From: an uncultured Bacteroidota bacterium
Lineage (GTDB): Bacteria; Bacteroidota; Bacteroidia; Chitinophagales; Chitinophagaceae
Assembly: GCA_963759335.1 (NCBI GenBank)
Contig: CAVWYU010000014.1
Coordinates: forward strand, 163,551 to 227,550
Length of the DNA stretch: 64,000 nt
Direction: 5' to 3'
The translations under genes and the position numbers were made by a program. Shown here piece by piece: positions 1 through 64,000 of the stretch (positions are counted from its first letter, which is position 1; each line of letters opens with the position of its first letter). Below the pieces are notes generated by a model that saw only the letters and a program-made list of their open reading frames with translations, made no database searches and was not told the origin of the DNA.

Positions 1-394
1 AAACGATGATACTTTGCGGAAGATTATTTGAGTGCAGTGCTTTCCGCAAATCCCCGTATAAATCTGAATAGGCCTCAAAAGTCCAGCTGTTCTGATTGTA
101 AACCGGTCTCAGCCTGTTTGCCAGTTTGCCTTCATCAACCGATACCGCCATAAAGCGAAAAGGCAGCAGGCTCTGCCAGTGTTCGAGATTCACGTTGATT
201 GAATTCAGTTCCGTGATACTTTCATCCGATGAAACTGACCAGAAACAAATCAGAAAAAGCGAATCTTTTTTCGCAAACACGGAGAACGGCGCAATTTTTC
301 CCTGCAGGGATTTAATTTTCGCATCCTGAAGTGATCCCTGCGCGACACTGCTAAGTGAAAATAAAACAAGGAAAAACGTCAAAATCTTTTTCAT
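1..394 (-). CDS. TlpA/thioredoxin-fold exported protein, 3'-truncated by the window edge; CxxC replaced by SxxS
   Basis: Not in the ORF track. Manual translation from ATG at 394 is open to the edge: MKKILTFFLVLFSLSSVAQ...LICFWSVSSDESITEL...FMAVSVD...LPQSIIV. FW..SxxS..EL, AVSVD and LP match the TlpA layout. Confidence 0.7.
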   Translation of the reverse strand, partial: MKKILTFFLVLFSLSSVAQGSLQDAKIKSLQGKIAPFSVFAKKDSLFLICFWSVSSDESITELNSINVNLEHWQSLLPFRFMAVSVDEGKLANRLRPVYNQNSWTFEAYSDLYGDLRKALHSNNLPQSIIV

Positions 395-400
395 GCTCAA

Positions 401-1957
401 CTATTTGTTTTCCGGATCATGACTGGTCAGCGCCTCCTGCTGTGAAATAAGTTCTCTTACTTTCATGGCTTTAAAATCTATTCCATCACGGATGGCTTCG
501 GATGTAGGTAATGCCCATACATCCGGCAGAATACCTCTTCCGTTTTTTATACGATCCCGGCTGACCACCATTCGAAAACGCGGAAGCCTGAAACGCAGGC
601 CGGTATTGGGAAGTGTGACATCGGGAATGATCCAGGCCGTATTTCCGTAATACCCTCCGCCTGTTTCCTCGCCAACCAGGGTTACATTTTTCTGACCCTT
701 CAGATCCCCGGCGAATAAAGTAGTGGCAGAAAACGAATTTCCTCCGATCAAAATAAAAACCTGACCATCATAGTGATATTTTTCTTTGGGAGAATAATAA
801 TGTTTTTCAAAATACCGGAAGTGTAATTTACCATCCTTGCCTTTTCTGGTCACAGCGGAAACCAACAATCCGTACCAAAAACCATTTTGAATATATTTCC
901 TGTATTCGGCGGGAGGCTTGATGGTATATAGTGAATCGGCCAGTTTAAATTTATGATCAGCAATATATCTTGTCAGCAAAGTGGATAATCCGGCATCGCC
1001 TCCGCCATTCGATCTGACATCGATGATCAGATTCTTAATATGATTTTCCTGAAGTTCCCTGAAAGAATTCTTAAAAAATCTTCTCAGATGATTCGAGCGA
1101 TCGAAAGTAGTAACGGTCATGAAGCCTGTTTTCATAACCGTATCCAGCTGCAGATTTACAGAGGAAAGATAAAAAGTAGGTTTTTCTTTTTTCTTTCCAG
1201 ATCCCTTTGCCGGAGGTCCATGACTCAGGGTCTTTTTGTTCATGGTATCTGCCCTGAAATCATAAGGCTTCACATATGCCTGGCTCTCAAAGCCCAGACT
1301 GTCAATATAATGTATGTCGAAAGAATCGGTCAGTCCGATCACATTTTTATAGAGGTTGGCAAAGGCGAATCCGGTACTCAGGCTTTGATATTTTCCATTC
1401 ATGCTGTATCCATCGGTGGTAATATAATTGAACAGCGTATCTGTCAGTTCTTTGGTTGTATAGCCATTGATGGATTTCACAATCGTTCCTCTTTGCAATA
1501 TGGGATCCTTTCTTCTCAGATTGGCAGAAATTACCATTGTATCTGACCAGAATTTTAATGCAAATGGAAATGCCAGTGAGGAGGCGGTATCTATATAGCG
1601 GTTAAAAGCTTTTGAACCTTTAACACTTGTGTGGCCACAATCCAATTTTGAAATCACATAAGCCAGCACGTCACGGAACTGAATTTCAGTCAGGGAGTCA
1701 TGCAACGACTGAAAGCCCTGATCAAAATAATAGTCCATGCTATCCTTTGTTGTATACCAGTAAACGCTGGGATGTGAACTTTCGAGTATGTGACGGAATA
1801 GGGAATAGTCCGTCTGTAGTTCAGCAGGCGGATATTTGTATTGAGGATTATATGTTTTGCGCGAAGAAGAACAGGAAACTGCCAGGGTGATGCACAGGCA
1901 CAACCATATATTTGTTTTCAGTTTCCGGATATTCTTCAGGCGATCGAAAATTCTCAT
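401..1957 (-). CDS. S41 family peptidase, probable lipoprotein
   Basis: DVRSNGGG, SFSA and GEETGG motifs; lipobox-like LAVSC. Confidence 0.85.
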   Translation of the reverse strand: MRIFDRLKNIRKLKTNIWLCLCITLAVSCSSSRKTYNPQYKYPPAELQTDYSLFRHILESSHPSVYWYTTKDSMDYYFDQGFQSLHDSLTEIQFRDVLAYVISKLDCGHTSVKGSKAFNRYIDTASSLAFPFALKFWSDTMVISANLRRKDPILQRGTIVKSINGYTTKELTDTLFNYITTDGYSMNGKYQSLSTGFAFANLYKNVIGLTDSFDIHYIDSLGFESQAYVKPYDFRADTMNKKTLSHGPPAKGSGKKKEKPTFYLSSVNLQLDTVMKTGFMTVTTFDRSNHLRRFFKNSFRELQENHIKNLIIDVRSNGGGDAGLSTLLTRYIADHKFKLADSLYTIKPPAEYRKYIQNGFWYGLLVSAVTRKGKDGKLHFRYFEKHYYSPKEKYHYDGQVFILIGGNSFSATTLFAGDLKGQKNVTLVGEETGGGYYGNTAWIIPDVTLPNTGLRFRLPRFRMVVSRDRIKNGRGILPDVWALPTSEAIRDGIDFKAMKVRELISQQEALTSHDPENK

Positions 1958-2985
1958 TTGATAAATGCATTCCAGCCCTGAGCTGTGATGTCAAATTTAT
2001 TTCCTCCCTTGGTAAGGATTTTTTTCCCTTCTTCAGGATCCGTCATATAACCAATCACGCTGATATTTTCATTCAGGACCAGTTTGTCATAGTCTTCCGG
2101 ACGGATCGTGAAGAGCAATTCATAATCTTCTCCGCCACTGAGCGCGCAGGCGGTCGGATCGAGTTCGAATTTGTATGCTGCATTGCGCGTTTCATCCGCA
2201 ATCGGAATTTTTTCTTCATATAATAAACAACCCACATTGCTTTGCTTACAGATATGCAGAATTTCAGAACTCAGTCCGTCGCTGATGTCAATCATCGACG
2301 TTGGTGTAATCTCCTCCTTTTCAAAAAACTCAATAGTCCTTTTGGATGCTTCGGGTTTCAGTATTCGTCCTATAACGTATTTTTCTCCTTCTAAGTCTGG
2401 TTTGATATCGGGATTTTCCAGAAAGATCTTCTTTTCCCTTTCCAAAAAAATGAGGCCAAGATAAGCCGCGCCCAGATCTCCGCTGCAGCATAACAGATCG
2501 CCTTTTCTGGCAGTGGAACGCTGTACAAATTTATCGGGCGATACTTCGCCAATGGCAGTAATAGATATAATAAACCCTTTTTGGGAAGAAGACGTATCCC
2601 CTCCTACGATATCGACATTGTATTTTTCACAGGCAGCATAAACCCCTTCATAAAACTCATCCAGCGCTTCCAGGCTGAAACGGTTACTGAATCCGAGCGA
2701 TACCAACAGCTGGGTAGGCGTGGCGTTCATGGCATATATATCACTCAGGTTCGCGATCACCGATTTGTACCCCAGATGAAGAAGGGGAGTATATACCAGG
2801 TCAAAATGAATATTTTCTATTAATAAATCGGTGGTCAGTACGGTTTGCTTTCCAAAATGATCGATAACCGCCGCATCGTCTCCTACGCCGAGTATGCTCG
2901 ACGCATTTTTGATTTCAATGTTTTTCGTCAGGTGATCTATCAGGCCGAATTCACCCAATGAAGAGATTTCAGTACGGGTCTCCAT
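1954..2985 (-). CDS. thiL: Thiamine-monophosphate kinase
   Basis: GEFGLI, GVGDDAA, GGDT and DISDGL motifs. Confidence 0.95.
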   Translation of the reverse strand: METRTEISSLGEFGLIDHLTKNIEIKNASSILGVGDDAAVIDHFGKQTVLTTDLLIENIHFDLVYTPLLHLGYKSVIANLSDIYAMNATPTQLLVSLGFSNRFSLEALDEFYEGVYAACEKYNVDIVGGDTSSSQKGFIISITAIGEVSPDKFVQRSTARKGDLLCCSGDLGAAYLGLIFLEREKKIFLENPDIKPDLEGEKYVIGRILKPEASKRTIEFFEKEEITPTSMIDISDGLSSEILHICKQSNVGCLLYEEKIPIADETRNAAYKFELDPTACALSGGEDYELLFTIRPEDYDKLVLNENISVIGYMTDPEEGKKILTKGGNKFDITAQGWNAFIK

Positions 2986-3009
2986 AATTATAATTTAAAC
3001 ATTGATGAA

Positions 3010-3801
3010 TCATTTCTTCCCGTCTGATGCAGGATCACCGGCTATCCATTTCAGTAGTTCGGCATGTATTTTACCATTGGTTGCTGCAATTTGCGGCTGA
3101 TAGGGAGAATAGGGCTTTCCGCTAAAGTCGGTTACTTTCCCTCCGGATTCCTGAACAATTAAAAATCCGGCTGCACTGTCCCAGGCCTGAAGTTTATGTT
3201 CATAAAATCCATCAAACCTGCCGGCAGCAACCCAACATAAATCCATCGCAGCGGATCCCAGTCGCCTGACCGGCACACCCTTTCGGATGAGCCGGGAAAA
3301 AACCTCCAGAGGTCCGTTCGGTTCATCCAGGTAAGAATAAGGGAATCCTGTAACGAGACAGGATTTCTCTACTTTTTTCTCATCGGACACATGAATGGTC
3401 TTATCATTTAACGTAGCACCATAGCCTTTTTGCGCAAAATAAAACTCATTAAAAAAGGGATTATAAACAGCCCCCATCAACATTTCTCCATCCTGTTCCA
3501 GACCAATGGAAACGCAGCAAATCGGCAATCCATGGGCAAAATTCACGGTACCATCCAGTGGATCAATGATCCATTTGTATGGTGAATTCGCGGGCATATC
3601 CCCGGATTCTTCACTCAGGATATGATGATCCGGAAAATCGTTCCGGATGATATCCATGATGGTTTTTTCAGCGGCGTGGTCCGCTTCCGTTACCAGATTG
3701 TTGACTCCTTCTTTGTTCGAAATCTTAAATTCGCTGCCGTAATATTGCTTCAGGATACTGCCAGCCCGTTCGGCCGCTTTTATAAGCGTGGTTTTTAACA
3801 T
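3010..3801 (-). CDS. suhB: Inositol monophosphatase family protein
   Basis: DPLDGT, GSAAMDL and WDSAAG motifs. Start moved to ATG 3801 (MLKTT) because the ORF-track extension overlaps the promoter. Confidence 0.9.
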   Translation of the reverse strand: MLKTTLIKAAERAGSILKQYYGSEFKISNKEGVNNLVTEADHAAEKTIMDIIRNDFPDHHILSEESGDMPANSPYKWIIDPLDGTVNFAHGLPICCVSIGLEQDGEMLMGAVYNPFFNEFYFAQKGYGATLNDKTIHVSDEKKVEKSCLVTGFPYSYLDEPNGPLEVFSRLIRKGVPVRRLGSAAMDLCWVAAGRFDGFYEHKLQAWDSAAGFLIVQESGGKVTDFSGKPYSPYQPQIAATNGKIHAELLKWIAGDPASDGKK

Positions 3802-3805
3802 GATG

Positions 3806-3813
3806 CAAAGATA
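3806..3813 (-). promoter_or_regulatory. Bacteroidota -7 promoter element TATCTTTG (suhB)
   Basis: Exact TAnnTTTG, 4 nt before the ATG. Confidence 0.6.
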
Positions 3814-3856
3814 ATAAAGCCTCCGTTGAGAGGGACGGATTGACAAAGACTTACCT

Positions 3857-5014
3857 ATGATTTTATCAGTCGTCATCGTCAGTTATAATGTTAAATATTT
3901 CCTTGAACAATGTCTTTCTTCCTTAAAAAAGGCAATCGACGGGATTTCAATGCCCGGAGGCAATACCGAAGTATTTATCATCGACAATGCCTCCTCAGAT
4001 GAGAGTCCGGATTTCCTGGAACCATTGTTTCCGGATTTTCATTTCATCCGGAATAAAGAAAACATCGGTTTTGCAAAAGCGAATAATCTGGTGATCCCGC
4101 TTTGCAAGGGAGAGTTTATCCTGTTTTTGAACCCGGATACCATTCTGGCAGAAGACAGCCTGGATATATGTATTTCTTTTTTCAGGGGCCATGAGGATGC
4201 CGGGGCGGTGGGGGTGCGAATGATCGACGGAGCCGGACGGTTTCTAAAAGAATCCAAACGGGGTTTTCCGTATCCTGCCGCTTCTTTTTTTAAGATGACC
4301 GGGCTTACACGTTTATTTCCCCATTCAAAGATTTTTTCATCTTATTATATGGGGCATCTGGATGAAAACCATCTGCAGGCCGTCGAAGTTTTATCCGGTG
4401 CCTTCATGATGATCAAAAGAACCGTGCTGAATCAGACAGGGGGTTTCGATGAACAGTTTTTTATGTATGCCGAAGATATAGACCTGAGCTATCGAATAAA
4501 CCAGACAGGATTCAAAAATTATTATCTGCCTGCCACTACGATCATTCATTTTAAAGGCGAAAGCACACAGAAAGATTTCAGGTATGTAAAATTGTTTTAT
4601 TCCGCCATGCAATTGTTCATGAAAAAACATTTTCGCAATAAAAGTTTTTCATTACGGATTTATTTACTGACACTGGGATTGCGTCTGCGGCAGGCCCTGG
4701 CATTTATATGGTTGCCATTCATAAAAACGGAATACGGTTCAAAAACGGGAAAGTCAGTTTTTATAAAAGGAAGTCCCCCTGACACGGAAAAAATAAAACA
4801 ACAACTGTCCACTTACCAAATCCGGATTTCAGACATTGAAACCGAAGAAACTGACATTGTTTTTTTTGAAAACGATTTGTTTCCCTGGAAGACCATCATT
4901 GCGACGATCCGGCGAGATTCGAAAACCCATTTATATTACTTCCATGGCAAAGGAACACATGCTCTGGTAGGCAGCTATTCAGCAGGTAAACCGGGCCGGG
5001 TTATTGTATTATGA
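3857..5014 (+). CDS. Glycosyltransferase family 2
   Basis: VVIVSYN, DNAS, LNPD and AEDIDL motifs. Confidence 0.9.
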   Translation: MILSVVIVSYNVKYFLEQCLSSLKKAIDGISMPGGNTEVFIIDNASSDESPDFLEPLFPDFHFIRNKENIGFAKANNLVIPLCKGEFILFLNPDTILAEDSLDICISFFRGHEDAGAVGVRMIDGAGRFLKESKRGFPYPAASFFKMTGLTRLFPHSKIFSSYYMGHLDENHLQAVEVLSGAFMMIKRTVLNQTGGFDEQFFMYAEDIDLSYRINQTGFKNYYLPATTIIHFKGESTQKDFRYVKLFYSAMQLFMKKHFRNKSFSLRIYLLTLGLRLRQALAFIWLPFIKTEYGSKTGKSVFIKGSPPDTEKIKQQLSTYQIRISDIETEETDIVFFENDLFPWKTIIATIRRDSKTHLYYFHGKGTHALVGSYSAGKPGRVIVL

Positions 5015-5068
5015 AGCCGATTCATTTAATTTCGAAAATCAGAACTTTACAAAATCAATCATAAGGGT

Positions 5069-6436
5069 ATGCCGAATTTAAATGATATAAAGAATCTGCT
5101 GCAAAACAACAAGATCACAGAATTTGTAAAGCTGAATAAACTTTCTTCGCGGGATATCATTGAATTCACAAACCGGTATACCAATTGGGCGGGTAAACTT
5201 TTCCAGCATATAGACGTAAAACATGCAGCCAGGGTTTTTAAATTCCTGCGAAAGAAAAAGCAGGAAATTATTATCAAATCCCTGCCGGATGAGAAAGCTG
5301 CGGAACTTCTGAATGAACTGCAGCCGGACGACAGAACTGCCTTTCTGGGTTTATTGCCCGGCAATGCGGTGAAGGAACTATTGAAAATTCTGGATCCTGA
5401 AACAAGAGCTGAAACCCTGAAACTGCTGGGTTATCCGGAAGGTTCTGTCGGTCGCCTGATGACTCCGGATTATCTGGCGATAAAAGCCTCGGAATCGGTG
5501 CGGCAGGTTCTTGATATTATCCGTACCCGTGGACAGGCAGCGGAAACCCTGAATTTTCTTTTTGTTATTGATGATAACGGAGTTTTAATAGATGACATAA
5601 ATATAAAAGAGTTTTTAGTGGTTGATCCTTCCACACCGGTGGAAAAATTAATGGATCACCAGTTCATTGCGCTCCCGGTGAATGCAGCCCAGACAGAAAC
5701 CATTGCCATATTTAAAAATAACAGTCGTTTTGCGCTCCCGGTCATTAATGAATCGGGGGTTCTTCTTGGCATTGTTACTTCGGATGATGTACTCCGGTTA
5801 TCAGAAAAAGAAAACACCAGGGAAATTCAGAGGATCGGGGGTTCCGAAGCATTGGAAGAACCATATACAACCATTTCTTTTGGACACCTGGTAAAAAAAC
5901 GCGCGGGATGGCTGGTCATCCTGTTCCTGGGGGAAATGCTGACGGCCACAGCAATGGGTTTTTTTGAAGGGGAGATCAGCAAGGCGGTTGTTCTGGCTCT
6001 TTTTATTCCACTGATCATTTCGAGCGGTGGAAATTCCGGATCACAGGCTTCTTCGATCATTATCCGCGCAATGGCACTGGGTGAAATAAAATTCCGGGAC
6101 TGGTTTTATGTGATGCGTAAGGAAATCTTTTCCGGCATAGTGCTGGGTTCCATATTGGGCCTGGTAGGATTTTTAAGAATATTTCTCTGGCAGCAATTTC
6201 ATATATACAATTATGGTGAACACTATTTACTGGTCGCGTTAACCGTTGCTTTTTCTCTGCTCGGTGTGGTTTTATGGGGCACCCTTTCTGGTTCGATGTT
6301 ACCAATACTGCTTAAAAAATTAGGCGCTGACCCCGCGGCTTCTTCCGCTCCTTTTGTCGCAACACTTGTGGATGTAACCGGACTGATTATTTATTTCACC
6401 GTGGCGGTGGTTATTATGCGCGGAACTTTACTGTGA
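5069..6436 (+). CDS. mgtE: Magnesium transporter MgtE
   Basis: Tandem CBS domains, GGNSGSQ and ATLVDVTG motifs, five transmembrane helices. Confidence 0.95.
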   Translation: MPNLNDIKNLLQNNKITEFVKLNKLSSRDIIEFTNRYTNWAGKLFQHIDVKHAARVFKFLRKKKQEIIIKSLPDEKAAELLNELQPDDRTAFLGLLPGNAVKELLKILDPETRAETLKLLGYPEGSVGRLMTPDYLAIKASESVRQVLDIIRTRGQAAETLNFLFVIDDNGVLIDDINIKEFLVVDPSTPVEKLMDHQFIALPVNAAQTETIAIFKNNSRFALPVINESGVLLGIVTSDDVLRLSEKENTREIQRIGGSEALEEPYTTISFGHLVKKRAGWLVILFLGEMLTATAMGFFEGEISKAVVLALFIPLIISSGGNSGSQASSIIIRAMALGEIKFRDWFYVMRKEIFSGIVLGSILGLVGFLRIFLWQQFHIYNYGEHYLLVALTVAFSLLGVVLWGTLSGSMLPILLKKLGADPAASSAPFVATLVDVTGLIIYFTVAVVIMRGTLL

Positions 6437-6454
6437 GCCGTGGGCTCACAGCAA

Positions 6455-6492
6455 GTGTGGAAGTTTGGAAGACTGGAAGTATGGAAGTGGAA
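6455..6492 (+). repeat. Octamer array (GWNTGGAA)x4 + GTGGAA
   Basis: GTGTGGAA GTTTGGAA GACTGGAA GTATGGAA GTGGAA. Confidence 0.9.
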
Positions 6493-6590
6493 TGTCATTA
6501 TCCCACTCATTTATTTGATACTACCTTCTTAAATAGATAACCAATTCTTACATAAATTAAAAACAGAGAAGGATTGCCCGTTCAATAGTT

Positions 6591-6621
6591 TTACGCTTTG
6601 GGCTTTACGCTTTGAGCCTTA
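6591..6621 (-). repeat. Heptamer array (YAAAGCG family) forming the DUF2480 C-terminus and stop codon
   Basis: Top strand TTACGCT TTGGGCT TTACGCT TTGAGCC TTA; encodes KAQSVKPKA*. Confidence 0.85.
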
Positions 6622-7115
6622 AACACGGGAACGGTGCTGCACGGTTCGCCATACATGATGGATTTGGCTACCGGTCTGAGTAATTTCGTTATTTCGAGAT
6701 ACGCAAAATCACCCACCGGTTTATCGCCACAACCTTTTATCACAATGCGCTGGTCTTTATAATCCCCGGGATTGATCGCCCGTATCCGGTCCGTCAGAAT
6801 CTGTCTGAGAACAGCCGTCTCATCTCCCATAATGACGTCCTTTGCATAGGGCTGAAGATAACTGGTGACCAGCATATATGCCCAGACGGGAATCACGGCA
6901 TCAGCCGAACAATAAATTCCTACGATTTTATCCTGGTAATCTGACCAGTCTGTTGTTAAAAGCGCAGCCCGAAAATCCTTTTCTTTTAATATCAGTTCCA
7001 TAAAAAGAAAAGGTTTCAGATCAAATATCTGGATAATCTCTTTGGGGAAAAAAGATTCCAGATCCAGCGTTACCAATGCACTCTGACTTACTTTATTTAT
7101 TATCTCTTCCTGCAT
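6591..7115 (-). CDS. DUF2480 family protein
   Basis: IINKV..S.L.TLDLE, KEKDFR and MYGEPCSTVP motifs; start at MQEE (7115). Confidence 0.85.
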   Translation of the reverse strand: MQEEIINKVSQSALVTLDLESFFPKEIIQIFDLKPFLFMELILKEKDFRAALLTTDWSDYQDKIVGIYCSADAVIPVWAYMLVTSYLQPYAKDVIMGDETAVLRQILTDRIRAINPGDYKDQRIVIKGCGDKPVGDFAYLEITKLLRPVAKSIMYGEPCSTVPVFKAQSVKPKA

Positions 7116-7121
7116 CACATG

Positions 7122-7129
7122 CAAAGATA
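7122..7129 (-). promoter_or_regulatory. -7 element TATCTTTG (DUF2480)
   Basis: Exact TAnnTTTG, 6 nt before the ATG. Confidence 0.6.
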
Positions 7130-7133
7130 CTCA

Positions 7134-7273
7134 TAAAGCGCAAAACGTAAAGCGCAATGCGTAAAGCTCTTCAATTGGGAAAATGATTGAAAGAGCCAAT
7201 AAGATCGCTTAATTAAAAGGCCCACCGCATTTCCGTAAAGCCTTCTGCTTTACGCTTTAAGCCTTAAGCTTTA
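7134..7273. repeat. Inverted pair of YAAAGCG heptamer arrays (7134-7168 and 7246-7273)
   Basis: TAAAGCG CAAAACG TAAAGCG CAATGCG TAAAGCT ... TGCTTT ACGCTTT AAGCCTT AAGCTTT A; the right arm contains the PPIase stop. Confidence 0.85.
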
Positions 7274-9415
7274 AAGGAATTTCCCCCGGTCGTCCTCGAT
7301 TTTGGCTTTCTTCTTTAATGCATCAGTTCCTGACCGTTGGATAAGATTTTCCTGGGACTGCAACATGGTTTGTCTGGCCTGTTCCGGATCCACATTATAA
7401 TTGGCTTTGGCACTTACGTTTATCACTTTCACAACAAATACTCCTTCATTACCGCCGACCGGTGCAGAAACCGCTTTGCCGATCAGGCTTTTATCAAAAG
7501 AATATCCCACCACTTTCGGCTCAGGTCCGAGGTTTGGTATATAAGGGGAAGAAAACTGAAGGCTGTCCACGTGACTGATCGTTTGTGAGAAAGAATTTGC
7601 CACGGATTCCAAGGTTGCGGAAGTTCCGATCTTTCCGGAAATGATATCTGCCTTTCTCTTATTTCTTAAAATCGGCTCTATCATCGGTCTCACCTTCGTC
7701 AGACTGATTGTTCCTTTGTGATTGATTTCATTTACAAGGGCTACTACATATTTATCTCCGACTGAAAAAGATTCAGATACTTCGCCTTGTTTAGCGGCAT
7801 ATGCCCAACGCACCAGGGCACGACTGGATCCCATTCCCTGAATATTAAAATCCGTAGGCTGAATTTCCGGTGCTGTAATGGCGTGCAGATTTTGTTTTTT
7901 TACAGCTGCATCAAAAGAAGTTTTATCCCGATTTTCGCCGGCGAACTGACTCGCAAGACCGGAAGCATTCTGATCTGTTTCCTGGCTCGGTTCAATACGA
8001 CGGGAAAAGTATGCAATTTTGAACGCCGGTTCAAAATTCTTCTGATCCATGATTTCAATTAAATGGTATCCAAACTGCGTCTTTACGATCTTTATTTCTC
8101 CTTTTTTACCATTGAAAGTAAAATCTCCAAACTCCTTGACCATCTGGCCCTGGCCAAAATATCCCAGGTCTCCGCCTTTTATCCGGCTTCCTTCGTCCTC
8201 AGATAAATGAAAAGCAAGACTGTCAAATTTTTGTCCATTATCCAGCAGGTTCTTTATGCTGTCAATTTTCTTTTTGGCTGTGCTGTCATCCATCTTTGGC
8301 TGATTCGTTTTCGGATCGTTGAGTGCTACAAGTATATGTCGTGCACGTACTGAATCAGGCAGTGTTTTAATATCCATGATTCTTGCCAGCACAAAATTAT
8401 TTCCATCGAGATATGGGCCAACCACTGCGCCTGTCTGAAGAGCCATCAGAGAATCTTTTCTGGACCCGGTCAATTTAGACTTTGGCGTATATGTTTCTGA
8501 AAAATTAGTTTCTGTTCCGTTTTTGGTAAGGAATGATTCGACATCTGTCGTTGTAGCAAACTCCGGCCTGAGGGTTTGAACCTGTTGGAATATCGTGGCA
8601 CTGTCGCCGGCAGTTGGTGCGGCGCTGAAACTGATATAACTGATTGTACGGGATTCTTCCTGTGCGAATTGATTCTTATGATCATCCAGATATGCCTGAA
8701 TTTCCGCGTCTGAAATTTTTATTGTGCTGTCAGAAATAGTCTGATAAGGAATCTTTACAAAATCAACCGACGCAATCTGACTGTTATCGGCATTTGTTTT
8801 CTCTATCATCCATTTGGGGATGTAAGAACTTTGGGCGAGCAGGGATATATATTTTTCCCTCTGTCTCAATTTTACAAATTGAGGGAGTGCCTGTTCGAAA
8901 AAATTCTGGGCCATGGCATAATTCTGATCTGACCGCCGGTTGGCTTTATATATTGTTCTCAGCTGATTGATCCGGGAGGCCGCCTGCTGAGCGTCAAACA
9001 TCCCGGTATTCGGATCTGTAAATGCCCGCTTGATTTCCTGAACAGCGTTAGGACCTACCAGCATATCATTCAATTCCTTATCACTCACGTCAATGCCCAG
9101 ATTCTGATATTCAGTAAGTAATACTGCGTTTTCTTCGAACTGCTTCCATACTTCTTCGCGAATATTTTGGGAAAGCATATCATTCACAGGATATCCCTGG
9201 CTTTTATACTGATCTTCGCGTTCAGATACCTGTTTTTGAAAATCAGCATATTCAAGTTTTTCTCCATTCACCTGGCCAATCGTTCCAGAGGTTGAAGCAG
9301 CCGCACGGCCACCTATTGAACGGGCGTCCATGAGCAAAAATCCGATCAGACTCACAGCGATTAGTCCAAACACGAGCCAGGCAGCTTTATCTCTTATTTT
9401 CTGAATGATAGACAT
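7271..9415 (-). CDS. Membrane-anchored peptidylprolyl isomerase (PpiD-like; SurA_N + rotamase)
   Basis: N-terminal TM helix (MSIIQKIRDK), SVRARHIL, GGDLGYF and KTQFGYHLI motifs. Confidence 0.9.
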   Translation of the reverse strand: MSIIQKIRDKAAWLVFGLIAVSLIGFLLMDARSIGGRAAASTSGTIGQVNGEKLEYADFQKQVSEREDQYKSQGYPVNDMLSQNIREEVWKQFEENAVLLTEYQNLGIDVSDKELNDMLVGPNAVQEIKRAFTDPNTGMFDAQQAASRINQLRTIYKANRRSDQNYAMAQNFFEQALPQFVKLRQREKYISLLAQSSYIPKWMIEKTNADNSQIASVDFVKIPYQTISDSTIKISDAEIQAYLDDHKNQFAQEESRTISYISFSAAPTAGDSATIFQQVQTLRPEFATTTDVESFLTKNGTETNFSETYTPKSKLTGSRKDSLMALQTGAVVGPYLDGNNFVLARIMDIKTLPDSVRARHILVALNDPKTNQPKMDDSTAKKKIDSIKNLLDNGQKFDSLAFHLSEDEGSRIKGGDLGYFGQGQMVKEFGDFTFNGKKGEIKIVKTQFGYHLIEIMDQKNFEPAFKIAYFSRRIEPSQETDQNASGLASQFAGENRDKTSFDAAVKKQNLHAITAPEIQPTDFNIQGMGSSRALVRWAYAAKQGEVSESFSVGDKYVVALVNEINHKGTISLTKVRPMIEPILRNKRKADIISGKIGTSATLESVANSFSQTISHVDSLQFSSPYIPNLGPEPKVVGYSFDKSLIGKAVSAPVGGNEGVFVVKVINVSAKANYNVDPEQARQTMLQSQENLIQRSGTDALKKKAKIEDDRGKFL

Positions 9416-9446
9416 ATATATATAGTCGGTTTTTTTGAAAGGATGG

Positions 9447-9454
9447 CAAAAATA
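9447..9454 (-). promoter_or_regulatory. -7 element TATTTTTG (ppiD-like gene)
   Basis: Exact TAnnTTTG, about 30 nt upstream of the ATG. Confidence 0.55.
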
Positions 9455-9466
9455 GATGAAAATTGG

Positions 9467-9974
9467 TTATGAACAAATTGTGGAAAACAAGCAAAGGCCC
9501 GCGGACACTCGTTTAAATGGCATTTCTTTATACTTATTTTCATATCGGTGAAAATGACGCTGTGTTTACCGTGAAACAATCAGAGAGAAGTGGAACCTAT
9601 ATACACAGGAGACCGGGTATAACCCTATTATTTGGGGGAAAAACACCCTTATCTATCCCGGTTTTCTGTGAAAGGAATGAGTAAAGAATTGTAATTATGA
9701 TTGTTATTTCGCAGGCAGGTGAACAAATGATCGGTTGTACGGTTTTTATTTATGAAACTGTTACTAAGTATTTGTCCCTATCCGGAAAGGACTGTTCTAA
9801 TGTTTAATACTCACAAAGGTATACTGAGTGCGCATCCGGGACTGTGATGAAAGTGTGCATACCTGTGGATAATAATATTTATTCTTACATATCTATTTTA
9901 TTTGGATGGTTTTCCACATAACCATCATTATAATAATAGTAGATCTATTTATATAAATAATATATTATTAATTA
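9467..9974. other. Candidate chromosomal replication origin (oriC)
   Basis: DnaA boxes TGTGGAAAA 9479-9487, TGTGGATAA 9864-9872 and TTTTCCACA 9910-9918. One-mismatch boxes at 9467-9475 and 9854-9862. T at every third base 9925-9940, then a 28-bp pure-AT run 9947-9974. parS and mnmG lie nearby. Confidence 0.65.
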
Positions 9975-9976
9975 CT

Positions 9977-10987
9977 ATGGCAGTTATCAACATCGAAGAA
10001 TTGAAAATGCAGATAGACCGGAAAGGATACCTGGATATGCCGGTAGATCCGGCGCTGGATCTTTTTTCCGAGATTGAACGGTTGAAGAAGGAAAAAAATT
10101 GCGTGCTTCTGGCGCATTATTATCAGGATGCCGATATTCAGGACGTTGCAGATTTTATAGGAGACAGTCTGGGACTTGCCCAGGAGGCGGCACGCACGAA
10201 GGCTGACATGATTGTATTTGCAGGTGTTCATTTTATGGCGGAGACCGCTAAAATATTGAACCCGGACAAAAAAGTTTTATTACCCGATCTGAAAGCGGGT
10301 TGTTCACTGGCTGATTCTGCACCGGCGGATCTGTTCAGGGCATTTCGTGAAAAGCATCCGGATCATCTTGTGATTTCATATATCAACTGCACAGCTGAAA
10401 TAAAAGCACTGAGTGATATTATCTGCACTTCTTCCAATGCTGAAAAAATTATTGAGAGCCTGCCGCCGTCACAGAAAATTATTTTTGCGCCGGATAAAAA
10501 TCTGGGAGCCTATCTGAAGAGAAAAACTGGCCGTGAAATGTTATTGTGGAATGGAGCCTGTATTGTGCATGAAATATTTAGTGTAAAAAAAATAACGGAA
10601 TTAAGAACGCGTCATCCGCTGGCAAAATTTATTGCGCATCCGGAATGTGAAGAACCTGTTTTACAGATGGCTGATTTTATCGGATCTACTACAGCACTGC
10701 TGAAATACACACAAAGCAGTACAGCAAAAGAATTCATAGTAGGGACGGAGTCGGGTATTATTCATCAGATGAAAATTTCATCGCCTGATAAAATATTTAT
10801 ACCGGCTCCGCCGGAAACAAACTGCGCCTGTAATGATTGTCCGTATATGAAACTGAACACACTGGAGAAACTTTATCTGTGTATGGAATACGAAACGCCT
10901 GAAATTTTAATGTCGGCAGATTTATTGAAGAAAGGTCGGATTCCCATCGAACGTATGTTGGACATTAGCAGACAGTACAACCTCTGA
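9977..10987 (+). CDS. nadA: Quinolinate synthase A
   Basis: [28 protein letters not shown] and CPYMK motifs; start at MAVIN (9977). Confidence 0.95.
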
Positions 10988-10989
10988 TA

Positions 10990-11040
10990 AAGTATGTAAG
11001 CATTGCGCTTATGCTTAAGCTTTAAGCGTAAAACATACTT
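10990..11040. terminator. Hairpin between convergent nadA and mnmG with internal TAAGC-type heptamers
   Basis: Outer stem AAGTATGT/ACATACTT; inner TAAGCAT/ATGCTTA. Confidence 0.5.
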
Positions 11041-12901
11041 ATCGTCCCATATACACCATCAGAATCTGTATGTCGGTCGGATTGACTCCGCTGATACGGC
11101 TCGCCTGACCCAGTGTTCTGGGTTTTATTTTTTTAAATTTGATCAGTGCCTCCATGGAAAGTGCAGATAACCTGTCATAATCAAAGGATTCGGGAATAGA
11201 AAGCTGCTCCAGTTGTGATATTCGCTGAACGAGTTCTTTTTCTTTTTTGATGTATACTTCATACTTGAGCTGGATCTCAGCCTGCTCGAGTGCATGCGGG
11301 GCGAATTCCCGCAGTTTTTCATCCAGGGCAGGAATTCCTTCGCGCATCATCGTCAGGTCAATGTTGGGCCTTAAAAGCAGCTGCACCGCTTTTTGTTTTT
11401 GAATCAGTGGTGACATTTTCTTTGCACTCAGCATTTGTTCTGCTTCTTTTGGATCGACGGATGTTTCCTGTAGAATACGGGTGATATGAATAACCTCCAT
11501 TTTCTTGCGATTTACGGCTTCCAGTCTGTCAGCAGAAGCCAGACCCAGATGAAACCCTTTTTCCGTAAGACGTATATCCGCATTATCCTGCCTGAGCAGT
11601 GTTCTGAATTCCGCTCTGGAAGTGAACATTCTATATGGCTCTTCTGTGCCCTTACTGATGAGGTCATCGATCAGAACACCAATGTATGCTTCGCTCCGGT
11701 CTAAAATTACCGGCTCAAGAAAATTGATATTTTGATGTGCATTGATACCCGCCATAAGGCCCTGGCAGGCCGCCTCTTCATATCCTGTGGTACCGTTTAT
11801 CTGACCGGCAAGGAAAAGGTTTTTTATTATTTTGGTTTCAAGTGTGTGTCTAAGCTGGGTGGGGGGGAAATAGTCATATTCTATGGCATAGCCGGGTCTG
11901 AATGCCTTGAAATGAGCAAATCCGGGGATATTACGAAGAGCTTCGTATTGTACTTCTTCCGGCAATGACGTACTGAACCCGTTGACGTAAATTTCTACGG
12001 TGTTCCATCCTTCAGGTTCTATGAAGAGCTGGTGCCTTTCTTTGTCGGCAAAGCGGTTTAATTTATCTTCTATGCTTGGGCAATATCGGGGGCCGATTCC
12101 ATCGATCCTTCCCGCAAACATCGGACTCCTGTCAAAGCCTGTTTTTAATATTTCATGAACAGCAGGATTTGTATATGTGATCCAGCAGCTCCTTTGTTTT
12201 TTGGGAAGCGGAATATTCAGGTAAGAAAACCCTACAGGGTGCTCATCTCCTTTTTGTTCCTCCATTTTGCTGTAATCAAGACTTCTTCCGTCAATCCTTG
12301 GAGGCGTTCCGGTTTTTAAACGGTTTGACTCGAAACCCTCACTCACCAATTGTTCCGTTATCCCCGTGGCGGCTTTTTCAGCCATTCGTCCACCGCCAAA
12401 CTGTTTTTCACCAATATGAATGATGCCGTTTAAAAATGTTCCATTGGTTAAAACAACCGATTTGGAATAAATCCTGTTACCCATTCCGGTGACCACACCC
12501 CGCACAACCCCTTTTTCAATTATCAGTCCGTTGACCATATCCTGATAGAACTCAACCTTCGGAGTATTTTCAAGCATTTCGCGCCAGGTCGCCGCGAACA
12601 GCATACGATCACTTTGAGCTCTTGGACTCCACATGGCAGGTCCTTTGGATTTATTCAACATCCGGAATTGGATCATACTTCTGTCTGTTACAATACCGGA
12701 GTATCCACCCAGGGCATCGATTTCCCGCACTATTTGCCCTTTAGCCACACCGCCCATAGCCGGATTACAGCTCATTTGGGCAATGGTTTGAAGATTCATG
12801 GTAATCAGAAGGACCCGGGAACCCATATTGGCTGCTGCTGCGGCCGCTTCGCATCCTGCATGGCCAGCACCAACGACTATAACATCGTATGTTGAAAACA
12901 T
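11039..12901 (-). CDS. mnmG: tRNA uridine-5-carboxymethylaminomethyl modification enzyme
   Basis: GAGHAG, MSCNPAMGG, GPRYCPSIEDK and AGQINGTTGYEEA motifs; start at ATG 12901. Confidence 0.97.
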   Translation of the reverse strand: MFSTYDVIVVGAGHAGCEAAAAAANMGSRVLLITMNLQTIAQMSCNPAMGGVAKGQIVREIDALGGYSGIVTDRSMIQFRMLNKSKGPAMWSPRAQSDRMLFAATWREMLENTPKVEFYQDMVNGLIIEKGVVRGVVTGMGNRIYSKSVVLTNGTFLNGIIHIGEKQFGGGRMAEKAATGITEQLVSEGFESNRLKTGTPPRIDGRSLDYSKMEEQKGDEHPVGFSYLNIPLPKKQRSCWITYTNPAVHEILKTGFDRSPMFAGRIDGIGPRYCPSIEDKLNRFADKERHQLFIEPEGWNTVEIYVNGFSTSLPEEVQYEALRNIPGFAHFKAFRPGYAIEYDYFPPTQLRHTLETKIIKNLFLAGQINGTTGYEEAACQGLMAGINAHQNINFLEPVILDRSEAYIGVLIDDLISKGTEEPYRMFTSRAEFRTLLRQDNADIRLTEKGFHLGLASADRLEAVNRKKMEVIHITRILQETSVDPKEAEQMLSAKKMSPLIQKQKAVQLLLRPNIDLTMMREGIPALDEKLREFAPHALEQAEIQLKYEVYIKKEKELVQRISQLEQLSIPESFDYDRLSALSMEALIKFKKIKPRTLGQASRISGVNPTDIQILMVYMGR

Positions 12902-12904
12902 CAG

Positions 12905-12912
12905 CAAAAATA
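12905..12912 (-). promoter_or_regulatory. -7 element TATTTTTG (mnmG)
   Basis: Exact TAnnTTTG, 3 nt before the ATG. Confidence 0.55.
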
Positions 12913-13018
12913 CCTTTTATAAGCTGACGGCGTAAAACGCAAGGGGTAAAAAACCCTGATAACTATTTAATTGCTAAAGGCTAACCGACCACTAGTAGTG
13001 ACAAGGAACTGATTTATA

Positions 13019-13034
13019 CGTTCCACGTGAAACA
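13019..13034. promoter_or_regulatory. parS site (ParB binding)
   Basis: CGTTCCACGTGAAACA, one mismatch to TGTTNCACGTGAAACA. Confidence 0.8.
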
Positions 13035-13133
13035 ATGGGGACCACGGTAATTTAAGTTAACTCAAAAGCTGAGGATGTTTATTTCTACATATTCCCAGGT
13101 TAGTCTGCTTAAGAACAGGGAGTTTACAGCAGA

Positions 13134-13149
13134 TGTTCCACGTGAAACA
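13134..13149. promoter_or_regulatory. parS site (ParB binding)
   Basis: TGTTCCACGTGAAACA, exact consensus. Confidence 0.88.
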
Positions 13150-13162
13150 GTCATCGTTGGAC

Positions 13163-13591
13163 TTACAAATAAGACTTTAAATATCGATCCTCCATTTGCC
13201 TCATCCTTACTTTTTCAATTTCAGACTTATCTCCATAGCCACAGAAATGTAGGACACCGTGAAAAATGACTCTATGTAGCTCTTCCCGGATGGTCAACCT
13301 GGCGGCCCGGGCATTTTCACGAACACGGTCAACACTGATATAAATCTCCGCAATGAGGGGTTGATTTAATTCGGATAAGGGAAAACTTAATATATCCGTA
13401 TAAAAATCATGATCAAGAAACTGGCGGTTTAGCCCCAGCAAATAGTCATCATCGCAAAAGATGATATTCAGCTCATCCAGGACTTTCTTTTCTTTATTAA
13501 AAATGGATAGGATGAATTTTTTCAGACCTCCGCGATTTGATAGTGTACAGGGCATCAAAAAGTGAAACTGAACCTGGTTTTTTTTAATCAT
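13163..13591 (-). CDS. ybeY: rRNA maturation RNase YbeY
   Basis: TDILSF and HGVLHFCGYGD (H3XH5XH-type) motifs. Confidence 0.92.
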   Translation of the reverse strand: MIKKNQVQFHFLMPCTLSNRGGLKKFILSIFNKEKKVLDELNIIFCDDDYLLGLNRQFLDHDFYTDILSFPLSELNQPLIAEIYISVDRVRENARAARLTIREELHRVIFHGVLHFCGYGDKSEIEKVRMRQMEDRYLKSYL

Positions 13592-13632
13592 GTCATTTCC
13601 GAAAATCGTAAAGCCGATTGACTCAACAAAAC

Positions 13633-13640
13633 TACTTTTG
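13633..13640 (+). promoter_or_regulatory. -7 element TACTTTTG (feoA-nadD)
   Basis: Exact TAnnTTTG, 8 nt before the ATG. Confidence 0.55.
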
Positions 13641-13648
13641 TTCCTACA

Positions 13649-13879
13649 ATGAAAAGACTTTCTGAGTTAAGAACCGGAGCACGGGCCAGAATCCATTCCT
13701 TTGAAAAGAATGATGTTTTCTTAAAATTAATGGAAATGGGCTGTGTACCAGGCGAAATTATAAAAGTTGAGAAGATAGCTCCCCTGGGGGATCCCATATC
13801 GATCGCTGTAGCAGGTTATCAGCTTAGCCTGCGTTTGGATGAAGCGGATAATATTTTCGTGGACCCGATACCTGCGTAA
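13649..13879 (+). CDS. feoA: FeoA family protein
   Basis: KLMEMG..PG, APLGDP and LSLR..EA motifs. Confidence 0.9.
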   Translation: MKRLSELRTGARARIHSFEKNDVFLKLMEMGCVPGEIIKVEKIAPLGDPISIAVAGYQLSLRLDEADNIFVDPIPA

Positions 13880-13915
13880 ATTATTAATATAAAATATTGA
13901 TTATCAATATATTAC

Positions 13916-14488
13916 ATGAACATTGGATTATATTTCGGTTCTTTTAATCCGGTTCATCATGGACACCTGATTATCGCTAATCACGTAGTCCAGTCCACGG
14001 AACTCGAACAAGTCTGGTTTGTAGTTTCTCCTCAAAACCCCCTGAAGCCGGCTGCCGGCCTTTTGAACGAATATCACCGTCTCTTTCTGGTGAAAGCGGC
14101 CATTGAAGGAGAAAACCATTTAAGGGCAAGTGATATCGAATTCAAATTACCAAAGCCATCTTATACGGTAGATACGATAACGTATATCAGGGAACGCTTT
14201 CCACAACATATATTTTCAATCATCATTGGAAGCGATAGCTATCAAAATCTTCCCCGATGGAAAAATCACGAATATTTACTGGAGAACATTGAGTTTTATA
14301 TTTATGTACGCGCGGGTTTTGAAAATATCCCCGTATATAAAAATGCCCGCCCGCATATTCTTGAAGCGCCCTTATTGCAAATTTCGGCTACCCATATCCG
14401 TAATATATTGAGAGAGGGGAAATCGATCAGATACCTGGTACCCGATGTCGTAAAAGAAGAAATTGAAAGGAACCGGTATTACCTCTAA
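13916..14488 (+). CDS. nadD: Nicotinate-nucleotide adenylyltransferase
   Basis: GSFNPVHHGH, PQNPLK, SYTVDT and ISATHIR motifs. Confidence 0.93.
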   Translation: MNIGLYFGSFNPVHHGHLIIANHVVQSTELEQVWFVVSPQNPLKPAAGLLNEYHRLFLVKAAIEGENHLRASDIEFKLPKPSYTVDTITYIRERFPQHIFSIIIGSDSYQNLPRWKNHEYLLENIEFYIYVRAGFENIPVYKNARPHILEAPLLQISATHIRNILREGKSIRYLVPDVVKEEIERNRYYL

Positions 14489-14841
14489 GCAAAGCCGAGT
14501 TTTTTTCTGTCGGTAAGCGGGAGAGAGCGGGCTACCAGCTCATAAGAGTCGTCGATCATTTCCCGGATTTTTTTTGCCGACAACTGACCATTTAGAATTA
14601 CGGTATTCCAGTGTTTTTTATTCATGTGATATCCCGGAAGCACAGAACTATATTCTTCTCTAAGCTCTTCCGCTTTTTCGGGATCACATTTTACATTGAA
14701 CTGCAATGGCACGTTGTCCATGCCCATGAGCAGGAAAACCTTTCCTCTTACTTTAAATACCAAAGTCGTTTCTCCGAAAGGAAATGATTCTGTTGTAGCT
14801 TTTTTTTCCAGGCAGTATTTTCGGATGGTTTCCAGATCCAT
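14485..14841 (-). CDS. MmcQ/YjbR family DNA-binding protein
   Basis: ESFPFG, FKVRGKVF, KCDPE and PGYHMNKKHWNT motifs; start at MDLET (14841). Confidence 0.92.
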   Translation of the reverse strand: MDLETIRKYCLEKKATTESFPFGETTLVFKVRGKVFLLMGMDNVPLQFNVKCDPEKAEELREEYSSVLPGYHMNKKHWNTVILNGQLSAKKIREMIDDSYELVARSLPLTDRKKLGFA

Positions 14842-14875
14842 AGATGATGTTTTGCACCAGCCTTGAGCATTAGCC

Positions 14876-16864
14876 TCAATAAGCCAGTATCTTCTGTACT
14901 GTTTCCCAAAGCCTTGCGTTGGCGAGGAAATTTTTTTCCAGTTCAATATTAAACGGAACTGCAGTATCCAGGGAGGCGCAGCGCAGCACCGGTGCATCAA
15001 GCATTTCAAAACAATGTTCTCCGATCCAGGCACTGATTTCACCTCCGATACCCCCCGTTAATGTGTCCTCGTGCAAAACGACGACTTTACCGGTTTTTAA
15101 AACCGTTTCACGAATGGCCTCATAATCCAGTGGAAGCAGACTGCGCAGATCCAGGATATCAAAAGATATCTCGGGTTTCTGTGCAGCCAGTGCAATCGCC
15201 CAGTGAACACCCGCGCCATATGTTATAATGCTGATGTCATTTCCGCTTCTTACCAGAGCCGCCTTCCCGATTTCAATAATATAATAATGTTCAGGTAACG
15301 GACCGTTAATACTTCTGTATAAAACTTTATGCTCAAAATACAGAACCGGATTGGAATCAAGGATGGCTGCATTCAACAGTCCCTTGGCATCTGCCGGTGT
15401 AGAAGGGTAGACCACTTTTAATCCGGGCACATGAGAAAACCAGGCCTCATTGCTTTGAGAGTGAAAGGGACCAGCGCCCACACCAGCGCCCGTAGGCATG
15501 CGTATAACCGTATTAGCTGCCTGACCCCATCGGTAGTGAATTTTTGCCAGGTTATTCACTATCTGATTGAATCCGACAGCTGCGAAATCTGCAAATTGCA
15601 TTTCCATGACTGACTTATATCCTTCCAGGGAAAGTCCCAGTGCCGCACCTACAACGGCACTTTCACAAAGAGGCGTGTTTCGTACCCGCTCCCTTCCGAA
15701 TTTCTCCAGAAAACCTTCCGTAATCTTAAAGGCGCCACCATATTCAGCAATATCCTGACCCATCAGCACCAGGTTATCCTGTGATTCCATGCTCTGCCAT
15801 AAGCCTTCACGGATTCCATCAATAAATCTTTTTACAGGATAAGTTTCAGGAACGGGAGAAACGGATTCAACCCGAACATGATGCATAGTTACCTCCGCAT
15901 ACATATCTTTTAGCTCCTGTTCTGTGTCGGCTACTACAGGATTGTTTTGAACAGCTATAGCGGATTCAATGATATGACGGTATTCGTCGCGGATACCCTG
16001 GATTTTCTCTTCATCTAAAAGGCCTTCTCCGATGAGCCAGTTTTCATAGCATATGACAGGATCCTTTTTCTCCCAGAACTCAAACAATTCTGCAGGAATA
16101 TATTTTGTTCCACTGGCTTCCTCGTGGCCGCGCATACGGAAGGTCATGCATTCAACCAGATAAGGTTTTTGCTCGCGGATGCAAAATTCGCGGACTCCGC
16201 GTATCGTATCATAAACTTCCAGGATATTATTACCGTCAATTTGAACGGATTCCATTCCATAACCAATTCCCTTATCAGCGAGCTTTTTACTGCGGAATTG
16301 TTCTTTGACCGGAGTGCTCAATCCATATCCATTATTTTCAATAATAAAAATGACAGGCAGATCCCATACCGCAGCGAGATTTAATGCTTCGTGAAAATCT
16401 CCTTCCGAAGTACCCCCTTCACCCGTAAATGCAACTGATACTTTCGCTTGTTTCTTCAGAGTATAGGCCAGTGCGACACCATCCGCCAGCGCCAGCTGGG
16501 GGCCCAGGTGCGAAATCATACCGCAGATATGATGTTCTGCCGATCCGAAATGAAAGCTTCTTTCCCTTCCTTTACTAAATCCATCCGGACTTCCCTGCCA
16601 TTGCGAAAAAAGCCTGTCTACAGGCATTTGTCTCCCGGTAAAGATACCCAGGTTACGATGCAGGGGCATGATCCATTCATCCGGTGCGAGGGCAGAGACT
16701 ACCCCGGCAGATATGGCTTCCTGACCAATACCACTAAACCATTTGCTGATTCTTCCCTGGCGAAGCAGAACCAGCATTTTTTCTTCTATCAGTCTTGGAA
16801 AAAGAATGGTTCGATACAGATCCAGCAAAATATGATCGGAAAAATCTTTGCGGTCAAAAAACAT
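14876..16864 (-). CDS. Fused 2-oxoacid dehydrogenase E1 alpha/beta subunit
   Basis: TPP motif GEG..SEGDFHE..ENN; beta half with NTPLCE, EMQFADF and PFHSQ. Confidence 0.92.
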   Translation of the reverse strand: MFFDRKDFSDHILLDLYRTILFPRLIEEKMLVLLRQGRISKWFSGIGQEAISAGVVSALAPDEWIMPLHRNLGIFTGRQMPVDRLFSQWQGSPDGFSKGRERSFHFGSAEHHICGMISHLGPQLALADGVALAYTLKKQAKVSVAFTGEGGTSEGDFHEALNLAAVWDLPVIFIIENNGYGLSTPVKEQFRSKKLADKGIGYGMESVQIDGNNILEVYDTIRGVREFCIREQKPYLVECMTFRMRGHEEASGTKYIPAELFEFWEKKDPVICYENWLIGEGLLDEEKIQGIRDEYRHIIESAIAVQNNPVVADTEQELKDMYAEVTMHHVRVESVSPVPETYPVKRFIDGIREGLWQSMESQDNLVLMGQDIAEYGGAFKITEGFLEKFGRERVRNTPLCESAVVGAALGLSLEGYKSVMEMQFADFAAVGFNQIVNNLAKIHYRWGQAANTVIRMPTGAGVGAGPFHSQSNEAWFSHVPGLKVVYPSTPADAKGLLNAAILDSNPVLYFEHKVLYRSINGPLPEHYYIIEIGKAALVRSGNDISIITYGAGVHWAIALAAQKPEISFDILDLRSLLPLDYEAIRETVLKTGKVVVLHEDTLTGGIGGEISAWIGEHCFEMLDAPVLRCASLDTAVPFNIELEKNFLANARLWETVQKILAY

Positions 16865-16894
16865 ACACCCGTTATTTTTCTTAATGGCTGCCGG

Positions 16895-17242
16895 CTAATT
16901 TTCCGTCCGTGTAGATTTTTTATACAAAAATGAAGTCAGAATAGAAAGGAGGAGACTGAAAAGCAGCGCCCACCAAAAGCCATCCACTCTGAAACCATTG
17001 ACGAATTTTGCGGCCAGCAGAATAATCAGAGCATTGATAACAAACAAAAACAGGCCAAAAGTAAATATGGTAATTGGTAATGTAAGAATGATCAAAAGCG
17101 GTTTCACAAAAATATTCAGAAGCCCCAATACTACAGCCAGAATGAGTGCGGTTACAAATGACTGGATGTGAACACCACTTAAAATATAGGAAAGGGCAAA
17201 GGCGACGACGGCAGAAATGATAATTCTTAAAACGATATTCAT
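16895..17242 (-). CDS. 4-TM YvlD/phage-holin-4 family membrane protein
   Basis: VKPLLIILTLP..TFGLFLFVINA and GF.VDGFWWA motifs. Confidence 0.85.
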   Translation of the reverse strand: MNIVLRIIISAVVAFALSYILSGVHIQSFVTALILAVVLGLLNIFVKPLLIILTLPITIFTFGLFLFVINALIILLAAKFVNGFRVDGFWWALLFSLLLSILTSFLYKKSTRTEN

Positions 17243-17284
17243 AACTGCAAATTTTTGATCTGTGAAAATACAGAATCCACCACT

Positions 17285-18568
17285 TTAAAATACGGCGAGC
17301 TCATAAAAATCGCCGGGTTTCAGATATTTATTGGCCAATTCCTGTAACATTCCGGGTTGAATAGTTTTTATGGTTTCAATTCCATTGTAGAAATAATCTT
17401 CCGTGAGATCATTTAGGATCAGGCTTTTCCAGCGTCCCGCCACCTGGAATGGTCCGTCCAGGTCACCCAATAACGTCCCGATCATAAAATTTTTTGTTGT
17501 CTTTAGCTCTTCTTCGTCCACCGGCTCATCACAAAGTCGTTTCATTTCCAGATAGACCTCCCGAATGGTATCTTCCGTTACATCTTTCCCTGCTTCGGTT
17601 GAAATCATCAGCGCGCTTTCCTGGATAAGATTCGTCAGGTAACTATGAATCCCATAAGTATATCCTTTATCCTCCCTGATATTAGCCATGAGTCTCGATC
17701 CGAAAAAGCCACCGAAAATATTATTCAGCACCTGCATTTTCTGAAAGTCAGGATGATGCCGGTTCGGGAAATTACGCGCAATACGAATGGCCCCCTGAAC
17801 GCTTTCAGGATCATTGGTGATGCGATATTTTTTTTCTTTCACAGGAAGAATAGCCATATCGCTTCTGTCCGGTTTAACGGAACCGCTGAGGGGCAGACTT
17901 CCCAAATGCATTTCAACAAGGTTTTGTATATCTGCCGGCAGCGGACCCGCAACAAAAACCACACAACGACCACCCAGATAATACCGGTTATAAAATTCTT
18001 TTACAACTCCGATATTGAGCGCAGTATAGTCTTCCACAGAACTGAAACGACCATAGGGATGATCTGCACCAAACAAGTAGGTATCGATGAGCCGGCCCGC
18101 TATGAAATCATTTTTGCGCAGGTTTACCTGTAACCGCTGCTGCATATTTTTTTTATATATCTCCAGTTCTTCTTCAGGAAATATGGAATCTGCAATCAGT
18201 TCAGAAACTACGGGCAGTAATTCCGAAAAGTTCTTTTTCATGCAGTGCAACGAGAGCTCTGCTGTTTCGTGTCCCGCAGAACGGTTGAGATAGGCGCCAT
18301 GATATTCGAAAAAATCATTGATCTGGTAGGCGCTCTTTGTACGTGTTCCGTTTTTCAGCATGAAATTCGTAGCAGGAGCAACCAGGTTTTGTGTCTCGTA
18401 ACAATTTCCCGCATAGAAAACAATGTTCATCATGAGGGTATCCACCGTTCCCATGTCAACGAGGTAAACTTCTACTCCATTCTTCAGGGATATTTTTTTG
18501 TGGGGAGGAAGATTTAACTGAAATTTTACTGCATCGGTAATCTCCGGTACAGTTTTGCGATTCAACAT
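17285..18568 (-). CDS. M16 peptidase, non-catalytic partner subunit
   Basis: M16 fold; lacks HxxEH; carries REDKGYTYG. Confidence 0.85.
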   Translation of the reverse strand: MLNRKTVPEITDAVKFQLNLPPHKKISLKNGVEVYLVDMGTVDTLMMNIVFYAGNCYETQNLVAPATNFMLKNGTRTKSAYQINDFFEYHGAYLNRSAGHETAELSLHCMKKNFSELLPVVSELIADSIFPEEELEIYKKNMQQRLQVNLRKNDFIAGRLIDTYLFGADHPYGRFSSVEDYTALNIGVVKEFYNRYYLGGRCVVFVAGPLPADIQNLVEMHLGSLPLSGSVKPDRSDMAILPVKEKKYRITNDPESVQGAIRIARNFPNRHHPDFQKMQVLNNIFGGFFGSRLMANIREDKGYTYGIHSYLTNLIQESALMISTEAGKDVTEDTIREVYLEMKRLCDEPVDEEELKTTKNFMIGTLLGDLDGPFQVAGRWKSLILNDLTEDYFYNGIETIKTIQPGMLQELANKYLKPGDFYELAVF

Positions 18569-18586
18569 AAGGTATAATTCAAAAAG

Positions 18587-19828
18587 TTAATTGTTGCTAT
18601 AATAAAAAAGGCTGCTGCTGTTTTTCTCATTAAACATAGCGGCACTTAAATCCCGGATTTCCCCGGCACTCACTTCCAGGTATTTGTTCAGTTCAGTATT
18701 CATAAAAGATACATCACCCATCAGTTCGTACATCGCCAGATTTGAAGCGCGGTTCATCAGACTCATATCTTCAAAGAGGATGGCAGATTCTGTTTTGTTT
18801 TTTACTTTCATCAGTTCTTTCTCCGATATTATGGAAGAACTTAATTTATCCAGCTCTTCCCGGATGGCTTCATCCGCCGACTTCATCGGTACGCCTTTTA
18901 TCAGTTTGCCTTCAATCAATAATAAGCCGGGATCGGAAGAACCAAAATGATAACACTCTACATTGCTAAACAGTTTTTTTTCTTTTACCAATGTTTGAAA
19001 CAAACGGGAAGATCCACCGCCGCCCAATAGTTCTCCGATCAGATCCATGGCATAATATGACTTGTCTGTTCTCGCACCCACATGAAAAGCTTTATATAAA
19101 GCATCCAGGGGAACGTCTGCTTTTACTTCCATTATGCGCGCTGCTTCCTGTTCTGGTTCAACCGGTAGATGACGGATGTATTTTTCCCCGGACGGAATAT
19201 TGCCGAACCATTTCTCTGCAAGTGCCAGGGCCTTGTCTGTTTGAATATTTCCTGCCATAACGAGAATGGCATTGGCAGGGCAATAATGTTTCTGAAAGAA
19301 AGCCTTCACATCAGACAGCTTCGCATTTTCAATATGCGAAAGCTCCTTGCCAATGGTCATCCACCGGTAGGGGTGTTTCTGATAAGCAAGTTCTCTCAAC
19401 TTAAATGCGACATCACCGTACGGGCGATTAATATAGTGTTCTTTAAATTCTTCACAAACTACTTTGCGTTGTACATCCAGACTTTTTTCGCTAAAAGCCA
19501 GTGATATCATCCGGTCACTTTCCAGCCAGCAGGCTGTTTCAATATTTTCTGCCGGAAGCTGTATATAATAATTTGTGAGATCATTCGTGGTGAATGCATT
19601 GTTTTCGCCGCCGGCCATCAGGAGCGGACCTTCAAAATCTTTGATATTTACAGAACCACCAAACATGAGGTGTTCAAATAAATGGGCGAAACCTGTCTTG
19701 TCCGGACTTTCGTCCCTCGCACCCACATCATAGAGCACATTTAAAACCGCCATCGGGGTGGAATGATCCTCGTGTACAATAAACCGTAAACCATTACTGA
19801 GCGTAAACTTTTTATAATCAATCTGCAT
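18587..19828 (-). CDS. M16 peptidase, catalytic subunit
   Basis: GFAHLFEHLMF (HxxEH) and NAFT motifs; start at MQIDY (19828). Confidence 0.92.
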   Translation of the reverse strand: MQIDYKKFTLSNGLRFIVHEDHSTPMAVLNVLYDVGARDESPDKTGFAHLFEHLMFGGSVNIKDFEGPLLMAGGENNAFTTNDLTNYYIQLPAENIETACWLESDRMISLAFSEKSLDVQRKVVCEEFKEHYINRPYGDVAFKLRELAYQKHPYRWMTIGKELSHIENAKLSDVKAFFQKHYCPANAILVMAGNIQTDKALALAEKWFGNIPSGEKYIRHLPVEPEQEAARIMEVKADVPLDALYKAFHVGARTDKSYYAMDLIGELLGGGGSSRLFQTLVKEKKLFSNVECYHFGSSDPGLLLIEGKLIKGVPMKSADEAIREELDKLSSSIISEKELMKVKNKTESAILFEDMSLMNRASNLAMYELMGDVSFMNTELNKYLEVSAGEIRDLSAAMFNEKNSSSLFYYSNN

Positions 19829-19898
19829 GAAATGAAGTTCAATTCTTAAAGAAAAGAAGTGCAAGGTAATAATCCTTCAATAACCAGAACACAAAGAC

Positions 19899-21134
19899 TT
19901 AATAGATACTTTTTACTTTCATGCTCATTTCGAGCAGACCTCCGGGCCGGCGGCTGACCAGGAGTTTCACTTTGTCGCCGGTATTTTGCAACATGGACTT
20001 ATAAAGCTGGAGGTTTTGGGACAAATTATCATTTACACCAATCACCACATCATCCACTTTGAGACCCGCTTTTTCCGCCGGAGAGTCTTTCATAACGTCC
20101 CCCACCCGGATTTCTCCTTCTATCCAGTACAAGCCGAGACCGGTATAAGAGTAATCGAATTGATCGCGATAATGTGAATTGGGCGTGAGATAGAAAATCT
20201 TTTTATCGTAGTTCAAAATAATGTTAAAACGGCGTAAAACATCATTTCCAATCAATCCGGCCAGATAAGGATAAGAAGTCACATTGTATTCATCGTCAAA
20301 AATATGCGTTGGAACATTTCGGAAACGGTAGGGTCCCAATTTAAATTCTTTTAATATGGTTACCTGCATATTTGCTTTTCCACCCATGCCCTGAGCCTGT
20401 GTGGGCAGCGGTTTCTTATCCGGATAAAGCAAAGAACTATCCCTGATAAAATCAGAATTCAGTAAAAGGCATAATCCGGCGCCGGTATCAAAATAAAAGC
20501 GGGGATTCATCTCCTTTGAATCCCTGATCATCGCGCTCTCCACAGGCAGACTTACAATATTTGGCTTAAGCGAATACCCGCCTTTTGGATATTTTATATT
20601 TCCTTTTGTATACACATACATCTGACTACTGTCATAGTCAAGTTTTACAATATAGCGGGACAAAAAACTATATCCGATAATTCCGTCAATACGATCTCCA
20701 TATACACTGCTCAGAATATCATAATCGCTCACATGAAAATTCAGACTGTCTATCTGCATCGTCCCCAGTTTCAGGGACCTGTTATTCACGTATCTCAATT
20801 GCCGGACGCCGCCAATACCCATAATCAACTTGTCAGTAAGTACCGGCGTAATATTTAAACGTATGCAGGTAACAGAGTCAAGAGAAATACCACCGCTTCC
20901 TGTGTCCATAATAAAATTCAGTGTATCGGGATAACCGACCAGCTGTGCACGAATAACCACCACTCCACCGGTAAATGTTGTGAATGGAACCTGGGTGATA
21001 AGCGTTGCGGAATTGTTTGATTTCTTCTGGGCAAAACCAGTGCAGCAGCATACCAGAACCAGAATGATACTGAGGAGAGTCTTACGGGTAGCGGCAATCG
21101 GACAAACTGTATACTTATCGTTAGCAGTATTCAT
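19899..21134 (-). CDS. Exported aspartyl protease with two DTG motifs and a C-terminal PDZ domain
   Basis: FIMDTGS, FYFDTGA, GIIG/GLIG and SPAEKAGL motifs. Confidence 0.85.
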   Translation of the reverse strand: MNTANDKYTVCPIAATRKTLLSIILVLVCCCTGFAQKKSNNSATLITQVPFTTFTGGVVVIRAQLVGYPDTLNFIMDTGSGGISLDSVTCIRLNITPVLTDKLIMGIGGVRQLRYVNNRSLKLGTMQIDSLNFHVSDYDILSSVYGDRIDGIIGYSFLSRYIVKLDYDSSQMYVYTKGNIKYPKGGYSLKPNIVSLPVESAMIRDSKEMNPRFYFDTGAGLCLLLNSDFIRDSSLLYPDKKPLPTQAQGMGGKANMQVTILKEFKLGPYRFRNVPTHIFDDEYNVTSYPYLAGLIGNDVLRRFNIILNYDKKIFYLTPNSHYRDQFDYSYTGLGLYWIEGEIRVGDVMKDSPAEKAGLKVDDVVIGVNDNLSQNLQLYKSMLQNTGDKVKLLVSRRPGGLLEMSMKVKSIY

Positions 21135-21256
21135 GATTCAAAAGCGATCGGTAGTCTTGGTGCAGATTACAATTGTAACCTATCTGTTAAATCTACTAAT
21201 TTTTCTGCAGCTTCTGTTCCCGTTTATAAAATTATTGAATTGAAAAAAGGCTGACC

Positions 21257-21264
21257 TACATTTG
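21257..21264 (+). promoter_or_regulatory. -7 element TACATTTG (mqnC)
   Basis: Exact TAnnTTTG. Confidence 0.55.
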
Positions 21265-21344
21265 CTCTTGATCGTAAAGTTTAACGCACAAAGCAAAAAG
21301 CAATACGGGTTATGAGATGATTTTTTGTCTAAATGTATTTTAAT

Positions 21345-22469
21345 ATGGAGTTGGCAAAACTTTATGCAAGGGCATTACAATTTGATTTTCTTACCGTGGA
21401 AGAAGGCGTCATGCTTTTTAATCATGCACCGCTGGCCGAACTGATGTTTGTTGCGGACGAACTGCGACAAAAACAAGTTGAACATGGAAAAGTTACGTGG
21501 CAGATAGACCGCAATGTAAATACGACAAATGTTTGTATCGCAAACTGCAAATTTTGTAATTTTTATCGGATACCCGGGCATCCTGATGCCTATATCACGG
21601 ATATTGACACGTATGTAAGGAAAATTGAAGAAACTTTTAAATGGGGCGGCGATCAGTTGTTGTTACAGGGCGGTCATCATCCTAAACTGGGATTAAGTTT
21701 TTATACTGATTTGTTCCGCGAATTAAAGACGCGTTATCCCAACTTAAAACTACATACACTGGGCCCTCCCGAGATTGCCCATATCTGTAAGCTTGAAAAA
21801 AAATCTCATCGTGAAGTGATAACCGCCTTACGTGAAGCCGGTATGGATTCGCTGCCTGGTGCGGGAGCCGAAATTCTGGTTGACCGGGTCAGGCGCCTGG
21901 TAAGTAAAGGGAAATGTGGAGCGCAGGAATGGCTGGATATTATGAAAGAGGCTCACCGGCAACACATTACTACTTCGGCGACGATGATGTTTGGTCACGT
22001 GGAAACCATCGAAGAAAGATTTGAACACCTTGTAAAAATCAGGGAGGTACAGTCGATGAAACCAAAGGATGCCAAAGGATTTCTAGCTTTCATACCATGG
22101 ACCTTCCAGGATGCGGATACCTTGCTGGCCAGGATCCGTGGAGTTCATAACCTGACTACACCGGAAGAATATATCCGGATGATTGCAATGAGCCGGATAA
22201 TGCTTCCCAACGTAAAAAATATCCAGGCTTCCTGGCTAACCGTCGGGAAGGAAACTGCCCAGATATGTCTGCACGCCGGTGCCAATGATTTTGGTAGTAT
22301 TATGCTGGAAGAAAATGTGGTCAGTGCCGCAGGGGCACCCCATCGGTTTACCAGTAAGTCCATCCAGGAGGCCATTAAAGAGGCCGGCTTTAAACCGCAA
22401 TTGAGAAACCAGCAATATGATTTCCGCGAACTGCCCACATTTATGGAAGAGCAAGTGATTGATTATTAA
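21345..22469 (+). CDS. mqnC: Cyclic dehypoxanthinyl futalosine synthase (radical SAM)
   Basis: IDRNVNTTNVC, CIANCKFC, LLQGG, PGAGAEIL and GANDFGS.MLEENVV motifs; alternative start at 21333. Confidence 0.88.
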   Translation: MELAKLYARALQFDFLTVEEGVMLFNHAPLAELMFVADELRQKQVEHGKVTWQIDRNVNTTNVCIANCKFCNFYRIPGHPDAYITDIDTYVRKIEETFKWGGDQLLLQGGHHPKLGLSFYTDLFRELKTRYPNLKLHTLGPPEIAHICKLEKKSHREVITALREAGMDSLPGAGAEILVDRVRRLVSKGKCGAQEWLDIMKEAHRQHITTSATMMFGHVETIEERFEHLVKIREVQSMKPKDAKGFLAFIPWTFQDADTLLARIRGVHNLTTPEEYIRMIAMSRIMLPNVKNIQASWLTVGKETAQICLHAGANDFGSIMLEENVVSAAGAPHRFTSKSIQEAIKEAGFKPQLRNQQYDFRELPTFMEEQVIDY

Positions 22470-22613
22470 GGCTTAATGCGTAAAGCGCCAAGCGGAAAGC
22501 ATTTTCTCATACCAGCCTTGAAATTGCTTTTCGACCTTGTTTAAAATCATATAAAAGCAGAGGAAGGATCTTTTGAATAAGCCTTGCGCTTTACGCTTTA
22601 CGTCCTAAGCTTA
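22470..22613. repeat. Inverted pair of YAAAGCG-family heptamer arrays
   Basis: GGCTTAA TGCGTAA AGCGCCA AGCGGAA AGC (22470-22500) ... AGCCTTG CGCTTTA CGCTTTA CGTCCTA AGCTTA (22580-22613). Confidence 0.8.
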
Positions 22614-22697
22614 ATAAGTATTTTTTTTAGATGAGTTGCATAACCTAAAATCACATTTTCTGCGTTAAAGGTTTAGTCCCAGACCATTCCAATAACC

Positions 22698-25600
22698 ATG
22701 CAGAGCCCTTTCCGAAAACTCGTACGTATTTCCATCGTATTATTTGCCACCGTTTTACTGTGCAATTTTTTTGCTTATTATCTGGTAAACAAAAAATCTG
22801 CTGAAAATGAGGAACTTATATTGGCCAGGTCTCTTGCCGGCCGTCAACAGACCCTCAGCCAGGTAATTGCAAAACAGGCCGCTATCATAAACGGCGGAAT
22901 CTACGGTGAAGCGGAAACATGCAGGTTTAAAGACAGCCTGGCGATCACGTTAAGTGATTTTAGCAAACAACAGGAGCAATTATTGAAATGGGTGGAAAGC
23001 TCAAAATCCCCCCTTCCTGCACATCTTTTCAAAATCCGCCTCCTTTTTTCTTATATCAATCCCTACTATTCCAGCATCCAGCAGATTGGTCAGGATATCA
23101 TACAAGATGATTCTGTCATCTTCCGGATCAATAAGAAACTCTATTTACACCGGCTGGTAGAGAGCGAAGACAAATATTTACCATTGATGCGGGATATTAC
23201 CGCTCAGTTTACTCTGCTCCTGAACGAGAAAAATAAAGAATCTTCTGCCATCGAAGTCGGCAAAATGCTGTCTCTGATTGTCGCGATCATCTGCCTGATT
23301 ATTCTTGTTTTGGAGCCCGCATTTAAAAGAGGGGAGACAAATTTCAGGGATCTGCAAAAGGCAAAAAATGAATTGCAGGTTGAAAAAACTCAATTGGATT
23401 CCCTTCTTCTCTCCCAGGATGAAGCTATTCAGACCCTGTCTTATGCGATGACCTATGCAAAGATGGGATCATGGAAAGTAGATTTCGAAACAAGGGAAGT
23501 TATTCTCGGTAATGAATTCAAAGAGTTGCTTGTGATGGAAGAAAATGCTTCACGAAGGTTACCGCTGGATGAGTTCCTGGAAGAGTTTGTAGTACCGGAG
23601 GATTTTCATAACGCAGAGGATGAGTTCGGTGAAATATTTCTTAACCGGGATAATCTGGGGTATGAAAGTTCATTTTCATTTCGTGTGATCACGCGTCATG
23701 GATGGATGCGCTATTTATTTCTAAAAGGAAAAGTGGTGGATGCGAATGGATGTTTTGGAATTGCCCAGGATGTTACATCCCAAAAGGAGTCGGAGAATGC
23801 ATTGGTGAACAGCGAGCAAAAATTCCGGTTGCTTGCAGAAAATTCTGAAGATATTATTAGTGTGCACGCGGCGGATGGTACCACCTGGTATCTGTCCCCG
23901 TCTTTAACACACGTACTCGGATACGAAGTGGAAGAAGTGATTGGAACTCCCGTTCTGGATTATGTACATCCTGAAGACCGCCACAAATTCTCTAAACAGA
24001 ACCGTGGTCCGGAGCTCTTCTCCCAGGAATCACTGATTATCCGGTACAGAGTTCGCAAAAAAGATAATACCTATATCTGGCTTGAAACAATTATAAAACC
24101 CGTTGTAGATCACAATGAAGTCATTAAACTGGTTTGTACATCCCGTAATATTACCGGACAGCGCATTGCACAGGAAAAGCTGAAAAAGAAAGACCAGTTG
24201 CTGTATGCCGTGTCTCAGGCAACACATTTATTACTGAGTAATACCGATCTGAATCAGGCCATCGCCTCAGGTATTGAAATTCTGGGAACAAAAACACTCG
24301 TAGCCAGGGTGTATGTTTTCAAAAACCGGCAGGATGAAGCAACAGGTAAATGGTATACTTCTATTATCAATGAGTGGAATTTCGGAGGAAATAAGTCAAG
24401 GCTGGACGATCCCAAGATGTCCAACCTGAGTTTCGATACAATTGAACCCATCGTACAGCCACTGATTGAACGACTTCCTTTTGTAAGTTATCGCTGGAAG
24501 GAAACTGATGAACGGCTCCTGGGTATTTTTGACCGCCACCAGGTAGAAGCTACTTTGTCCATACCGATTTTTGTAAATGATTTCTTCTGGGGCTTTGTGG
24601 GCTTTGATGAATTAACGCGGGACAAGGAATGGACGGAAGGGGAATTTTCTATTCTTCAATCCTTCGCTTCGTCCCTGAGCGCGGCCATACAGCGTAAAAA
24701 AATTGAAGACGAATTGATTCAGGCAAAAGTGCTCGCGGAAACGGCAAGCCGCACGAAAAGTGAATTCCTGGCGAATATGAGCCACGAATTGCGTACACCC
24801 ATGAATGGCATCATCGGATTTACCGACCTGGTACTTACGACAGAATTGCAAAAATCACAGCGTGATTATCTGAAGAATGTAAAGAAATCTGCCTACGGGT
24901 TGTTGGAAATTATCAATGATATCCTGGATTTCTCCCGGATAGAAGCCGGCAAACTTCTGATCGATAATACTTTATTTAAACTTGACGAACTCGTGGAGGA
25001 AACCATCGATATTCTTACCCTGAAAGCATTTGAGAAAAAACTTGAAATGCTTTACCGGGTTGATCATGATATTCCTTCCCAGCTAATGGGCGACCCGGTT
25101 CGCATACGGCAAATCATTGTAAACCTGCTGGGCAACGCAATCAAGTTTACGAAAGAAGGAGAGATTTTCGTTTCAATCAGGAAACAGGGCGATTACTTTT
25201 TTCATGAAGACAGGAAATATTTGAATTTTATTATTGAAGTGAAAGATACAGGCATCGGAATAGCCAAGGATAAGCTGCAAAAAATATTTGAGAGTTTTAC
25301 GCAGGCAGATAATTCAACCACCAGGAAATATGGCGGTACTGGTCTGGGGCTTGCGATCTCAAAAAGTCTTGCTGAACTAATGCACGGATCTCTTACTGTT
25401 GAGAGTGAGGCGGGTAGAGGAAGCACGTTTTCCCTCCGTATGCCATTGGAGATTGCAAATGATCAGCCCGAGATACAGATTCAACCCAAGCCATTGTTGA
25501 AAAAGGTACTGGTAGTAGATGATAATCTGACAAACCTCCAGCTCATGGAAGAAACCCTGGGTTATTTCCAGATATATTGCGAGACGGCCTCAAACGGTCC

Positions 25601-26306
25601 TGACGCACTATTGAAAATTGATTCGGCATCTTCTTCCGGACAACCATTTGATTTAATTATAACCGATCATCATATGCCGGGTATGGATGGCATCAGTCTG
25701 GTTAAAGAAATCAAATCGTCCATGCCGGGTGTAAGTCAGCCATTTATTCTGATGCTTTCTTCTCTGGAAAAAAATCTATATCAATATGAAGCTGATAAAT
25801 CCGGCATTAATAAATTTATTTCAAAGCCTGTAAAATTACACGAACTCAATAGCACCCTGTTATCCCTGTTCGAGAAAAACATGCAAAATGATTCCCTGCA
25901 TCCTTCATTTGAATCCATTGAAAAAATCACACAGGCAGCCAGCATCATGGTCGTGGACGATGATCCGATTAATATGTTGCTGATTTCCGAAGTACTGAAG
26001 AGAATGGGGTTTGACGTTATCCAGATGCAGAATGGGAAGGAAGTAATTGAAGCGTTGCCGCATTATGATCCGGTGCTGATATTTATGGACGTGAATATGC
26101 CTGAGATGGATGGTTATACAACTACGCGCATCATACGAAAAATGCAGACTGCACAGTCAAAAATTCCAATCATTGCGCTCACAGCAGATGCAATGAAGGG
26201 CGATAAAGAACGATGCCTGGATTCAGGAATGAATAACTATGTTTCCAAGCCATTTAAAATGGAAGAAATAGAAGCGGTATTGCGGGAGTATGTTTTACTG
26301 GTTTGA
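22698..26306 (+). CDS. Hybrid sensor kinase: PilJ/NarX-like sensor, 2 PAS, GAF, HisKA, HATPase, 2 REC
   Basis: [26 protein letters not shown] and two receiver domains ([18 protein letters not shown]). Confidence 0.92.
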
Positions 26307-26409
26307 CGGTTGATGGTTGACGGTTGACGTTGGTAAAATAAAGTACCAATCAGGTTAGTTTATGTTTTTCACTTCCAGACTTCCAGACTTCCGGTCTTCC
26401 ACACTTGAC
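26304..26409. repeat. Composite element: TGACGGT heptamer x4, spacer, inverted octamer x4
   Basis: TGACGGT TGATGGT TGACGGT TGACGTT (the first TGA is the kinase stop). Minus strand reads GTGTGGAA GACCGGAA GTCTGGAA GTCTGGAA. Confidence 0.85.
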
Positions 26410-26982
26410 TTACTGGACCGCCGCAGTCATTGCGCTTAATTTGCGGTCACCTTCATACACGTTCAATTTTACTTTCCAGATATTTGATTCTTTTTCCAGG
26501 GTGAGGTCGATTTTCAGATTCTTCATTTCATTGACTGCGGGAAGCAATTCGAAACTGATCGAATTCATATTGTGCATTTCAGTAGGCGTGAGATACTGTG
26601 CATTGATTATAAAAGGTTTTTGTCCGTCAATTTTGATGATGGTATTTTCGATCTGGTCGTAAATTTCTTTAAACTTTGCCCTGGCCTGCATAAAGTTGGG
26701 CGAATTGAAAGTTGTGCAGTTCCAATCATACACTTCATTGTTGGCTACATTATATTTCCAGATGCTGCAATAGCTGGCGCCCGGAACAGAAATGGTTGAT
26801 TTGTACTCGACCACCTGCGCACGCTGGGCAATCATATCGCCACGGATATTATGAAAGCGGTTTGGAAAATCGCGGATTACTTTTTCTAACGCAATATTGG
26901 TCTTGTTCGAAAAAACATCGTCCTGTGAGAAAAGCCACGTTGCATTCAGCAACAAAGCGAGGGTGATCATTGTGCTTCTCAT
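26410..26982 (-). CDS. Hypothetical exported protein
   Basis: Signal-peptide-like start MRSTMITLALLL at 26982; no family recognised. Confidence 0.7.
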   Translation of the reverse strand: MRSTMITLALLLNATWLFSQDDVFSNKTNIALEKVIRDFPNRFHNIRGDMIAQRAQVVEYKSTISVPGASYCSIWKYNVANNEVYDWNCTTFNSPNFMQARAKFKEIYDQIENTIIKIDGQKPFIINAQYLTPTEMHNMNSISFELLPAVNEMKNLKIDLTLEKESNIWKVKLNVYEGDRKLSAMTAAVQ

Positions 26983-27108
26983 AGCTTTGGATTTGGGAAC
27001 CAAAATATAACAAAAAACGATGAGATGCAATAGGAGAAATACGGTTTTTCGTAAGTGGTTGAACAGGTAAGATTGGGGTCTCCCCTCTAAGTATTTATAT
27101 GTATAGAC

Positions 27109-27143
27109 AGGCGTTAAGCGTTACGCGTTAAGCGTTACGCTTA
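27109..27143. repeat. Heptamer array / 14-mer duplication abutting the SNF2 stop
   Basis: GCGTTAAGCGTTAC x2 (27111-27138) followed by GC and the stop codon. Confidence 0.85.
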
Positions 27144-30100
27144 ACTGAAGAGGTATTCAACGTCCTCACGGGAAAGGCTCTTCACAAATCCATCATCATC
27201 AGCAATCAGATCCTTTGCCAAAATGCGTTTCCGGTCCTGCAATTGAAGAATCTTGTCTTCAATGCTGTCTTTACAAATCATCCGGTAAGCGAAAATATTC
27301 TTGGTTTGCCCGATACGGTGTGTCCGGTCGATAGCCTGTTGTTCAACAGCCGGGTTCCACCATGGATCTACGATGTACACATAGTCCGCTGCCGTCAGGT
27401 TAAGACCCACACCCCCGGCTTTTAGTGAGATCAGGAAAACACGACAGCTGTCATTGTCCTGGAATTCGCGTATAGCTTTTTCACGGTCTGTGGCGGTGGT
27501 ACTTCCGTCAAAATAGGCAAAAGGAATTTCGAGTTCAATCAGCTTTTCTTTGATCAGGGCCAGCATGCCCAGGAATTGTGAGAATATAAGGGCTTTATGG
27601 TTTCCGATATTTTCCGAGATTTCCCTGGCCAGCTCATCCAGTTTGATGGAATGGTTCGGGTATTTATCCGTTTCGTTCAGTATAGCAGGGGAATCACATA
27701 TCTGGCGGAGTTTCATCAGACCCTGTAAAATGGTCAGTTGTGATTTCTGTATACCCTGGGATTCAATGGTGCCCAGAATTTTATCCCGATAGTCATTCCG
27801 GTAAGCATCGTACACTTTGCGTTGCTCTTCTTCCATTTCACAAAACAGAATCGTTTCTGTTTTTTCCGGGAGATCTTTGGCAACCTGTTCCTTTGTTCTG
27901 CGAAGAATGAAAGGAAACAACAGTTTTCTAAGATGGTCCTTCCGGTCGGGCTCGCCAAATTTATCAATCGGTATGGCAAACTCCTGCCGGAAAAATTCGA
28001 TGCTCCCCAACATACCCGGATTGAGAAAGTTCATTTGCGCAAAGATGTCAAATGTATTATTCTGAAGAGGAGTACCGCTCATGCACAAACGATGTTTTGC
28101 GCGCAGCAGACAAGCCGCTTTTGTTACTTTACTGGCAGGATTCTTAATTGCCTGCGATTCATCCAGCACTACATAATCCAGGGGCATATCCATCAATAGT
28201 TTGATATCACTTCGCAGCGTGCCATAAGTAGTGATGATGACCTGAAAATTATTCAGCGCTTCTTTATTTCTCAACCGTTCGCCGCCATGATGAATCCGGT
28301 AGGTAAGTCCCGGAGCAAATTTTTTAATTTCATTCTCCCAGTTGAATATCAGTGTGGTCGGACAAACGACCAGTGCACGCAGGTGCCCGTAATGCTCTTT
28401 ATAGTGATGGAGGAAAGATAGTGCCTGTATTGTTTTTCCCAATCCCATATCATCTGCCAGAATACCTCCCCAGTTTACTTCGTGCAGATAATTGAGCCAG
28501 TGAAAGCCGTGGATCTGGTAGGGTCGAAGTGTGTGCAGCAGATGCGCCGGCGGATCGATTTCCTTTATTTTTTTAAATTCCTTTAGCTGCTCATATTTTT
28601 TCTCCAGGTGGATAATCAGCTCTTCTTCATTGCGGTTCTCGTATAATTCGTCAATCACACTCAGGTGATAACGGGATAAACGGAGTTCATTACTTTTTCC
28701 TTCCCCTACGCGGAAGAGAAGGGCGTATCTTTTTACCCATTCGTCCGGCAAAACACCCAGTGTACCATCGGTCAGCGGAACAAACTGTTGTTTATTTGCC
28801 AGCGCTTTTTTTACATCGGCAATTGATACTTTCTGGTCTCCAAATATGATATCCACCCGGGCATCAAACCAGTCAGTGCTGCTGCTGATATGAATTTTAG
28901 TCTGTGGACGGGAAGTATTAAAACGGAAATTTTTAAGTGCCTCGAACCCCTGCACGGTTACTTTCATTTCCTGCATGGCATCCATAAACAGAAAAAACCA
29001 GTTATTTTTCAAAACATCGCTCCCGCGCAAAGCCAGCCCGGATGAACCCTGGGGCTGAATGAACTGCGAATGCAGGGATTGAAGTTGTGTTATGAAAGCA
29101 GTTTCTTTCTCCTTATTGCGCTGAATAAGCAGCACTTTATCTCCATCAGGCACCACGAGCTGATCTTTTCCGATGGAAGTTGTTTCGAATCCCTTGTATG
29201 AAAAAACAGGCTGGAACAATAAGTAGTCACCTTTTTCCTGCAGCAGAACCTTTCTTTCAGGATCCCCGCTTTTGACTTCTCTGATCAGATCGTTTTCAAA
29301 TTCAACATGATATTCCTTCTGAAGTGGAATAACAAAGTTTCGCAATTGTCCCGGCCAGTCAGATTTGGAGATGGTCATACGGCCATCCGTAAATTTTGCA
29401 ATGACTGCAATATCTTCCGGTTTATCCCAGAGGTAGAGACAATTGTTTATGAATAAAATGACCTGGCTGTTACATTTATTTTGCGTGAGATCAATGGACT
29501 GTCCCGTGATCCGGGTATATGCCTTGATCTCAATATTGTTTTTATTGATGGATACTTTGAAAGAAGGACTGACCGGATCCGGTGACAGATTCACCGTCTG
29601 CAGGTTAGAGGTCTTAAATGGCTTATGACCATTCAGGAAAAAAATAAAGGGATTCTCGGACAGTTCTGTAAAGAGCTTTCTGTAGCGCGGATGAAGATAT
29701 TCTATGATCAACGCCTTCGTGTCGTCTGGCAATTCTTCTCCTTCCGTATGAATAATATTCTCCCACATGCCACTGAATGGCGAATTGCGGTTGAGGTACT
29801 TATTTACTTCCTGTTCCTGCGTTTTCCGGAGGGAAAAAACCAGCTGACGGTCTGCTTCATTTAATTTTTCGGTATTTACAAACTTTGCCAGCTCGAGTTT
29901 TTCAACCTTTCCCACATAAGCGGTCTGTTGTTCGTTGCTTTCGCCACTGATGGCATCGAGCAGGAAACCAGGATACGATTCATGATTGAAATTAAAAACC
30001 ACACCGAGCCGTTGTACTGAACTGGCTTTTTGTTCGGGTTCCAGTACTTCTTCGGCCACTTCACTTTCAATTTCCGGTTTCGGTCTTGATAAGGCGGCCG

Positions 30101-30893
30101 GATTCACGCGTTTGATGCTGGTATCCAGCACACGCAGAAAAGGTTTACCATCTTTATATGAGAATTCAAATCTGCCCTTGATATCGTCATTCAAAGAATA
30201 TCCGTATGCTTCAAGCAGTTTGTTTTTTTCTTTATCCCAGTTCCGGATGCTGTCAAAATAATAGGAACCATGGGCCTGTAACAACTGGAGAAACAATATC
30301 ACTTTGGGGAGACAAAGCGGATGATCGGTATCGGGATAAGTAGAACTGGTATCAAAATTTCTTTCTTCATTTTTTCTGATAACCACCGGATATTTTACAC
30401 CTTCAATGTCCACGCTGGCTTTTACTGTTTCATCAGCGGCCAGCAGTATACTTGCTTTTTTTGACTGTAAATATTTACCCGCTTCTTCATATACTTCGCG
30501 GGAACAAAGCAAACGCAGCGTTTTCAGATCAATCGACTTCATCTTAATGACGGTATGCGACTGATCATAATGAATTTCCTCGGCCTTCAGCATGTTCCGG
30601 TCCAGGAGTTCCTGAAGCTGGATCAGCGCGGCTGCTTCATGACGGCAGATATCTCCCAGGTTATAAGGGCAGCTGCAACGAACGGAAAGGGCCTTCGCGT
30701 CTCGAAATTTCTGTACAAAAACCTTGTAGTATGTGGAATAGCTGTCATCCTTGATGCGGAAGGTTACGGTTTCGAATAGCTCATCGTATTCGATCAGTTC
30801 GACGTACCCAATGGCGTGAATCTTCTTACCCCGGCGGATAACTTCATCGGTTCCATTCGTGTAAACGTATTTAATAAGGTGCGGTAAGGCCAT
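27141..30893 (-). CDS. SWIM zinc finger + SNF2 family helicase
   Basis: CSCP...CRH (SWIM), DDMGLGKT, DESQ, SLKAGG.GLNLT and QAIDRTHRIGQ motifs. Confidence 0.93.
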   Translation of the reverse strand: MALPHLIKYVYTNGTDEVIRRGKKIHAIGYVELIEYDELFETVTFRIKDDSYSTYYKVFVQKFRDAKALSVRCSCPYNLGDICRHEAAALIQLQELLDRNMLKAEEIHYDQSHTVIKMKSIDLKTLRLLCSREVYEEAGKYLQSKKASILLAADETVKASVDIEGVKYPVVIRKNEERNFDTSSTYPDTDHPLCLPKVILFLQLLQAHGSYYFDSIRNWDKEKNKLLEAYGYSLNDDIKGRFEFSYKDGKPFLRVLDTSIKRVNPAALSRPKPEIESEVAEEVLEPEQKASSVQRLGVVFNFNHESYPGFLLDAISGESNEQQTAYVGKVEKLELAKFVNTEKLNEADRQLVFSLRKTQEQEVNKYLNRNSPFSGMWENIIHTEGEELPDDTKALIIEYLHPRYRKLFTELSENPFIFFLNGHKPFKTSNLQTVNLSPDPVSPSFKVSINKNNIEIKAYTRITGQSIDLTQNKCNSQVILFINNCLYLWDKPEDIAVIAKFTDGRMTISKSDWPGQLRNFVIPLQKEYHVEFENDLIREVKSGDPERKVLLQEKGDYLLFQPVFSYKGFETTSIGKDQLVVPDGDKVLLIQRNKEKETAFITQLQSLHSQFIQPQGSSGLALRGSDVLKNNWFFLFMDAMQEMKVTVQGFEALKNFRFNTSRPQTKIHISSSTDWFDARVDIIFGDQKVSIADVKKALANKQQFVPLTDGTLGVLPDEWVKRYALLFRVGEGKSNELRLSRYHLSVIDELYENRNEEELIIHLEKKYEQLKEFKKIKEIDPPAHLLHTLRPYQIHGFHWLNYLHEVNWGGILADDMGLGKTIQALSFLHHYKEHYGHLRALVVCPTTLIFNWENEIKKFAPGLTYRIHHGGERLRNKEALNNFQVIITTYGTLRSDIKLLMDMPLDYVVLDESQAIKNPASKVTKAACLLRAKHRLCMSGTPLQNNTFDIFAQMNFLNPGMLGSIEFFRQEFAIPIDKFGEPDRKDHLRKLLFPFILRRTKEQVAKDLPEKTETILFCEMEEEQRKVYDAYRNDYRDKILGTIESQGIQKSQLTILQGLMKLRQICDSPAILNETDKYPNHSIKLDELAREISENIGNHKALIFSQFLGMLALIKEKLIELEIPFAYFDGSTTATDREKAIREFQDNDSCRVFLISLKAGGVGLNLTAADYVYIVDPWWNPAVEQQAIDRTHRIGQTKNIFAYRMICKDSIEDKILQLQDRKRILAKDLIADDDGFVKSLSREDVEYLFS

Positions 30894-30955
30894 TCAACTT
30901 GTCTGTTTTCTACATGCCTGTACCAGAATAATTCAGTTCTGAAAAGGCTAATCTG

Positions 30956-30963
30956 CAAAAGTA
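30956..30963 (-). promoter_or_regulatory. -7 element TACTTTTG (SNF2)
   Basis: Exact TAnnTTTG. Confidence 0.5.
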
Positions 30964-31203
30964 AAGGAAAAATATTATGACTTGAAAGATTTGAACCTTC
31001 TTTTCCCTCAGTGAATGCTAAAGTTCATCTAAATGGCCTGGTTTACCCTATAAGCCGGTTTTATAACCCGGCGACCAACGGTATAAAGCAGGTTTTCTAT
31101 GCCATGCCGATTGAATCTCAGGCATCCATATCCGAGGTGACGTCTGAAACAGGAAACCGGTTAAAATCAGTTATATAAACTAAACTAACTTAATCCATAA
31201 CGG

Positions 31204-31233
31204 TTTGGAATGCCTTTTGACAATATATCTTTG
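31204..31233 (+). promoter_or_regulatory. Promoter TTTG-N18-TATCTTTG (M28 peptidase)
   Basis: -33 and -7 elements present. Confidence 0.55.
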
Positions 31234-31259
31234 TATCCGTACTTCGCAAACAGATCTTC

Positions 31260-32915
31260 ATGATACGAAGCATTTTATTATCGTTTATTTTTATCCTTAC
31301 TCTTTTCCCGTTTGCCCATTCACAAAAGCTTCGCAAGGCTGATAAGGAGATCGTTGCAGAACTTCAGACCGATATCAATTATCTGTCAAATGACAAACTG
31401 GAAGGCCGGCGTTCAGGTACAGCGGGGGAAACACTGGCATCTGATTACATTATTGCAGATTTTGCGAAAGCAGGGTTGAAACCCATGGGAGACAGCGGCA
31501 CCTGGCTCCAGCGTTTTGAAATTTATGACGGAAGGGATATCAGCCGCAGTATTTTTAAAATAAATAATTCGGCTCTGCTCCTGAATACTGATTTTTTCCC
31601 CTTACCCTTCAGTGCCACCGGAAAAGTGGAAGGGTCACCGGCTATAGCATTGCAGGAAAGCGGCTCTCCCTGGTTTTATGATTTGAAGGAAACCATTGAA
31701 GGGTCACAGTCCAACCCGCATTTTGATTTGACCAAATTTCTAAGAGAGAAAACAAAACAATTTGCAGGAAAAGGGGCCAGCGCCGTGGTTTTTTATAACA
31801 GTTCAAAAACAGATGACGGAATAGTATTTGATCCTGCTGAAGGAATCCGCCCTGAGAAAATTCCCGTTCTCTATGTAACAAAAACAGGCAGAAAAAAATA
31901 TCTGAAGGACATATCACAAACACTGGACGTGGCAATGGATGTGGAGATGGAAGAAAGAAAAAGATGGGGCCATAATATACTGGGGTACCAGGATAATGGT
32001 GCGCCTTATACCGTAATTATTGGTGCGCATTACGATCACCTTGGATTTGGTGAAGACGGCAATTCATTGTATCGGGGAACCGAGAAAATGATACATCCCG
32101 GAGCGGACGATAATGCAAGTGGTGTTGCAGGTATGATAGAACTCGCCCGCTTGCTGAAAAAAACAAAGAATCCCAAAACAAATTATTTATTTATCGCTTT
32201 TTCCGGTGAGGAATCCGGTCTGATCGGATCAAAGCACTTTACCGAATATCCTACGCTGCCTTTGTCGAAAATCAGCTATATGATGAATCTGGATATGATC
32301 GGCCGGCTGAATGATAGTACGCATACACTTACCATCGGTGGTTATGGTACATCGCCCCAATGGTCAGATCTGATCAACAGCACAATAAATAAAAAACTGT
32401 TGATCCTGAATGTGGATTCAAGTGGTACTGGTCCCAGTGATCATACATCATTCTACCTGAAAAGCATTCCGGTTTTATTTTTCTTTACCGGTATTCATTC
32501 TGATTATCACAAACCAACGGACCGGGCAGACAAAATAAATTACCCGGGTGAGTTGCAGGTAATCAAACTGATTTATGCGATCACACAAAAGATGGACGGA
32601 ATGAATAAGCCGGTATTCACAAAAACACGAGACAGGCAATTTGGCGTGGCGCCTGCTTTCAATGTCACGCTGGGTATCATGCCCGACTATAGTTTTCCCG
32701 GCAGCGGTTTGCGTATTGATGCAATCAGCGAAGGCCGCCCGGCTGAAAAAGCCGGCTTAAAAACCGGTGACATTATTACCCGTCTCGGAAATTATTCCGT
32801 TATATCGCTGCAAACATATATGGATGCGCTTGCAAAATTTAACAGGGACGATCAGACGACTGTAGTGTTCCTGAGAGGAAATGAAGAAATGAAGGCCGCC
32901 GTCCAATTTAAATAA
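31260..32915 (+). CDS. M28 peptidase with PA and PDZ domains
   Basis: GAHYDH, GADDNASG, SGEE, SDH and YHKPTD motifs; C-terminal RPAEKAGL. Confidence 0.9.
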   Translation: MIRSILLSFIFILTLFPFAHSQKLRKADKEIVAELQTDINYLSNDKLEGRRSGTAGETLASDYIIADFAKAGLKPMGDSGTWLQRFEIYDGRDISRSIFKINNSALLLNTDFFPLPFSATGKVEGSPAIALQESGSPWFYDLKETIEGSQSNPHFDLTKFLREKTKQFAGKGASAVVFYNSSKTDDGIVFDPAEGIRPEKIPVLYVTKTGRKKYLKDISQTLDVAMDVEMEERKRWGHNILGYQDNGAPYTVIIGAHYDHLGFGEDGNSLYRGTEKMIHPGADDNASGVAGMIELARLLKKTKNPKTNYLFIAFSGEESGLIGSKHFTEYPTLPLSKISYMMNLDMIGRLNDSTHTLTIGGYGTSPQWSDLINSTINKKLLILNVDSSGTGPSDHTSFYLKSIPVLFFFTGIHSDYHKPTDRADKINYPGELQVIKLIYAITQKMDGMNKPVFTKTRDRQFGVAPAFNVTLGIMPDYSFPGSGLRIDAISEGRPAEKAGLKTGDIITRLGNYSVISLQTYMDALAKFNRDDQTTVVFLRGNEEMKAAVQFK

Positions 32916-32919
32916 CGAT

Positions 32920-33357
32920 ATGAAGTCTTTGAAGCTGGACATGGACAATATGGAGGGAGATTTTTTTGATTGCTCCCGCCTGCTGGGTATTGTTGCACCA
33001 TTGAAAGGATATCGTTTCTGCTGGCAGTTGAATCGCCAGATGCGGCTCGATTTCCGCATCACCAACCAGATAGAAATTCCCATGATCCGGAAAAAACGTC
33101 AATATTTTTTTACGGTATATGAATGTCCGGAGCCACACAAGACCCTGGTACATTATCTCTATAATAATCAGTTTGACGGGGAATTCTTATTGCCTCAGTT
33201 CAGACACCTTGATTTTTTCTGGCTGTTGAAAGGGGATGCTGTTTCTGATGAACTGATGATAGAAATGATGGATTCCATCAAGTCCATAACGGGTGTTCAA
33301 ATGGTAACCGAGCTCACACACATGAAAATTAAACACAGGGAGAACCTCATTTTCTAA
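32920..33357 (+). CDS. IPExxxVDY family protein
   Basis: Y..CWQLN and LLPQFRHLDF (family-motif variant); ends ENLIF. Confidence 0.75.
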   Translation: MKSLKLDMDNMEGDFFDCSRLLGIVAPLKGYRFCWQLNRQMRLDFRITNQIEIPMIRKKRQYFFTVYECPEPHKTLVHYLYNNQFDGEFLLPQFRHLDFFWLLKGDAVSDELMIEMMDSIKSITGVQMVTELTHMKIKHRENLIF

Positions 33358-33439
33358 TTGTCAATGGTTAATTGTCAATTGTCAATGGGGATTCAGCATT
33401 TAATTTAATTAACAATTGACAATTATCCATTGACAATTA
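33355..33439. repeat. Inverted AATTGTC heptamer arrays (32-bp stem, 30/32 complementary)
   Basis: 33355-33386 versus 33408-33439; fills the gap between two convergent stop codons. Confidence 0.9.
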
Positions 33440-33440
33440 T

Positions 33441-35159
33441 TTAGCTGTTCATACTCGCCAGAAACTCCTCATTGCTTTTTGTACCGCGCATACGTTTCAG
33501 TAATTCATTCATAGCTTCTTCCGTGTTCATATCGTTGAGGTACACGCGAAGCAGATTCATGCGCTGCAGGATTTCTCTTTCAAGTAAAAGATCATCGCGT
33601 CGTGTAGAAGAAGCAACAAGGTCAATGGCAGGGAAAATACGCCGGTTGGCGAGACGCCTGTCAAGCTGCAATTCCATATTACCCGTTCCTTTGAATTCTT
33701 CAAAGATCACTTCGTCCATTTTGGATCCGGTATCTATAAGGGCTGTCGCGAGAATCGTGAGGGAGCCTCCATTTTCTATTTTACGTGCAGCACCAAAAAA
33801 TTGCTTGGGTTTCTGCATGGCATTGGCTTCCACACCACCGCTCAATACCTTGCCTGAGGAAGGAGCAACGGTATTGTGCGCCCGGGCCAGACGGGTGATG
33901 GAATCCAGAAGGATCACAACATCATGACCACATTCTACCAGACGTTTGGCCTTTTGCAATGCGACGGTAGAAACCTTTACGTGTTTTTCAGCCGGTTCAT
34001 CAAAAGTAGAAGCGATCACTTCGGCACGTACAGAACGTTCCATATCGGTCACTTCCTCCGGTCTTTCATCCACGAGCACAATCATCAGGTAACATTCCGG
34101 ATGATTAATGGCGATGGCATTGGCAACAGCCTTCAGCAGCATCGTCTTACCCGTTTTAGGCTGCGACACGATCAGTCCGCGCTGTCCCTTTCCAATCGGG
34201 GTAAACAAATCAATGATTCTGGTTGAAAAATCGGATGGGTTTACAAATAGGTTCAGTTTTTCAAATGGGAAAAGCGGCGTCAGATAATCGAAAGGAACAC
34301 GGTCCCTGACATCATCCGGAGATTTATTATTGATCGTCTCCACTTTTAACAGGGCAAAATATTTTTCGCCTTCTTTCGGTGGACGAACAGAACCATACAC
34401 CGTATCACCGGTTTTTAAACCGAATAATTTTATCTGGGATGGGGAAACGTATACATCATCCGGCGATGAGAGATAATTATAGTCGCTGCTTCGAAGAAAT
34501 CCGTATCCATCAGGCATCATTTCCAATACACCCTCTGCCTGGATTACACCATCAAATTCGATATTAAAAGTTTCATTACGGCGCGGCGGATAAGGTTTTT
34601 GTTGCTGTTCTCCATTTCCCGGGCGGTTTTGCTCAGGGGATGATCCACTCTCTTCGGTACTATTTTCCTGCTCGCCGGTCTGGTTGTTATTATTGTTGTT
34701 GATATTTTCGGAACCGTCTGATTCTTCTGATGCGACAGCATGCCGCTGATTCGCCGGATCCGGTCTTGCGTGTGCGGGCGGTTTATTAAATTCAGCCGGC
34801 GACGTTATTTCACTCTCTTCTTCATCTTCCTTCTTACGCAGTTTTTTTACGATGGGTTTTTCCTCTTTTCTTTTAAGGTCTTTTTTTGGTTCCGGCTTTT
34901 TAAGTTTCGGTGCCGGGTCGCCACTTTCTACAAAAGCTTCTTCACTTGAATTGGCAGTTGTTGTTTTTACAATGCGTTTACGTTTGATGCCACTATCGGC
35001 GCCATCAGCTTTTTCACTCGGCGAGAGGGCCTGTTTATCCAATATCTTATAAACGAGTTCCTGTTTATCTAATTTTTTGGAGTTGGGGATCTTCAGCTGC
35101 TCAGCGATGTCGAGCAGTTCGGGAACGAGCATGTCGTTTAGTTGGAGTATGTCGTACAT
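33441..35159 (-). CDS. rho: Transcription termination factor Rho with long N-terminal insertion
   Basis: [28 protein letters not shown] and DSITRLARA motifs. Confidence 0.97.
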
Positions 35160-35346
35160 AATAAAACTTGAGAATTACGGCAGTTAGAACTGACCTGTAG
35201 GAAAAGAATTTGTGAATGTATATTGATTAAAGACGAGCGGAATGACTAAAACTGACGGTTGCGAGCAAAGGATAAGAAACGAATCAGCCTGATTCCGATG
35301 CAATGATAATATAAAAACGGAAAATCTAAAAAAATATTTCAAGGAT

Positions 35347-35354
35347 TATCTTTG
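35347..35354 (+). promoter_or_regulatory. -7 element TATCTTTG (asnS)
   Basis: Exact TAnnTTTG. Confidence 0.6.
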
Positions 35355-35388
35355 CCCTCTTTATTCATTCGCAAGCTTAAAATATCTA

Positions 35389-36825
35389 ATGTTTAACAAA
35401 CGTACTAAAATAAAGGAAGCGCTCAGGATGCCAGCGGGATCATCTGACATAACCGTCATGGGATGGGTCAGAACCCTGCGTAATAATCAGTTTATAGCTT
35501 TAAATGACGGTTCTTCCAACGAAAACCTGCAGATCGTACTTGAGTTAGGTCTGTTTGATGAAGATCTGTTAAAGAAGATTACAACCGGAACATCTATCCG
35601 CGCTGTCGGGAAGCTCGTAGAGTCTCTGGGAAAAGGTCAGCTTGTAGAGCTAAAAGCCGGCACAGTGGAGATTCTTGGATTATGTGACGCAGAAAAATTT
35701 CCGCTCCAGCCGAAGAAGCATAGCCTTGAATTCCTCCGCGAAATAGCCCACCTGCGTTTTCGGACGAACACATTCGGCTCCGTGTTTCGTGTTCGTCATG
35801 CCCTGGCATTTGCCGTACACCAGTTTTTTCATGAAAGGGGGTTTGTTTACCTGCACACACCCATTATCACGGCTTCCGATGCCGAAGGTGCGGGTGAAAT
35901 GTTTAAGGTAACCACGCTTCCATTTGATAGCACCCCCCGTGATGAACAGGGGTTGGTGAATTTTAAGGATGATTTTTTTGGAAGAGCCACCAATCTTACA
36001 GTAAGCGGACAACTGGAAGGGGAGCTGGCTTCTATGGGTTTTTCAGAGATCTATACTTTTGGACCCACGTTCCGGGCGGAAAATTCCAATACAACCAGAC
36101 ATCTGGCGGAATTCTGGATGATCGAACCGGAAGTTGCATTTAATGATCTGGAGGATAACGCAAACCTGGCAGAAGCATTTGTGCGATACTTGATAAACTA
36201 TGTCTTAAAAAATAACCGGGATGATCTGGAATTTCTCGACCAGCGCCTGGCAGACGAAGAAAAACAAAAGCCGCAAAATGAACGCAGCGAAACAGGACTG
36301 ATTGAAAAGCTCGAATCTGTTGCAGGCCAGGACTTCGAACGGATCACCTATACCCAGGCCATCGCGATCCTGCTGGAATCTCCGGCTTATAAAAAGAAAA
36401 AATTCAAATATGAATTATTCTGGGGTGCAGACATGCAAAGTGAACACGAACGATACCTCGTGGAAAAGCATTTTAAGAAACCCGTTATCGTGACTGACTA
36501 TCCAAAAGAAATCAAGGCATTTTATATGCGTCAGAATGAAGATGGCAAAACGGTCGCGGCGATGGACATCCTGGCCCCGGGCATTGGTGAGATCGTAGGA
36601 GGATCACAAAGAGAGGAAAGATTGGATGTACTCGAGGCCCGGATGAGGGAAATGCATATTCCCGTTGAACAAATGTGGTGGTACCTCGATTCCCGCCGGT
36701 TTGGAAGCGTTCCGCATGCTGGTTTCGGGCTAGGCTTCGAACGTATGGTTCAGTTTGTGACTGGCATGACCAATATCAGGGATGTGATTCCTTTTCCGCG
36801 TACTCCCAAGAATGCGGAGTTTTAG
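35389..36825 (+). CDS. asnS: Asparagine--tRNA ligase
   Basis: [33 protein letters not shown] and GFGLGFER motifs. Confidence 0.96.
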
Positions 36826-37101
36826 GGCCTGAGGCAGGAGGCAGGATGCTTGATGCGGGTAGCAATGGGAAAGACACCAAAATCAAGCATTCCGCATCGG
36901 GCCTTCGGTCTACAGCCTCCCGCGTCCTGCCCCCTATGTCCGGGTCTTGCATCCCGCGCCTCCTGCCTCCTGCCTAACGCCGTCCTGCCTCGCGCCTCCT
37001 GCCTCACGCCTCCTGCCTCACGCCTCCTGCCTCCCGCCTCCCGCCTCCTGCCTCCTGCCTCCCGCCTCCTGCCTCCCGCCTCCTGCCTCCTGCCTCCCGC
37101 C
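36826..37101. repeat. Large TCCTGCC/TCCCGCC heptamer array with a short inverted arm
   Basis: Left arm GGCCTGA GGCAGGA GGCAGGA TGCTTGA (36826-36853). Degenerate units from 36883; 17 uninterrupted units 36983-37101. Confidence 0.95.
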
Positions 37102-37349
37102 TCAAGTCTCCGCTCAACCTTCGATCAACCTTCGATCAAAGGCACATTTTACAGATGGATGAACGTAGGTTGGTCGATCCATGAACGAAGTTTCATGGTC
37201 CAATGAAAAGTTCCCACCCATCACTGAAAATAACCGTCGTACATTTTATTTCTGAGTCTTGCCGATGATTATTAATTTATATATTGCTAATAATCAATGA
37301 TATACGATTTACGCTCTCGGATACTATAAAAAGTATTGACCTTTCTATG

Positions 37350-37390
37350 GTACTTTGTTTTGCATAGTACTAAATAACTCTCTATATTTG
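37350..37390 (+). promoter_or_regulatory. padR promoter (TTTG-N20-TATATTTG) overlapped by the GTACT-N11-AGTAC inverted repeat
   Basis: TTTG 37359-37362, -7 element 37383-37390, palindrome 37350-37370. Confidence 0.6.
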
Positions 37391-37427
37391 TACTGCGGGT
37401 GGGGATCACCCGATAAATGTCAAGACA

Positions 37428-37778
37428 ATGAATATAGAAAACACACAGAGCCAGATGCGTAAGGGTATTCTGGAATTCTGTATTCTTTCCATTATCAGGC
37501 GCGGAGAGGCTTATCCTTCGGATATCGTCGAAGAAATGAGGTCAGCCAATCTGAATATTCTGGAAGGAACCCTTTACCCTTTGCTTACCAGATTGAAAAA
37601 TGCGGATATGCTCACCTACCGCTGGGTAGAAAGTAACTCCGGCCCCCCGCGGAAATATTTTTCCCTTACCGAAAAGGGACTGGCGTTTTACAGGGAGCTG
37701 GAAACAACCTGGAAAGAACTCGCCAACGCAGTGGATGCCCTGGCAAACAAAACAGAAATAAGAGCAGAGAATCCATAA
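37428..37778 (+). CDS. PadR family transcriptional regulator
   Basis: MRKGILE, EGTLYPLL.RL and GPPRKY motifs. Confidence 0.93.
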   Translation: MNIENTQSQMRKGILEFCILSIIRRGEAYPSDIVEEMRSANLNILEGTLYPLLTRLKNADMLTYRWVESNSGPPRKYFSLTEKGLAFYRELETTWKELANAVDALANKTEIRAENP

Positions 37779-37809
37779 ACAACCTTAACAATCTCCAAAT
37801 AAGCGAAAA

Positions 37810-39933
37810 ATGAAAAAGATTATCAACATAAATTTTCACAGCCGGGTTATCCCGATTGAAGAAACAGCATATGATATATTGCGCAAATACGTTGACAGTC
37901 TGAAAAAACATTTTGCAGGCGAAGAAGGCGGCGACGAAATCGTAAACGATATTGAAAACCGCTTTGCAGAACTTTTTTCAGATCGTCTTAAAAAAGGCGC
38001 AACCTGTATTACAGATGCTGACGTAGAAGAAATCATCACGAGCATGGGTCGTCCGGAAGATTTTGACCAGGACGAGCCCGGTATTTCAAACGGAAACAGC
38101 AGCCGCACTTCATCTTCATTCGCCGAAGAAGCCGCGACAGAGGAACCGCGCCGCCTGTATCGTTCAGAAAACGACAAGATGCTGGGCGGGATATGTGGTG
38201 GTATAGCAGCTTATCTTAAAATAGATTCTTCTGTCGTGCGAATACTTTTCGCCCTCCTTACCCTCGGGTTCGGAACAGGAATATTGGTTTATCTCATTTT
38301 GTGGATCGTGCTTCCACCAAAATCAACGGTTACGAATATCAGGAAGAGACTTTTCCGTGATCCTGATCACCGGGTGATCGGAGGAGTAGCTAGTGGGCTG
38401 GCAGCCTATTTTAATATAGAAATATGGATTCCCCGTGTGATATTTTGTCTTCCACTGATTCTGGGAGTCCTAAGAGCGATTTTTCGTCATGCCTGGTTCG
38501 ATTTTGATAATTCCTTTTCTTTCATTGCAAATGGTTTTGGTGGAGGGTTAACAACCATTTATATCATACTCTGGATAGTTTTACCTGAAGCCAGGACTGC
38601 ATCGGAAAAACTGGAAATGCGGGGAGAAAAAATTGATCTCGAGTCCATCAAGAATACGATCAAGAGCGACCTGGAAGGCTTTAGACAAAAGGCAACCGTA
38701 GTAGGGGGAGAAATAAAAGAAAGGGCGGAACAGTTTAGCAATGAAATGAAAAACAGGTCTGGCAATATAAGGAAGGAATTTTCAAATACGAGTGTTCCCC
38801 GTCAGGGAATAGGACATGCCATCGGTGTTCTTTTTAAAGCATTCTTTTTATTTATCTCCGTGATCATAACACTTGCACTGGTTATGGCCCTTATCGGCCT
38901 GACGTTTACCGGAGCAGGAGTTCTCCCGTTGAAGAATTATTTTATCCATGGTTTCTGGCAGAATATTTTGGCCTGGAGTGTGCTTATTCTGTTTCTGCTC
39001 CTGCCTGTTATCGGTATCTTAACCTGGCTAATCCGTCGTATCATCGGCGTGCGTCGCGGTAGTAATTACCTAGGATATGTTTTCGGCGGACTCTGGGTGA
39101 TTGGCCTTATCAGTTTTATTTTCCTTTTGGCAAATTTTAGCAGGAATTTCAATGCACGTAATGGTGAAAAAACTGAAGTCAGCATAACATCCCCTGCAAA
39201 TGGAAAAATGATTGTGAGAATGGATGACAGCAGAGCTGAATTTTATGAGTCCGACTGGATGGGCATTAACTGGCATCATAAAGGACCTTTCTTTGATGTT
39301 ACTGACGACAGCGTAATTATGAATAATGTGCGAATCGATGTAATTAAAAGCGAGGACAGCAGTTGGCATCTGGATATCGAAAAACTCAGCCGCGGCAAGA
39401 CCACATCTGAAGCGTTTAATACCGCTTCTGCTATCAATTTCAATGTTAATCAGCATGACAGCCTGTTATCTTTGGCCCGCGGATTTGCAATCACCCCGAA
39501 AGAACAATTCCGGAATCAGCAGGTACGTGTTGTTATCAAAGTGCCGGTTGGTAAAAGAATTTTTCTTTCAGAAAACCTGGACGACTACCATTGGTTCAAC
39601 ATGAACAGGAAACGGCAGAATAACGGAGTGAACATGGATTGGGAATACACAGATGATCACGATCGTTCCTGGGATTCCAACATAGAATATGTAATGACGG
39701 ATCACGGCCTTGAAAGAACCAACAGAAAATATAATAACGAAGATGAAGAAATGGACAGAAATTCGGTACCTGACAGTACCCAGAAGAAAAATCCAAAGGG
39801 AGATTACCGTTATCATAAACCAAAAACAACCCGTACTTTAAATGAGCCGGTTCCTCCAAAAACTCCTGGAATTAAGGAAGCCGAATCCAGTGAGTCCAGC
39901 GCAACCCTGGTTCTGCTGACCAACCTCAGTTAG
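37810..39933 (+). CDS. PspC domain membrane protein (N-terminal helical domain, two PspC repeats, TM region, extracytoplasmic beta domain)
   Basis: MKKIININ...EIVNDIE.R..ELF; RLYRSENDKMLGG.CGG; RLFRDPD.RVIGGV.SG. Confidence 0.88.
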   Translation: MKKIININFHSRVIPIEETAYDILRKYVDSLKKHFAGEEGGDEIVNDIENRFAELFSDRLKKGATCITDADVEEIITSMGRPEDFDQDEPGISNGNSSRTSSSFAEEAATEEPRRLYRSENDKMLGGICGGIAAYLKIDSSVVRILFALLTLGFGTGILVYLILWIVLPPKSTVTNIRKRLFRDPDHRVIGGVASGLAAYFNIEIWIPRVIFCLPLILGVLRAIFRHAWFDFDNSFSFIANGFGGGLTTIYIILWIVLPEARTASEKLEMRGEKIDLESIKNTIKSDLEGFRQKATVVGGEIKERAEQFSNEMKNRSGNIRKEFSNTSVPRQGIGHAIGVLFKAFFLFISVIITLALVMALIGLTFTGAGVLPLKNYFIHGFWQNILAWSVLILFLLLPVIGILTWLIRRIIGVRRGSNYLGYVFGGLWVIGLISFIFLLANFSRNFNARNGEKTEVSITSPANGKMIVRMDDSRAEFYESDWMGINWHHKGPFFDVTDDSVIMNNVRIDVIKSEDSSWHLDIEKLSRGKTTSEAFNTASAINFNVNQHDSLLSLARGFAITPKEQFRNQQVRVVIKVPVGKRIFLSENLDDYHWFNMNRKRQNNGVNMDWEYTDDHDRSWDSNIEYVMTDHGLERTNRKYNNEDEEMDRNSVPDSTQKKNPKGDYRYHKPKTTRTLNEPVPPKTPGIKEAESSESSATLVLLTNLS

Positions 39934-40064
39934 ATCGAGCCTGTAACTGATACATGGTCCCGGGTCATGGCCGCCTTTGGCGGTACAGCCGGGACCATAT
40001 TATTATTGGCTGCCTGCAGCGCAAGTTTTAATTTCGCCCCCGGTTTCTTAAACTACAAGCGGTT

Positions 40065-41150
40065 ATGAAGATCACGCCTTTTACACAGAAACATCTTGCA
40101 CTGAATGCAAAAATGGCTGAGTTCGCAGGATATAATATGCCGATCAGTTATTCGGGTATCAATGATGAACATCTGGCGGTTCGCAACAATGCAGGCGTTT
40201 TTGATGTGAGTCATATGGGTGAATTTATTCTGAAAGGGCCGGGTGCTCTCGATTTAATACAAAGCCTGACATCCAATGATGCTTCCAAACTCACCGAGGG
40301 TCAGGCTCAATACAGCTGTCTTCCGAATTCAACCGGTGGCATCATTGATGACCTGCTTGTATACTGCCTTAAAAAAGATGATGTATATATGCTGGTGGTG
40401 AATGCTGCCAACATTGAAAAAGACTGGAAGTGGATCAAAAAAAATAACACAGAAGTAAAACTGGAAGACATTTCTTCCAAAACATGTTTGCTGGCCGTTC
40501 AGGGACCGAATGCAACAAAAATTTTGCAGCCTCTGACATCGATGGATCTGATGAACCTGAAATATTACAATTTTGTAAAAGGCAGTTTTGCGGGGGTGGA
40601 CAATGTGCTGATCAGTGCAACCGGTTATACGGGAGCCGGAGGGGTCGAAATTTATTTTGAAGATAAAAACAATTCGGCCGATAAAATATGGGAAGCCATT
40701 TTCGATGCCGGTAAATCATTTGGAATAAAACCGGCCGGCCTGGCAGCACGTGATACCCTGCGCCTGGAGATGGGTTATTGTTTATATGGCAATGACATAG
40801 ACGACAACACTTCTCCGTTGGAAGCAGGATTGGGATGGATTACCCGTTTTACAAAACCATTCGTAGGCCGTGAAGTAATAGAAGAAAAAAAGAAGAAGGG
40901 TATACAAAAAAAACTGGTTGGATTTGAAATGCTGGATAAAGGCATTCCCCGTCATGGATATGAGATCAAGGATTTTTCAGGGGCTATTATTGGAGAAGTT
41001 ACTTCAGGAACACAATCACCTTCCATGAATAAGGCCATTGGTTTGGGTTATGTACGGGATACTTTTTCTAATGTCGACGCAAAAATTTATATTAAGGTCC
41101 GGGATAAACTTTTACAGGCCCGTGTTGTCAAACTTCCGTTTCTTTCTTAA
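40065..41150 (+). CDS. gcvT: Glycine cleavage system T protein
   Basis: FAGYNMP, FDVSHMG, TGYTG and [10 protein letters not shown] motifs. Confidence 0.96.
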
Positions 41151-41207
41151 TACGGCTGCTGATCCGGAGCAAGGAGATAAATATTAATTGAATTTATTGT
41201 GAAACTG

Positions 41208-41939
41208 ATGCCGAATACAAAACCATTCTTATATACCTCACTTTCCCCTGCTTTATTGCATTTGTATAATGTATCTCAGGCAACGGTGGTAATCATTGAT
41301 GTGCTGCGTGCCACTTCAACCATTGCAACCGCATTATACAACGGAGCAAAACATATTGTACCAGTTGACAGTGTCGCAAAATGTATCGAACTGGGCCGTC
41401 AGATCAACTGTATCACTGCAGGAGAAAGAGACGGAAAGATTGCAGAAGGCCTTAGTTATGGGAATTCCCCGTTCGAGTACAGCCGCGCATTTATACAGGG
41501 AAAAATCCTGGTACTCACTACAACCAATGGTACACGTCTACTGCACATGGCGCTGGATAAGGGTGCCCGGGAAATTGTAACAGGTTCTTTCGCAAACCTG
41601 AACGCGGTTACTGAATATCTGCTGCAACAAAAAAATAATGTGATTCTTGCCTGCGCCGCCTGGAAAGACCGGATAAATATCGAAGACACATTATTTGCCG
41701 GTGCCGTGATAGAGAAAATCCGGGATTATTTCACCATAGAATGCGACGCGTCTCATGCCGCTGTTAACCTTTATGAAAAGGCATCAGGTGATTTATTTGG
41801 ATTTATGAAAGAAAATAATGCTTCCCATTTCAAACGCCTGATGGCATACGGATTGGAAAAAGATATTCGCTATTGTCTGGAACCCAATCAGGCAAATGTT
41901 TTACCGATATATGAAGCAGGTAAATTGAAAATTTACTGA
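41208..41939 (+). CDS. comB: 2-phosphosulfolactate phosphatase (ComB) family protein
   Basis: VVIIDVLRATSTI, GNSP, TTTNGT and EDTLFAG motifs. Confidence 0.85.
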   Translation: MPNTKPFLYTSLSPALLHLYNVSQATVVIIDVLRATSTIATALYNGAKHIVPVDSVAKCIELGRQINCITAGERDGKIAEGLSYGNSPFEYSRAFIQGKILVLTTTNGTRLLHMALDKGAREIVTGSFANLNAVTEYLLQQKNNVILACAAWKDRINIEDTLFAGAVIEKIRDYFTIECDASHAAVNLYEKASGDLFGFMKENNASHFKRLMAYGLEKDIRYCLEPNQANVLPIYEAGKLKIY

Positions 41940-43741
41940 TTCATTTCCCAAAGATCCATTTTTCTTTCAAATATTTCCAGGGGCAAACATCCGTCGCTCA
42001 GAACCTCGTCATGGTATGCAGCGATATGAAATCTCTTTCCCAATTCATTCGTATATCGGGTTCGCAATTCACGAATCATCATCGCACCGGTTTTGTAACT
42101 GAGTGCCTGACCGGGAATGGCAATATAACGTTCAATTTCAGCCGTGGCGCCCTGTTCACTGATCGGTTCGTTATCCATCATGTATTTGATAGCCTGTTCC
42201 CGCGTCATTTTTTTCAGGTGCATACCTACATCCACAACCAGACGGACAGCACGGTGCATCTCATCGCCCAGAGCGCCCATATATTGAATGGGGTCGGTAT
42301 ATAATCCCAATTCCTTACCCAGCGATTCTGAATACAATGCCCAACCTTCACCATAAGCGCCATACCATGCAAACCTTCTGAACTTTGGAAGCAAAGTATC
42401 TTCCATCTGTAAAGAATTTTGATAATGATGACCGGGAATGGCTTCATGCAGAAAAAGTGATTCCATTCCGGAAGAGATATTAAACTTGCGGGCATCGAGG
42501 ATCGGAACATAAAACACACCAGGTCTGCTTCCGCCCGGATCTCCGGCTATATACTCTGCGCTTGCACTGGCGGCACGAAATGCTTCTGTCTGGCGGATTT
42601 CAAACTTCATTTTTGGTGTGTGGCCAAAAAGTTTTTTAAGGTTTGGATCAATGGTTGCCTGGATTTTTCTGAAAGCATCCAAAACTTCCCCGGGAGACTG
42701 GTATGGTGTGAAACGGGAATCGGTTTTTATGTAGGTAAAAAATGCAGGCAGTTCGCCCTGAAAACCTGTTTGCGTTTTCACCAGTTCCATTTCAGCATGA
42801 ATTCTTTTTACTTCTGAAAGTCCGGTCTGATATATTTCTTCCGCAGTCTTATTGGTCGTGGTCCAGTAACGAATCAGGTATTTGTACAAGGCAACACCAT
42901 TTGGTAAATCATCATACCCTATGCTGTTGCGGCTTTTGGGCAGGTATTCGTTTTGCAGGAAAACAGCCAGTTTCTGATAAGAAGGTATCAGGGTTCCGGT
43001 AATCAGTGCGTCCAACTGATCAGATAATTTTTGCTTATCCTCATTGCTAAACGAAGCGGGCATCAGGTGAATGGGTGTATAAAAAATGTTTTTTGCAGTA
43101 TCTGTTACCGCCATATTCTGCATTTCCGGAATCATTTTTTCTACAAGGCAACGTGGAAGAATATACCCGTTCAATAGACCTTTTCTGAAATACACGATGG
43201 CACTGTCAGTCCAGGCCTGGAACCTGCCGGCTCTTACAATCCATTTTTGATAGTCCTCAACGGTTTTAAATGGTTGTATGCCTGTACCACTTCCCATCTG
43301 GCCCAGGAACAGCGGAATCCCTTCAAATTGGTTAAAGGGCATATACTGGACATTCGGCATTGTAACATTGTTAATGGCCAGATGCAGGTCAATTCCTTCA
43401 ATATCCATTTTCAGTTCCCTGTAAAGAACATCATAACTGATCTGGTCATTCCTGTTGAGTTTGTCCCGGTCAAAAACAAGTATCTTCTGTAAGTAATCAC
43501 CATAAAAATTTCTCAGGGTATCGAGATAACTATCCGTAAAATCCACAGGCAGCTGATCGTTATAGCGTTGATCACCGTTTTGCGTAGCTTCTACAGGAAA
43601 ATATTTCATCCGGTCGTTGAAATAATCATCGAGAACCTTCCCAAAGTCCTTATTATCAGGTATTGACCTGTCGGATTGCATGAGTTTGCAGGATGAAATT
43701 ATACAGGACGTAAATAGAAACACGTAGACGAAAAATTTCAT
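41933..43741 (-). CDS. DUF885 family lipoprotein
   Basis: HEAIPGHH, EGWALYSE, RAVRLVVDVG and PGQALSYK motifs; lipobox ISSC. Confidence 0.9.
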   Translation of the reverse strand: MKFFVYVFLFTSCIISSCKLMQSDRSIPDNKDFGKVLDDYFNDRMKYFPVEATQNGDQRYNDQLPVDFTDSYLDTLRNFYGDYLQKILVFDRDKLNRNDQISYDVLYRELKMDIEGIDLHLAINNVTMPNVQYMPFNQFEGIPLFLGQMGSGTGIQPFKTVEDYQKWIVRAGRFQAWTDSAIVYFRKGLLNGYILPRCLVEKMIPEMQNMAVTDTAKNIFYTPIHLMPASFSNEDKQKLSDQLDALITGTLIPSYQKLAVFLQNEYLPKSRNSIGYDDLPNGVALYKYLIRYWTTTNKTAEEIYQTGLSEVKRIHAEMELVKTQTGFQGELPAFFTYIKTDSRFTPYQSPGEVLDAFRKIQATIDPNLKKLFGHTPKMKFEIRQTEAFRAASASAEYIAGDPGGSRPGVFYVPILDARKFNISSGMESLFLHEAIPGHHYQNSLQMEDTLLPKFRRFAWYGAYGEGWALYSESLGKELGLYTDPIQYMGALGDEMHRAVRLVVDVGMHLKKMTREQAIKYMMDNEPISEQGATAEIERYIAIPGQALSYKTGAMMIRELRTRYTNELGKRFHIAAYHDEVLSDGCLPLEIFERKMDLWEMNQ

Positions 43742-44028
43742 GCAAATAATTTTGGGTGCTAAAGCTAAGCAATTCATTAATTAAGGAAATAAGGTCAAAA
43801 TAATTTTAAGTACAGAAATGCTTGGAATTTATTTTTTCACATATCTTCGCCGGACTAAACTGCTTGCCACCCGTATTTCCTACCTTATGCATCCCTTTAT
43901 CGTATTCATCAAAACTGTATTTATCAAGTAAAAAGTGCACTACCAGCGGATTGGTACAACAATTGCTGTGTGCGTTATATATTTTTAAGTATATCGATTA
44001 TTCATTAACTCTTCTTAAAATGATTCTT

Positions 44029-44910
44029 ATGAAGCTTAGGTACATTCTACTTTTCTCTGTTTCGTCACTGTTGATGTTCTCCTGTGTGAGCACCAAAAAA
44101 TTTAAAGAAATGCAGGCCAAAATGCAGGCCCGCTTTGATTCATTAAGCGCTGAATATGCAAAACTTCAGGGTGAATTGAAGACATGTAACGATCAGACTG
44201 CAAGCCTTACGTCAAAGAACACAGGCTTACAGGGACAGATAGACGAATTAAACAAACAAGTTGCTTTCCTGAGAGAAAACAATACTCAGGCCCTGAAACA
44301 ACTGGAAGACATGTCAGTGATTTCCGGTTCACAGGCAGAAAGCATCAAGAAGTCGCTTGAGAATATAGGCTCGAAAGACGCATATATCCGCGATCTTCAG
44401 TCTGCTATGGCACACAAAGACTCGATGAACATGGCGCTCGTCATGAACCTCAAGGGTGCTGTAGGAAACGCCAACGATTCTGATGTAAACATCAAAATCG
44501 AAAAAGGTGTAGTTTTCATCGATATCTCCGACAAGATGCTGTTCAACAGCGGAAGCTTTACCGTTTCGAAAAACGCAAAAGTTGTTCTTGCAAAGGTTGC
44601 TGCTGTTCTGAAAAATCAGCCGGATGTTGAATTCATGGTTGAAGGAAACACTGATAACAAACCATTTAGATCAGGCGTTTTGATGGACAACTGGGATCTG
44701 AGTGTTAAACGTGCTACTTCTGTTGTTCGCATCCTGGATAAAACATACGGTATACCGCCTGCAAAAATGACTGCAGCTGGTCGTGGCGAATATGTTCCGT
44801 TAATGCCGAATGATACAAAAGATGGCCGTGCAGCTAACCGCCGCACAAGAATCGTGATCCTCCCACTGTTGGATCAGTTCTTCAATCTGCTCGAAACCAA
44901 AAAAGGCTAA
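44029..44910 (+). CDS. OmpA/MotB family lipoprotein with coiled coil
   Basis: Lipobox MFSC, EGNTD, NWDLSVKRA and NRRTRI motifs; start moved to MKLRY (44029). Confidence 0.88.
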   Translation: MKLRYILLFSVSSLLMFSCVSTKKFKEMQAKMQARFDSLSAEYAKLQGELKTCNDQTASLTSKNTGLQGQIDELNKQVAFLRENNTQALKQLEDMSVISGSQAESIKKSLENIGSKDAYIRDLQSAMAHKDSMNMALVMNLKGAVGNANDSDVNIKIEKGVVFIDISDKMLFNSGSFTVSKNAKVVLAKVAAVLKNQPDVEFMVEGNTDNKPFRSGVLMDNWDLSVKRATSVVRILDKTYGIPPAKMTAAGRGEYVPLMPNDTKDGRAANRRTRIVILPLLDQFFNLLETKKG

Positions 44911-44937
44911 GCTTTTTTTCATACGAAATCATTTTAG

Positions 44938-44965
44938 AGGTCCCCATTTTTGGGGACCTTTTTTT
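44938..44965 (+). terminator. Intrinsic terminator after the ompA-like gene
   Basis: AGGTCCCCA-TTTT-TGGGGACCT followed by a T tract. Confidence 0.85.
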
Positions 44966-45025
44966 GTGTTTATTACGGAGACTTTCATCTTCACATCCTA
45001 TTTCCATCCCCCGCACATGCGGGAT

Positions 45026-45714
45026 AGGAATTCAAAGTGAAGAATGTAAGATGATTTCGTACGCGCGGCATAACATGGTAATGCGGAAATTACGGTCATA
45101 CGTAAAACACGGTAATTGACCATCCAACCCGAGTTTATAATCGACCGGTTTAATTTTTGATTAATTATTGGAAAGAAATAGTCTCTTGCTGAATACATCT
45201 CCCGACAAAAGAACGGATACCGCCTCAGCGATCATCAGATCCGCTCCACAAGTCATTTACAGGGCATTCCTGGACCCTGAAGCAGTGGCTGCATGGCGAC
45301 CACCCAAAGGCATGACATGCCATGTGTATGACTTTAATCCTTTCGAAGGCGGAAGCTTTCGGATGTCATTTGATTATACAACAACGCATCACGAAGTAGC
45401 TGGTAAAACTTCCGATCATGCAGATATTTTTCACGGCCGTTTTCTTGAACTGGTTCCGGACAAGCGGATTGTGGAACTGGTAGAGTTTGAGTCCGGTGAT
45501 CCTGCATTCGCCGGCGAAATGATCATAACGACTACCCTGGTTCCGGTATCCGGGGGTACCGAGGTAACGTTTACGGCAGGGAACGTGCCTGCCGGTATCA
45601 GGCCGGAAGATCATCATAAAGGCATGATGTCTACTTTAGAAAATCTTGCTGAATTTACGCGCAATCCCTGACGCGTAATCTGAAACACATCTCTATACTT
45701 CACTTTGAATTCCT
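45026..45714. mobile_element. Putative non-autonomous cassette bounded by a perfect 17-bp inverted repeat, carrying the SRPBCC gene
   Basis: AGGAATTCAAAGTGAAG (45026-45042) and CTTCACTTTGAATTCCT (45698-45714). No transposase and no clear target-site duplication. Confidence 0.45.
45168..45671 (+). CDS. SRPBCC (AHSA1/START-like) protein
   Basis: IYRAFLDPEA...WRPP, GRFLELVPDKRIV and GTEVT motifs; TTG start uncertain. Confidence 0.85.
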   Translation: MERNSLLLNTSPDKRTDTASAIIRSAPQVIYRAFLDPEAVAAWRPPKGMTCHVYDFNPFEGGSFRMSFDYTTTHHEVAGKTSDHADIFHGRFLELVPDKRIVELVEFESGDPAFAGEMIITTTLVPVSGGTEVTFTAGNVPAGIRPEDHHKGMMSTLENLAEFTRNP

Positions 45715-45790
45715 GCATTTTCCAGCCTGTCACGCTCACCACTACAAAGCTGAAAATACGTTGTGAGAATTAGAGTAAGAAAATGAGATT

Positions 45791-47665
45791 TTAGTATCCC
45801 CTGACATTCTTCCCTTCCATATAATTAATGAATGCCCGATTCACGACCCGGTTGCCACCAGGTGTGGGATAGTTGCCCGTGAAATACCAGTCGCCGGTAT
45901 TGGTCGGGCAGGCTTCGTGAAGAGATTCGATGGTCTGATATATCACCTGAACCGGTGTTTTAATATCCGGCGGGGTAATCAGTTCTGCTATTTTATCAGA
46001 AATTTCCTGGGTAGTAAACGGCTTGTATACCTGACGCACGATATTCTCTGTGTGCAGTTGCCCCAGACGTTCCAGTTCCTTGCAATGATCGTACATATCC
46101 GTCAGGCACTTTTCTTTTTTGCGTTCATGCATGAGCGTTATAGCTGCACGGAATGCAATAAAATCACCCAGTTTGCTCATATCGATACCATAGCAATCCG
46201 GATAGCGGATCTGCGGCGCCGAAGAAACAATAATTATTTTTTTAGGTTCGAGCCTGGCCAGCATGCGCACAATACTCTCCCGCAAAGTGGTTCCGCGGAC
46301 GATGGAATCATCGATCACCACCAGCGTATCCACATCTTTTTGCACGGTACCGTACGTGATATCATAAACATGCTGGACCATTTCATTGCGACTGGCATCA
46401 GCAGTAATGAACGTTCTCATCTTTACGTCCTTGGTAGCAATTTTCTCAATCCGGATTTTCCGGTTGATCATTTGCGAAAGCTTTTCTTCTGTCAGATCAT
46501 TTCCCCAGGACATGATCCGGTCGATCATGACTTTTTTCAGATAATCATCCAGCCCCTTCCACATACCATAGAAAGCAACTTCGGCTGTATTGGGAATAAA
46601 AGAAAATATGCTGTTTTTCAAATCGTGATTAACAGAATTCAGAATCTGTTCGCTCAGATTGTAACCAAGTGCAATTCTTTCCCTGTAGATTTTTTCATCA
46701 CTCCCCCTGGAAAAATAAATTCGTTCAAAACTACAGGCACGGCGTTCTTTAGCCGGAATAATTTGCTCTACCGAAAACCTGCCGTCTGATTTTGCGATCA
46801 GAGCAGTGCCTGGCATCAACTCCAGGACTTCATTTTCTCCTACATTAAAAACGGTTCGTATGGCTGAACGCTCGGATGCAGCAATGATGATTTCATCATT
46901 GGCAAAATAATATGCCGGACGGATGCCATGTGCATCACGGAAAACGAATCCGTCTCCGTTACCCACCAGGCCGCCAACTGTAAATCCGCCGTCGAATAAT
47001 GGAAGCGCTTTTTTCAGAACACGTTTCAAATCCAGTTCTTCAGGTTGATTTTCATCTGCTTCTACAATGTAATGATGTATTACTTCCATCATGGCCGCCA
47101 GGTCGCTCTGTTTCTGAAATTCTCCGGGCTCGATATTTATCAATGCGAAAAGTTCGTCTGTGTTTACCAGGTTGAAATTGCCGGCCAGTGCGAGATTACG
47201 GGTGGGGATCGTATCTCTTTTTATAAAAGGATGACAGAATTCAACATTGTTTTTTCCCTGGGTTCCATAACGGAGATGCCCAAGAAGCAGCTCCCCCATG
47301 ACGGATATATGACCTTTTAAAAGACCGGGATGTTTGATAATATCGGGTTGATATTTTTCCAGGTCTTTTACTTCTTCATTAATCTTTGAGAATATATCGG
47401 CAATCGGCTGATTGTTGTTGCTGCGTATGCGGTGCAGGAAAGGATGGCCGGGTTCTATATTCAGCTTTACAGACGCAACACCCGCACCATCCTGGCCGCG
47501 GTTATGTTGTTTTTCCATAAGCAGGTAGAGCTTATTCAAGCCATACAATGCCGTACCATATTTCTGGAGATAAAAGGAGAAAGGTTTGCGAAGTCTTATG
47601 AACGCCAATCCGCATTCATGTTTTATTTCGTCGCTCAATTTGCTTTTTTTAGTGACGGAATCCAA
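45791..47665 (-). CDS. purF: Amidophosphoribosyltransferase (long Bacteroidota form)
   Basis: KHECG, HNRGQDGAG, HLRYGT and IDDSIVRGTT motifs; TTG 47638 (SDEIKHEC) is a plausible alternative start. Confidence 0.88.
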   Translation of the reverse strand: MDSVTKKSKLSDEIKHECGLAFIRLRKPFSFYLQKYGTALYGLNKLYLLMEKQHNRGQDGAGVASVKLNIEPGHPFLHRIRSNNNQPIADIFSKINEEVKDLEKYQPDIIKHPGLLKGHISVMGELLLGHLRYGTQGKNNVEFCHPFIKRDTIPTRNLALAGNFNLVNTDELFALINIEPGEFQKQSDLAAMMEVIHHYIVEADENQPEELDLKRVLKKALPLFDGGFTVGGLVGNGDGFVFRDAHGIRPAYYFANDEIIIAASERSAIRTVFNVGENEVLELMPGTALIAKSDGRFSVEQIIPAKERRACSFERIYFSRGSDEKIYRERIALGYNLSEQILNSVNHDLKNSIFSFIPNTAEVAFYGMWKGLDDYLKKVMIDRIMSWGNDLTEEKLSQMINRKIRIEKIATKDVKMRTFITADASRNEMVQHVYDITYGTVQKDVDTLVVIDDSIVRGTTLRESIVRMLARLEPKKIIIVSSAPQIRYPDCYGIDMSKLGDFIAFRAAITLMHERKKEKCLTDMYDHCKELERLGQLHTENIVRQVYKPFTTQEISDKIAELITPPDIKTPVQVIYQTIESLHEACPTNTGDWYFTGNYPTPGGNRVVNRAFINYMEGKNVRGY

Positions 47666-47695
47666 CAGGAAACCCGCCTAAACGAAAGTGAAGCG

Positions 47696-47703
47696 CAAAG
47701 TTA
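47696..47703 (-). promoter_or_regulatory. -7 element TAACTTTG (purF)
   Basis: Exact TAnnTTTG. Confidence 0.55.
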
Positions 47704-47729
47704 ATTCAATTTAAGCAAGTATTGAACAA

Positions 47730-47925
47730 GTATGGAAGTGTGGAAGACTGGAAGTGTGGAAGTGCAGAATTTTAACAAACTTATTTAACTGCTAACTCTC
47801 TAAACGACTAACTAACAACTAACAACTAACAACTAACAACTGTCAACCGCCAACCCCGCATTCCGCGGGGCAGGCCGCCAACCGCCAACCGTCAACCGTC
47901 AACCGTCAACCGTCAACCATCAACG
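47730..47925. repeat. Composite element: octamer x4, CAACTAA array, palindrome CCCCGC-ATTCC-GCGGGG, CAACCGY array
   Basis: Read directly from the sequence; ends one base from the response-regulator stop (47926). Confidence 0.9.
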
Positions 47926-48606
47926 TTATATCACCATCGAGCTGGTATTCATAAAGTGTATGAGGGAAGCTGCATTTTTGAGTTTCAGCTTTTTAAGAAT
48001 ATTATGGCGGTGTACTTCCACTGTTTTGATGGAAATTTCAAGCTTTAGTGAAATATCCTTGGAGGAACTACCCTGGCGAATCAGGTTAATGACGTCCATT
48101 TCTCTTTCGGTCAGTGTATTAACCGCTGTGCCGGTGGCCTGATCTTCCTTCGTATTTTCAGAAATCAGGTCTTTGATCTCTTCGCACAGAAACTGGTTTC
48201 CTTTGGATACTTCCAGAATTGCCGTGACCATTTCCTCACGGGAAGAATTTTTTGTTACATAGCCACTCGCACCAAACTGAAGCATTTTCTTTGCAAAAGC
48301 GGGCTGTGAATGCATGGTAACGCCGATTACGCGGGTTTCAGGAGAAAGTGCACGAATCTGCCGGGTCGCTTCGATACCGGAAAAGGGAACCATATTGATA
48401 TCCATCAGCACGACATTCGGATGAATTTCTTCAGTCATTTTAACCGCTTCTTCGGAGTTGGAACAGGAGCCGACAACTTTAAACCGGGAGTCCCTGTTTA
48501 ATATATAAGTCCAGGTTTCCCTGATCAGTTTGTGGTCATCAGCTATCAAAATCTTAATCATATCCGGCGTGTTTTCAATGGCATTAACTGGACTCATGAA
48601 CTGCAT
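47926..48606 (-). CDS. NarL/LuxR family response regulator (orphan)
   Basis: ADDH, LMDINM, GYVTKN and LTERE...KTVEVHR motifs; true start may be 48597 or 48561. Confidence 0.92.
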   Translation of the reverse strand: MQFMSPVNAIENTPDMIKILIADDHKLIRETWTYILNRDSRFKVVGSCSNSEEAVKMTEEIHPNVVLMDINMVPFSGIEATRQIRALSPETRVIGVTMHSQPAFAKKMLQFGASGYVTKNSSREEMVTAILEVSKGNQFLCEEIKDLISENTKEDQATGTAVNTLTEREMDVINLIRQGSSSKDISLKLEISIKTVEVHRHNILKKLKLKNAASLIHFMNTSSMVI

Positions 48607-48696
48607 GGAGGGGGTTAGGTAATTGTAATATACTATAAACCGGACGAAAACAGACCCCCCTGTATACTGATTTTTCTGATTTCTTGTCCTAGCTCA

Positions 48697-50058
48697 TTAA
48701 TTTGAGCCGGTAAACTGGCGGGTTTGCCATTTTGAAAGATTTCCGCAATTGCGATAATCGCCGTCGATCATGATATAGTATGTTGAAATCCGGCTTTGGA
48801 ACCAGGATTGCAAAACTCTGTTCTTTTTTTGTTCCAGCGCCCGCTGGGAAATCCGGTTGTAGTCATCCCTCAGGTTTTCACGATGAGGCTCGGATTTCGA
48901 AATTAAATAGACAACCCGGACGCCTTTTTTACCCCTTTCATCGGTAAAGACGGTAGGCTGTGAATACTGTCCTGAACTCAGATTGGCCTTCTTAAGGAGC
49001 AAAACCATTTCCTTATCCAGTTCATCTATTTTCAGGTAATTCGAACCATCCTTTGCCATCAGAACACCGGCAGTGAATTTCGCATTCTCGTCATCGCTGT
49101 ATTTTGCCACTGCTTCTCCAAAACCAATGGTGCCGTTGACCAGCTGCAGACGTACGGAATCCAGTTTTTCTTTTGCCGTATTGATTTCAGGCTGTGTGAT
49201 CTGAGGTATGCGAAGGATGTGCCGGATGACCGCATCATCGCCGTTCCGGCTAACCATTTGAATGATATGATAACCGAAGCGGGTCTTAATAACAGGTGAA
49301 ATCTGTCCGTCTTTCAGACGAAAAGCCGCTGAAAGGAAAACAGGATCCCATTGCTTTTCAAGGCGGTTGACCTGGTACATGCCACCCTTGTCCTTACTTC
49401 CGGGATCATCCGAATACAAAGTAGCAAGGGATTCAAATTTTTTGTGACCACTTTCCACATCCGCTTTGTATCCGTTCAGCTCTTCGATGGCCAGGAGTTC
49501 AATATCACGGCTCGCTTTGGGATAAACTACGATCTGTCCGATCTGTAGTTCGGATTCATAAAACAGGAGACTGTCCTTGGGTATCTTTTCGTAATACTCC
49601 TTTACTTCTGTCGGAGTAATTTTAATGCCTTCCACAATTTTTGCCCGCATGCCGGAAGCCATACGCTGTTCCTTGATGGGCTGGCGGAATTCTTCCCTCA
49701 TCTGGTACACAGTCCGGCCGGCCACCTGTTCCAGGGCTTCCTTGCTACCGTATTGTGAAATGAAATAGCGTATTTTCTGGTCTATTTCTGCATCAATTTC
49801 ATCCTCTGTTACGGGGATGGAATCTTTTTCAGCCTGTAATACCAGCGCCTTCTGAACGAGCATTCCATCCAGAATCTGACAGGGGTCCTGTTCCTGACCA
49901 CCCTGCCTTTTTATATCTTCGTTTGCAATAAAGATCTCTGATTTCAGAACGATTTTATCACCTACTATTCCTACAATTTTATCCGCCACCACTTTTTGCT
50001 GCGCAAACGTAACAACTGCGGTCAGCAGGAAAAAAGCAGCAAAGACTAATCTCTTCAT
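48697..50058 (-). CDS. surA: SurA-like peptidylprolyl isomerase
   Basis: VADKIVGIVG, SDDPGS.DKGG, KTRFGYHII and RHIL motifs. Confidence 0.85.
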   Translation of the reverse strand: MKRLVFAAFFLLTAVVTFAQQKVVADKIVGIVGDKIVLKSEIFIANEDIKRQGGQEQDPCQILDGMLVQKALVLQAEKDSIPVTEDEIDAEIDQKIRYFISQYGSKEALEQVAGRTVYQMREEFRQPIKEQRMASGMRAKIVEGIKITPTEVKEYYEKIPKDSLLFYESELQIGQIVVYPKASRDIELLAIEELNGYKADVESGHKKFESLATLYSDDPGSKDKGGMYQVNRLEKQWDPVFLSAAFRLKDGQISPVIKTRFGYHIIQMVSRNGDDAVIRHILRIPQITQPEINTAKEKLDSVRLQLVNGTIGFGEAVAKYSDDENAKFTAGVLMAKDGSNYLKIDELDKEMVLLLKKANLSSGQYSQPTVFTDERGKKGVRVVYLISKSEPHRENLRDDYNRISQRALEQKKNRVLQSWFQSRISTYYIMIDGDYRNCGNLSKWQTRQFTGSN

Positions 50059-50065
50059 AAGTTTT

Positions 50066-50073
50066 CAAAAATA
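50066..50073 (-). promoter_or_regulatory. -7 element TATTTTTG (surA)
   Basis: Exact TAnnTTTG, 7 nt before the ATG. Confidence 0.5.
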
Positions 50074-50080
50074 CATTCTC

Positions 50081-50154
50081 TAATTGTCAATTGTCAATTG
50101 TTCATTGTCAATTAGGACAATAATTAACAATTGACAATTAACAATTAACAATTA
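50081..50154. repeat. Inverted AATTGTY heptamer arrays; the right arm supplies the infB stop
   Basis: 50081-50114 versus 50121-50154, 29/34 complementary. Confidence 0.9.
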
Positions 50155-52965
50155 TAGCGTTCGTTTCACTTCTTCTTCCTCATATGCCTCAACAATATCT
50201 CCTACATGATAGTCGGTATAATTTTTTATAACGATACCGCATTCCATGCCTGATGGTACTTCTTTCACATCATCCTTAAATCTTTTCAGGGATGCCAGTT
50301 CTGCCGTTGCACCTTCTCCGATCGGATAGACCACAATACCGTCGCGAACCAGCCGGATCTTTGAATTCCGGTAAATTTTTCCATCCAGTACATAACAACC
50401 GGCAACCGTCGCTTTGTCGAATTTGAATACGTTTCTGATTTCGACATTGGCAACGACTTTTTCCTGGATCTTCGGCTCCAGCATCCCTTCCATCGCGCTC
50501 TTCACTTCTTCGATCGCATTATAAATAATGGAGTATGTTTTGATTTGCACCCCTTCATTTTCAGCCAGTCTCGCCGCCTGAACAGAAGGCCGGACGTTAA
50601 ATCCAACCACAACCGCATCGGATGCTGTTGCAAGAAGAACATCACTTTCGGTAATCGCACCCACTGCTTTATGAACCACTTTTACGGCTATTTCTTCGGT
50701 GGAGAGTTTCTGAAGTGAATCGCTCAGTGCTTCTACCGATCCATCCACATCACCTTTCAGAATCAGATTCAGTTCCTTAAAGTTACCCAGTGCCAGTCGA
50801 CGACCGATTTCATCCAGCGTGATATGTTTCTTGGTCCGAATACCCTGTTCGCGTGCCAGCTGACCCCGTCTGTTGGCGGTTTCCTTAGCTTCTGCTTCAT
50901 CTGCAAAAACCTTGAATTTTTCACCAGCCTGCGGAGCACCATTCAGGCCAAGCAATAGTACCGGCGAGGATGGCGGCGCATCTTCAATTTTCTTATTCCT
51001 TTCATTAAACATGGCCTTGATACGTCCGAAATACTGACCGGATACCACGAGGTCTCCGCTTTTCAGTGTTCCGCCCTGAACCAGCACCGTAGCCACATAA
51101 CCCCTTCCTTTATCCAGGGAGGCTTCTATCACCGTACCGGATGCTTCCCGTTTCGGATTGGATTTCAGATCAAGAATTTCTGCTTCCAGAAGGATTTTTT
51201 CCAGTAAAAGATCCACATTCAGACCCTTTTTGGCAGAAATCTCCTGGCTCTGGTACTTACCACCCCAGTCTTCCACCAGGATGTTCATACCCGCGAGTTG
51301 TTCCTTTATTTTTTCAGGATTTGCTCCTTCCTTGTCAATTTTATTGATGGCAAAAACCATCGGCAGATTCGCCGCCTGGGCATGCGATATCGCTTCTTTG
51401 GTTTGTGGCATGATGGCATCATCGGCTGCGATCACGATGATCGCAATATCCGCAGCCTTGGCACCACGGGCACGCATGGCCGTAAAGGCTTCGTGACCCG
51501 GCGTATCCAGGAAGGTGATTTTTTTACCGTTTGCCGTCGTAACCTGGTAAGCACCAATATGCTGTGTGATACCACCGGCTTCACCCGCAACCACATTGGC
51601 AACGCGGATAAAATCCAGTAATGAGGTCTTACCATGATCCACATGACCCATGATGGTAACCACCGGAGAACGCGGCAGCAGATCCTCGGGCGTATCAACA
51701 ACTTCATCTTCTTCCAGCTCCAGTGCATCGTCAATTCCGATGAATTCAACCGTATATCCAAATTCACCGGCTACCAGTTCAATCACATCAGCTTCCAGGC
51801 GCTGGTTGATGGACACCATCATGCCCAGACTCATACATTTACTGATGATATCGGCATAACTCACATCGATCAGGTTGGCCAGCTCACTCACACTGATAAA
51901 CTCAGTAACCTGAAGTTTGGTGCTCTCCTGCTGTTCGCTTCCGCTGGCTTCCGCATTTTCTTCCCTGCGTGCCCGGCGGTATTTTGCCTTACTGCCTCTT
52001 CCGCGCCCACCTGTTCCGGCCAGCTTGGCCTGGGTTTCACGGATCTTTTCCTGAATTTCTTTCTTATCAATTTCTTTCTGGTCGCGGGGAGTAGCCGCAC
52101 TGCGGTTCGTAGCACTGGCTGGTGAACGGAGATCACGACGCAGAATCGGTTTCGCACCACTGCTCGGACGTGTTGGTTCCCGTTGCACAGGTGTTCCGGT
52201 GCCTGACGGTTTACCATTATTATTTCCGCCTTCCCTCTTTTCGATGGGAATACGTTTTCTTTTCCTTTTCTCATCCAGCTGTTTGGGCTTTTCCGTTTCA
52301 ACGGGCAGGTCTATTTTGCCCAGAATACGCGGCCCTTCAATCTTGTCAACCAGGATGTTCTCAATGTTTGCTTCTTCTTCCTTCTCAACCTCGGGAACGG
52401 CGACTTCTGCAATGATTTCTTCAGGTTTCTCAACAGGTACAACGGGTTTTTCTTCCGGAACAACCACCTTTTCTTCAGGTTCCTTTTTCTTTACTGTTTT
52501 CTTTGGCCTGGTGGAAGAATCGATCTGGGAGAGATCTATTTTATCGATGATTTTCGGACCTTCTAATTCAGGCGCTTCGATTTTGATCGTTTCCGGTTCC
52601 TTTTTAGGTTCTTCAACCTTTGCAATGACGACCGGTTTTACTTCTTCAACGACCACAGGAACCGGTTCTTCTTTTACCGGTTTCTTTTCCGGACCTTTCC
52701 GGAAGAGAACAGTTTCATCCTCTTTCTTGCGTTTGGCCTCTACACTTCCTTTCGGAAGATCAATCTGGTTACTTTTGATCTTAGCTACTTTGTCTCCCTG
52801 GAATTCCTGTTGGAGGGACCGGTACATTTCGTCGGTAAGCTTGGCGGTTGGTTTCAGATCGTCCTTACTAAACCCCTTGCCTACCAGGAAGTCCACCAGC
52901 GTTTCCTTGCCGATGTTGAATTCCTTGGCTGCTGCCATTAAACGTGGTGATGTCGTTTCTGCCAT
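50152..52965 (-). CDS. infB: Translation initiation factor IF-2
   Basis: [20 protein letters not shown] and [12 protein letters not shown] motifs; start at MAETT (52965). Confidence 0.97.
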
Positions 52966-53071
52966 ATGAATTGTGTCCATGAACTGCCGGTCCGTCCATG
53001 GACCAGCGTCATGTTGTTATAAATAATTTATAATGAAGAACTCCCGTAATCATAAAATCATGATTATAGGT

Positions 53072-54319
53072 TTATTCTTTTTCGAATTCTTCTTTCAGTA
53101 CCCGACGTACTTCTTCTATCGTTTCTTTTTCCAGGTCAGTTCTGCGTTCCAGCTCTTCTACCGACAAATCCAGTACACTATGGGCTGTATCGCAACCGAT
53201 TCTTTTCAGTTCATCAATGATCCATGTTTCGATTTCATCACTGAATTCATCCAGATCGATATCAAATTCTGTGGTCTCACCTTCATTGTCACGGAATACA
53301 TCGATGGAATATCCTGTCAACTCCTGGGCCAGTTTAATATTCACTCCCTTCCTTCCGATGGCCAGTGAAACCTGATCCGGTTTTAAATAGACATTTACAT
53401 GCATCTTTTCGCTGTCTATATCCATACTCGTAATCTTGGATGGCGTCAGCGAACGTTGCAGCAGCAACTGAATATTATTTGTATAATTGATAACATCAAT
53501 ATTTTCATTTTTCAGCTCGCGCACGATACCGTGGATACGGCTGCCCTTCATACCCACGCAGGCTCCTACCGGGTCAATACGATCGTCATAGGATTCTACG
53601 GCCACTTTCGCTCTTTCACCGGGTTCACGTACAATTTTCTTGATAACGATCAGACCGTCGAATATTTCCGGCACTTCTATCTCAAGCAGCTTGGACAGAA
53701 ATAAAGGACTGGTACGGGAAAGTATGATAACCGGTGAATTATTCTTCATGTCTACTTTCTTCACCACGGACCGGATGCTTTCTCCTTTTTTGAAATAATC
53801 CTGGGGTATCTGTTCTGACTTGGGAAGAATCAGCTCATTGCCTTCTTCGTCCAGCAGCAGAATTTCTTTTTTCCATACCTGGTATACTTCCGCATTGATG
53901 ATTTCGCCAATACGTTCGCTGTACTTTTTGACGAGTACATTCTTTTTCAGGTCACCGATACGGCTGGCCAGGGTTTGTTTTGCCGCCAGGATTGCCCGGC
54001 GTCCGAAATCGAGGATCTCAATTTCTTCATAGAGGTCTTCTCCCACTTCATAATCCGGTTCCAGTTTAACCGCATCGCTGTAGGCTATCTGTGCCAGGGG
54101 ATCTTCCACTGCTCCATTCTCCACAATTGTACGTCTGCGCATGATTTCAAGGTCTCCCTTTTCGGCATTCACAATTACGTCAAAATTCTCATCACTCCCG
54201 TATTTTTTACGCAACAGGGTTTTAAATACATCTTCTACCACTTTCATCATGGTAGGACGGTCAATATTTTCGGCTTCCTTAAAGTCCTGGAAAGCTTCGA
54301 TTAAATTGATACTTGCCAT
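53072..54319 (-). CDS. nusA: Transcription factor NusA
   Basis: FGRRA...AKQ, REPGERAKVAV and GACVGMKGSRI motifs. Confidence 0.97.
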   Translation of the reverse strand: MASINLIEAFQDFKEAENIDRPTMMKVVEDVFKTLLRKKYGSDENFDVIVNAEKGDLEIMRRRTIVENGAVEDPLAQIAYSDAVKLEPDYEVGEDLYEEIEILDFGRRAILAAKQTLASRIGDLKKNVLVKKYSERIGEIINAEVYQVWKKEILLLDEEGNELILPKSEQIPQDYFKKGESIRSVVKKVDMKNNSPVIILSRTSPLFLSKLLEIEVPEIFDGLIVIKKIVREPGERAKVAVESYDDRIDPVGACVGMKGSRIHGIVRELKNENIDVINYTNNIQLLLQRSLTPSKITSMDIDSEKMHVNVYLKPDQVSLAIGRKGVNIKLAQELTGYSIDVFRDNEGETTEFDIDLDEFSDEIETWIIDELKRIGCDTAHSVLDLSVEELERRTDLEKETIEEVRRVLKEEFEKE

Positions 54320-54340
54320 GGCGTTCCTTTTTTTATCCAG

Positions 54341-54832
54341 TTAAAAAACAATCTGGATCTTTGTTGATTTTATATTGTTGAATAAATAACTATGTGAACT
54401 GATCTCTTTCTTCTTCGATTGCAATTTCCCGTTGGAAACCTTGCCAGTTGTCTCTTCCAGCACAATCCCTTCTTCATTTACTGCCGTCAGCTGTCCTTCT
54501 TTCTGCGATCCGTCCTGGAAATGAACCTCCACCTGCCGGCCAATATTCTTTTTATACTGGCGTAATAATTTGAGTGGCTCATCCAATCCGGCAGAAGATA
54601 CTTCCAGTGAAAAATCACCTTCAGGAAACATAGCTGCCTCTTCCAGTTTCTTATAGAGCTTTCGGTTTACCTGTACACATTTCTCAATTGTGATGCCGGA
54701 ATCTCCGTCCAGAAAAACCTTTATATTATTTGTTGGCTTGATCCGAAGATCTACCAGGAAATAAACCGGCTCTTCTTCGAGGATTTCCCCGATCATTCTC
54801 CGAATGCTTTCAATTTGGATTTCCTTGTCCAT
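54341..54832 (-). CDS. rimP: Ribosome maturation factor RimP
   Basis: LEVSSAGLDEPL motif; first gene of rimP-nusA-infB. Confidence 0.93.
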   Translation of the reverse strand: MDKEIQIESIRRMIGEILEEEPVYFLVDLRIKPTNNIKVFLDGDSGITIEKCVQVNRKLYKKLEEAAMFPEGDFSLEVSSAGLDEPLKLLRQYKKNIGRQVEVHFQDGSQKEGQLTAVNEEGIVLEETTGKVSNGKLQSKKKEISSHSYLFNNIKSTKIQIVF

Positions 54833-54842
54833 ACGAAAAGAA

Positions 54843-54866
54843 GAAGGGAACGATTGCGTTCCCTTC
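54843..54866 (-). promoter_or_regulatory. rimP leader hairpin
   Basis: GAAGGGAACG-ATTG-CGTTCCCTTC, a perfect 10-bp stem 10 nt before the ATG. Confidence 0.6.
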
Positions 54867-54889
54867 CTGTTGTTTCACTATACCGGCTG

Positions 54890-54897
54890 CAAATTTA
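54890..54897 (-). promoter_or_regulatory. -7 element TAAATTTG (rimP operon)
   Basis: Exact TAnnTTTG. Confidence 0.6.
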
Positions 54898-54989
54898 ACG
54901 GTTTTATTCGATTCCTCCCAAATATGGTATTTAATTTGCCCTTAGGTTTTAACAGTGTTATTGTCGTTACTGCATTAATTTTGTATGAC

Positions 54990-55274
54990 ATGAATGTTTT
55001 TGTACTCGCCATATTAATTTACCTGCTTTACCGGTTTATCGCCGGCTTCCTGATTCCGGTGATCAGAACAACCAGTCATGTGCGCCAGCAGTTCACTAAT
55101 ATGAATAAGCAGGCTCAGGAGAACGGTCCAACGCCCAACGCTCAACGCTCAACGCATAACGCCCAACGTTCAACGCCCAACGCCCAAGGCCCAACGCCTA
55201 ACGAACATCGTAATGGCGCACATTCCGGAACTCCAAAAGTGGGAGAATACATTGATTTTGAGGAAGTCAAGTAA
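54990..55274 (+). CDS. Small membrane protein (DUF4834-like) with internal heptamer array
   Basis: N-terminal TM helix, C-terminal GEYIDFEEVK; TAATTTTG promoter element at 54976-54983. Confidence 0.75.
   Translation: MNVFVLAILIYLLYRFIAGFLIPVIRTTSHVRQQFTNMNKQAQENGPTPNAQRSTHNAQRSTPNAQGPTPNEHRNGAHSGTPKVGEYIDFEEVK
55129..55205 (+). repeat. CAACGCY heptamer x11 inside the CDS
   Basis: Encodes PTPNAQRSTHNAQRSTPNAQGPTPNE. Confidence 0.92.
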
Positions 55275-55430
55275 ATTCTGGCCTACGGCCAGAATTTACA
55301 GTGTGGAAGTATGGAAGACTGGAAGTCTGGAAGTGGAACTTTGCCTCGCCACCGAAGCTTCAGCGAAGGTGGGCCAACCGTCAACCGTCAACCGCCAACC
55401 GTCAACCGCCAACCGTCAACCGTCAACGAA
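55271..55430. repeat. 13-bp hairpin, octamer x4, GAAGCTTC-centred palindrome, CAACCGY x8
   Basis: GTAAATTCTGGCC-TAC-GGCCAGAATTTAC (55271-55299), octamers 55301-55338, heptamers 55375-55430. Confidence 0.9.
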
Positions 55431-55433
55431 ACC

Positions 55434-56067
55434 TCACCAGCGAATATCCGTTATAAAGAACCCCGGCGGCAGGTAAAGCCCTTTTAGCCCCGTCTTTAGC
55501 GCTCCTTCCACATTGATAAAGGCATCGTCCACGAAAAGCGTTTGTTTCGGATCCAGGCCGTTTTCCCGGATAATCAGTTCAAATCCGCCGGTGTCGGGTT
55601 TGCGATGACCCAGGGAATGAGAGAAATAGGCCTTTTCAAAAAGATCTTCCAGCTCGCCGCTAAAGGAATTCCGGTAGATCTCGGCGAATTTATTATAATG
55701 AATGGCGTTCGTATTACTGAAAAGGAAAAGCCGGTACCGGGTTTTGATTTCTTTGAGCAGGGAAATCCTTTCCGGAGGAAAGTGAAGCAGCAGGGCGTTC
55801 CATGCGTCAATGACAGCTTCGTCAGTAATCTCCACGGTGTTATCATCTGCTTCCTCGGTAAGAAGCTTTTTTATTTCCTTTAGAAATTCTTCATCCGAAA
55901 TCCTGCCGGCTTCATGGTCGCTGAAAAAAGAAGCGGCGAAACCATGACCGAAATAGTTCTCGATATTTTTTATTCCCAACTTCGAAAAGGCCTTGCAGGG
56001 TTTGTTTCACGTCGATGTCCATGATCACACCGCCTAAATCGAAGATTATATTTTTTATATTTTCCAT
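55434..56067 (-). pseudogene. HAD family phosphatase with a +1 frameshift (or sequencing error)
   Basis: ATG 56067 gives MENIKNIIFDLGGVIMDID (HAD motif I), out of frame by 1 nt with the 55434..55979 ORF (FSNTN, RKPD, FVDD). Confidence 0.75.
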
Positions 56068-56077
56068 TTTTTATGTC

Positions 56078-56229
56078 TAAAGCCCAAAGCTCAAAGCCTA
56101 AAACCAGTAAGGTTTTAGAGTTTAAATTTCAAGTCCGATTTAGAAATTTTTATATAAAATTATTTATTACTCATTAACACTCATTTTCATTCTCAGTTTT
56201 GGGCTTTAGGCTTTCGGCTTTAGGCTTGA
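56078..56229. repeat. Inverted YAAAGCC heptamer arrays around an AT-rich spacer
   Basis: TAAAGCC CAAAGCT CAAAGCC TAAAACC (56078-56105) ... GGGCTTT AGGCTTT CGGCTTT AGGCTTG (to 56228). Confidence 0.88.
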
Positions 56230-58554
56230 CTAGTCTTTTGCTTTTTGTTTCAAACCAGTTTTAGGCTTTACGCTTTGTGCATTAGGCTCCAAACCTGTAA
56301 GGTCCGCAGATACAACATCGCGCGAATTACCACCCACCATAATTTTAAATGCACCCGGATCATACACCCATTTCAGATCACTGTTCACATATTCAAGATC
56401 CTTCGTCGTCAGACTAAAACTGATTTCTTTGCTTTCGCCTTTTTTCAGATATACCTTCTGGAATTTTTTCAATTCTTTCACGGGTTGTGTAACGGATGCA
56501 ACCATATCCCTGATATACAGCTGCGCGGTTTCTTCCCCGTCATAATTTCCACTATTGGTGACCGTTAGTTTGACCGTTATAGGCGCGGAAGGTGAAATGG
56601 CTGGTGTATTCAGAGAAATCGGACTGTAATCAAATTTTGTGTAACTCAAACCATAACCGAAAGGATACAGGGGATCATTGGACATGTCGAGATAGTCTGA
56701 TTTGAATTTCGTATTCGGATCACCGGTAGTATAAGGGCGGCCTGTATTTTTTGCGTTGTAATAAATGGGAATCTGTCCCTGGCTCACCGGGAACGTCATC
56801 GATAGTTTTCCGGAAGGATTATAATCGCCGAATAAAACATCTGCGATCGCATGGCCGGCTTCCGTGCCCGGAAACCAGGCATCGAGTATCGCACCCACAT
56901 GATCATTCTCCCATTTCAGAATAAGCGGTCTGCCATTAAATAATACAACAACAACCGGCTTACCTGTTTTCACAAGCGCCTTCAATAAATTCTCCTGGCT
57001 TTCAGGGATCGTGATTTCACCGCGGCTGGCGGATTCGCCACTCATATCGGCGGCTTCCCCAACCACTGCTACCACCACATCTGATTTGTTGGCCGCAGCA
57101 ACCGCCTCGTCAATCATGGCTTCCGCAGTTCTTGTTTCCGGTTCAATCTCGATGCCCAATTTATTGGTGCGGAATACAAGCATCGTATCGTCCGAGATAT
57201 TCGCTCCTTTGGCGTAAACGATATTTACGTCATGAGCCACATTTTTTATTCCTTCCATCACGGTAACAGATTTTGATGGATCGCCCGATACCGACCAGGT
57301 GCCCAGCATATTCCGGTGATTATCCGCCAGCGGACCCACCAGCGCTATAGTGCCGGATTTTTTTAATGGTAATAACTGATTATTATTTTTCAGTAATACA
57401 AAACTATGCGCAGCTACCTCGCGTGACATTTTACGATTATCCGGTGATAGCAGTTCCTTCACGGCTCTGTCTGCATTCATTCTGTTATAAGGATCTTTAA
57501 ACAATCCCAGTTTATATTTTGCTTCCAGAATGCGGCGGCAGGCCTGATCAATTTCTTTCTGTGTTATTTTCCCCGATTGAAAAGATTTTTTCAATGTGTT
57601 CAGATATCCTTCACTCACCATATCCATATCGAGCCCGGCGTGCAACGCGAGCGCAGATACCGTTGATATGTCGCCCATACCATGCGCTTCCATTTCACTC
57701 AGCGAAGTATAGTCTGAAACGACCAGACCATTAAATTTCCATTGATTGCGCAGCAAATCCGTCAGCAGCCATCGGTTACCCGTGGCCGGTATACCATCAA
57801 TTTCATTGAAGGAGCTCATCACAGAAGCACAACCCGCATCGATGGCGGCCTTATAGGGAGGCAGGTAGTATTGAAACATTTTAATCCGGCTCATATCAAC
57901 CGTATTGTATTCACGTCCGCCTTCTGCGCCACCGTATAATGCAAAGTGTTTTACACAGGCCATTACCGTTTCATTATTGTTCAGATCTTTCCCCTGATAT
58001 CCATGTACGATGGCGGCAGCTATTTGGGAACCCAGATAAGGGTCTTCGCCCGATCCTTCTGAAACCCTTCCCCAGCGCGGATCACGGGCGATGTCAACCA
58101 TAGGAGAAAAAGCCCAGGCGAGGCCATCAGCACTGGCTTCACGCGCAGCAGTCCTTGCTGTTTTTTCAATCAGATCCATATCCCAGGTGCAGGAGAGACC
58201 TAATGGAATCGGGAACATCGTCCGGTGACCATGTATCACGTCCAGACCGAAAATCAGCGGTATATGCAAACGGGAATCTTTCACTGCAATATCCTGTGCC
58301 TGTCTGACCTTATCCGGACCCGTGATGCCAAACAAACCACCCACATTTCCTGCGCGGATTTTATCGTTCACATTTTTACTGACTACAGTACCCGTAACAG
58401 CACCGCCGGGAATAACGAGATTGAGCTGGCCGATTTTTTCTTCAACGGTCATCCTGGCCATCAGTTTGGAAATGAAATCATTCATTTTGGCATCCTGTGC
58501 CCGCGTCAGACTCACAGAGATCAGCATTATAAAAATCGTCAGAACCTTTTTCAT
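56230..58554 (-). CDS. bglX: GH3 beta-glucosidase BglX
   Basis: EEKIGQL, DVIHG, RDPRWGR, KHFA and SDY nucleophile motifs; Fn3-like C-terminus. Confidence 0.93.
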   Translation of the reverse strand: MKKVLTIFIMLISVSLTRAQDAKMNDFISKLMARMTVEEKIGQLNLVIPGGAVTGTVVSKNVNDKIRAGNVGGLFGITGPDKVRQAQDIAVKDSRLHIPLIFGLDVIHGHRTMFPIPLGLSCTWDMDLIEKTARTAAREASADGLAWAFSPMVDIARDPRWGRVSEGSGEDPYLGSQIAAAIVHGYQGKDLNNNETVMACVKHFALYGGAEGGREYNTVDMSRIKMFQYYLPPYKAAIDAGCASVMSSFNEIDGIPATGNRWLLTDLLRNQWKFNGLVVSDYTSLSEMEAHGMGDISTVSALALHAGLDMDMVSEGYLNTLKKSFQSGKITQKEIDQACRRILEAKYKLGLFKDPYNRMNADRAVKELLSPDNRKMSREVAAHSFVLLKNNNQLLPLKKSGTIALVGPLADNHRNMLGTWSVSGDPSKSVTVMEGIKNVAHDVNIVYAKGANISDDTMLVFRTNKLGIEIEPETRTAEAMIDEAVAAANKSDVVVAVVGEAADMSGESASRGEITIPESQENLLKALVKTGKPVVVVLFNGRPLILKWENDHVGAILDAWFPGTEAGHAIADVLFGDYNPSGKLSMTFPVSQGQIPIYYNAKNTGRPYTTGDPNTKFKSDYLDMSNDPLYPFGYGLSYTKFDYSPISLNTPAISPSAPITVKLTVTNSGNYDGEETAQLYIRDMVASVTQPVKELKKFQKVYLKKGESKEISFSLTTKDLEYVNSDLKWVYDPGAFKIMVGGNSRDVVSADLTGLEPNAQSVKPKTGLKQKAKD

Positions 58555-58560
58555 GTTGGT

Positions 58561-59217
58561 TTATTTTGATAAGTAGGGAAAAATTTCTTTTTGCCAGATC
58601 GCGTAACCTTTTGCATTCATGTGCAGATTATCCTCCAGAAAAATATCTGTCATGACAGTACCATCCGGGTTCAGCATTTTATGATACACATCTACGAATG
58701 CTGTATTGGGTATAATGGATAGAAAAGTCTGGATGAGCGTGTTGGCCTGTTCCATTTTTTCTTTTAACCTGAGCCTGCTCGGACTCGGCTTGATGGAAAC
58801 ATATACGATATTCTCGCCGGGCAGTCCAACCCGGATCGCTTCGAATAAAACCCTGAACCGTTCAAATACAGAGTCCGCTGTAATTGCATCAGAAGACGCA
58901 AGATCATTATCACCGCAATAAATCACTACCTGTTTCGGATGATAGGGAATGATAATATCATTTACATACCGGATCACATCCGGAAAGGTCGATCCGCCGA
59001 ATCCTCTGTTAATAATGGTAAAACCCGGAAAGTAATTGTTTATGTCCGTCCATTTCCGGAAAGAAGAGCTGCCGACAAAGAGAATCGCATTGGCCGGCGG
59101 CGGATTTATTTTATCCTGATTTTTAAACGCCTGTATCTCGTCAGCAAAGGGTTGCGCGAAACTTCGAACAGATGCAAAAATGCAAACGATAAAAAGAAGA
59201 TGTTTATAAAATCTCAT
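58561..59217 (-). CDS. SGNH/GDSL esterase
   Basis: GSSS, NRGFGGS, GDND and DNLH motifs. Confidence 0.88.
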   Translation of the reverse strand: MRFYKHLLFIVCIFASVRSFAQPFADEIQAFKNQDKINPPPANAILFVGSSSFRKWTDINNYFPGFTIINRGFGGSTFPDVIRYVNDIIIPYHPKQVVIYCGDNDLASSDAITADSVFERFRVLFEAIRVGLPGENIVYVSIKPSPSRLRLKEKMEQANTLIQTFLSIIPNTAFVDVYHKMLNPDGTVMTDIFLEDNLHMNAKGYAIWQKEIFPYLSK

Positions 59218-59240
59218 GTTTGTTAGTTTTTATGAAAAGA

Positions 59241-61025
59241 TCATGGTGCTGATTCCGGTGCTTTTACTTCAACCGGTTTTGTTTTTTCTGAAATGCCGTT
59301 TTCGTTGAAAGATTCTATCGAGAAATAATAAGTTCGTCCTTTGTCCATCGGTTTAAAATAATACTGGTTGTCGTTATAGACCATCACATTATTATATAAT
59401 TTATCAGGCGCAATGCCCCAATAAATATTATACCCCGTTGCCTCATTTACAGTGATCCATTTAATGAGCGCGTTGCGTGGATCATTCTCACTGCGTAAAA
59501 CGATGAACTGTTTTACGGTATCCGGTTTTTCTCCTGCTCCTTTTCCAAAAACACGCAGTCCGCTGATGGCAAATTTACCGGTTGGCATGTGTATGTTTTC
59601 CATTTTTATAAAACGTGTGCGGACTGGTTTGGATAGTTCGAGGTATTCATGCGGAATATCCGTGTGGTTCCGGCTTTTGTCGGCCAGGATATGCCAGGTT
59701 TTGCCATCTATAGATTCCCAAAGAATATATTGATGATACAAACCGGGGATTTTTCCCAGAAAAGATGAATCGACGTCCTGGTCAGCATAGTTGATTTGAA
59801 CCGCATGAACGGTGCTCACCGCACCCAGGTCTGTTTGTATCCATTCATGTGCTGCTCCGGAAGCCGCACTCCAATAGGTCCGGATGTCTTCATCCACAGC
59901 ATTGTTGGCGGTATATGCGCCGAATGTGGAGGAAACCTGCACGGGTTTATCATAGTTCAACAACATCCACCCCGTAAAATTTCCATGCAGATGATCTTTT
60001 TTTTCTGCCGGAAGGAATTGCGGGTAATCACCAAAAGCAGTATTGGAATACAGGATATCGTCGCCATCAAAACCCGCCGGCCATATGCCCAGTCTTCTTT
60101 CAAAATTGTTTTTCATATTCACAACCATCGTGGATATATGCCACCAGTTTCCAAAAGGATCCTGGTAGGTGGATCCATGACCCGCACCCCGTGCAAAACC
60201 GCCGGGTTTATACGAAAACGGATTACTCGCCTGATAGGTAAAAGGACCCATGGGATGGTCAGCCATGTATACGCCGTCGCCATAACCCCTGATCTCCGTA
60301 CCCGGACCTCCATATTGTAAATAATATTTTCCGTGATGTTTAGTCATCCAGGCGCCTTCAATAAAAGGGTTCAGAAAATTATTGTCGTTGTATTCGCCGA
60401 ATCGCTCCCAGCCGTGTATATCATCATGCAGTTTGATCAGCTCTTTGTGTTCGCCGATCGGCTGCAAAGTTTTCCGGTCAATTTCCCATCCGTAAATGGG
60501 ATACAGATTACTGGAACCATGATAGAGAAAAATCTTACCGTCATCATCCAGAAATAATGCCGGATCCCAGGCGCCCGCCTGAAAAGAATCCACGGCTTCC
60601 TTCCATTGATCCTGTTTTGGATGGGTACTCATCCAGAGCGGGAAATTTTTTGTGTAGGTTGAACCGATCACCAGCAATGTGTCTCCCAGCACCAGGGTGG
60701 CCGGTGCGCAAAGATCGTCGTATACATGATGCCAGGGTTTTAAAAAGGAGCGATGTATAAAATGCCAGTTCAGCATATCGCTGCTCCACCAGTAACCCCA
60801 CTGGTTGGTAGAGAATAAAAAATAATCTCCTTTATACATCGTGATGACCGGATCTGCCGTAGCGCGGTGACGACCGGCTTCAGAAAAATTCGGAATGGGC
60901 GTATATCCGTAATCAATGTTGATCGGGTTGCAATATGTTTTTTGCTGGGCTGTTGCATGAAAAACAGCAAGGCTGACGATCAGAAGACAAACAACTCTTC
61001 TCAGCAGTGGGAAGTTTTTTTTCAT
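59241..61025 (-). CDS. GH43 glycoside hydrolase with F5/8-type C (CBM32-like) and Fn3-like domains
   Basis: ADP, WDPALF and IEGAWM five-bladed propeller motifs; AVDEDIRTYWSA. Confidence 0.82.
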   Translation of the reverse strand: MKKNFPLLRRVVCLLIVSLAVFHATAQQKTYCNPINIDYGYTPIPNFSEAGRHRATADPVITMYKGDYFLFSTNQWGYWWSSDMLNWHFIHRSFLKPWHHVYDDLCAPATLVLGDTLLVIGSTYTKNFPLWMSTHPKQDQWKEAVDSFQAGAWDPALFLDDDGKIFLYHGSSNLYPIYGWEIDRKTLQPIGEHKELIKLHDDIHGWERFGEYNDNNFLNPFIEGAWMTKHHGKYYLQYGGPGTEIRGYGDGVYMADHPMGPFTYQASNPFSYKPGGFARGAGHGSTYQDPFGNWWHISTMVVNMKNNFERRLGIWPAGFDGDDILYSNTAFGDYPQFLPAEKKDHLHGNFTGWMLLNYDKPVQVSSTFGAYTANNAVDEDIRTYWSAASGAAHEWIQTDLGAVSTVHAVQINYADQDVDSSFLGKIPGLYHQYILWESIDGKTWHILADKSRNHTDIPHEYLELSKPVRTRFIKMENIHMPTGKFAISGLRVFGKGAGEKPDTVKQFIVLRSENDPRNALIKWITVNEATGYNIYWGIAPDKLYNNVMVYNDNQYYFKPMDKGRTYYFSIESFNENGISEKTKPVEVKAPESAP

Positions 61026-61050
61026 GCAGCCAATCGAATGGGACGCTAAG

Positions 61051-62463
61051 TTATTTATTAATAGCTGGCTGGAAATCTAATTTTTGCAAACCCTTCTGTA
61101 CTTCATCACAACTCATGAATAATTTCCATAAAAGACCAGTACGATAATTTTCAATCATAGCGACAATCGGACCTTCGTCAATGGCCAGGTAGCTTTTGGC
61201 ATACCAGTTTTTGGTTTCATTAAATGCATCCGTAAATCCGTAAGGCCCCCAGATTTTATTTCCGAGATCATAATAAAAATGTTTCAGCGCTTTCATGGAT
61301 TGTTCAGGTGTATAGGGAAAGGAAGAAAGCGCCGCGGTCGGACTGATCGTCCCGAAATCATTGTCGGGCGATTGCGCATTGTATCCGTCATATGTGTCAC
61401 TGGCAGAAAGCCCCCAGCAGTTTTCACCATATCCTTTGAAATGACCCGGATTGGCCACACAGTATTTATAATTGATCAGCGTCTGATTCTGATTCTGCTC
61501 CCAGTAATCAGCGTATCGGTCTTTTAATCCGTGTGGGTTCAGTCCCAAAAAGCTGTAATGCGAAAAGAATAACGGGCCACCATACGGAGGACCGAGGGGA
61601 AGTTTGATCCCATAATATTCTTTTCCATTGATGAAGTGTTCACCTTTTGGCCAGCATTTTTGATACAGATCGGCCGTAATGGGATAGGTAGGTGAGGATG
61701 CGCCGAGCACATAGGTGATCAGACATTCATCCCATCCGGTGATTTCGATGTTCATGCTCCATCCGTTATTCGGACTCCAATGCCAGAAATAGGAATTTCC
61801 CTGATCACGTTGTTGCCAGCTCCACTCTACCTGTGTCCACAGACTGTTGATACGATTACGTAATTCTTTTTCAAGCGAATTATTTTGATTGAAGTATTGG
61901 CGGGCGCATAATAAGCCTTCAAATAGATAGGCCGTTTCAACAATATCGGCAGCGTCATCTTTTCGGGAAAATGGAACGGTAATCCCGGTGGCACCATTCA
62001 TCCAGTGCGGAAAAATACCGTGATAACTGTTTGCCTTGCTCAGGAATTTCACGGACTTCAATAAATGTTTTACGGCAGTGTCCCTGCGTATCCAGTGACG
62101 CTCGGTGGCAACGATAATGGCCATCACGCCGAATCCGCTTCCACCGATGGTTACCACTTCGTTGCCATAGGCGGGTGTTGTGTTGCTGCGCTCACGGGCA
62201 AGACCGCTGACGGGATGAGAGAAGTCCCAGAAATATTTAAATGTTTGTTTTTGTACGAGATCGAGCAGGGCGCTGTCGGAAATTAGTTGGCGGCTTGTCC
62301 CGCGAAATGCGGGGTTGGCAGTTGGCAGTTGGCGGTCAGACGTTGAAGGGTTAGACTCCGCTTCTTCAACAGGTACGACAACCTGAGCGAATGATAAAGA
62401 GGAGAGAAGAATCAGAAGCCAGCAAAAAATTCCTTTTTTAAAGAAAGAATCAGGCATAACCAT
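61051..62463 (-). CDS. GH144-type (glucoamylase-family) endo-beta-1,2-glucanase
   Basis: SGLARER, GGSGFG, WDE.LI.Y, GGPLFFSHYSFLG and YLAIDEGP motifs. Confidence 0.82.
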   Translation of the reverse strand: MVMPDSFFKKGIFCWLLILLSSLSFAQVVVPVEEAESNPSTSDRQLPTANPAFRGTSRQLISDSALLDLVQKQTFKYFWDFSHPVSGLARERSNTTPAYGNEVVTIGGSGFGVMAIIVATERHWIRRDTAVKHLLKSVKFLSKANSYHGIFPHWMNGATGITVPFSRKDDAADIVETAYLFEGLLCARQYFNQNNSLEKELRNRINSLWTQVEWSWQQRDQGNSYFWHWSPNNGWSMNIEITGWDECLITYVLGASSPTYPITADLYQKCWPKGEHFINGKEYYGIKLPLGPPYGGPLFFSHYSFLGLNPHGLKDRYADYWEQNQNQTLINYKYCVANPGHFKGYGENCWGLSASDTYDGYNAQSPDNDFGTISPTAALSSFPYTPEQSMKALKHFYYDLGNKIWGPYGFTDAFNETKNWYAKSYLAIDEGPIVAMIENYRTGLLWKLFMSCDEVQKGLQKLDFQPAINK

Positions 62464-64000
62464 TTAATTCAGATTCGGAGATTGGAAACCCAGACTTTTC
62501 ATGCCTGTCTTTATTTCCGGACTACTCATAAACAGGTTCCACAAAAGTCCTGAGCGATAATTTTCGATCATGATGATTTCCGGTCCCTGGTCAATGGCAA
62601 GATAAGAATTCGCAAACCATACATTGGTGAGGTTAAATGCATCCACAAATCCATAGTTCCCCCAGATTTTATCACCGAGTTTATAATAAAAGAACCGAAT
62701 GGCATTCATGGATTGTGTCGGTGTATAAGGTATGGATGAAATGGCCGCCGTAGGACTGATCACACCGTCATCATTCGTTGGAGAATGGGCGGAATAACCA
62801 CCCTGCTCATCACTGGCGGTAAGTCCCCACACCGAACTGCTGTATCCGTTAAACTGGTGCGGATTGGCTACGCAATAACTATAATTTATAAGCGAATGAT
62901 TCTGATTTTGCATCCAGTAGTCTGCATATGCATCGGTAAGGTTATTGGGATTGATACCCAGGAATGAATAATGCGCAAAAAATAAAGGACCTCCATAAGG
63001 CGGACCCAGTGGAAGTGTATAGCCATAATAGGCCGTACCGTTTTTGATACTTCCGTTCAATGCCCATCCATTATCATAGACTATTTTTGGAATGCGATTG
63101 GAATCTACCGTGGATGAAGCAGCCAGTGCGTATACGATCATGGCTTCATCCCAGCCACCGATCTGCTGGCCGATGGCAAAACCAACCGTGGGACTCCAGT
63201 GCCAGTACAAAACATTTTTACCGCCCTGCCGGAACCAGTTCCATTCCACACCGTTCCATAAATTATTGATAGCTGCACGTAAAGCAATTTCAGCAGCATC
63301 ACCCGTGTTAAAAAACTGACGGGCGGTTAGTAAACCCTGCATCATATAAGACGTTTCTACCAGATCGGCTCCGTCATCATTGCTGCTGAATGGAATGGTT
63401 GCTCCTGTAGTTCCGTCCATCCAATGAGGAAACGCTCCATGATATCTGTGGGCTTTGTTTGTTAAAAAGTTTACGATCGTGTCGATTCTTGAAAGAGCCT
63501 GTGCCCGCGTAATAAAATTTCTTTGTGCTCCCACGATCAAAGCCATGATACCAAATCCGCTTCCACCCGTTGTTACAGTCTGGCCATCGGAATTTCGTTC
63601 ACGGGCCATTCCTGAAACCGGATGACCAAAATCATAGAAATATTTAAATGTTTGTTGTTCAACCAATGTGAGCAGAGCACTGTCGGTGATTTGCGGAAAT
63701 TTATCTGAAGAATCAATGGCCGTCACAAAGTTGACAGCTACCGGACTTGCTAATGATGCACCAGACGATGATTTTAATCCATTTGAAATGGTCAGTGAAT
63801 AGCTTGTCAGAGATGCAAGAGCAGCAGCAGGCGTTACAATCAGGGTTGAATCATTATTCTCATATGAATAGTTGTCTGCGATAACCAGACCGCCGCCGGT
63901 CATATTCACATTTCCCGTAACGGTTGACTTGTTAATGGAAGAAGAAAATGCAATTTTTATAACAGGATTTGATTTTGCATTCGGAAAAGTTCCGCCGGTA
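62464..64000 (-). CDS. GH144-type glucanase with N-terminal Ig-like domain, 5'-truncated by the window edge
   Basis: Frame is open from 63999 (TGGTFPNAKSNPVIKIAFSS...); GGSGFG, GGPLFFAHYSFLG and YLAIDQGP motifs. Confidence 0.82.
   Translation of the reverse strand, partial: TGGTFPNAKSNPVIKIAFSSSINKSTVTGNVNMTGGGLVIADNYSYENNDSTLIVTPAAALASLTSYSLTISNGLKSSSGASLASPVAVNFVTAIDSSDKFPQITDSALLTLVEQQTFKYFYDFGHPVSGMARERNSDGQTVTTGGSGFGIMALIVGAQRNFITRAQALSRIDTIVNFLTNKAHRYHGAFPHWMDGTTGATIPFSSNDDGADLVETSYMMQGLLTARQFFNTGDAAEIALRAAINNLWNGVEWNWFRQGGKNVLYWHWSPTVGFAIGQQIGGWDEAMIVYALAASSTVDSNRIPKIVYDNGWALNGSIKNGTAYYGYTLPLGPPYGGPLFFAHYSFLGINPNNLTDAYADYWMQNQNHSLINYSYCVANPHQFNGYSSSVWGLTASDEQGGYSAHSPTNDDGVISPTAAISSIPYTPTQSMNAIRFFYYKLGDKIWGNYGFVDAFNLTNVWFANSYLAIDQGPEIIMIENYRSGLLWNLFMSSPEIKTGMKSLGFQSPNLN

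Follow-up and report, generated by a model that had tools for sequence, protein, structure and literature searches.

The window analysed here is a 64,000-nt stretch from the genome of a soil Bacteroidota, a Puia-like bacterium of the Chitinophagaceae, and encodes about 40 proteins, all of them housekeeping. Pfam matches confirm the genes listed by the initial annotation as neighbors of short tandem-repeat arrays (PpiD-like, DUF2480, MqnC, hybrid kinase, SNF2, Rho, AsnS, response regulator, IF-2, HAD, and GH3/BglX). No transposase, reverse transcriptase, or nuclease was found in the window, in line with the earlier remark that it lacks a cognate enzyme. The elements are:

6453..6488, plus strand: NTGGAAGN 8-mer array of 4.5 copies, 17 nt past the mgtE stop (6436); a small hairpin, GTGAGCC-GTG-GGCTCAC, lies directly before it
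6590..6625, minus strand: YAAAGCG array of about 4 units that extends across the final codons and the stop (6591-6593) of DUF2480
7134..7274, minus strand: inverted YAAAGCG/CGCTTTR pair after the ppiD-like stop, TAA in first unit; arms 7134-7168 and 7239-7273, spacer 70 nt; RNA fold -50.8 kcal/mol, z -4.3
10988..11038, no strand assigned: short hairpin of the AAGC/GCTT type, taking up the spacer between convergent nadA and mnmG
22466..22612, plus strand: inverted YAAAGCG/CGCTTTA pair after the mqnC stop, TAA in first unit; spacer 68 nt
26303..26406, no strand assigned: composite of non-complementary arrays separating convergent genes; (TTGACGG)x3.9 including the kinase stop, small hairpin, (ACTTCCAG)x4.5 at the 3' end of a 206-aa gene; unstructured in either sense, z +2.1 and +1.5
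27111..27144, minus strand: GCGTTAA/GCGTTAC array (14-mer x2.5) including the SNF2 stop; self-complementary, forming a 13-bp hairpin
33355..33439, no strand assigned: inverted AATTGTC pair filling the convergent spacer between a 145-aa gene and rho, TAA in first unit; 32-nt arms, 94% complementary in register; fold -35.9 kcal/mol, z -8.0
36831..37103, plus strand: asnS 3' element; GGCAGGA arm of 2.3 copies (36831-36846), GCCTCCT arm of 20.7 copies (36958-37103)
47728..47924, minus strand: response-regulator 3' element; in gene sense (TTGACGG/TTGGCGG)x7, GC hairpin, (GTTAGTT)x4.6, and after these an unstructured (CTTCCACA)x4.6 array
50078..50157, minus strand: inverted AATTGTY pair immediately 3' of infB, first unit containing the stop TAA; located where the operon ends, before the promoter of the next gene; fold -35.4 kcal/mol, z -8.6
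55128..55203, plus strand: CCAACGC x10.9 array within the DUF4834 coding sequence, linker region
55278..55427, no strand assigned: composite in the convergent DUF4834/HAD spacer; small canonical bidirectional hairpin (AAATTCTGGCC..GGCCAGAATTT), (NTGGAAGN)x4.4, central hairpin, (CAACCGT)x7.6; unstructured, z +3.7 and +0.65
56077..56227, minus strand: inverted AAAGCC/GGCTTT pair after the bglX stop; 28-nt arms, 86% complementary, 91-nt spacer
62314..62333, no strand assigned: GTTGGCA x2.9, a minor in-gene array in ORF 61051-62463

An ORF across the asnS arm (36850-37206) has no Pfam match and is probably spurious. The C-terminal tail of BglX (about 56233-56290) is encoded by an older AAAGC relic.

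Tandem heptamers and octamers are over-represented in the window. TRF returned 19 period-7 and 7 period-8 rows versus 1.27 and 1.53 in 30 dinucleotide shuffles, excesses of ∼15-fold and ∼5-fold, while periods 9-11 were close to expectation (3-4 rows versus 1.3-2.1) and period 12 was somewhat raised (5 versus 0.67). A stricter self-match scan found 14 period-7 arrays against 0.05 expected. Every array family named initially was recovered: YAAAGCS (6590, 7134/7247, 10988, 22467/22575, 27111, and 56077/56196), AATTGTY (33355/33408 and 50078/50121), TTGACGG, equivalent to CAACCGT (26303, 47875, and 55375), GGCAGGA/GCCTCCT (36831/36958), and NTGGAAGN (6453, 26371, 47728, and 55300). Families consist of a conserved 5-6-nt core with one or two variable positions (TGGAAG-NN, AAAGC-NN, CAACCG-Y), and a small vocabulary of units is re-used at unlinked loci of one genome, AAAGCS at seven sites and TGGAAG, in the same phase, at four. 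Low-complexity repeats can mis-assemble in principle, but nothing was found in support of an assembly or sequencing artefact. The same families occur at orthologous positions in assemblies from independent technologies, nanopore and Illumina, and independent samples (ERZ26871208 nanopore MAG contigs, many JGI assemblies), which makes an artefact extremely improbable.

Arrays in the window are almost confined to noncoding DNA and, as first described, dock at gene 3' ends, starting 0-10 nt past stop codons. At least seven arrays, where at least five had been claimed, have the stop codon within a repeat unit: 7273 (TAAAGCT), 22467 (TAAGGCT), 33355 (TAATTGTC), 50154 (TAATTGTT), 26304 (T-TGA-CGG), 27141 (TTAAGCG), and 6591 (TAA within the array). 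Two arrays in the window, 55128-55203 and 62314-62333, are in coding sequence. Tandem-repeat counts in 953 kb of relatives bear out the position bias, with 70 of 117 period-7 arrays being intergenic in DNA that is 13% intergenic. Convergent spacers carry arrays most often (27%), ahead of tandem (18%) and divergent ones (8%), and median distances are 8.5 nt from stop to array and 44.5 nt from array to next start. Some far arms adjoin the start of the next gene (e.g., the 7134 array is 9 nt from the DUF2480 start). The rimP-nusA-infB operon has internal arrays as well, in 7 of 47 and 13 of 70 spacers, and arrays therefore cannot be efficient, full terminators.

Docking at 3' ends could merely reflect where DNA is unconstrained. 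If arrays were neutral and functionless, produced by a bias of the lineage toward slippage or template switching, they would grow until they met coding sequence, promoters, or ribosome-binding regions. Growth at asnS is unbalanced, with 2.3 copies in one arm and a runaway, C-rich, unstructured arm of 20.7 copies opposite, and arrays have spilled into coding tails (DUF2480, BglX) and a protein linker (DUF4834), all as expected of a mutational by-product.

The order of the arms is less easily explained as a by-product. In relatives, 21 of 23 pairs begin with the purine-rich arm, and TGGAAG arrays across several phyla are purine-first in 63 of 64 cases (63:0:1). The order is strict across at least 12 unrelated unit families and is obeyed by composites, which lack a hairpin. 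A bias in the same direction is seen for ordinary hairpins without repeats in the same spacers (51:26; A>T, 55:19), but polarity is far stricter in arrays (21:2, 63:0) than in these hairpins (2:1). The initial annotation had described the near arm as consistently the same strand in the sense of the upstream gene. The strand bias is real, but it is not gene-oriented: the purine- or G-rich arm is 5' on either strand, so polarity belongs to the element and by itself is uninformative on the direction of docking.

Most arrays form inverted pairs that fold into long hairpins, and most pairs are far more stable as RNA than shuffled sequences (z -3.3 to -8.6). Arms are 89-94% complementary in register versus 75-89% when shifted by one unit, and variant units of one arm are mirrored in the other, which a mere by-product would not be expected to maintain. 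The earlier statement that the second arm is usually inverted holds for most arrays but not for three or four elements (26303/26371, 55300/55375, and 6453/6590), which are composites of a G-rich and a non-complementary C-rich array and constitute a second, unstructured class. Composites fold worse than shuffles (z up to +3.7), suggesting that structure is avoided rather than random, again contrary to a by-product. Comparisons of sense and antisense folding revealed no general RNA-strand signature, as neutral arrays would predict; nevertheless, the 47728..47924 element forms a hairpin dependent on G.U pairs in the sense of the upstream gene only (-51.7 kcal/mol, z -6.1, versus -19.1). The terminator scan did not pick up array hairpins, and a T-tract is mostly absent.

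Orthologous sites, which were compared for filled and empty states, show both. Relatives L121 and L126 have inherited the 55278..55427 element, which is missing from L123 and L124; L002 provides another empty site, and whole lineages (L180 and L183) are without arrays. Of ∼40 relatives compared downstream of infB, some have inverted arrays, with more than ten different units overall, some (L157, L180, L193, L197, and others) have a canonical hairpin+T terminator, and the rest have neither; all variants are upstream of a conserved promoter. Downstream of asnS, four genomes have four different unit families. Units turn over rapidly, with dozens of lineage- or locus-specific units at one orthologous site, and the units within an array evolve in concert, which is what slippage predicts. 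Empty sites, array-free lineages, and fast turnover all fit functionless arrays, but the repeated replacement of canonical terminators at the exact same position does not. Considering the mirrored arms, strict polarity, and sense-only hairpin as well, we view a pure mutational by-product as unlikely, if still deserving some weight. The folding stability, the sense-only hairpin, and the terminators or other arrays at the same sites in relatives support the earlier suggestion of selection for RNA structure at 3' ends.

That suggestion had been paired with another, a single generating mechanism, either templated synthesis or a trans-mobilised element. A dedicated system could make arrays by extending 3' ends at breaks, through reiterative or templated synthesis, and then joining them, leaving G-rich strands inward like head-to-head telomere fusions, or a Y1/RAYT-type enzyme encoded elsewhere could mobilise hairpin elements in trans. 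Such a system would accommodate the strand-symmetric polarity, in which the G-rich strand runs 5'->3' toward the center even in composites, the similarity of TGGAAG arrays at four loci in phase, ends (AAGTG...GGAAGTG), and copy number (about 4.5), and the co-occurrence of TGGAAG and CAACCGT arrays three times in 64 kb. However, no common sequence was found in the spacers between arms, and neither target-site duplications nor a conserved core or ends beyond the repeat were seen by eye. Arrays flank older central hairpins rather than one single junction, and orthologous arrays evolve concertedly in place. Dozens of locus-specific units at the same site could not have been produced from a fixed template, and the window has only housekeeping proteins and no such enzyme. 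Templated synthesis or mobilisation is therefore not supported, and we consider a dedicated system very improbable.

The arrays resemble described repeats. Cyanobacterial STRRs are reportedly short tandemly repeated repetitive heptanucleotides (Mazel et al. 1990), and the likeness drawn to them initially is apt: both have tandem heptamers, few families dispersed over many intergenic sites per genome, and a lineage-specific vocabulary. Arrays of this kind are also present in the cyanobacterium Moorena L026, where they include TGGAAG 8-mers with a C-rich heptamer array after them. Here, the host is instead a member of the Chitinophagaceae, and inverted pairs abutting stops and a strict purine-first order are not stated in the available portions of published STRR descriptions. 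Long simple-sequence repeats (LSSRs, units of 5-11 nt; Mrazek 2007, as summarised in PMC4679880) are likewise longer than chance allows, with heptanucleotides the commonest class, are found between genes unless the unit length is divisible by three, and have been proposed to result from polymerase slippage. The LSSR class is a statistical one and says nothing of inverted pairing, stop docking, polarity, or terminator replacement. The TAACTGA heptamer repeats of Beggiatoaceae are mainly located just upstream of start codons (PMC4679880).

In Geobacter metallireducens, paired tandem hepta-, octa-, and nonanucleotides were described as "global regulator binding sites" (GTTGCTYN x4, TCTCCGTS[Y] x3, and MTYCTGA x5; PMC2700814). 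Compared by description, these also include several families per genome, with 3-5 tandem units per site, are mostly opposite-strand pairs at variable distance, are lineage-specific (missing from G. sulfurreducens), and occur between operon genes (proB-proA). They differ in phylum and units, were read as putative sites of IHF/HU-type proteins, and have no reported stop-codon position or polarity (PMC2700814). Arrays in the window could similarly be bound by a factor acting in trans, one that recognises 7-8 nt per module and co-evolves with the vocabulary, such as a cold-shock/S1-type OB-fold protein binding RNA, Rho on C-rich arms, or IHF/HU-like proteins on DNA; similar proposals have been published (PMC4679880; PMC2700814; bioRxiv 10.1101/2022.06.06.494920). 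The conserved cores with variable positions, a vocabulary limited in each genome and common to close relatives, and unstructured C>G arrays of 50-146 nt, rut-like in composition, are consistent with a factor. So is the presence of the TGGAAG core in Poribacteria, Chloroflexi, Kiritimatiellae, Cyanobacteria, and Bacteroidota, although the scan pattern itself required TGGAAG and had no control motif. Nonetheless, at least five unrelated cores in the window and dozens at one orthologous site are too many for one sequence-specific binder, simple arrays of sites leave arm pairing unexplained, and no candidate factor was identified. We regard this explanation as improbable.

Canonical intrinsic (bidirectional) terminators occupy the same place in orthologous spacers, and their hairpins are likewise rich in purines/A on the 5' side and in pyrimidines/T on the 3' side; AAAGCC...GGCTTT units resemble a reiterated stem base with a short U-run. 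Array stems, however, are 25-37 nt of repeats, usually lack the T-tract, have spacers that sometimes reach 70-130 nt, and are also found inside an operon. REP/BIME elements of enterobacteria and pseudomonads are extragenic, transcribed hairpins past stops, within or at the ends of operons, with a proposed role as a 3' exonuclease barrier or partial terminator. By analogy, the arrays most plausibly work like these elements. A REP is an imperfect palindrome of ∼35 nt whose sequence is conserved and which RAYT transposases mobilise, whereas arms in the window are tandem 7/8-mers of many unrelated sequences that lack a conserved core, and the window encodes no RAYT.

The account we favor, with slightly better than even confidence, is that the arrays are simple-sequence repeats of the STRR/LSSR type, grown by slippage on 3'-end hairpins and acting as REP-like partial terminators or stabilisers of RNA 3' ends. 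Slippage alone does not account for the preference for 7/8-nt units, the re-use of a small vocabulary at unlinked loci, a polarity stricter than in ordinary hairpins, or the recurrence of the TGGAAG core in distant phyla. Replication slippage would create arrays and drive their turnover where DNA is least constrained, between a stop and the next promoter or start, with the arms of ordinary 3'-end hairpins as nucleation sites that are then extended. Compensatory change or template switching within the hairpin may keep the two arms mirror copies. The transcript would gain a long, register-tolerant stem-loop directly past the stop codon. Position and folding suggest that this stem-loop, like a REP element, could impede 3' exonucleases and partially terminate or attenuate transcription, standing in for the canonical hairpin+T terminator at the same site in relatives. 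More tentatively, the C>G tract of unstructured RNA in the second class may be a loading site for Rho at convergent and operon ends. Neither a dedicated enzyme nor a mobile element is needed. Given that hairpin arrays are located where relatives have ordinary terminators, this Chitinophagaceae bacterium represents a new host for a known class of repeats rather than a new mobile system.

Tandem arrays of 7- and 8-nt units are far more numerous in the window than chance predicts. Tandem Repeats Finder (TRF) reports 49 rows, including 19 of period 7 and seven of period 8 (1.27 and 1.53 expected from 30 dinucleotide-preserving shuffles), and five further rows of period 14 describe the same arrays again. 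Periods 9-11 are near expectation, period 12 is modestly elevated (5 vs 0.67), and a stricter self-match scan recovers 14 period-7 arrays where 0.05 are expected. Across the intergenic spacers of the window, all of which were read, the main families are YAAAGCS, AATTGTY, TTGACGG (equivalent to CAACCGT), GGCAGGA/GCCTCCT, and the 8-mer NTGGAAGN, with AACTAAC, CCAACGC, and GTTGGCA as minor families. Every unit family listed in the initial annotation is present. Pfam identifies MgtE, PpiD-like, DUF2480, NadA, MnmG, MqnC, hybrid histidine kinase, SNF2, Rho, PadR, response regulator, IF-2, NusA, RimP, DUF4834, HAD, and GH3/BglX as gene neighbors, in support of the names given there (e.g., PpiD-like, DUF2480, MqnC, SNF2, Rho, IF-2, HAD, and GH3/BglX). 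AsnS was identified by a separate search, and its closest named relatives are from Puia sp. and Bacteroidota. Pfam finds no transposase, reverse transcriptase, or nuclease among the ∼40 window proteins, in line with the earlier remark that no cognate enzyme is encoded there, and no Y1-type REP transposase (RAYT) is present among these proteins of the 64-kb window; Rfam finds no known RNA family in it. By its sequence, the host organism is a member of Chitinophagaceae.

In the window, arrays start 0-10 nt past a stop codon. The stop codon had been described as part of a repeat unit in at least five cases, and we count at least seven in which it lies within the first unit. Arms span 3.4-4.8 units and the spacers of inverted pairs 6-91 nt. 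The arrays fall into two structural classes:

7134/7239: class A, inverted pair, (unit)n, spacer, (reverse-complement unit)n
22471/22575: class A
33355/33408: class A
50078/50121: class A
56077/56196: class A
10988: class A
27111: class A
26303/26371: class B, non-complementary composite, with a C-rich array 3' of a G/purine-rich one
55300/55375: class B
6453/6590: class B
Past asnS: class B, 146-nt GCCTCCT arm

The RNA of class A elements folds well beyond shuffles (z of -3.3 to -8.6); that of class B folds better than shuffles in neither sense, and in some cases folds worse (z of 0 to +3.7). Complementarity between the arms at 33355 is 94% in register vs 79-83% when shifted by one unit, and the same is seen in comparison loci from other assemblies (94% vs 85-89% in L011, 89% vs 76-81% in L003, and 92% vs 75-79% in L171). 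Variant units of one arm are thus mirrored in the other. In the element at 47800-47926, (UUGACGG)n pairs with (GUUAGUU)n through G.U wobble and does so only in the sense of the response-regulator gene (-51.7 kcal/mol, z of -6.1, vs -19.1 kcal/mol, z of -0.9, in antisense). When sense and antisense folds are compared, this G.U signature of RNA-level pairing is mixed over 11 elements and decisive only at 47800-47926. The far arm past asnS is unstructured, with 57% C and 14% G, and has 20.7 copies relative to 2.3 in the near arm. By composition it fits the description of a Rho-dependent terminator (at least 60-80 nt, C-rich, G-poor, and unstructured) and is a candidate rut site; the composition and absent structure of CAACCGT and CTTCCA arrays fit that description also.

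Several arrays have further features. A GC-rich mini-hairpin (CCCCGCATTCCGCGGGG; 47852-47876) splits the CAACCGC array midway, as though inserted there, and recalls the small dispersed repeats reported within cyanobacterial heptamer arrays. Immediately past the GCCTCCT array is an 11-mer direct repeat (TCAACCTTCGA, 2.4 copies, 100% identical, 37114-37139). In L123, a locus of a relative, an inverted period-9 pair (AGAATATAC, 3.9 copies, and TACATTCTC, 5.9 copies; 12568-12701) begins 13 nt past a stop codon with its purine-rich arm first, and so the phenomenon is not strictly confined to 7 and 8 nt. The four TGGAAG arrays of the window (6453, 26371 on the minus strand, 47728, and 55300) share a common phase, starting with AAGTR and ending with GGAAGTG, and each has ∼4.5 copies with a middle unit of AAGACYGG. 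Three of the four have a CAACCGT array as partner, with unrelated spacers. Simple local slippage does not account for this common phase, copy number, and partnering.

Locations of arrays were compared across 80 syntenic loci of relatives found in a NusA-based metagenome scan (NusA identity of 83-100%) and three found by AsnS look-up. These assemblies are independent, which excludes an assembly artefact, a reading we give next to no weight. In relatives, 70 of 117 period-7 and 32 of 52 period-8 arrays are intergenic, relative to 13% of the DNA. Convergent spacers have arrays most often (27%), ahead of tandem (18%) and divergent (8%) spacers. The scan against stop codons that the initial annotation had proposed genome-wide, when run on these loci, likewise favors 3' ends: the first array begins a median of 8.5 nt past the stop codon, and the next start, which is over-extended, is a median of 44.5 nt beyond the last array. 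There is thus genuine docking at 3' ends, as a statistical tendency and not an absolute rule. Arrays are also present within operons. Hairpin arrays occupy the nusA-infB spacer in 7 of 47 relatives (e.g., L171, L187, and L168) and the rimP-nusA spacer in 13 of 70, leaving scant room for a promoter in either. In Anaerolineae, Bacteroidota, and other metagenome-assembled genomes (MAGs), TGGAAG hairpins fill short same-strand spacers, 6-10 nt past the upstream stop. A crude ORF caller, applied to the cross-phylum TGGAAG loci, gave gene context that was only weakly informative. All four clear cases within operons belong to class A in this small sample, and class B arrays are at convergent junctions or operon ends.

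A comparison of orthologous sites for filled and empty states had been suggested, and both states are found, at infB and at HAD/DUF4834. Past infB, a Bacteroidota-type promoter of the next gene (TTTTGTTAAAT ... TAnnTTTG; about 50059-50080 in the window and, e.g., 14231-14400 in the relative L165) is kept in every lineage. It serves a PpiC-type rotamase gene and lies 3' of the infB element in nearly all of ∼40 loci; in L129, L130, L143, and L169, its -33 region is itself within the terminator hairpin. Between the infB stop and this promoter, relatives have one of three states: inverted arrays, a canonical hairpin with a T-run (L157, L180/183, L193, L197, L129, L130, L143, and L169), or nothing obvious. 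The arrays use more than 10 units, among them AATTGTY, AAAGCC, CAAGRNN, TTGACAG, GCTGGTN, GAGCTRY, and AAAGTCA, and include the non-complementary pairs GGATACT with CCTTGTR and TTGACGG with ACCCGAY. Past asnS, four genomes have inverted arrays of four different units (GGCAGGA, AAAGCC, AAGTATGG, and GTTATGA). In the HAD/DUF4834 spacer, the window, L121, and L126 have inherited a composite of (TTGRCRG)n and (CTTCCANN)n, and lineage-specific variants run through all units of an array (TTGACGG/TTGGCGG vs TTGACAG/TTGGCAG), which indicates concerted evolution. The same spacer is empty and only 23-25 nt long in L123 and L124. Next to the arrays, a small bidirectional hairpin of canonical form is conserved at the DUF4834 stop. 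Conservation thus applies to the site and not to its sequence, and arrays grow, homogenize, and are replaced in place. The loci L180 and L183, from more distant Chitinophagaceae that use canonical hairpin-and-T terminators, have no 7- or 8-mer arrays across their entire 21 kb. Array richness is a lineage trait.

That orthologous arrays evolve in place counts against a mobile hairpin element. We rejected a MITE or REP-like element because spacers are unrelated; copies of one family have no spacer similarity, and neither conserved ends outside the repeat nor target-site duplications were seen by eye. A dedicated synthesis or mobilization system that makes or moves the arrays would explain the non-complementary pairs and why G-rich strands point inward, as they do where telomeres are fused head to head, but we consider it very improbable given that units are locus-specific, spacers are unrelated, arrays evolve in place, and no such enzyme is encoded in the window.

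The order of arms follows a simple rule. Whichever DNA strand is read, a 5' purine/G-rich arm is followed by a pyrimidine/C-rich one, and class B composites follow this order without pairing. Because the order is strand-symmetric, an element looks polarized to its nearest gene in any orientation. Hence the earlier description of a near arm that is consistently of the same strand holds, but the polarity belongs to the element and not to gene orientation. Among the pairs in 953 kb of related sequence, 21 are purine-first and two are reversed, both of the compositionally neutral AATTGTC family. In a scan of public genomes, TGGAAG 8-mer arrays are purine-first in 63 cases (some pairs being counted twice, once per strand), reversed in none, and in both orders in one, with matches in Poribacteria, Anaerolineae/Chloroflexi, Kiritimatiellae, Bacteroidota, Cyanobacteria, Verrucomicrobia, and others. 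An exact-pattern search for the AAAGC family yielded four purine-first loci and none reversed. A rule of G>C skew was dropped in favor of purine>pyrimidine because AAAGCC arms are C>G. Ordinary non-repeat hairpins of at least 9 bp in the same spacers are purine-first in 51 vs 26 cases and have A>T in the 5' arm in 55 vs 19; the latter is the A-tract/T-tract asymmetry of terminators and is far weaker than the bias of arrays. Loci of TGGAAG arrays in other phyla include:

L042, 7440-7510: arrays nested within an outer ACGTGAA/TTCACGT pair
L026, 1940-2314: Moorena, with a long non-complementary array, (ACCTGTA)28, after the TGGAAG array
L013, 3266-3432: Chloroflexi MAG, with a long non-complementary array, (AATTGYT)10, after the TGGAAG array

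These nested and extended arrays echo both classes of the window.

The strictness of the purine-first rule in at least 12 unrelated families, the 63:0 ratio that TGGAAG arrays show over six or more phyla, and the re-use by genomes of a small, phase-conserved unit vocabulary raise the thought of an unrecognized dedicated system in place of generic slippage and hairpin selection. Such a system might consist of a conserved factor that reads the repeats at the 3' ends of mRNA, or of a 3'-end-directed, reiterative DNA synthesis at break sites; we regard it as a rather improbable reading. That arrays are a purely neutral by-product is somewhat less far-fetched but still unlikely: their sloppiness fits, and their polarity, mirrored arms, and the strand-specific G.U hairpin do not.

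Arrays also extend into coding sequence. A CCAACGC array of 10.9 copies (55128-55203) is in the linker of the DUF4834 protein (gene 54804-55274, plus strand), where translation passes through all three frames of the repeat and the pattern recurs every 21 nt; in L121, the ortholog has the same family in the same place (9128-9184). The last ∼25 residues of BglX (…EPNAQSVKPKTGLKQKAKD*; 56233-56290, minus strand) and the last codons and stop of DUF2480 (6591-6625, minus strand) are encoded by relics of AAAGC-type arrays, as is a coding tail in L121 (8053-8116). Arrays therefore remodel protein C-termini, and indels of 7 nt in the BglX and DUF2480 tails would shift the frame. A 118-aa ORF that runs through the GCCTCCT array (36850-37206, plus strand) has no Pfam match and is almost certainly spurious. 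Just upstream of rimP is a strong 10-12-bp hairpin (AAGAAGGGAACG...CGTTCCCTTCTT; 54841-54868) that has a T-rich tail on each strand. It may attenuate the rimP-nusA-infB operon from its leader or terminate the divergent DUF4834 region. Back-up stops in all three frames, considered as a reason for periods that are not multiples of three, are not general because only about half of the families have a stop triplet in the sense arm (TAAAGCG, TTGACGG, GTTATGA, and AAATGTGA).

We suggest that arrays are generated by replication slippage of 7-8-nt units, with arm-to-arm correction through quasi-palindrome template switching, which is established in Escherichia coli, or through compensatory selection. 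Slippage and correction are suggested by concerted evolution, the runaway of one arm at asnS, variants shared in mirror order by the arms, the occurrence of both filled and empty sites, and the spread of arrays into coding tails. Arrays would be tolerated only in the DNA that runs from a stop codon to the promoter or start that comes next, where their hairpins may stand in for ordinary 3' hairpins. This agrees with the alternative of 3'-end RNA structure offered in the initial annotation and disfavors the templated synthesis or trans-mobilized element offered beside it. Polarity would fit a logic of termination or pausing in which a pyrimidine-rich 3' arm provides a weak rY:dR hybrid as the hairpin closes, a reading suggested by the same, weaker bias of ordinary hairpins. 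The C-rich, unstructured arm of class B may be a Rho loading site, which is compatible with the location of this class at convergent junctions or operon ends.

Arrays are not simply terminators. They hold the terminator position past infB and asnS and, in some relatives, between rimP, nusA, and infB, and their hairpins are stable, but most lack a T-run and none was flagged in scans for consensus sigma-70 promoters and terminators, which are noisy. REP elements stabilize upstream mRNA and attenuate read-through. By position, arrays resemble these transcribed hairpins, being found past stops and within or at the ends of operons, and they probably work most like REP elements, yet they do not belong to REPs or BIMEs: their arms are tandem 7- and 8-mers whose units vary by locus in place of a conserved ∼35-nt imperfect palindrome, and no RAYT is among the ∼40 window proteins. 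With units in the 1-11-nt range that defines the class and lengths beyond chance relative to dinucleotide shuffles, they are long simple sequence repeats (LSSRs). Save for the host, they are also short tandemly repeated repetitive sequences (STRRs): the unit is a tandem heptanucleotide, with an 8-nt family besides, and ∼5 families are dispersed over ∼15 nearly all intergenic sites per 64 kb of window, but the AsnS relatives, the gene order, and the promoters all place the host in Bacteroidota and not among the (heterocystous) cyanobacteria. Heptanucleotide arrays have reportedly been known in cyanobacteria since 1990, from Mazel et al. They have been noted in Beggiatoaceae (PMC4679880), Geobacter (PMC2700814), and others, and slippage was offered for heptanucleotide predominance among LSSRs (Mrazek 2007, as cited in PMC4679880). 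The closest published architecture we found is that of Geobacter metallireducens, with 24, 21, and 8 opposite-strand pairs of 3-5 tandem 7-9-nt repeats at variable distance, which are lineage-specific and include one between proB and proA (PMC2700814); our arrays similarly have 3-5 tandem units, opposite-strand pairs, variable distances, and several families. Binding of an IHF/HU-like global regulator was proposed as putative for those sites (PMC2700814), and repeat-binding factors were suggested in Beggiatoaceae (PMC4679880), Nostoc (bioRxiv 10.1101/2022.06.06.494920), and Geobacter (PMC2700814). Conserved cores and shared vocabularies fit such a factor, but unrelated units are too numerous for one binder, and we doubt this explanation strongly.

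The arrays are thus a known repeat class in a new host lineage, with some new, testable regularities. A limited literature search found no published account of the purine-first rule, stop-codon docking, or terminator replacement. Across the window and ∼1 Mb of relatives, three clues make testable what had been a curiosity known from description: arrays replace ordinary terminator hairpins at orthologous sites, their strict purine-rich-first order is the same on both strands and across phyla, and they are of two structural classes, hairpin and unstructured. In practical terms, arrays seed false gene calls (36850-37206), reshape C-termini, and serve as fast-evolving strain markers.
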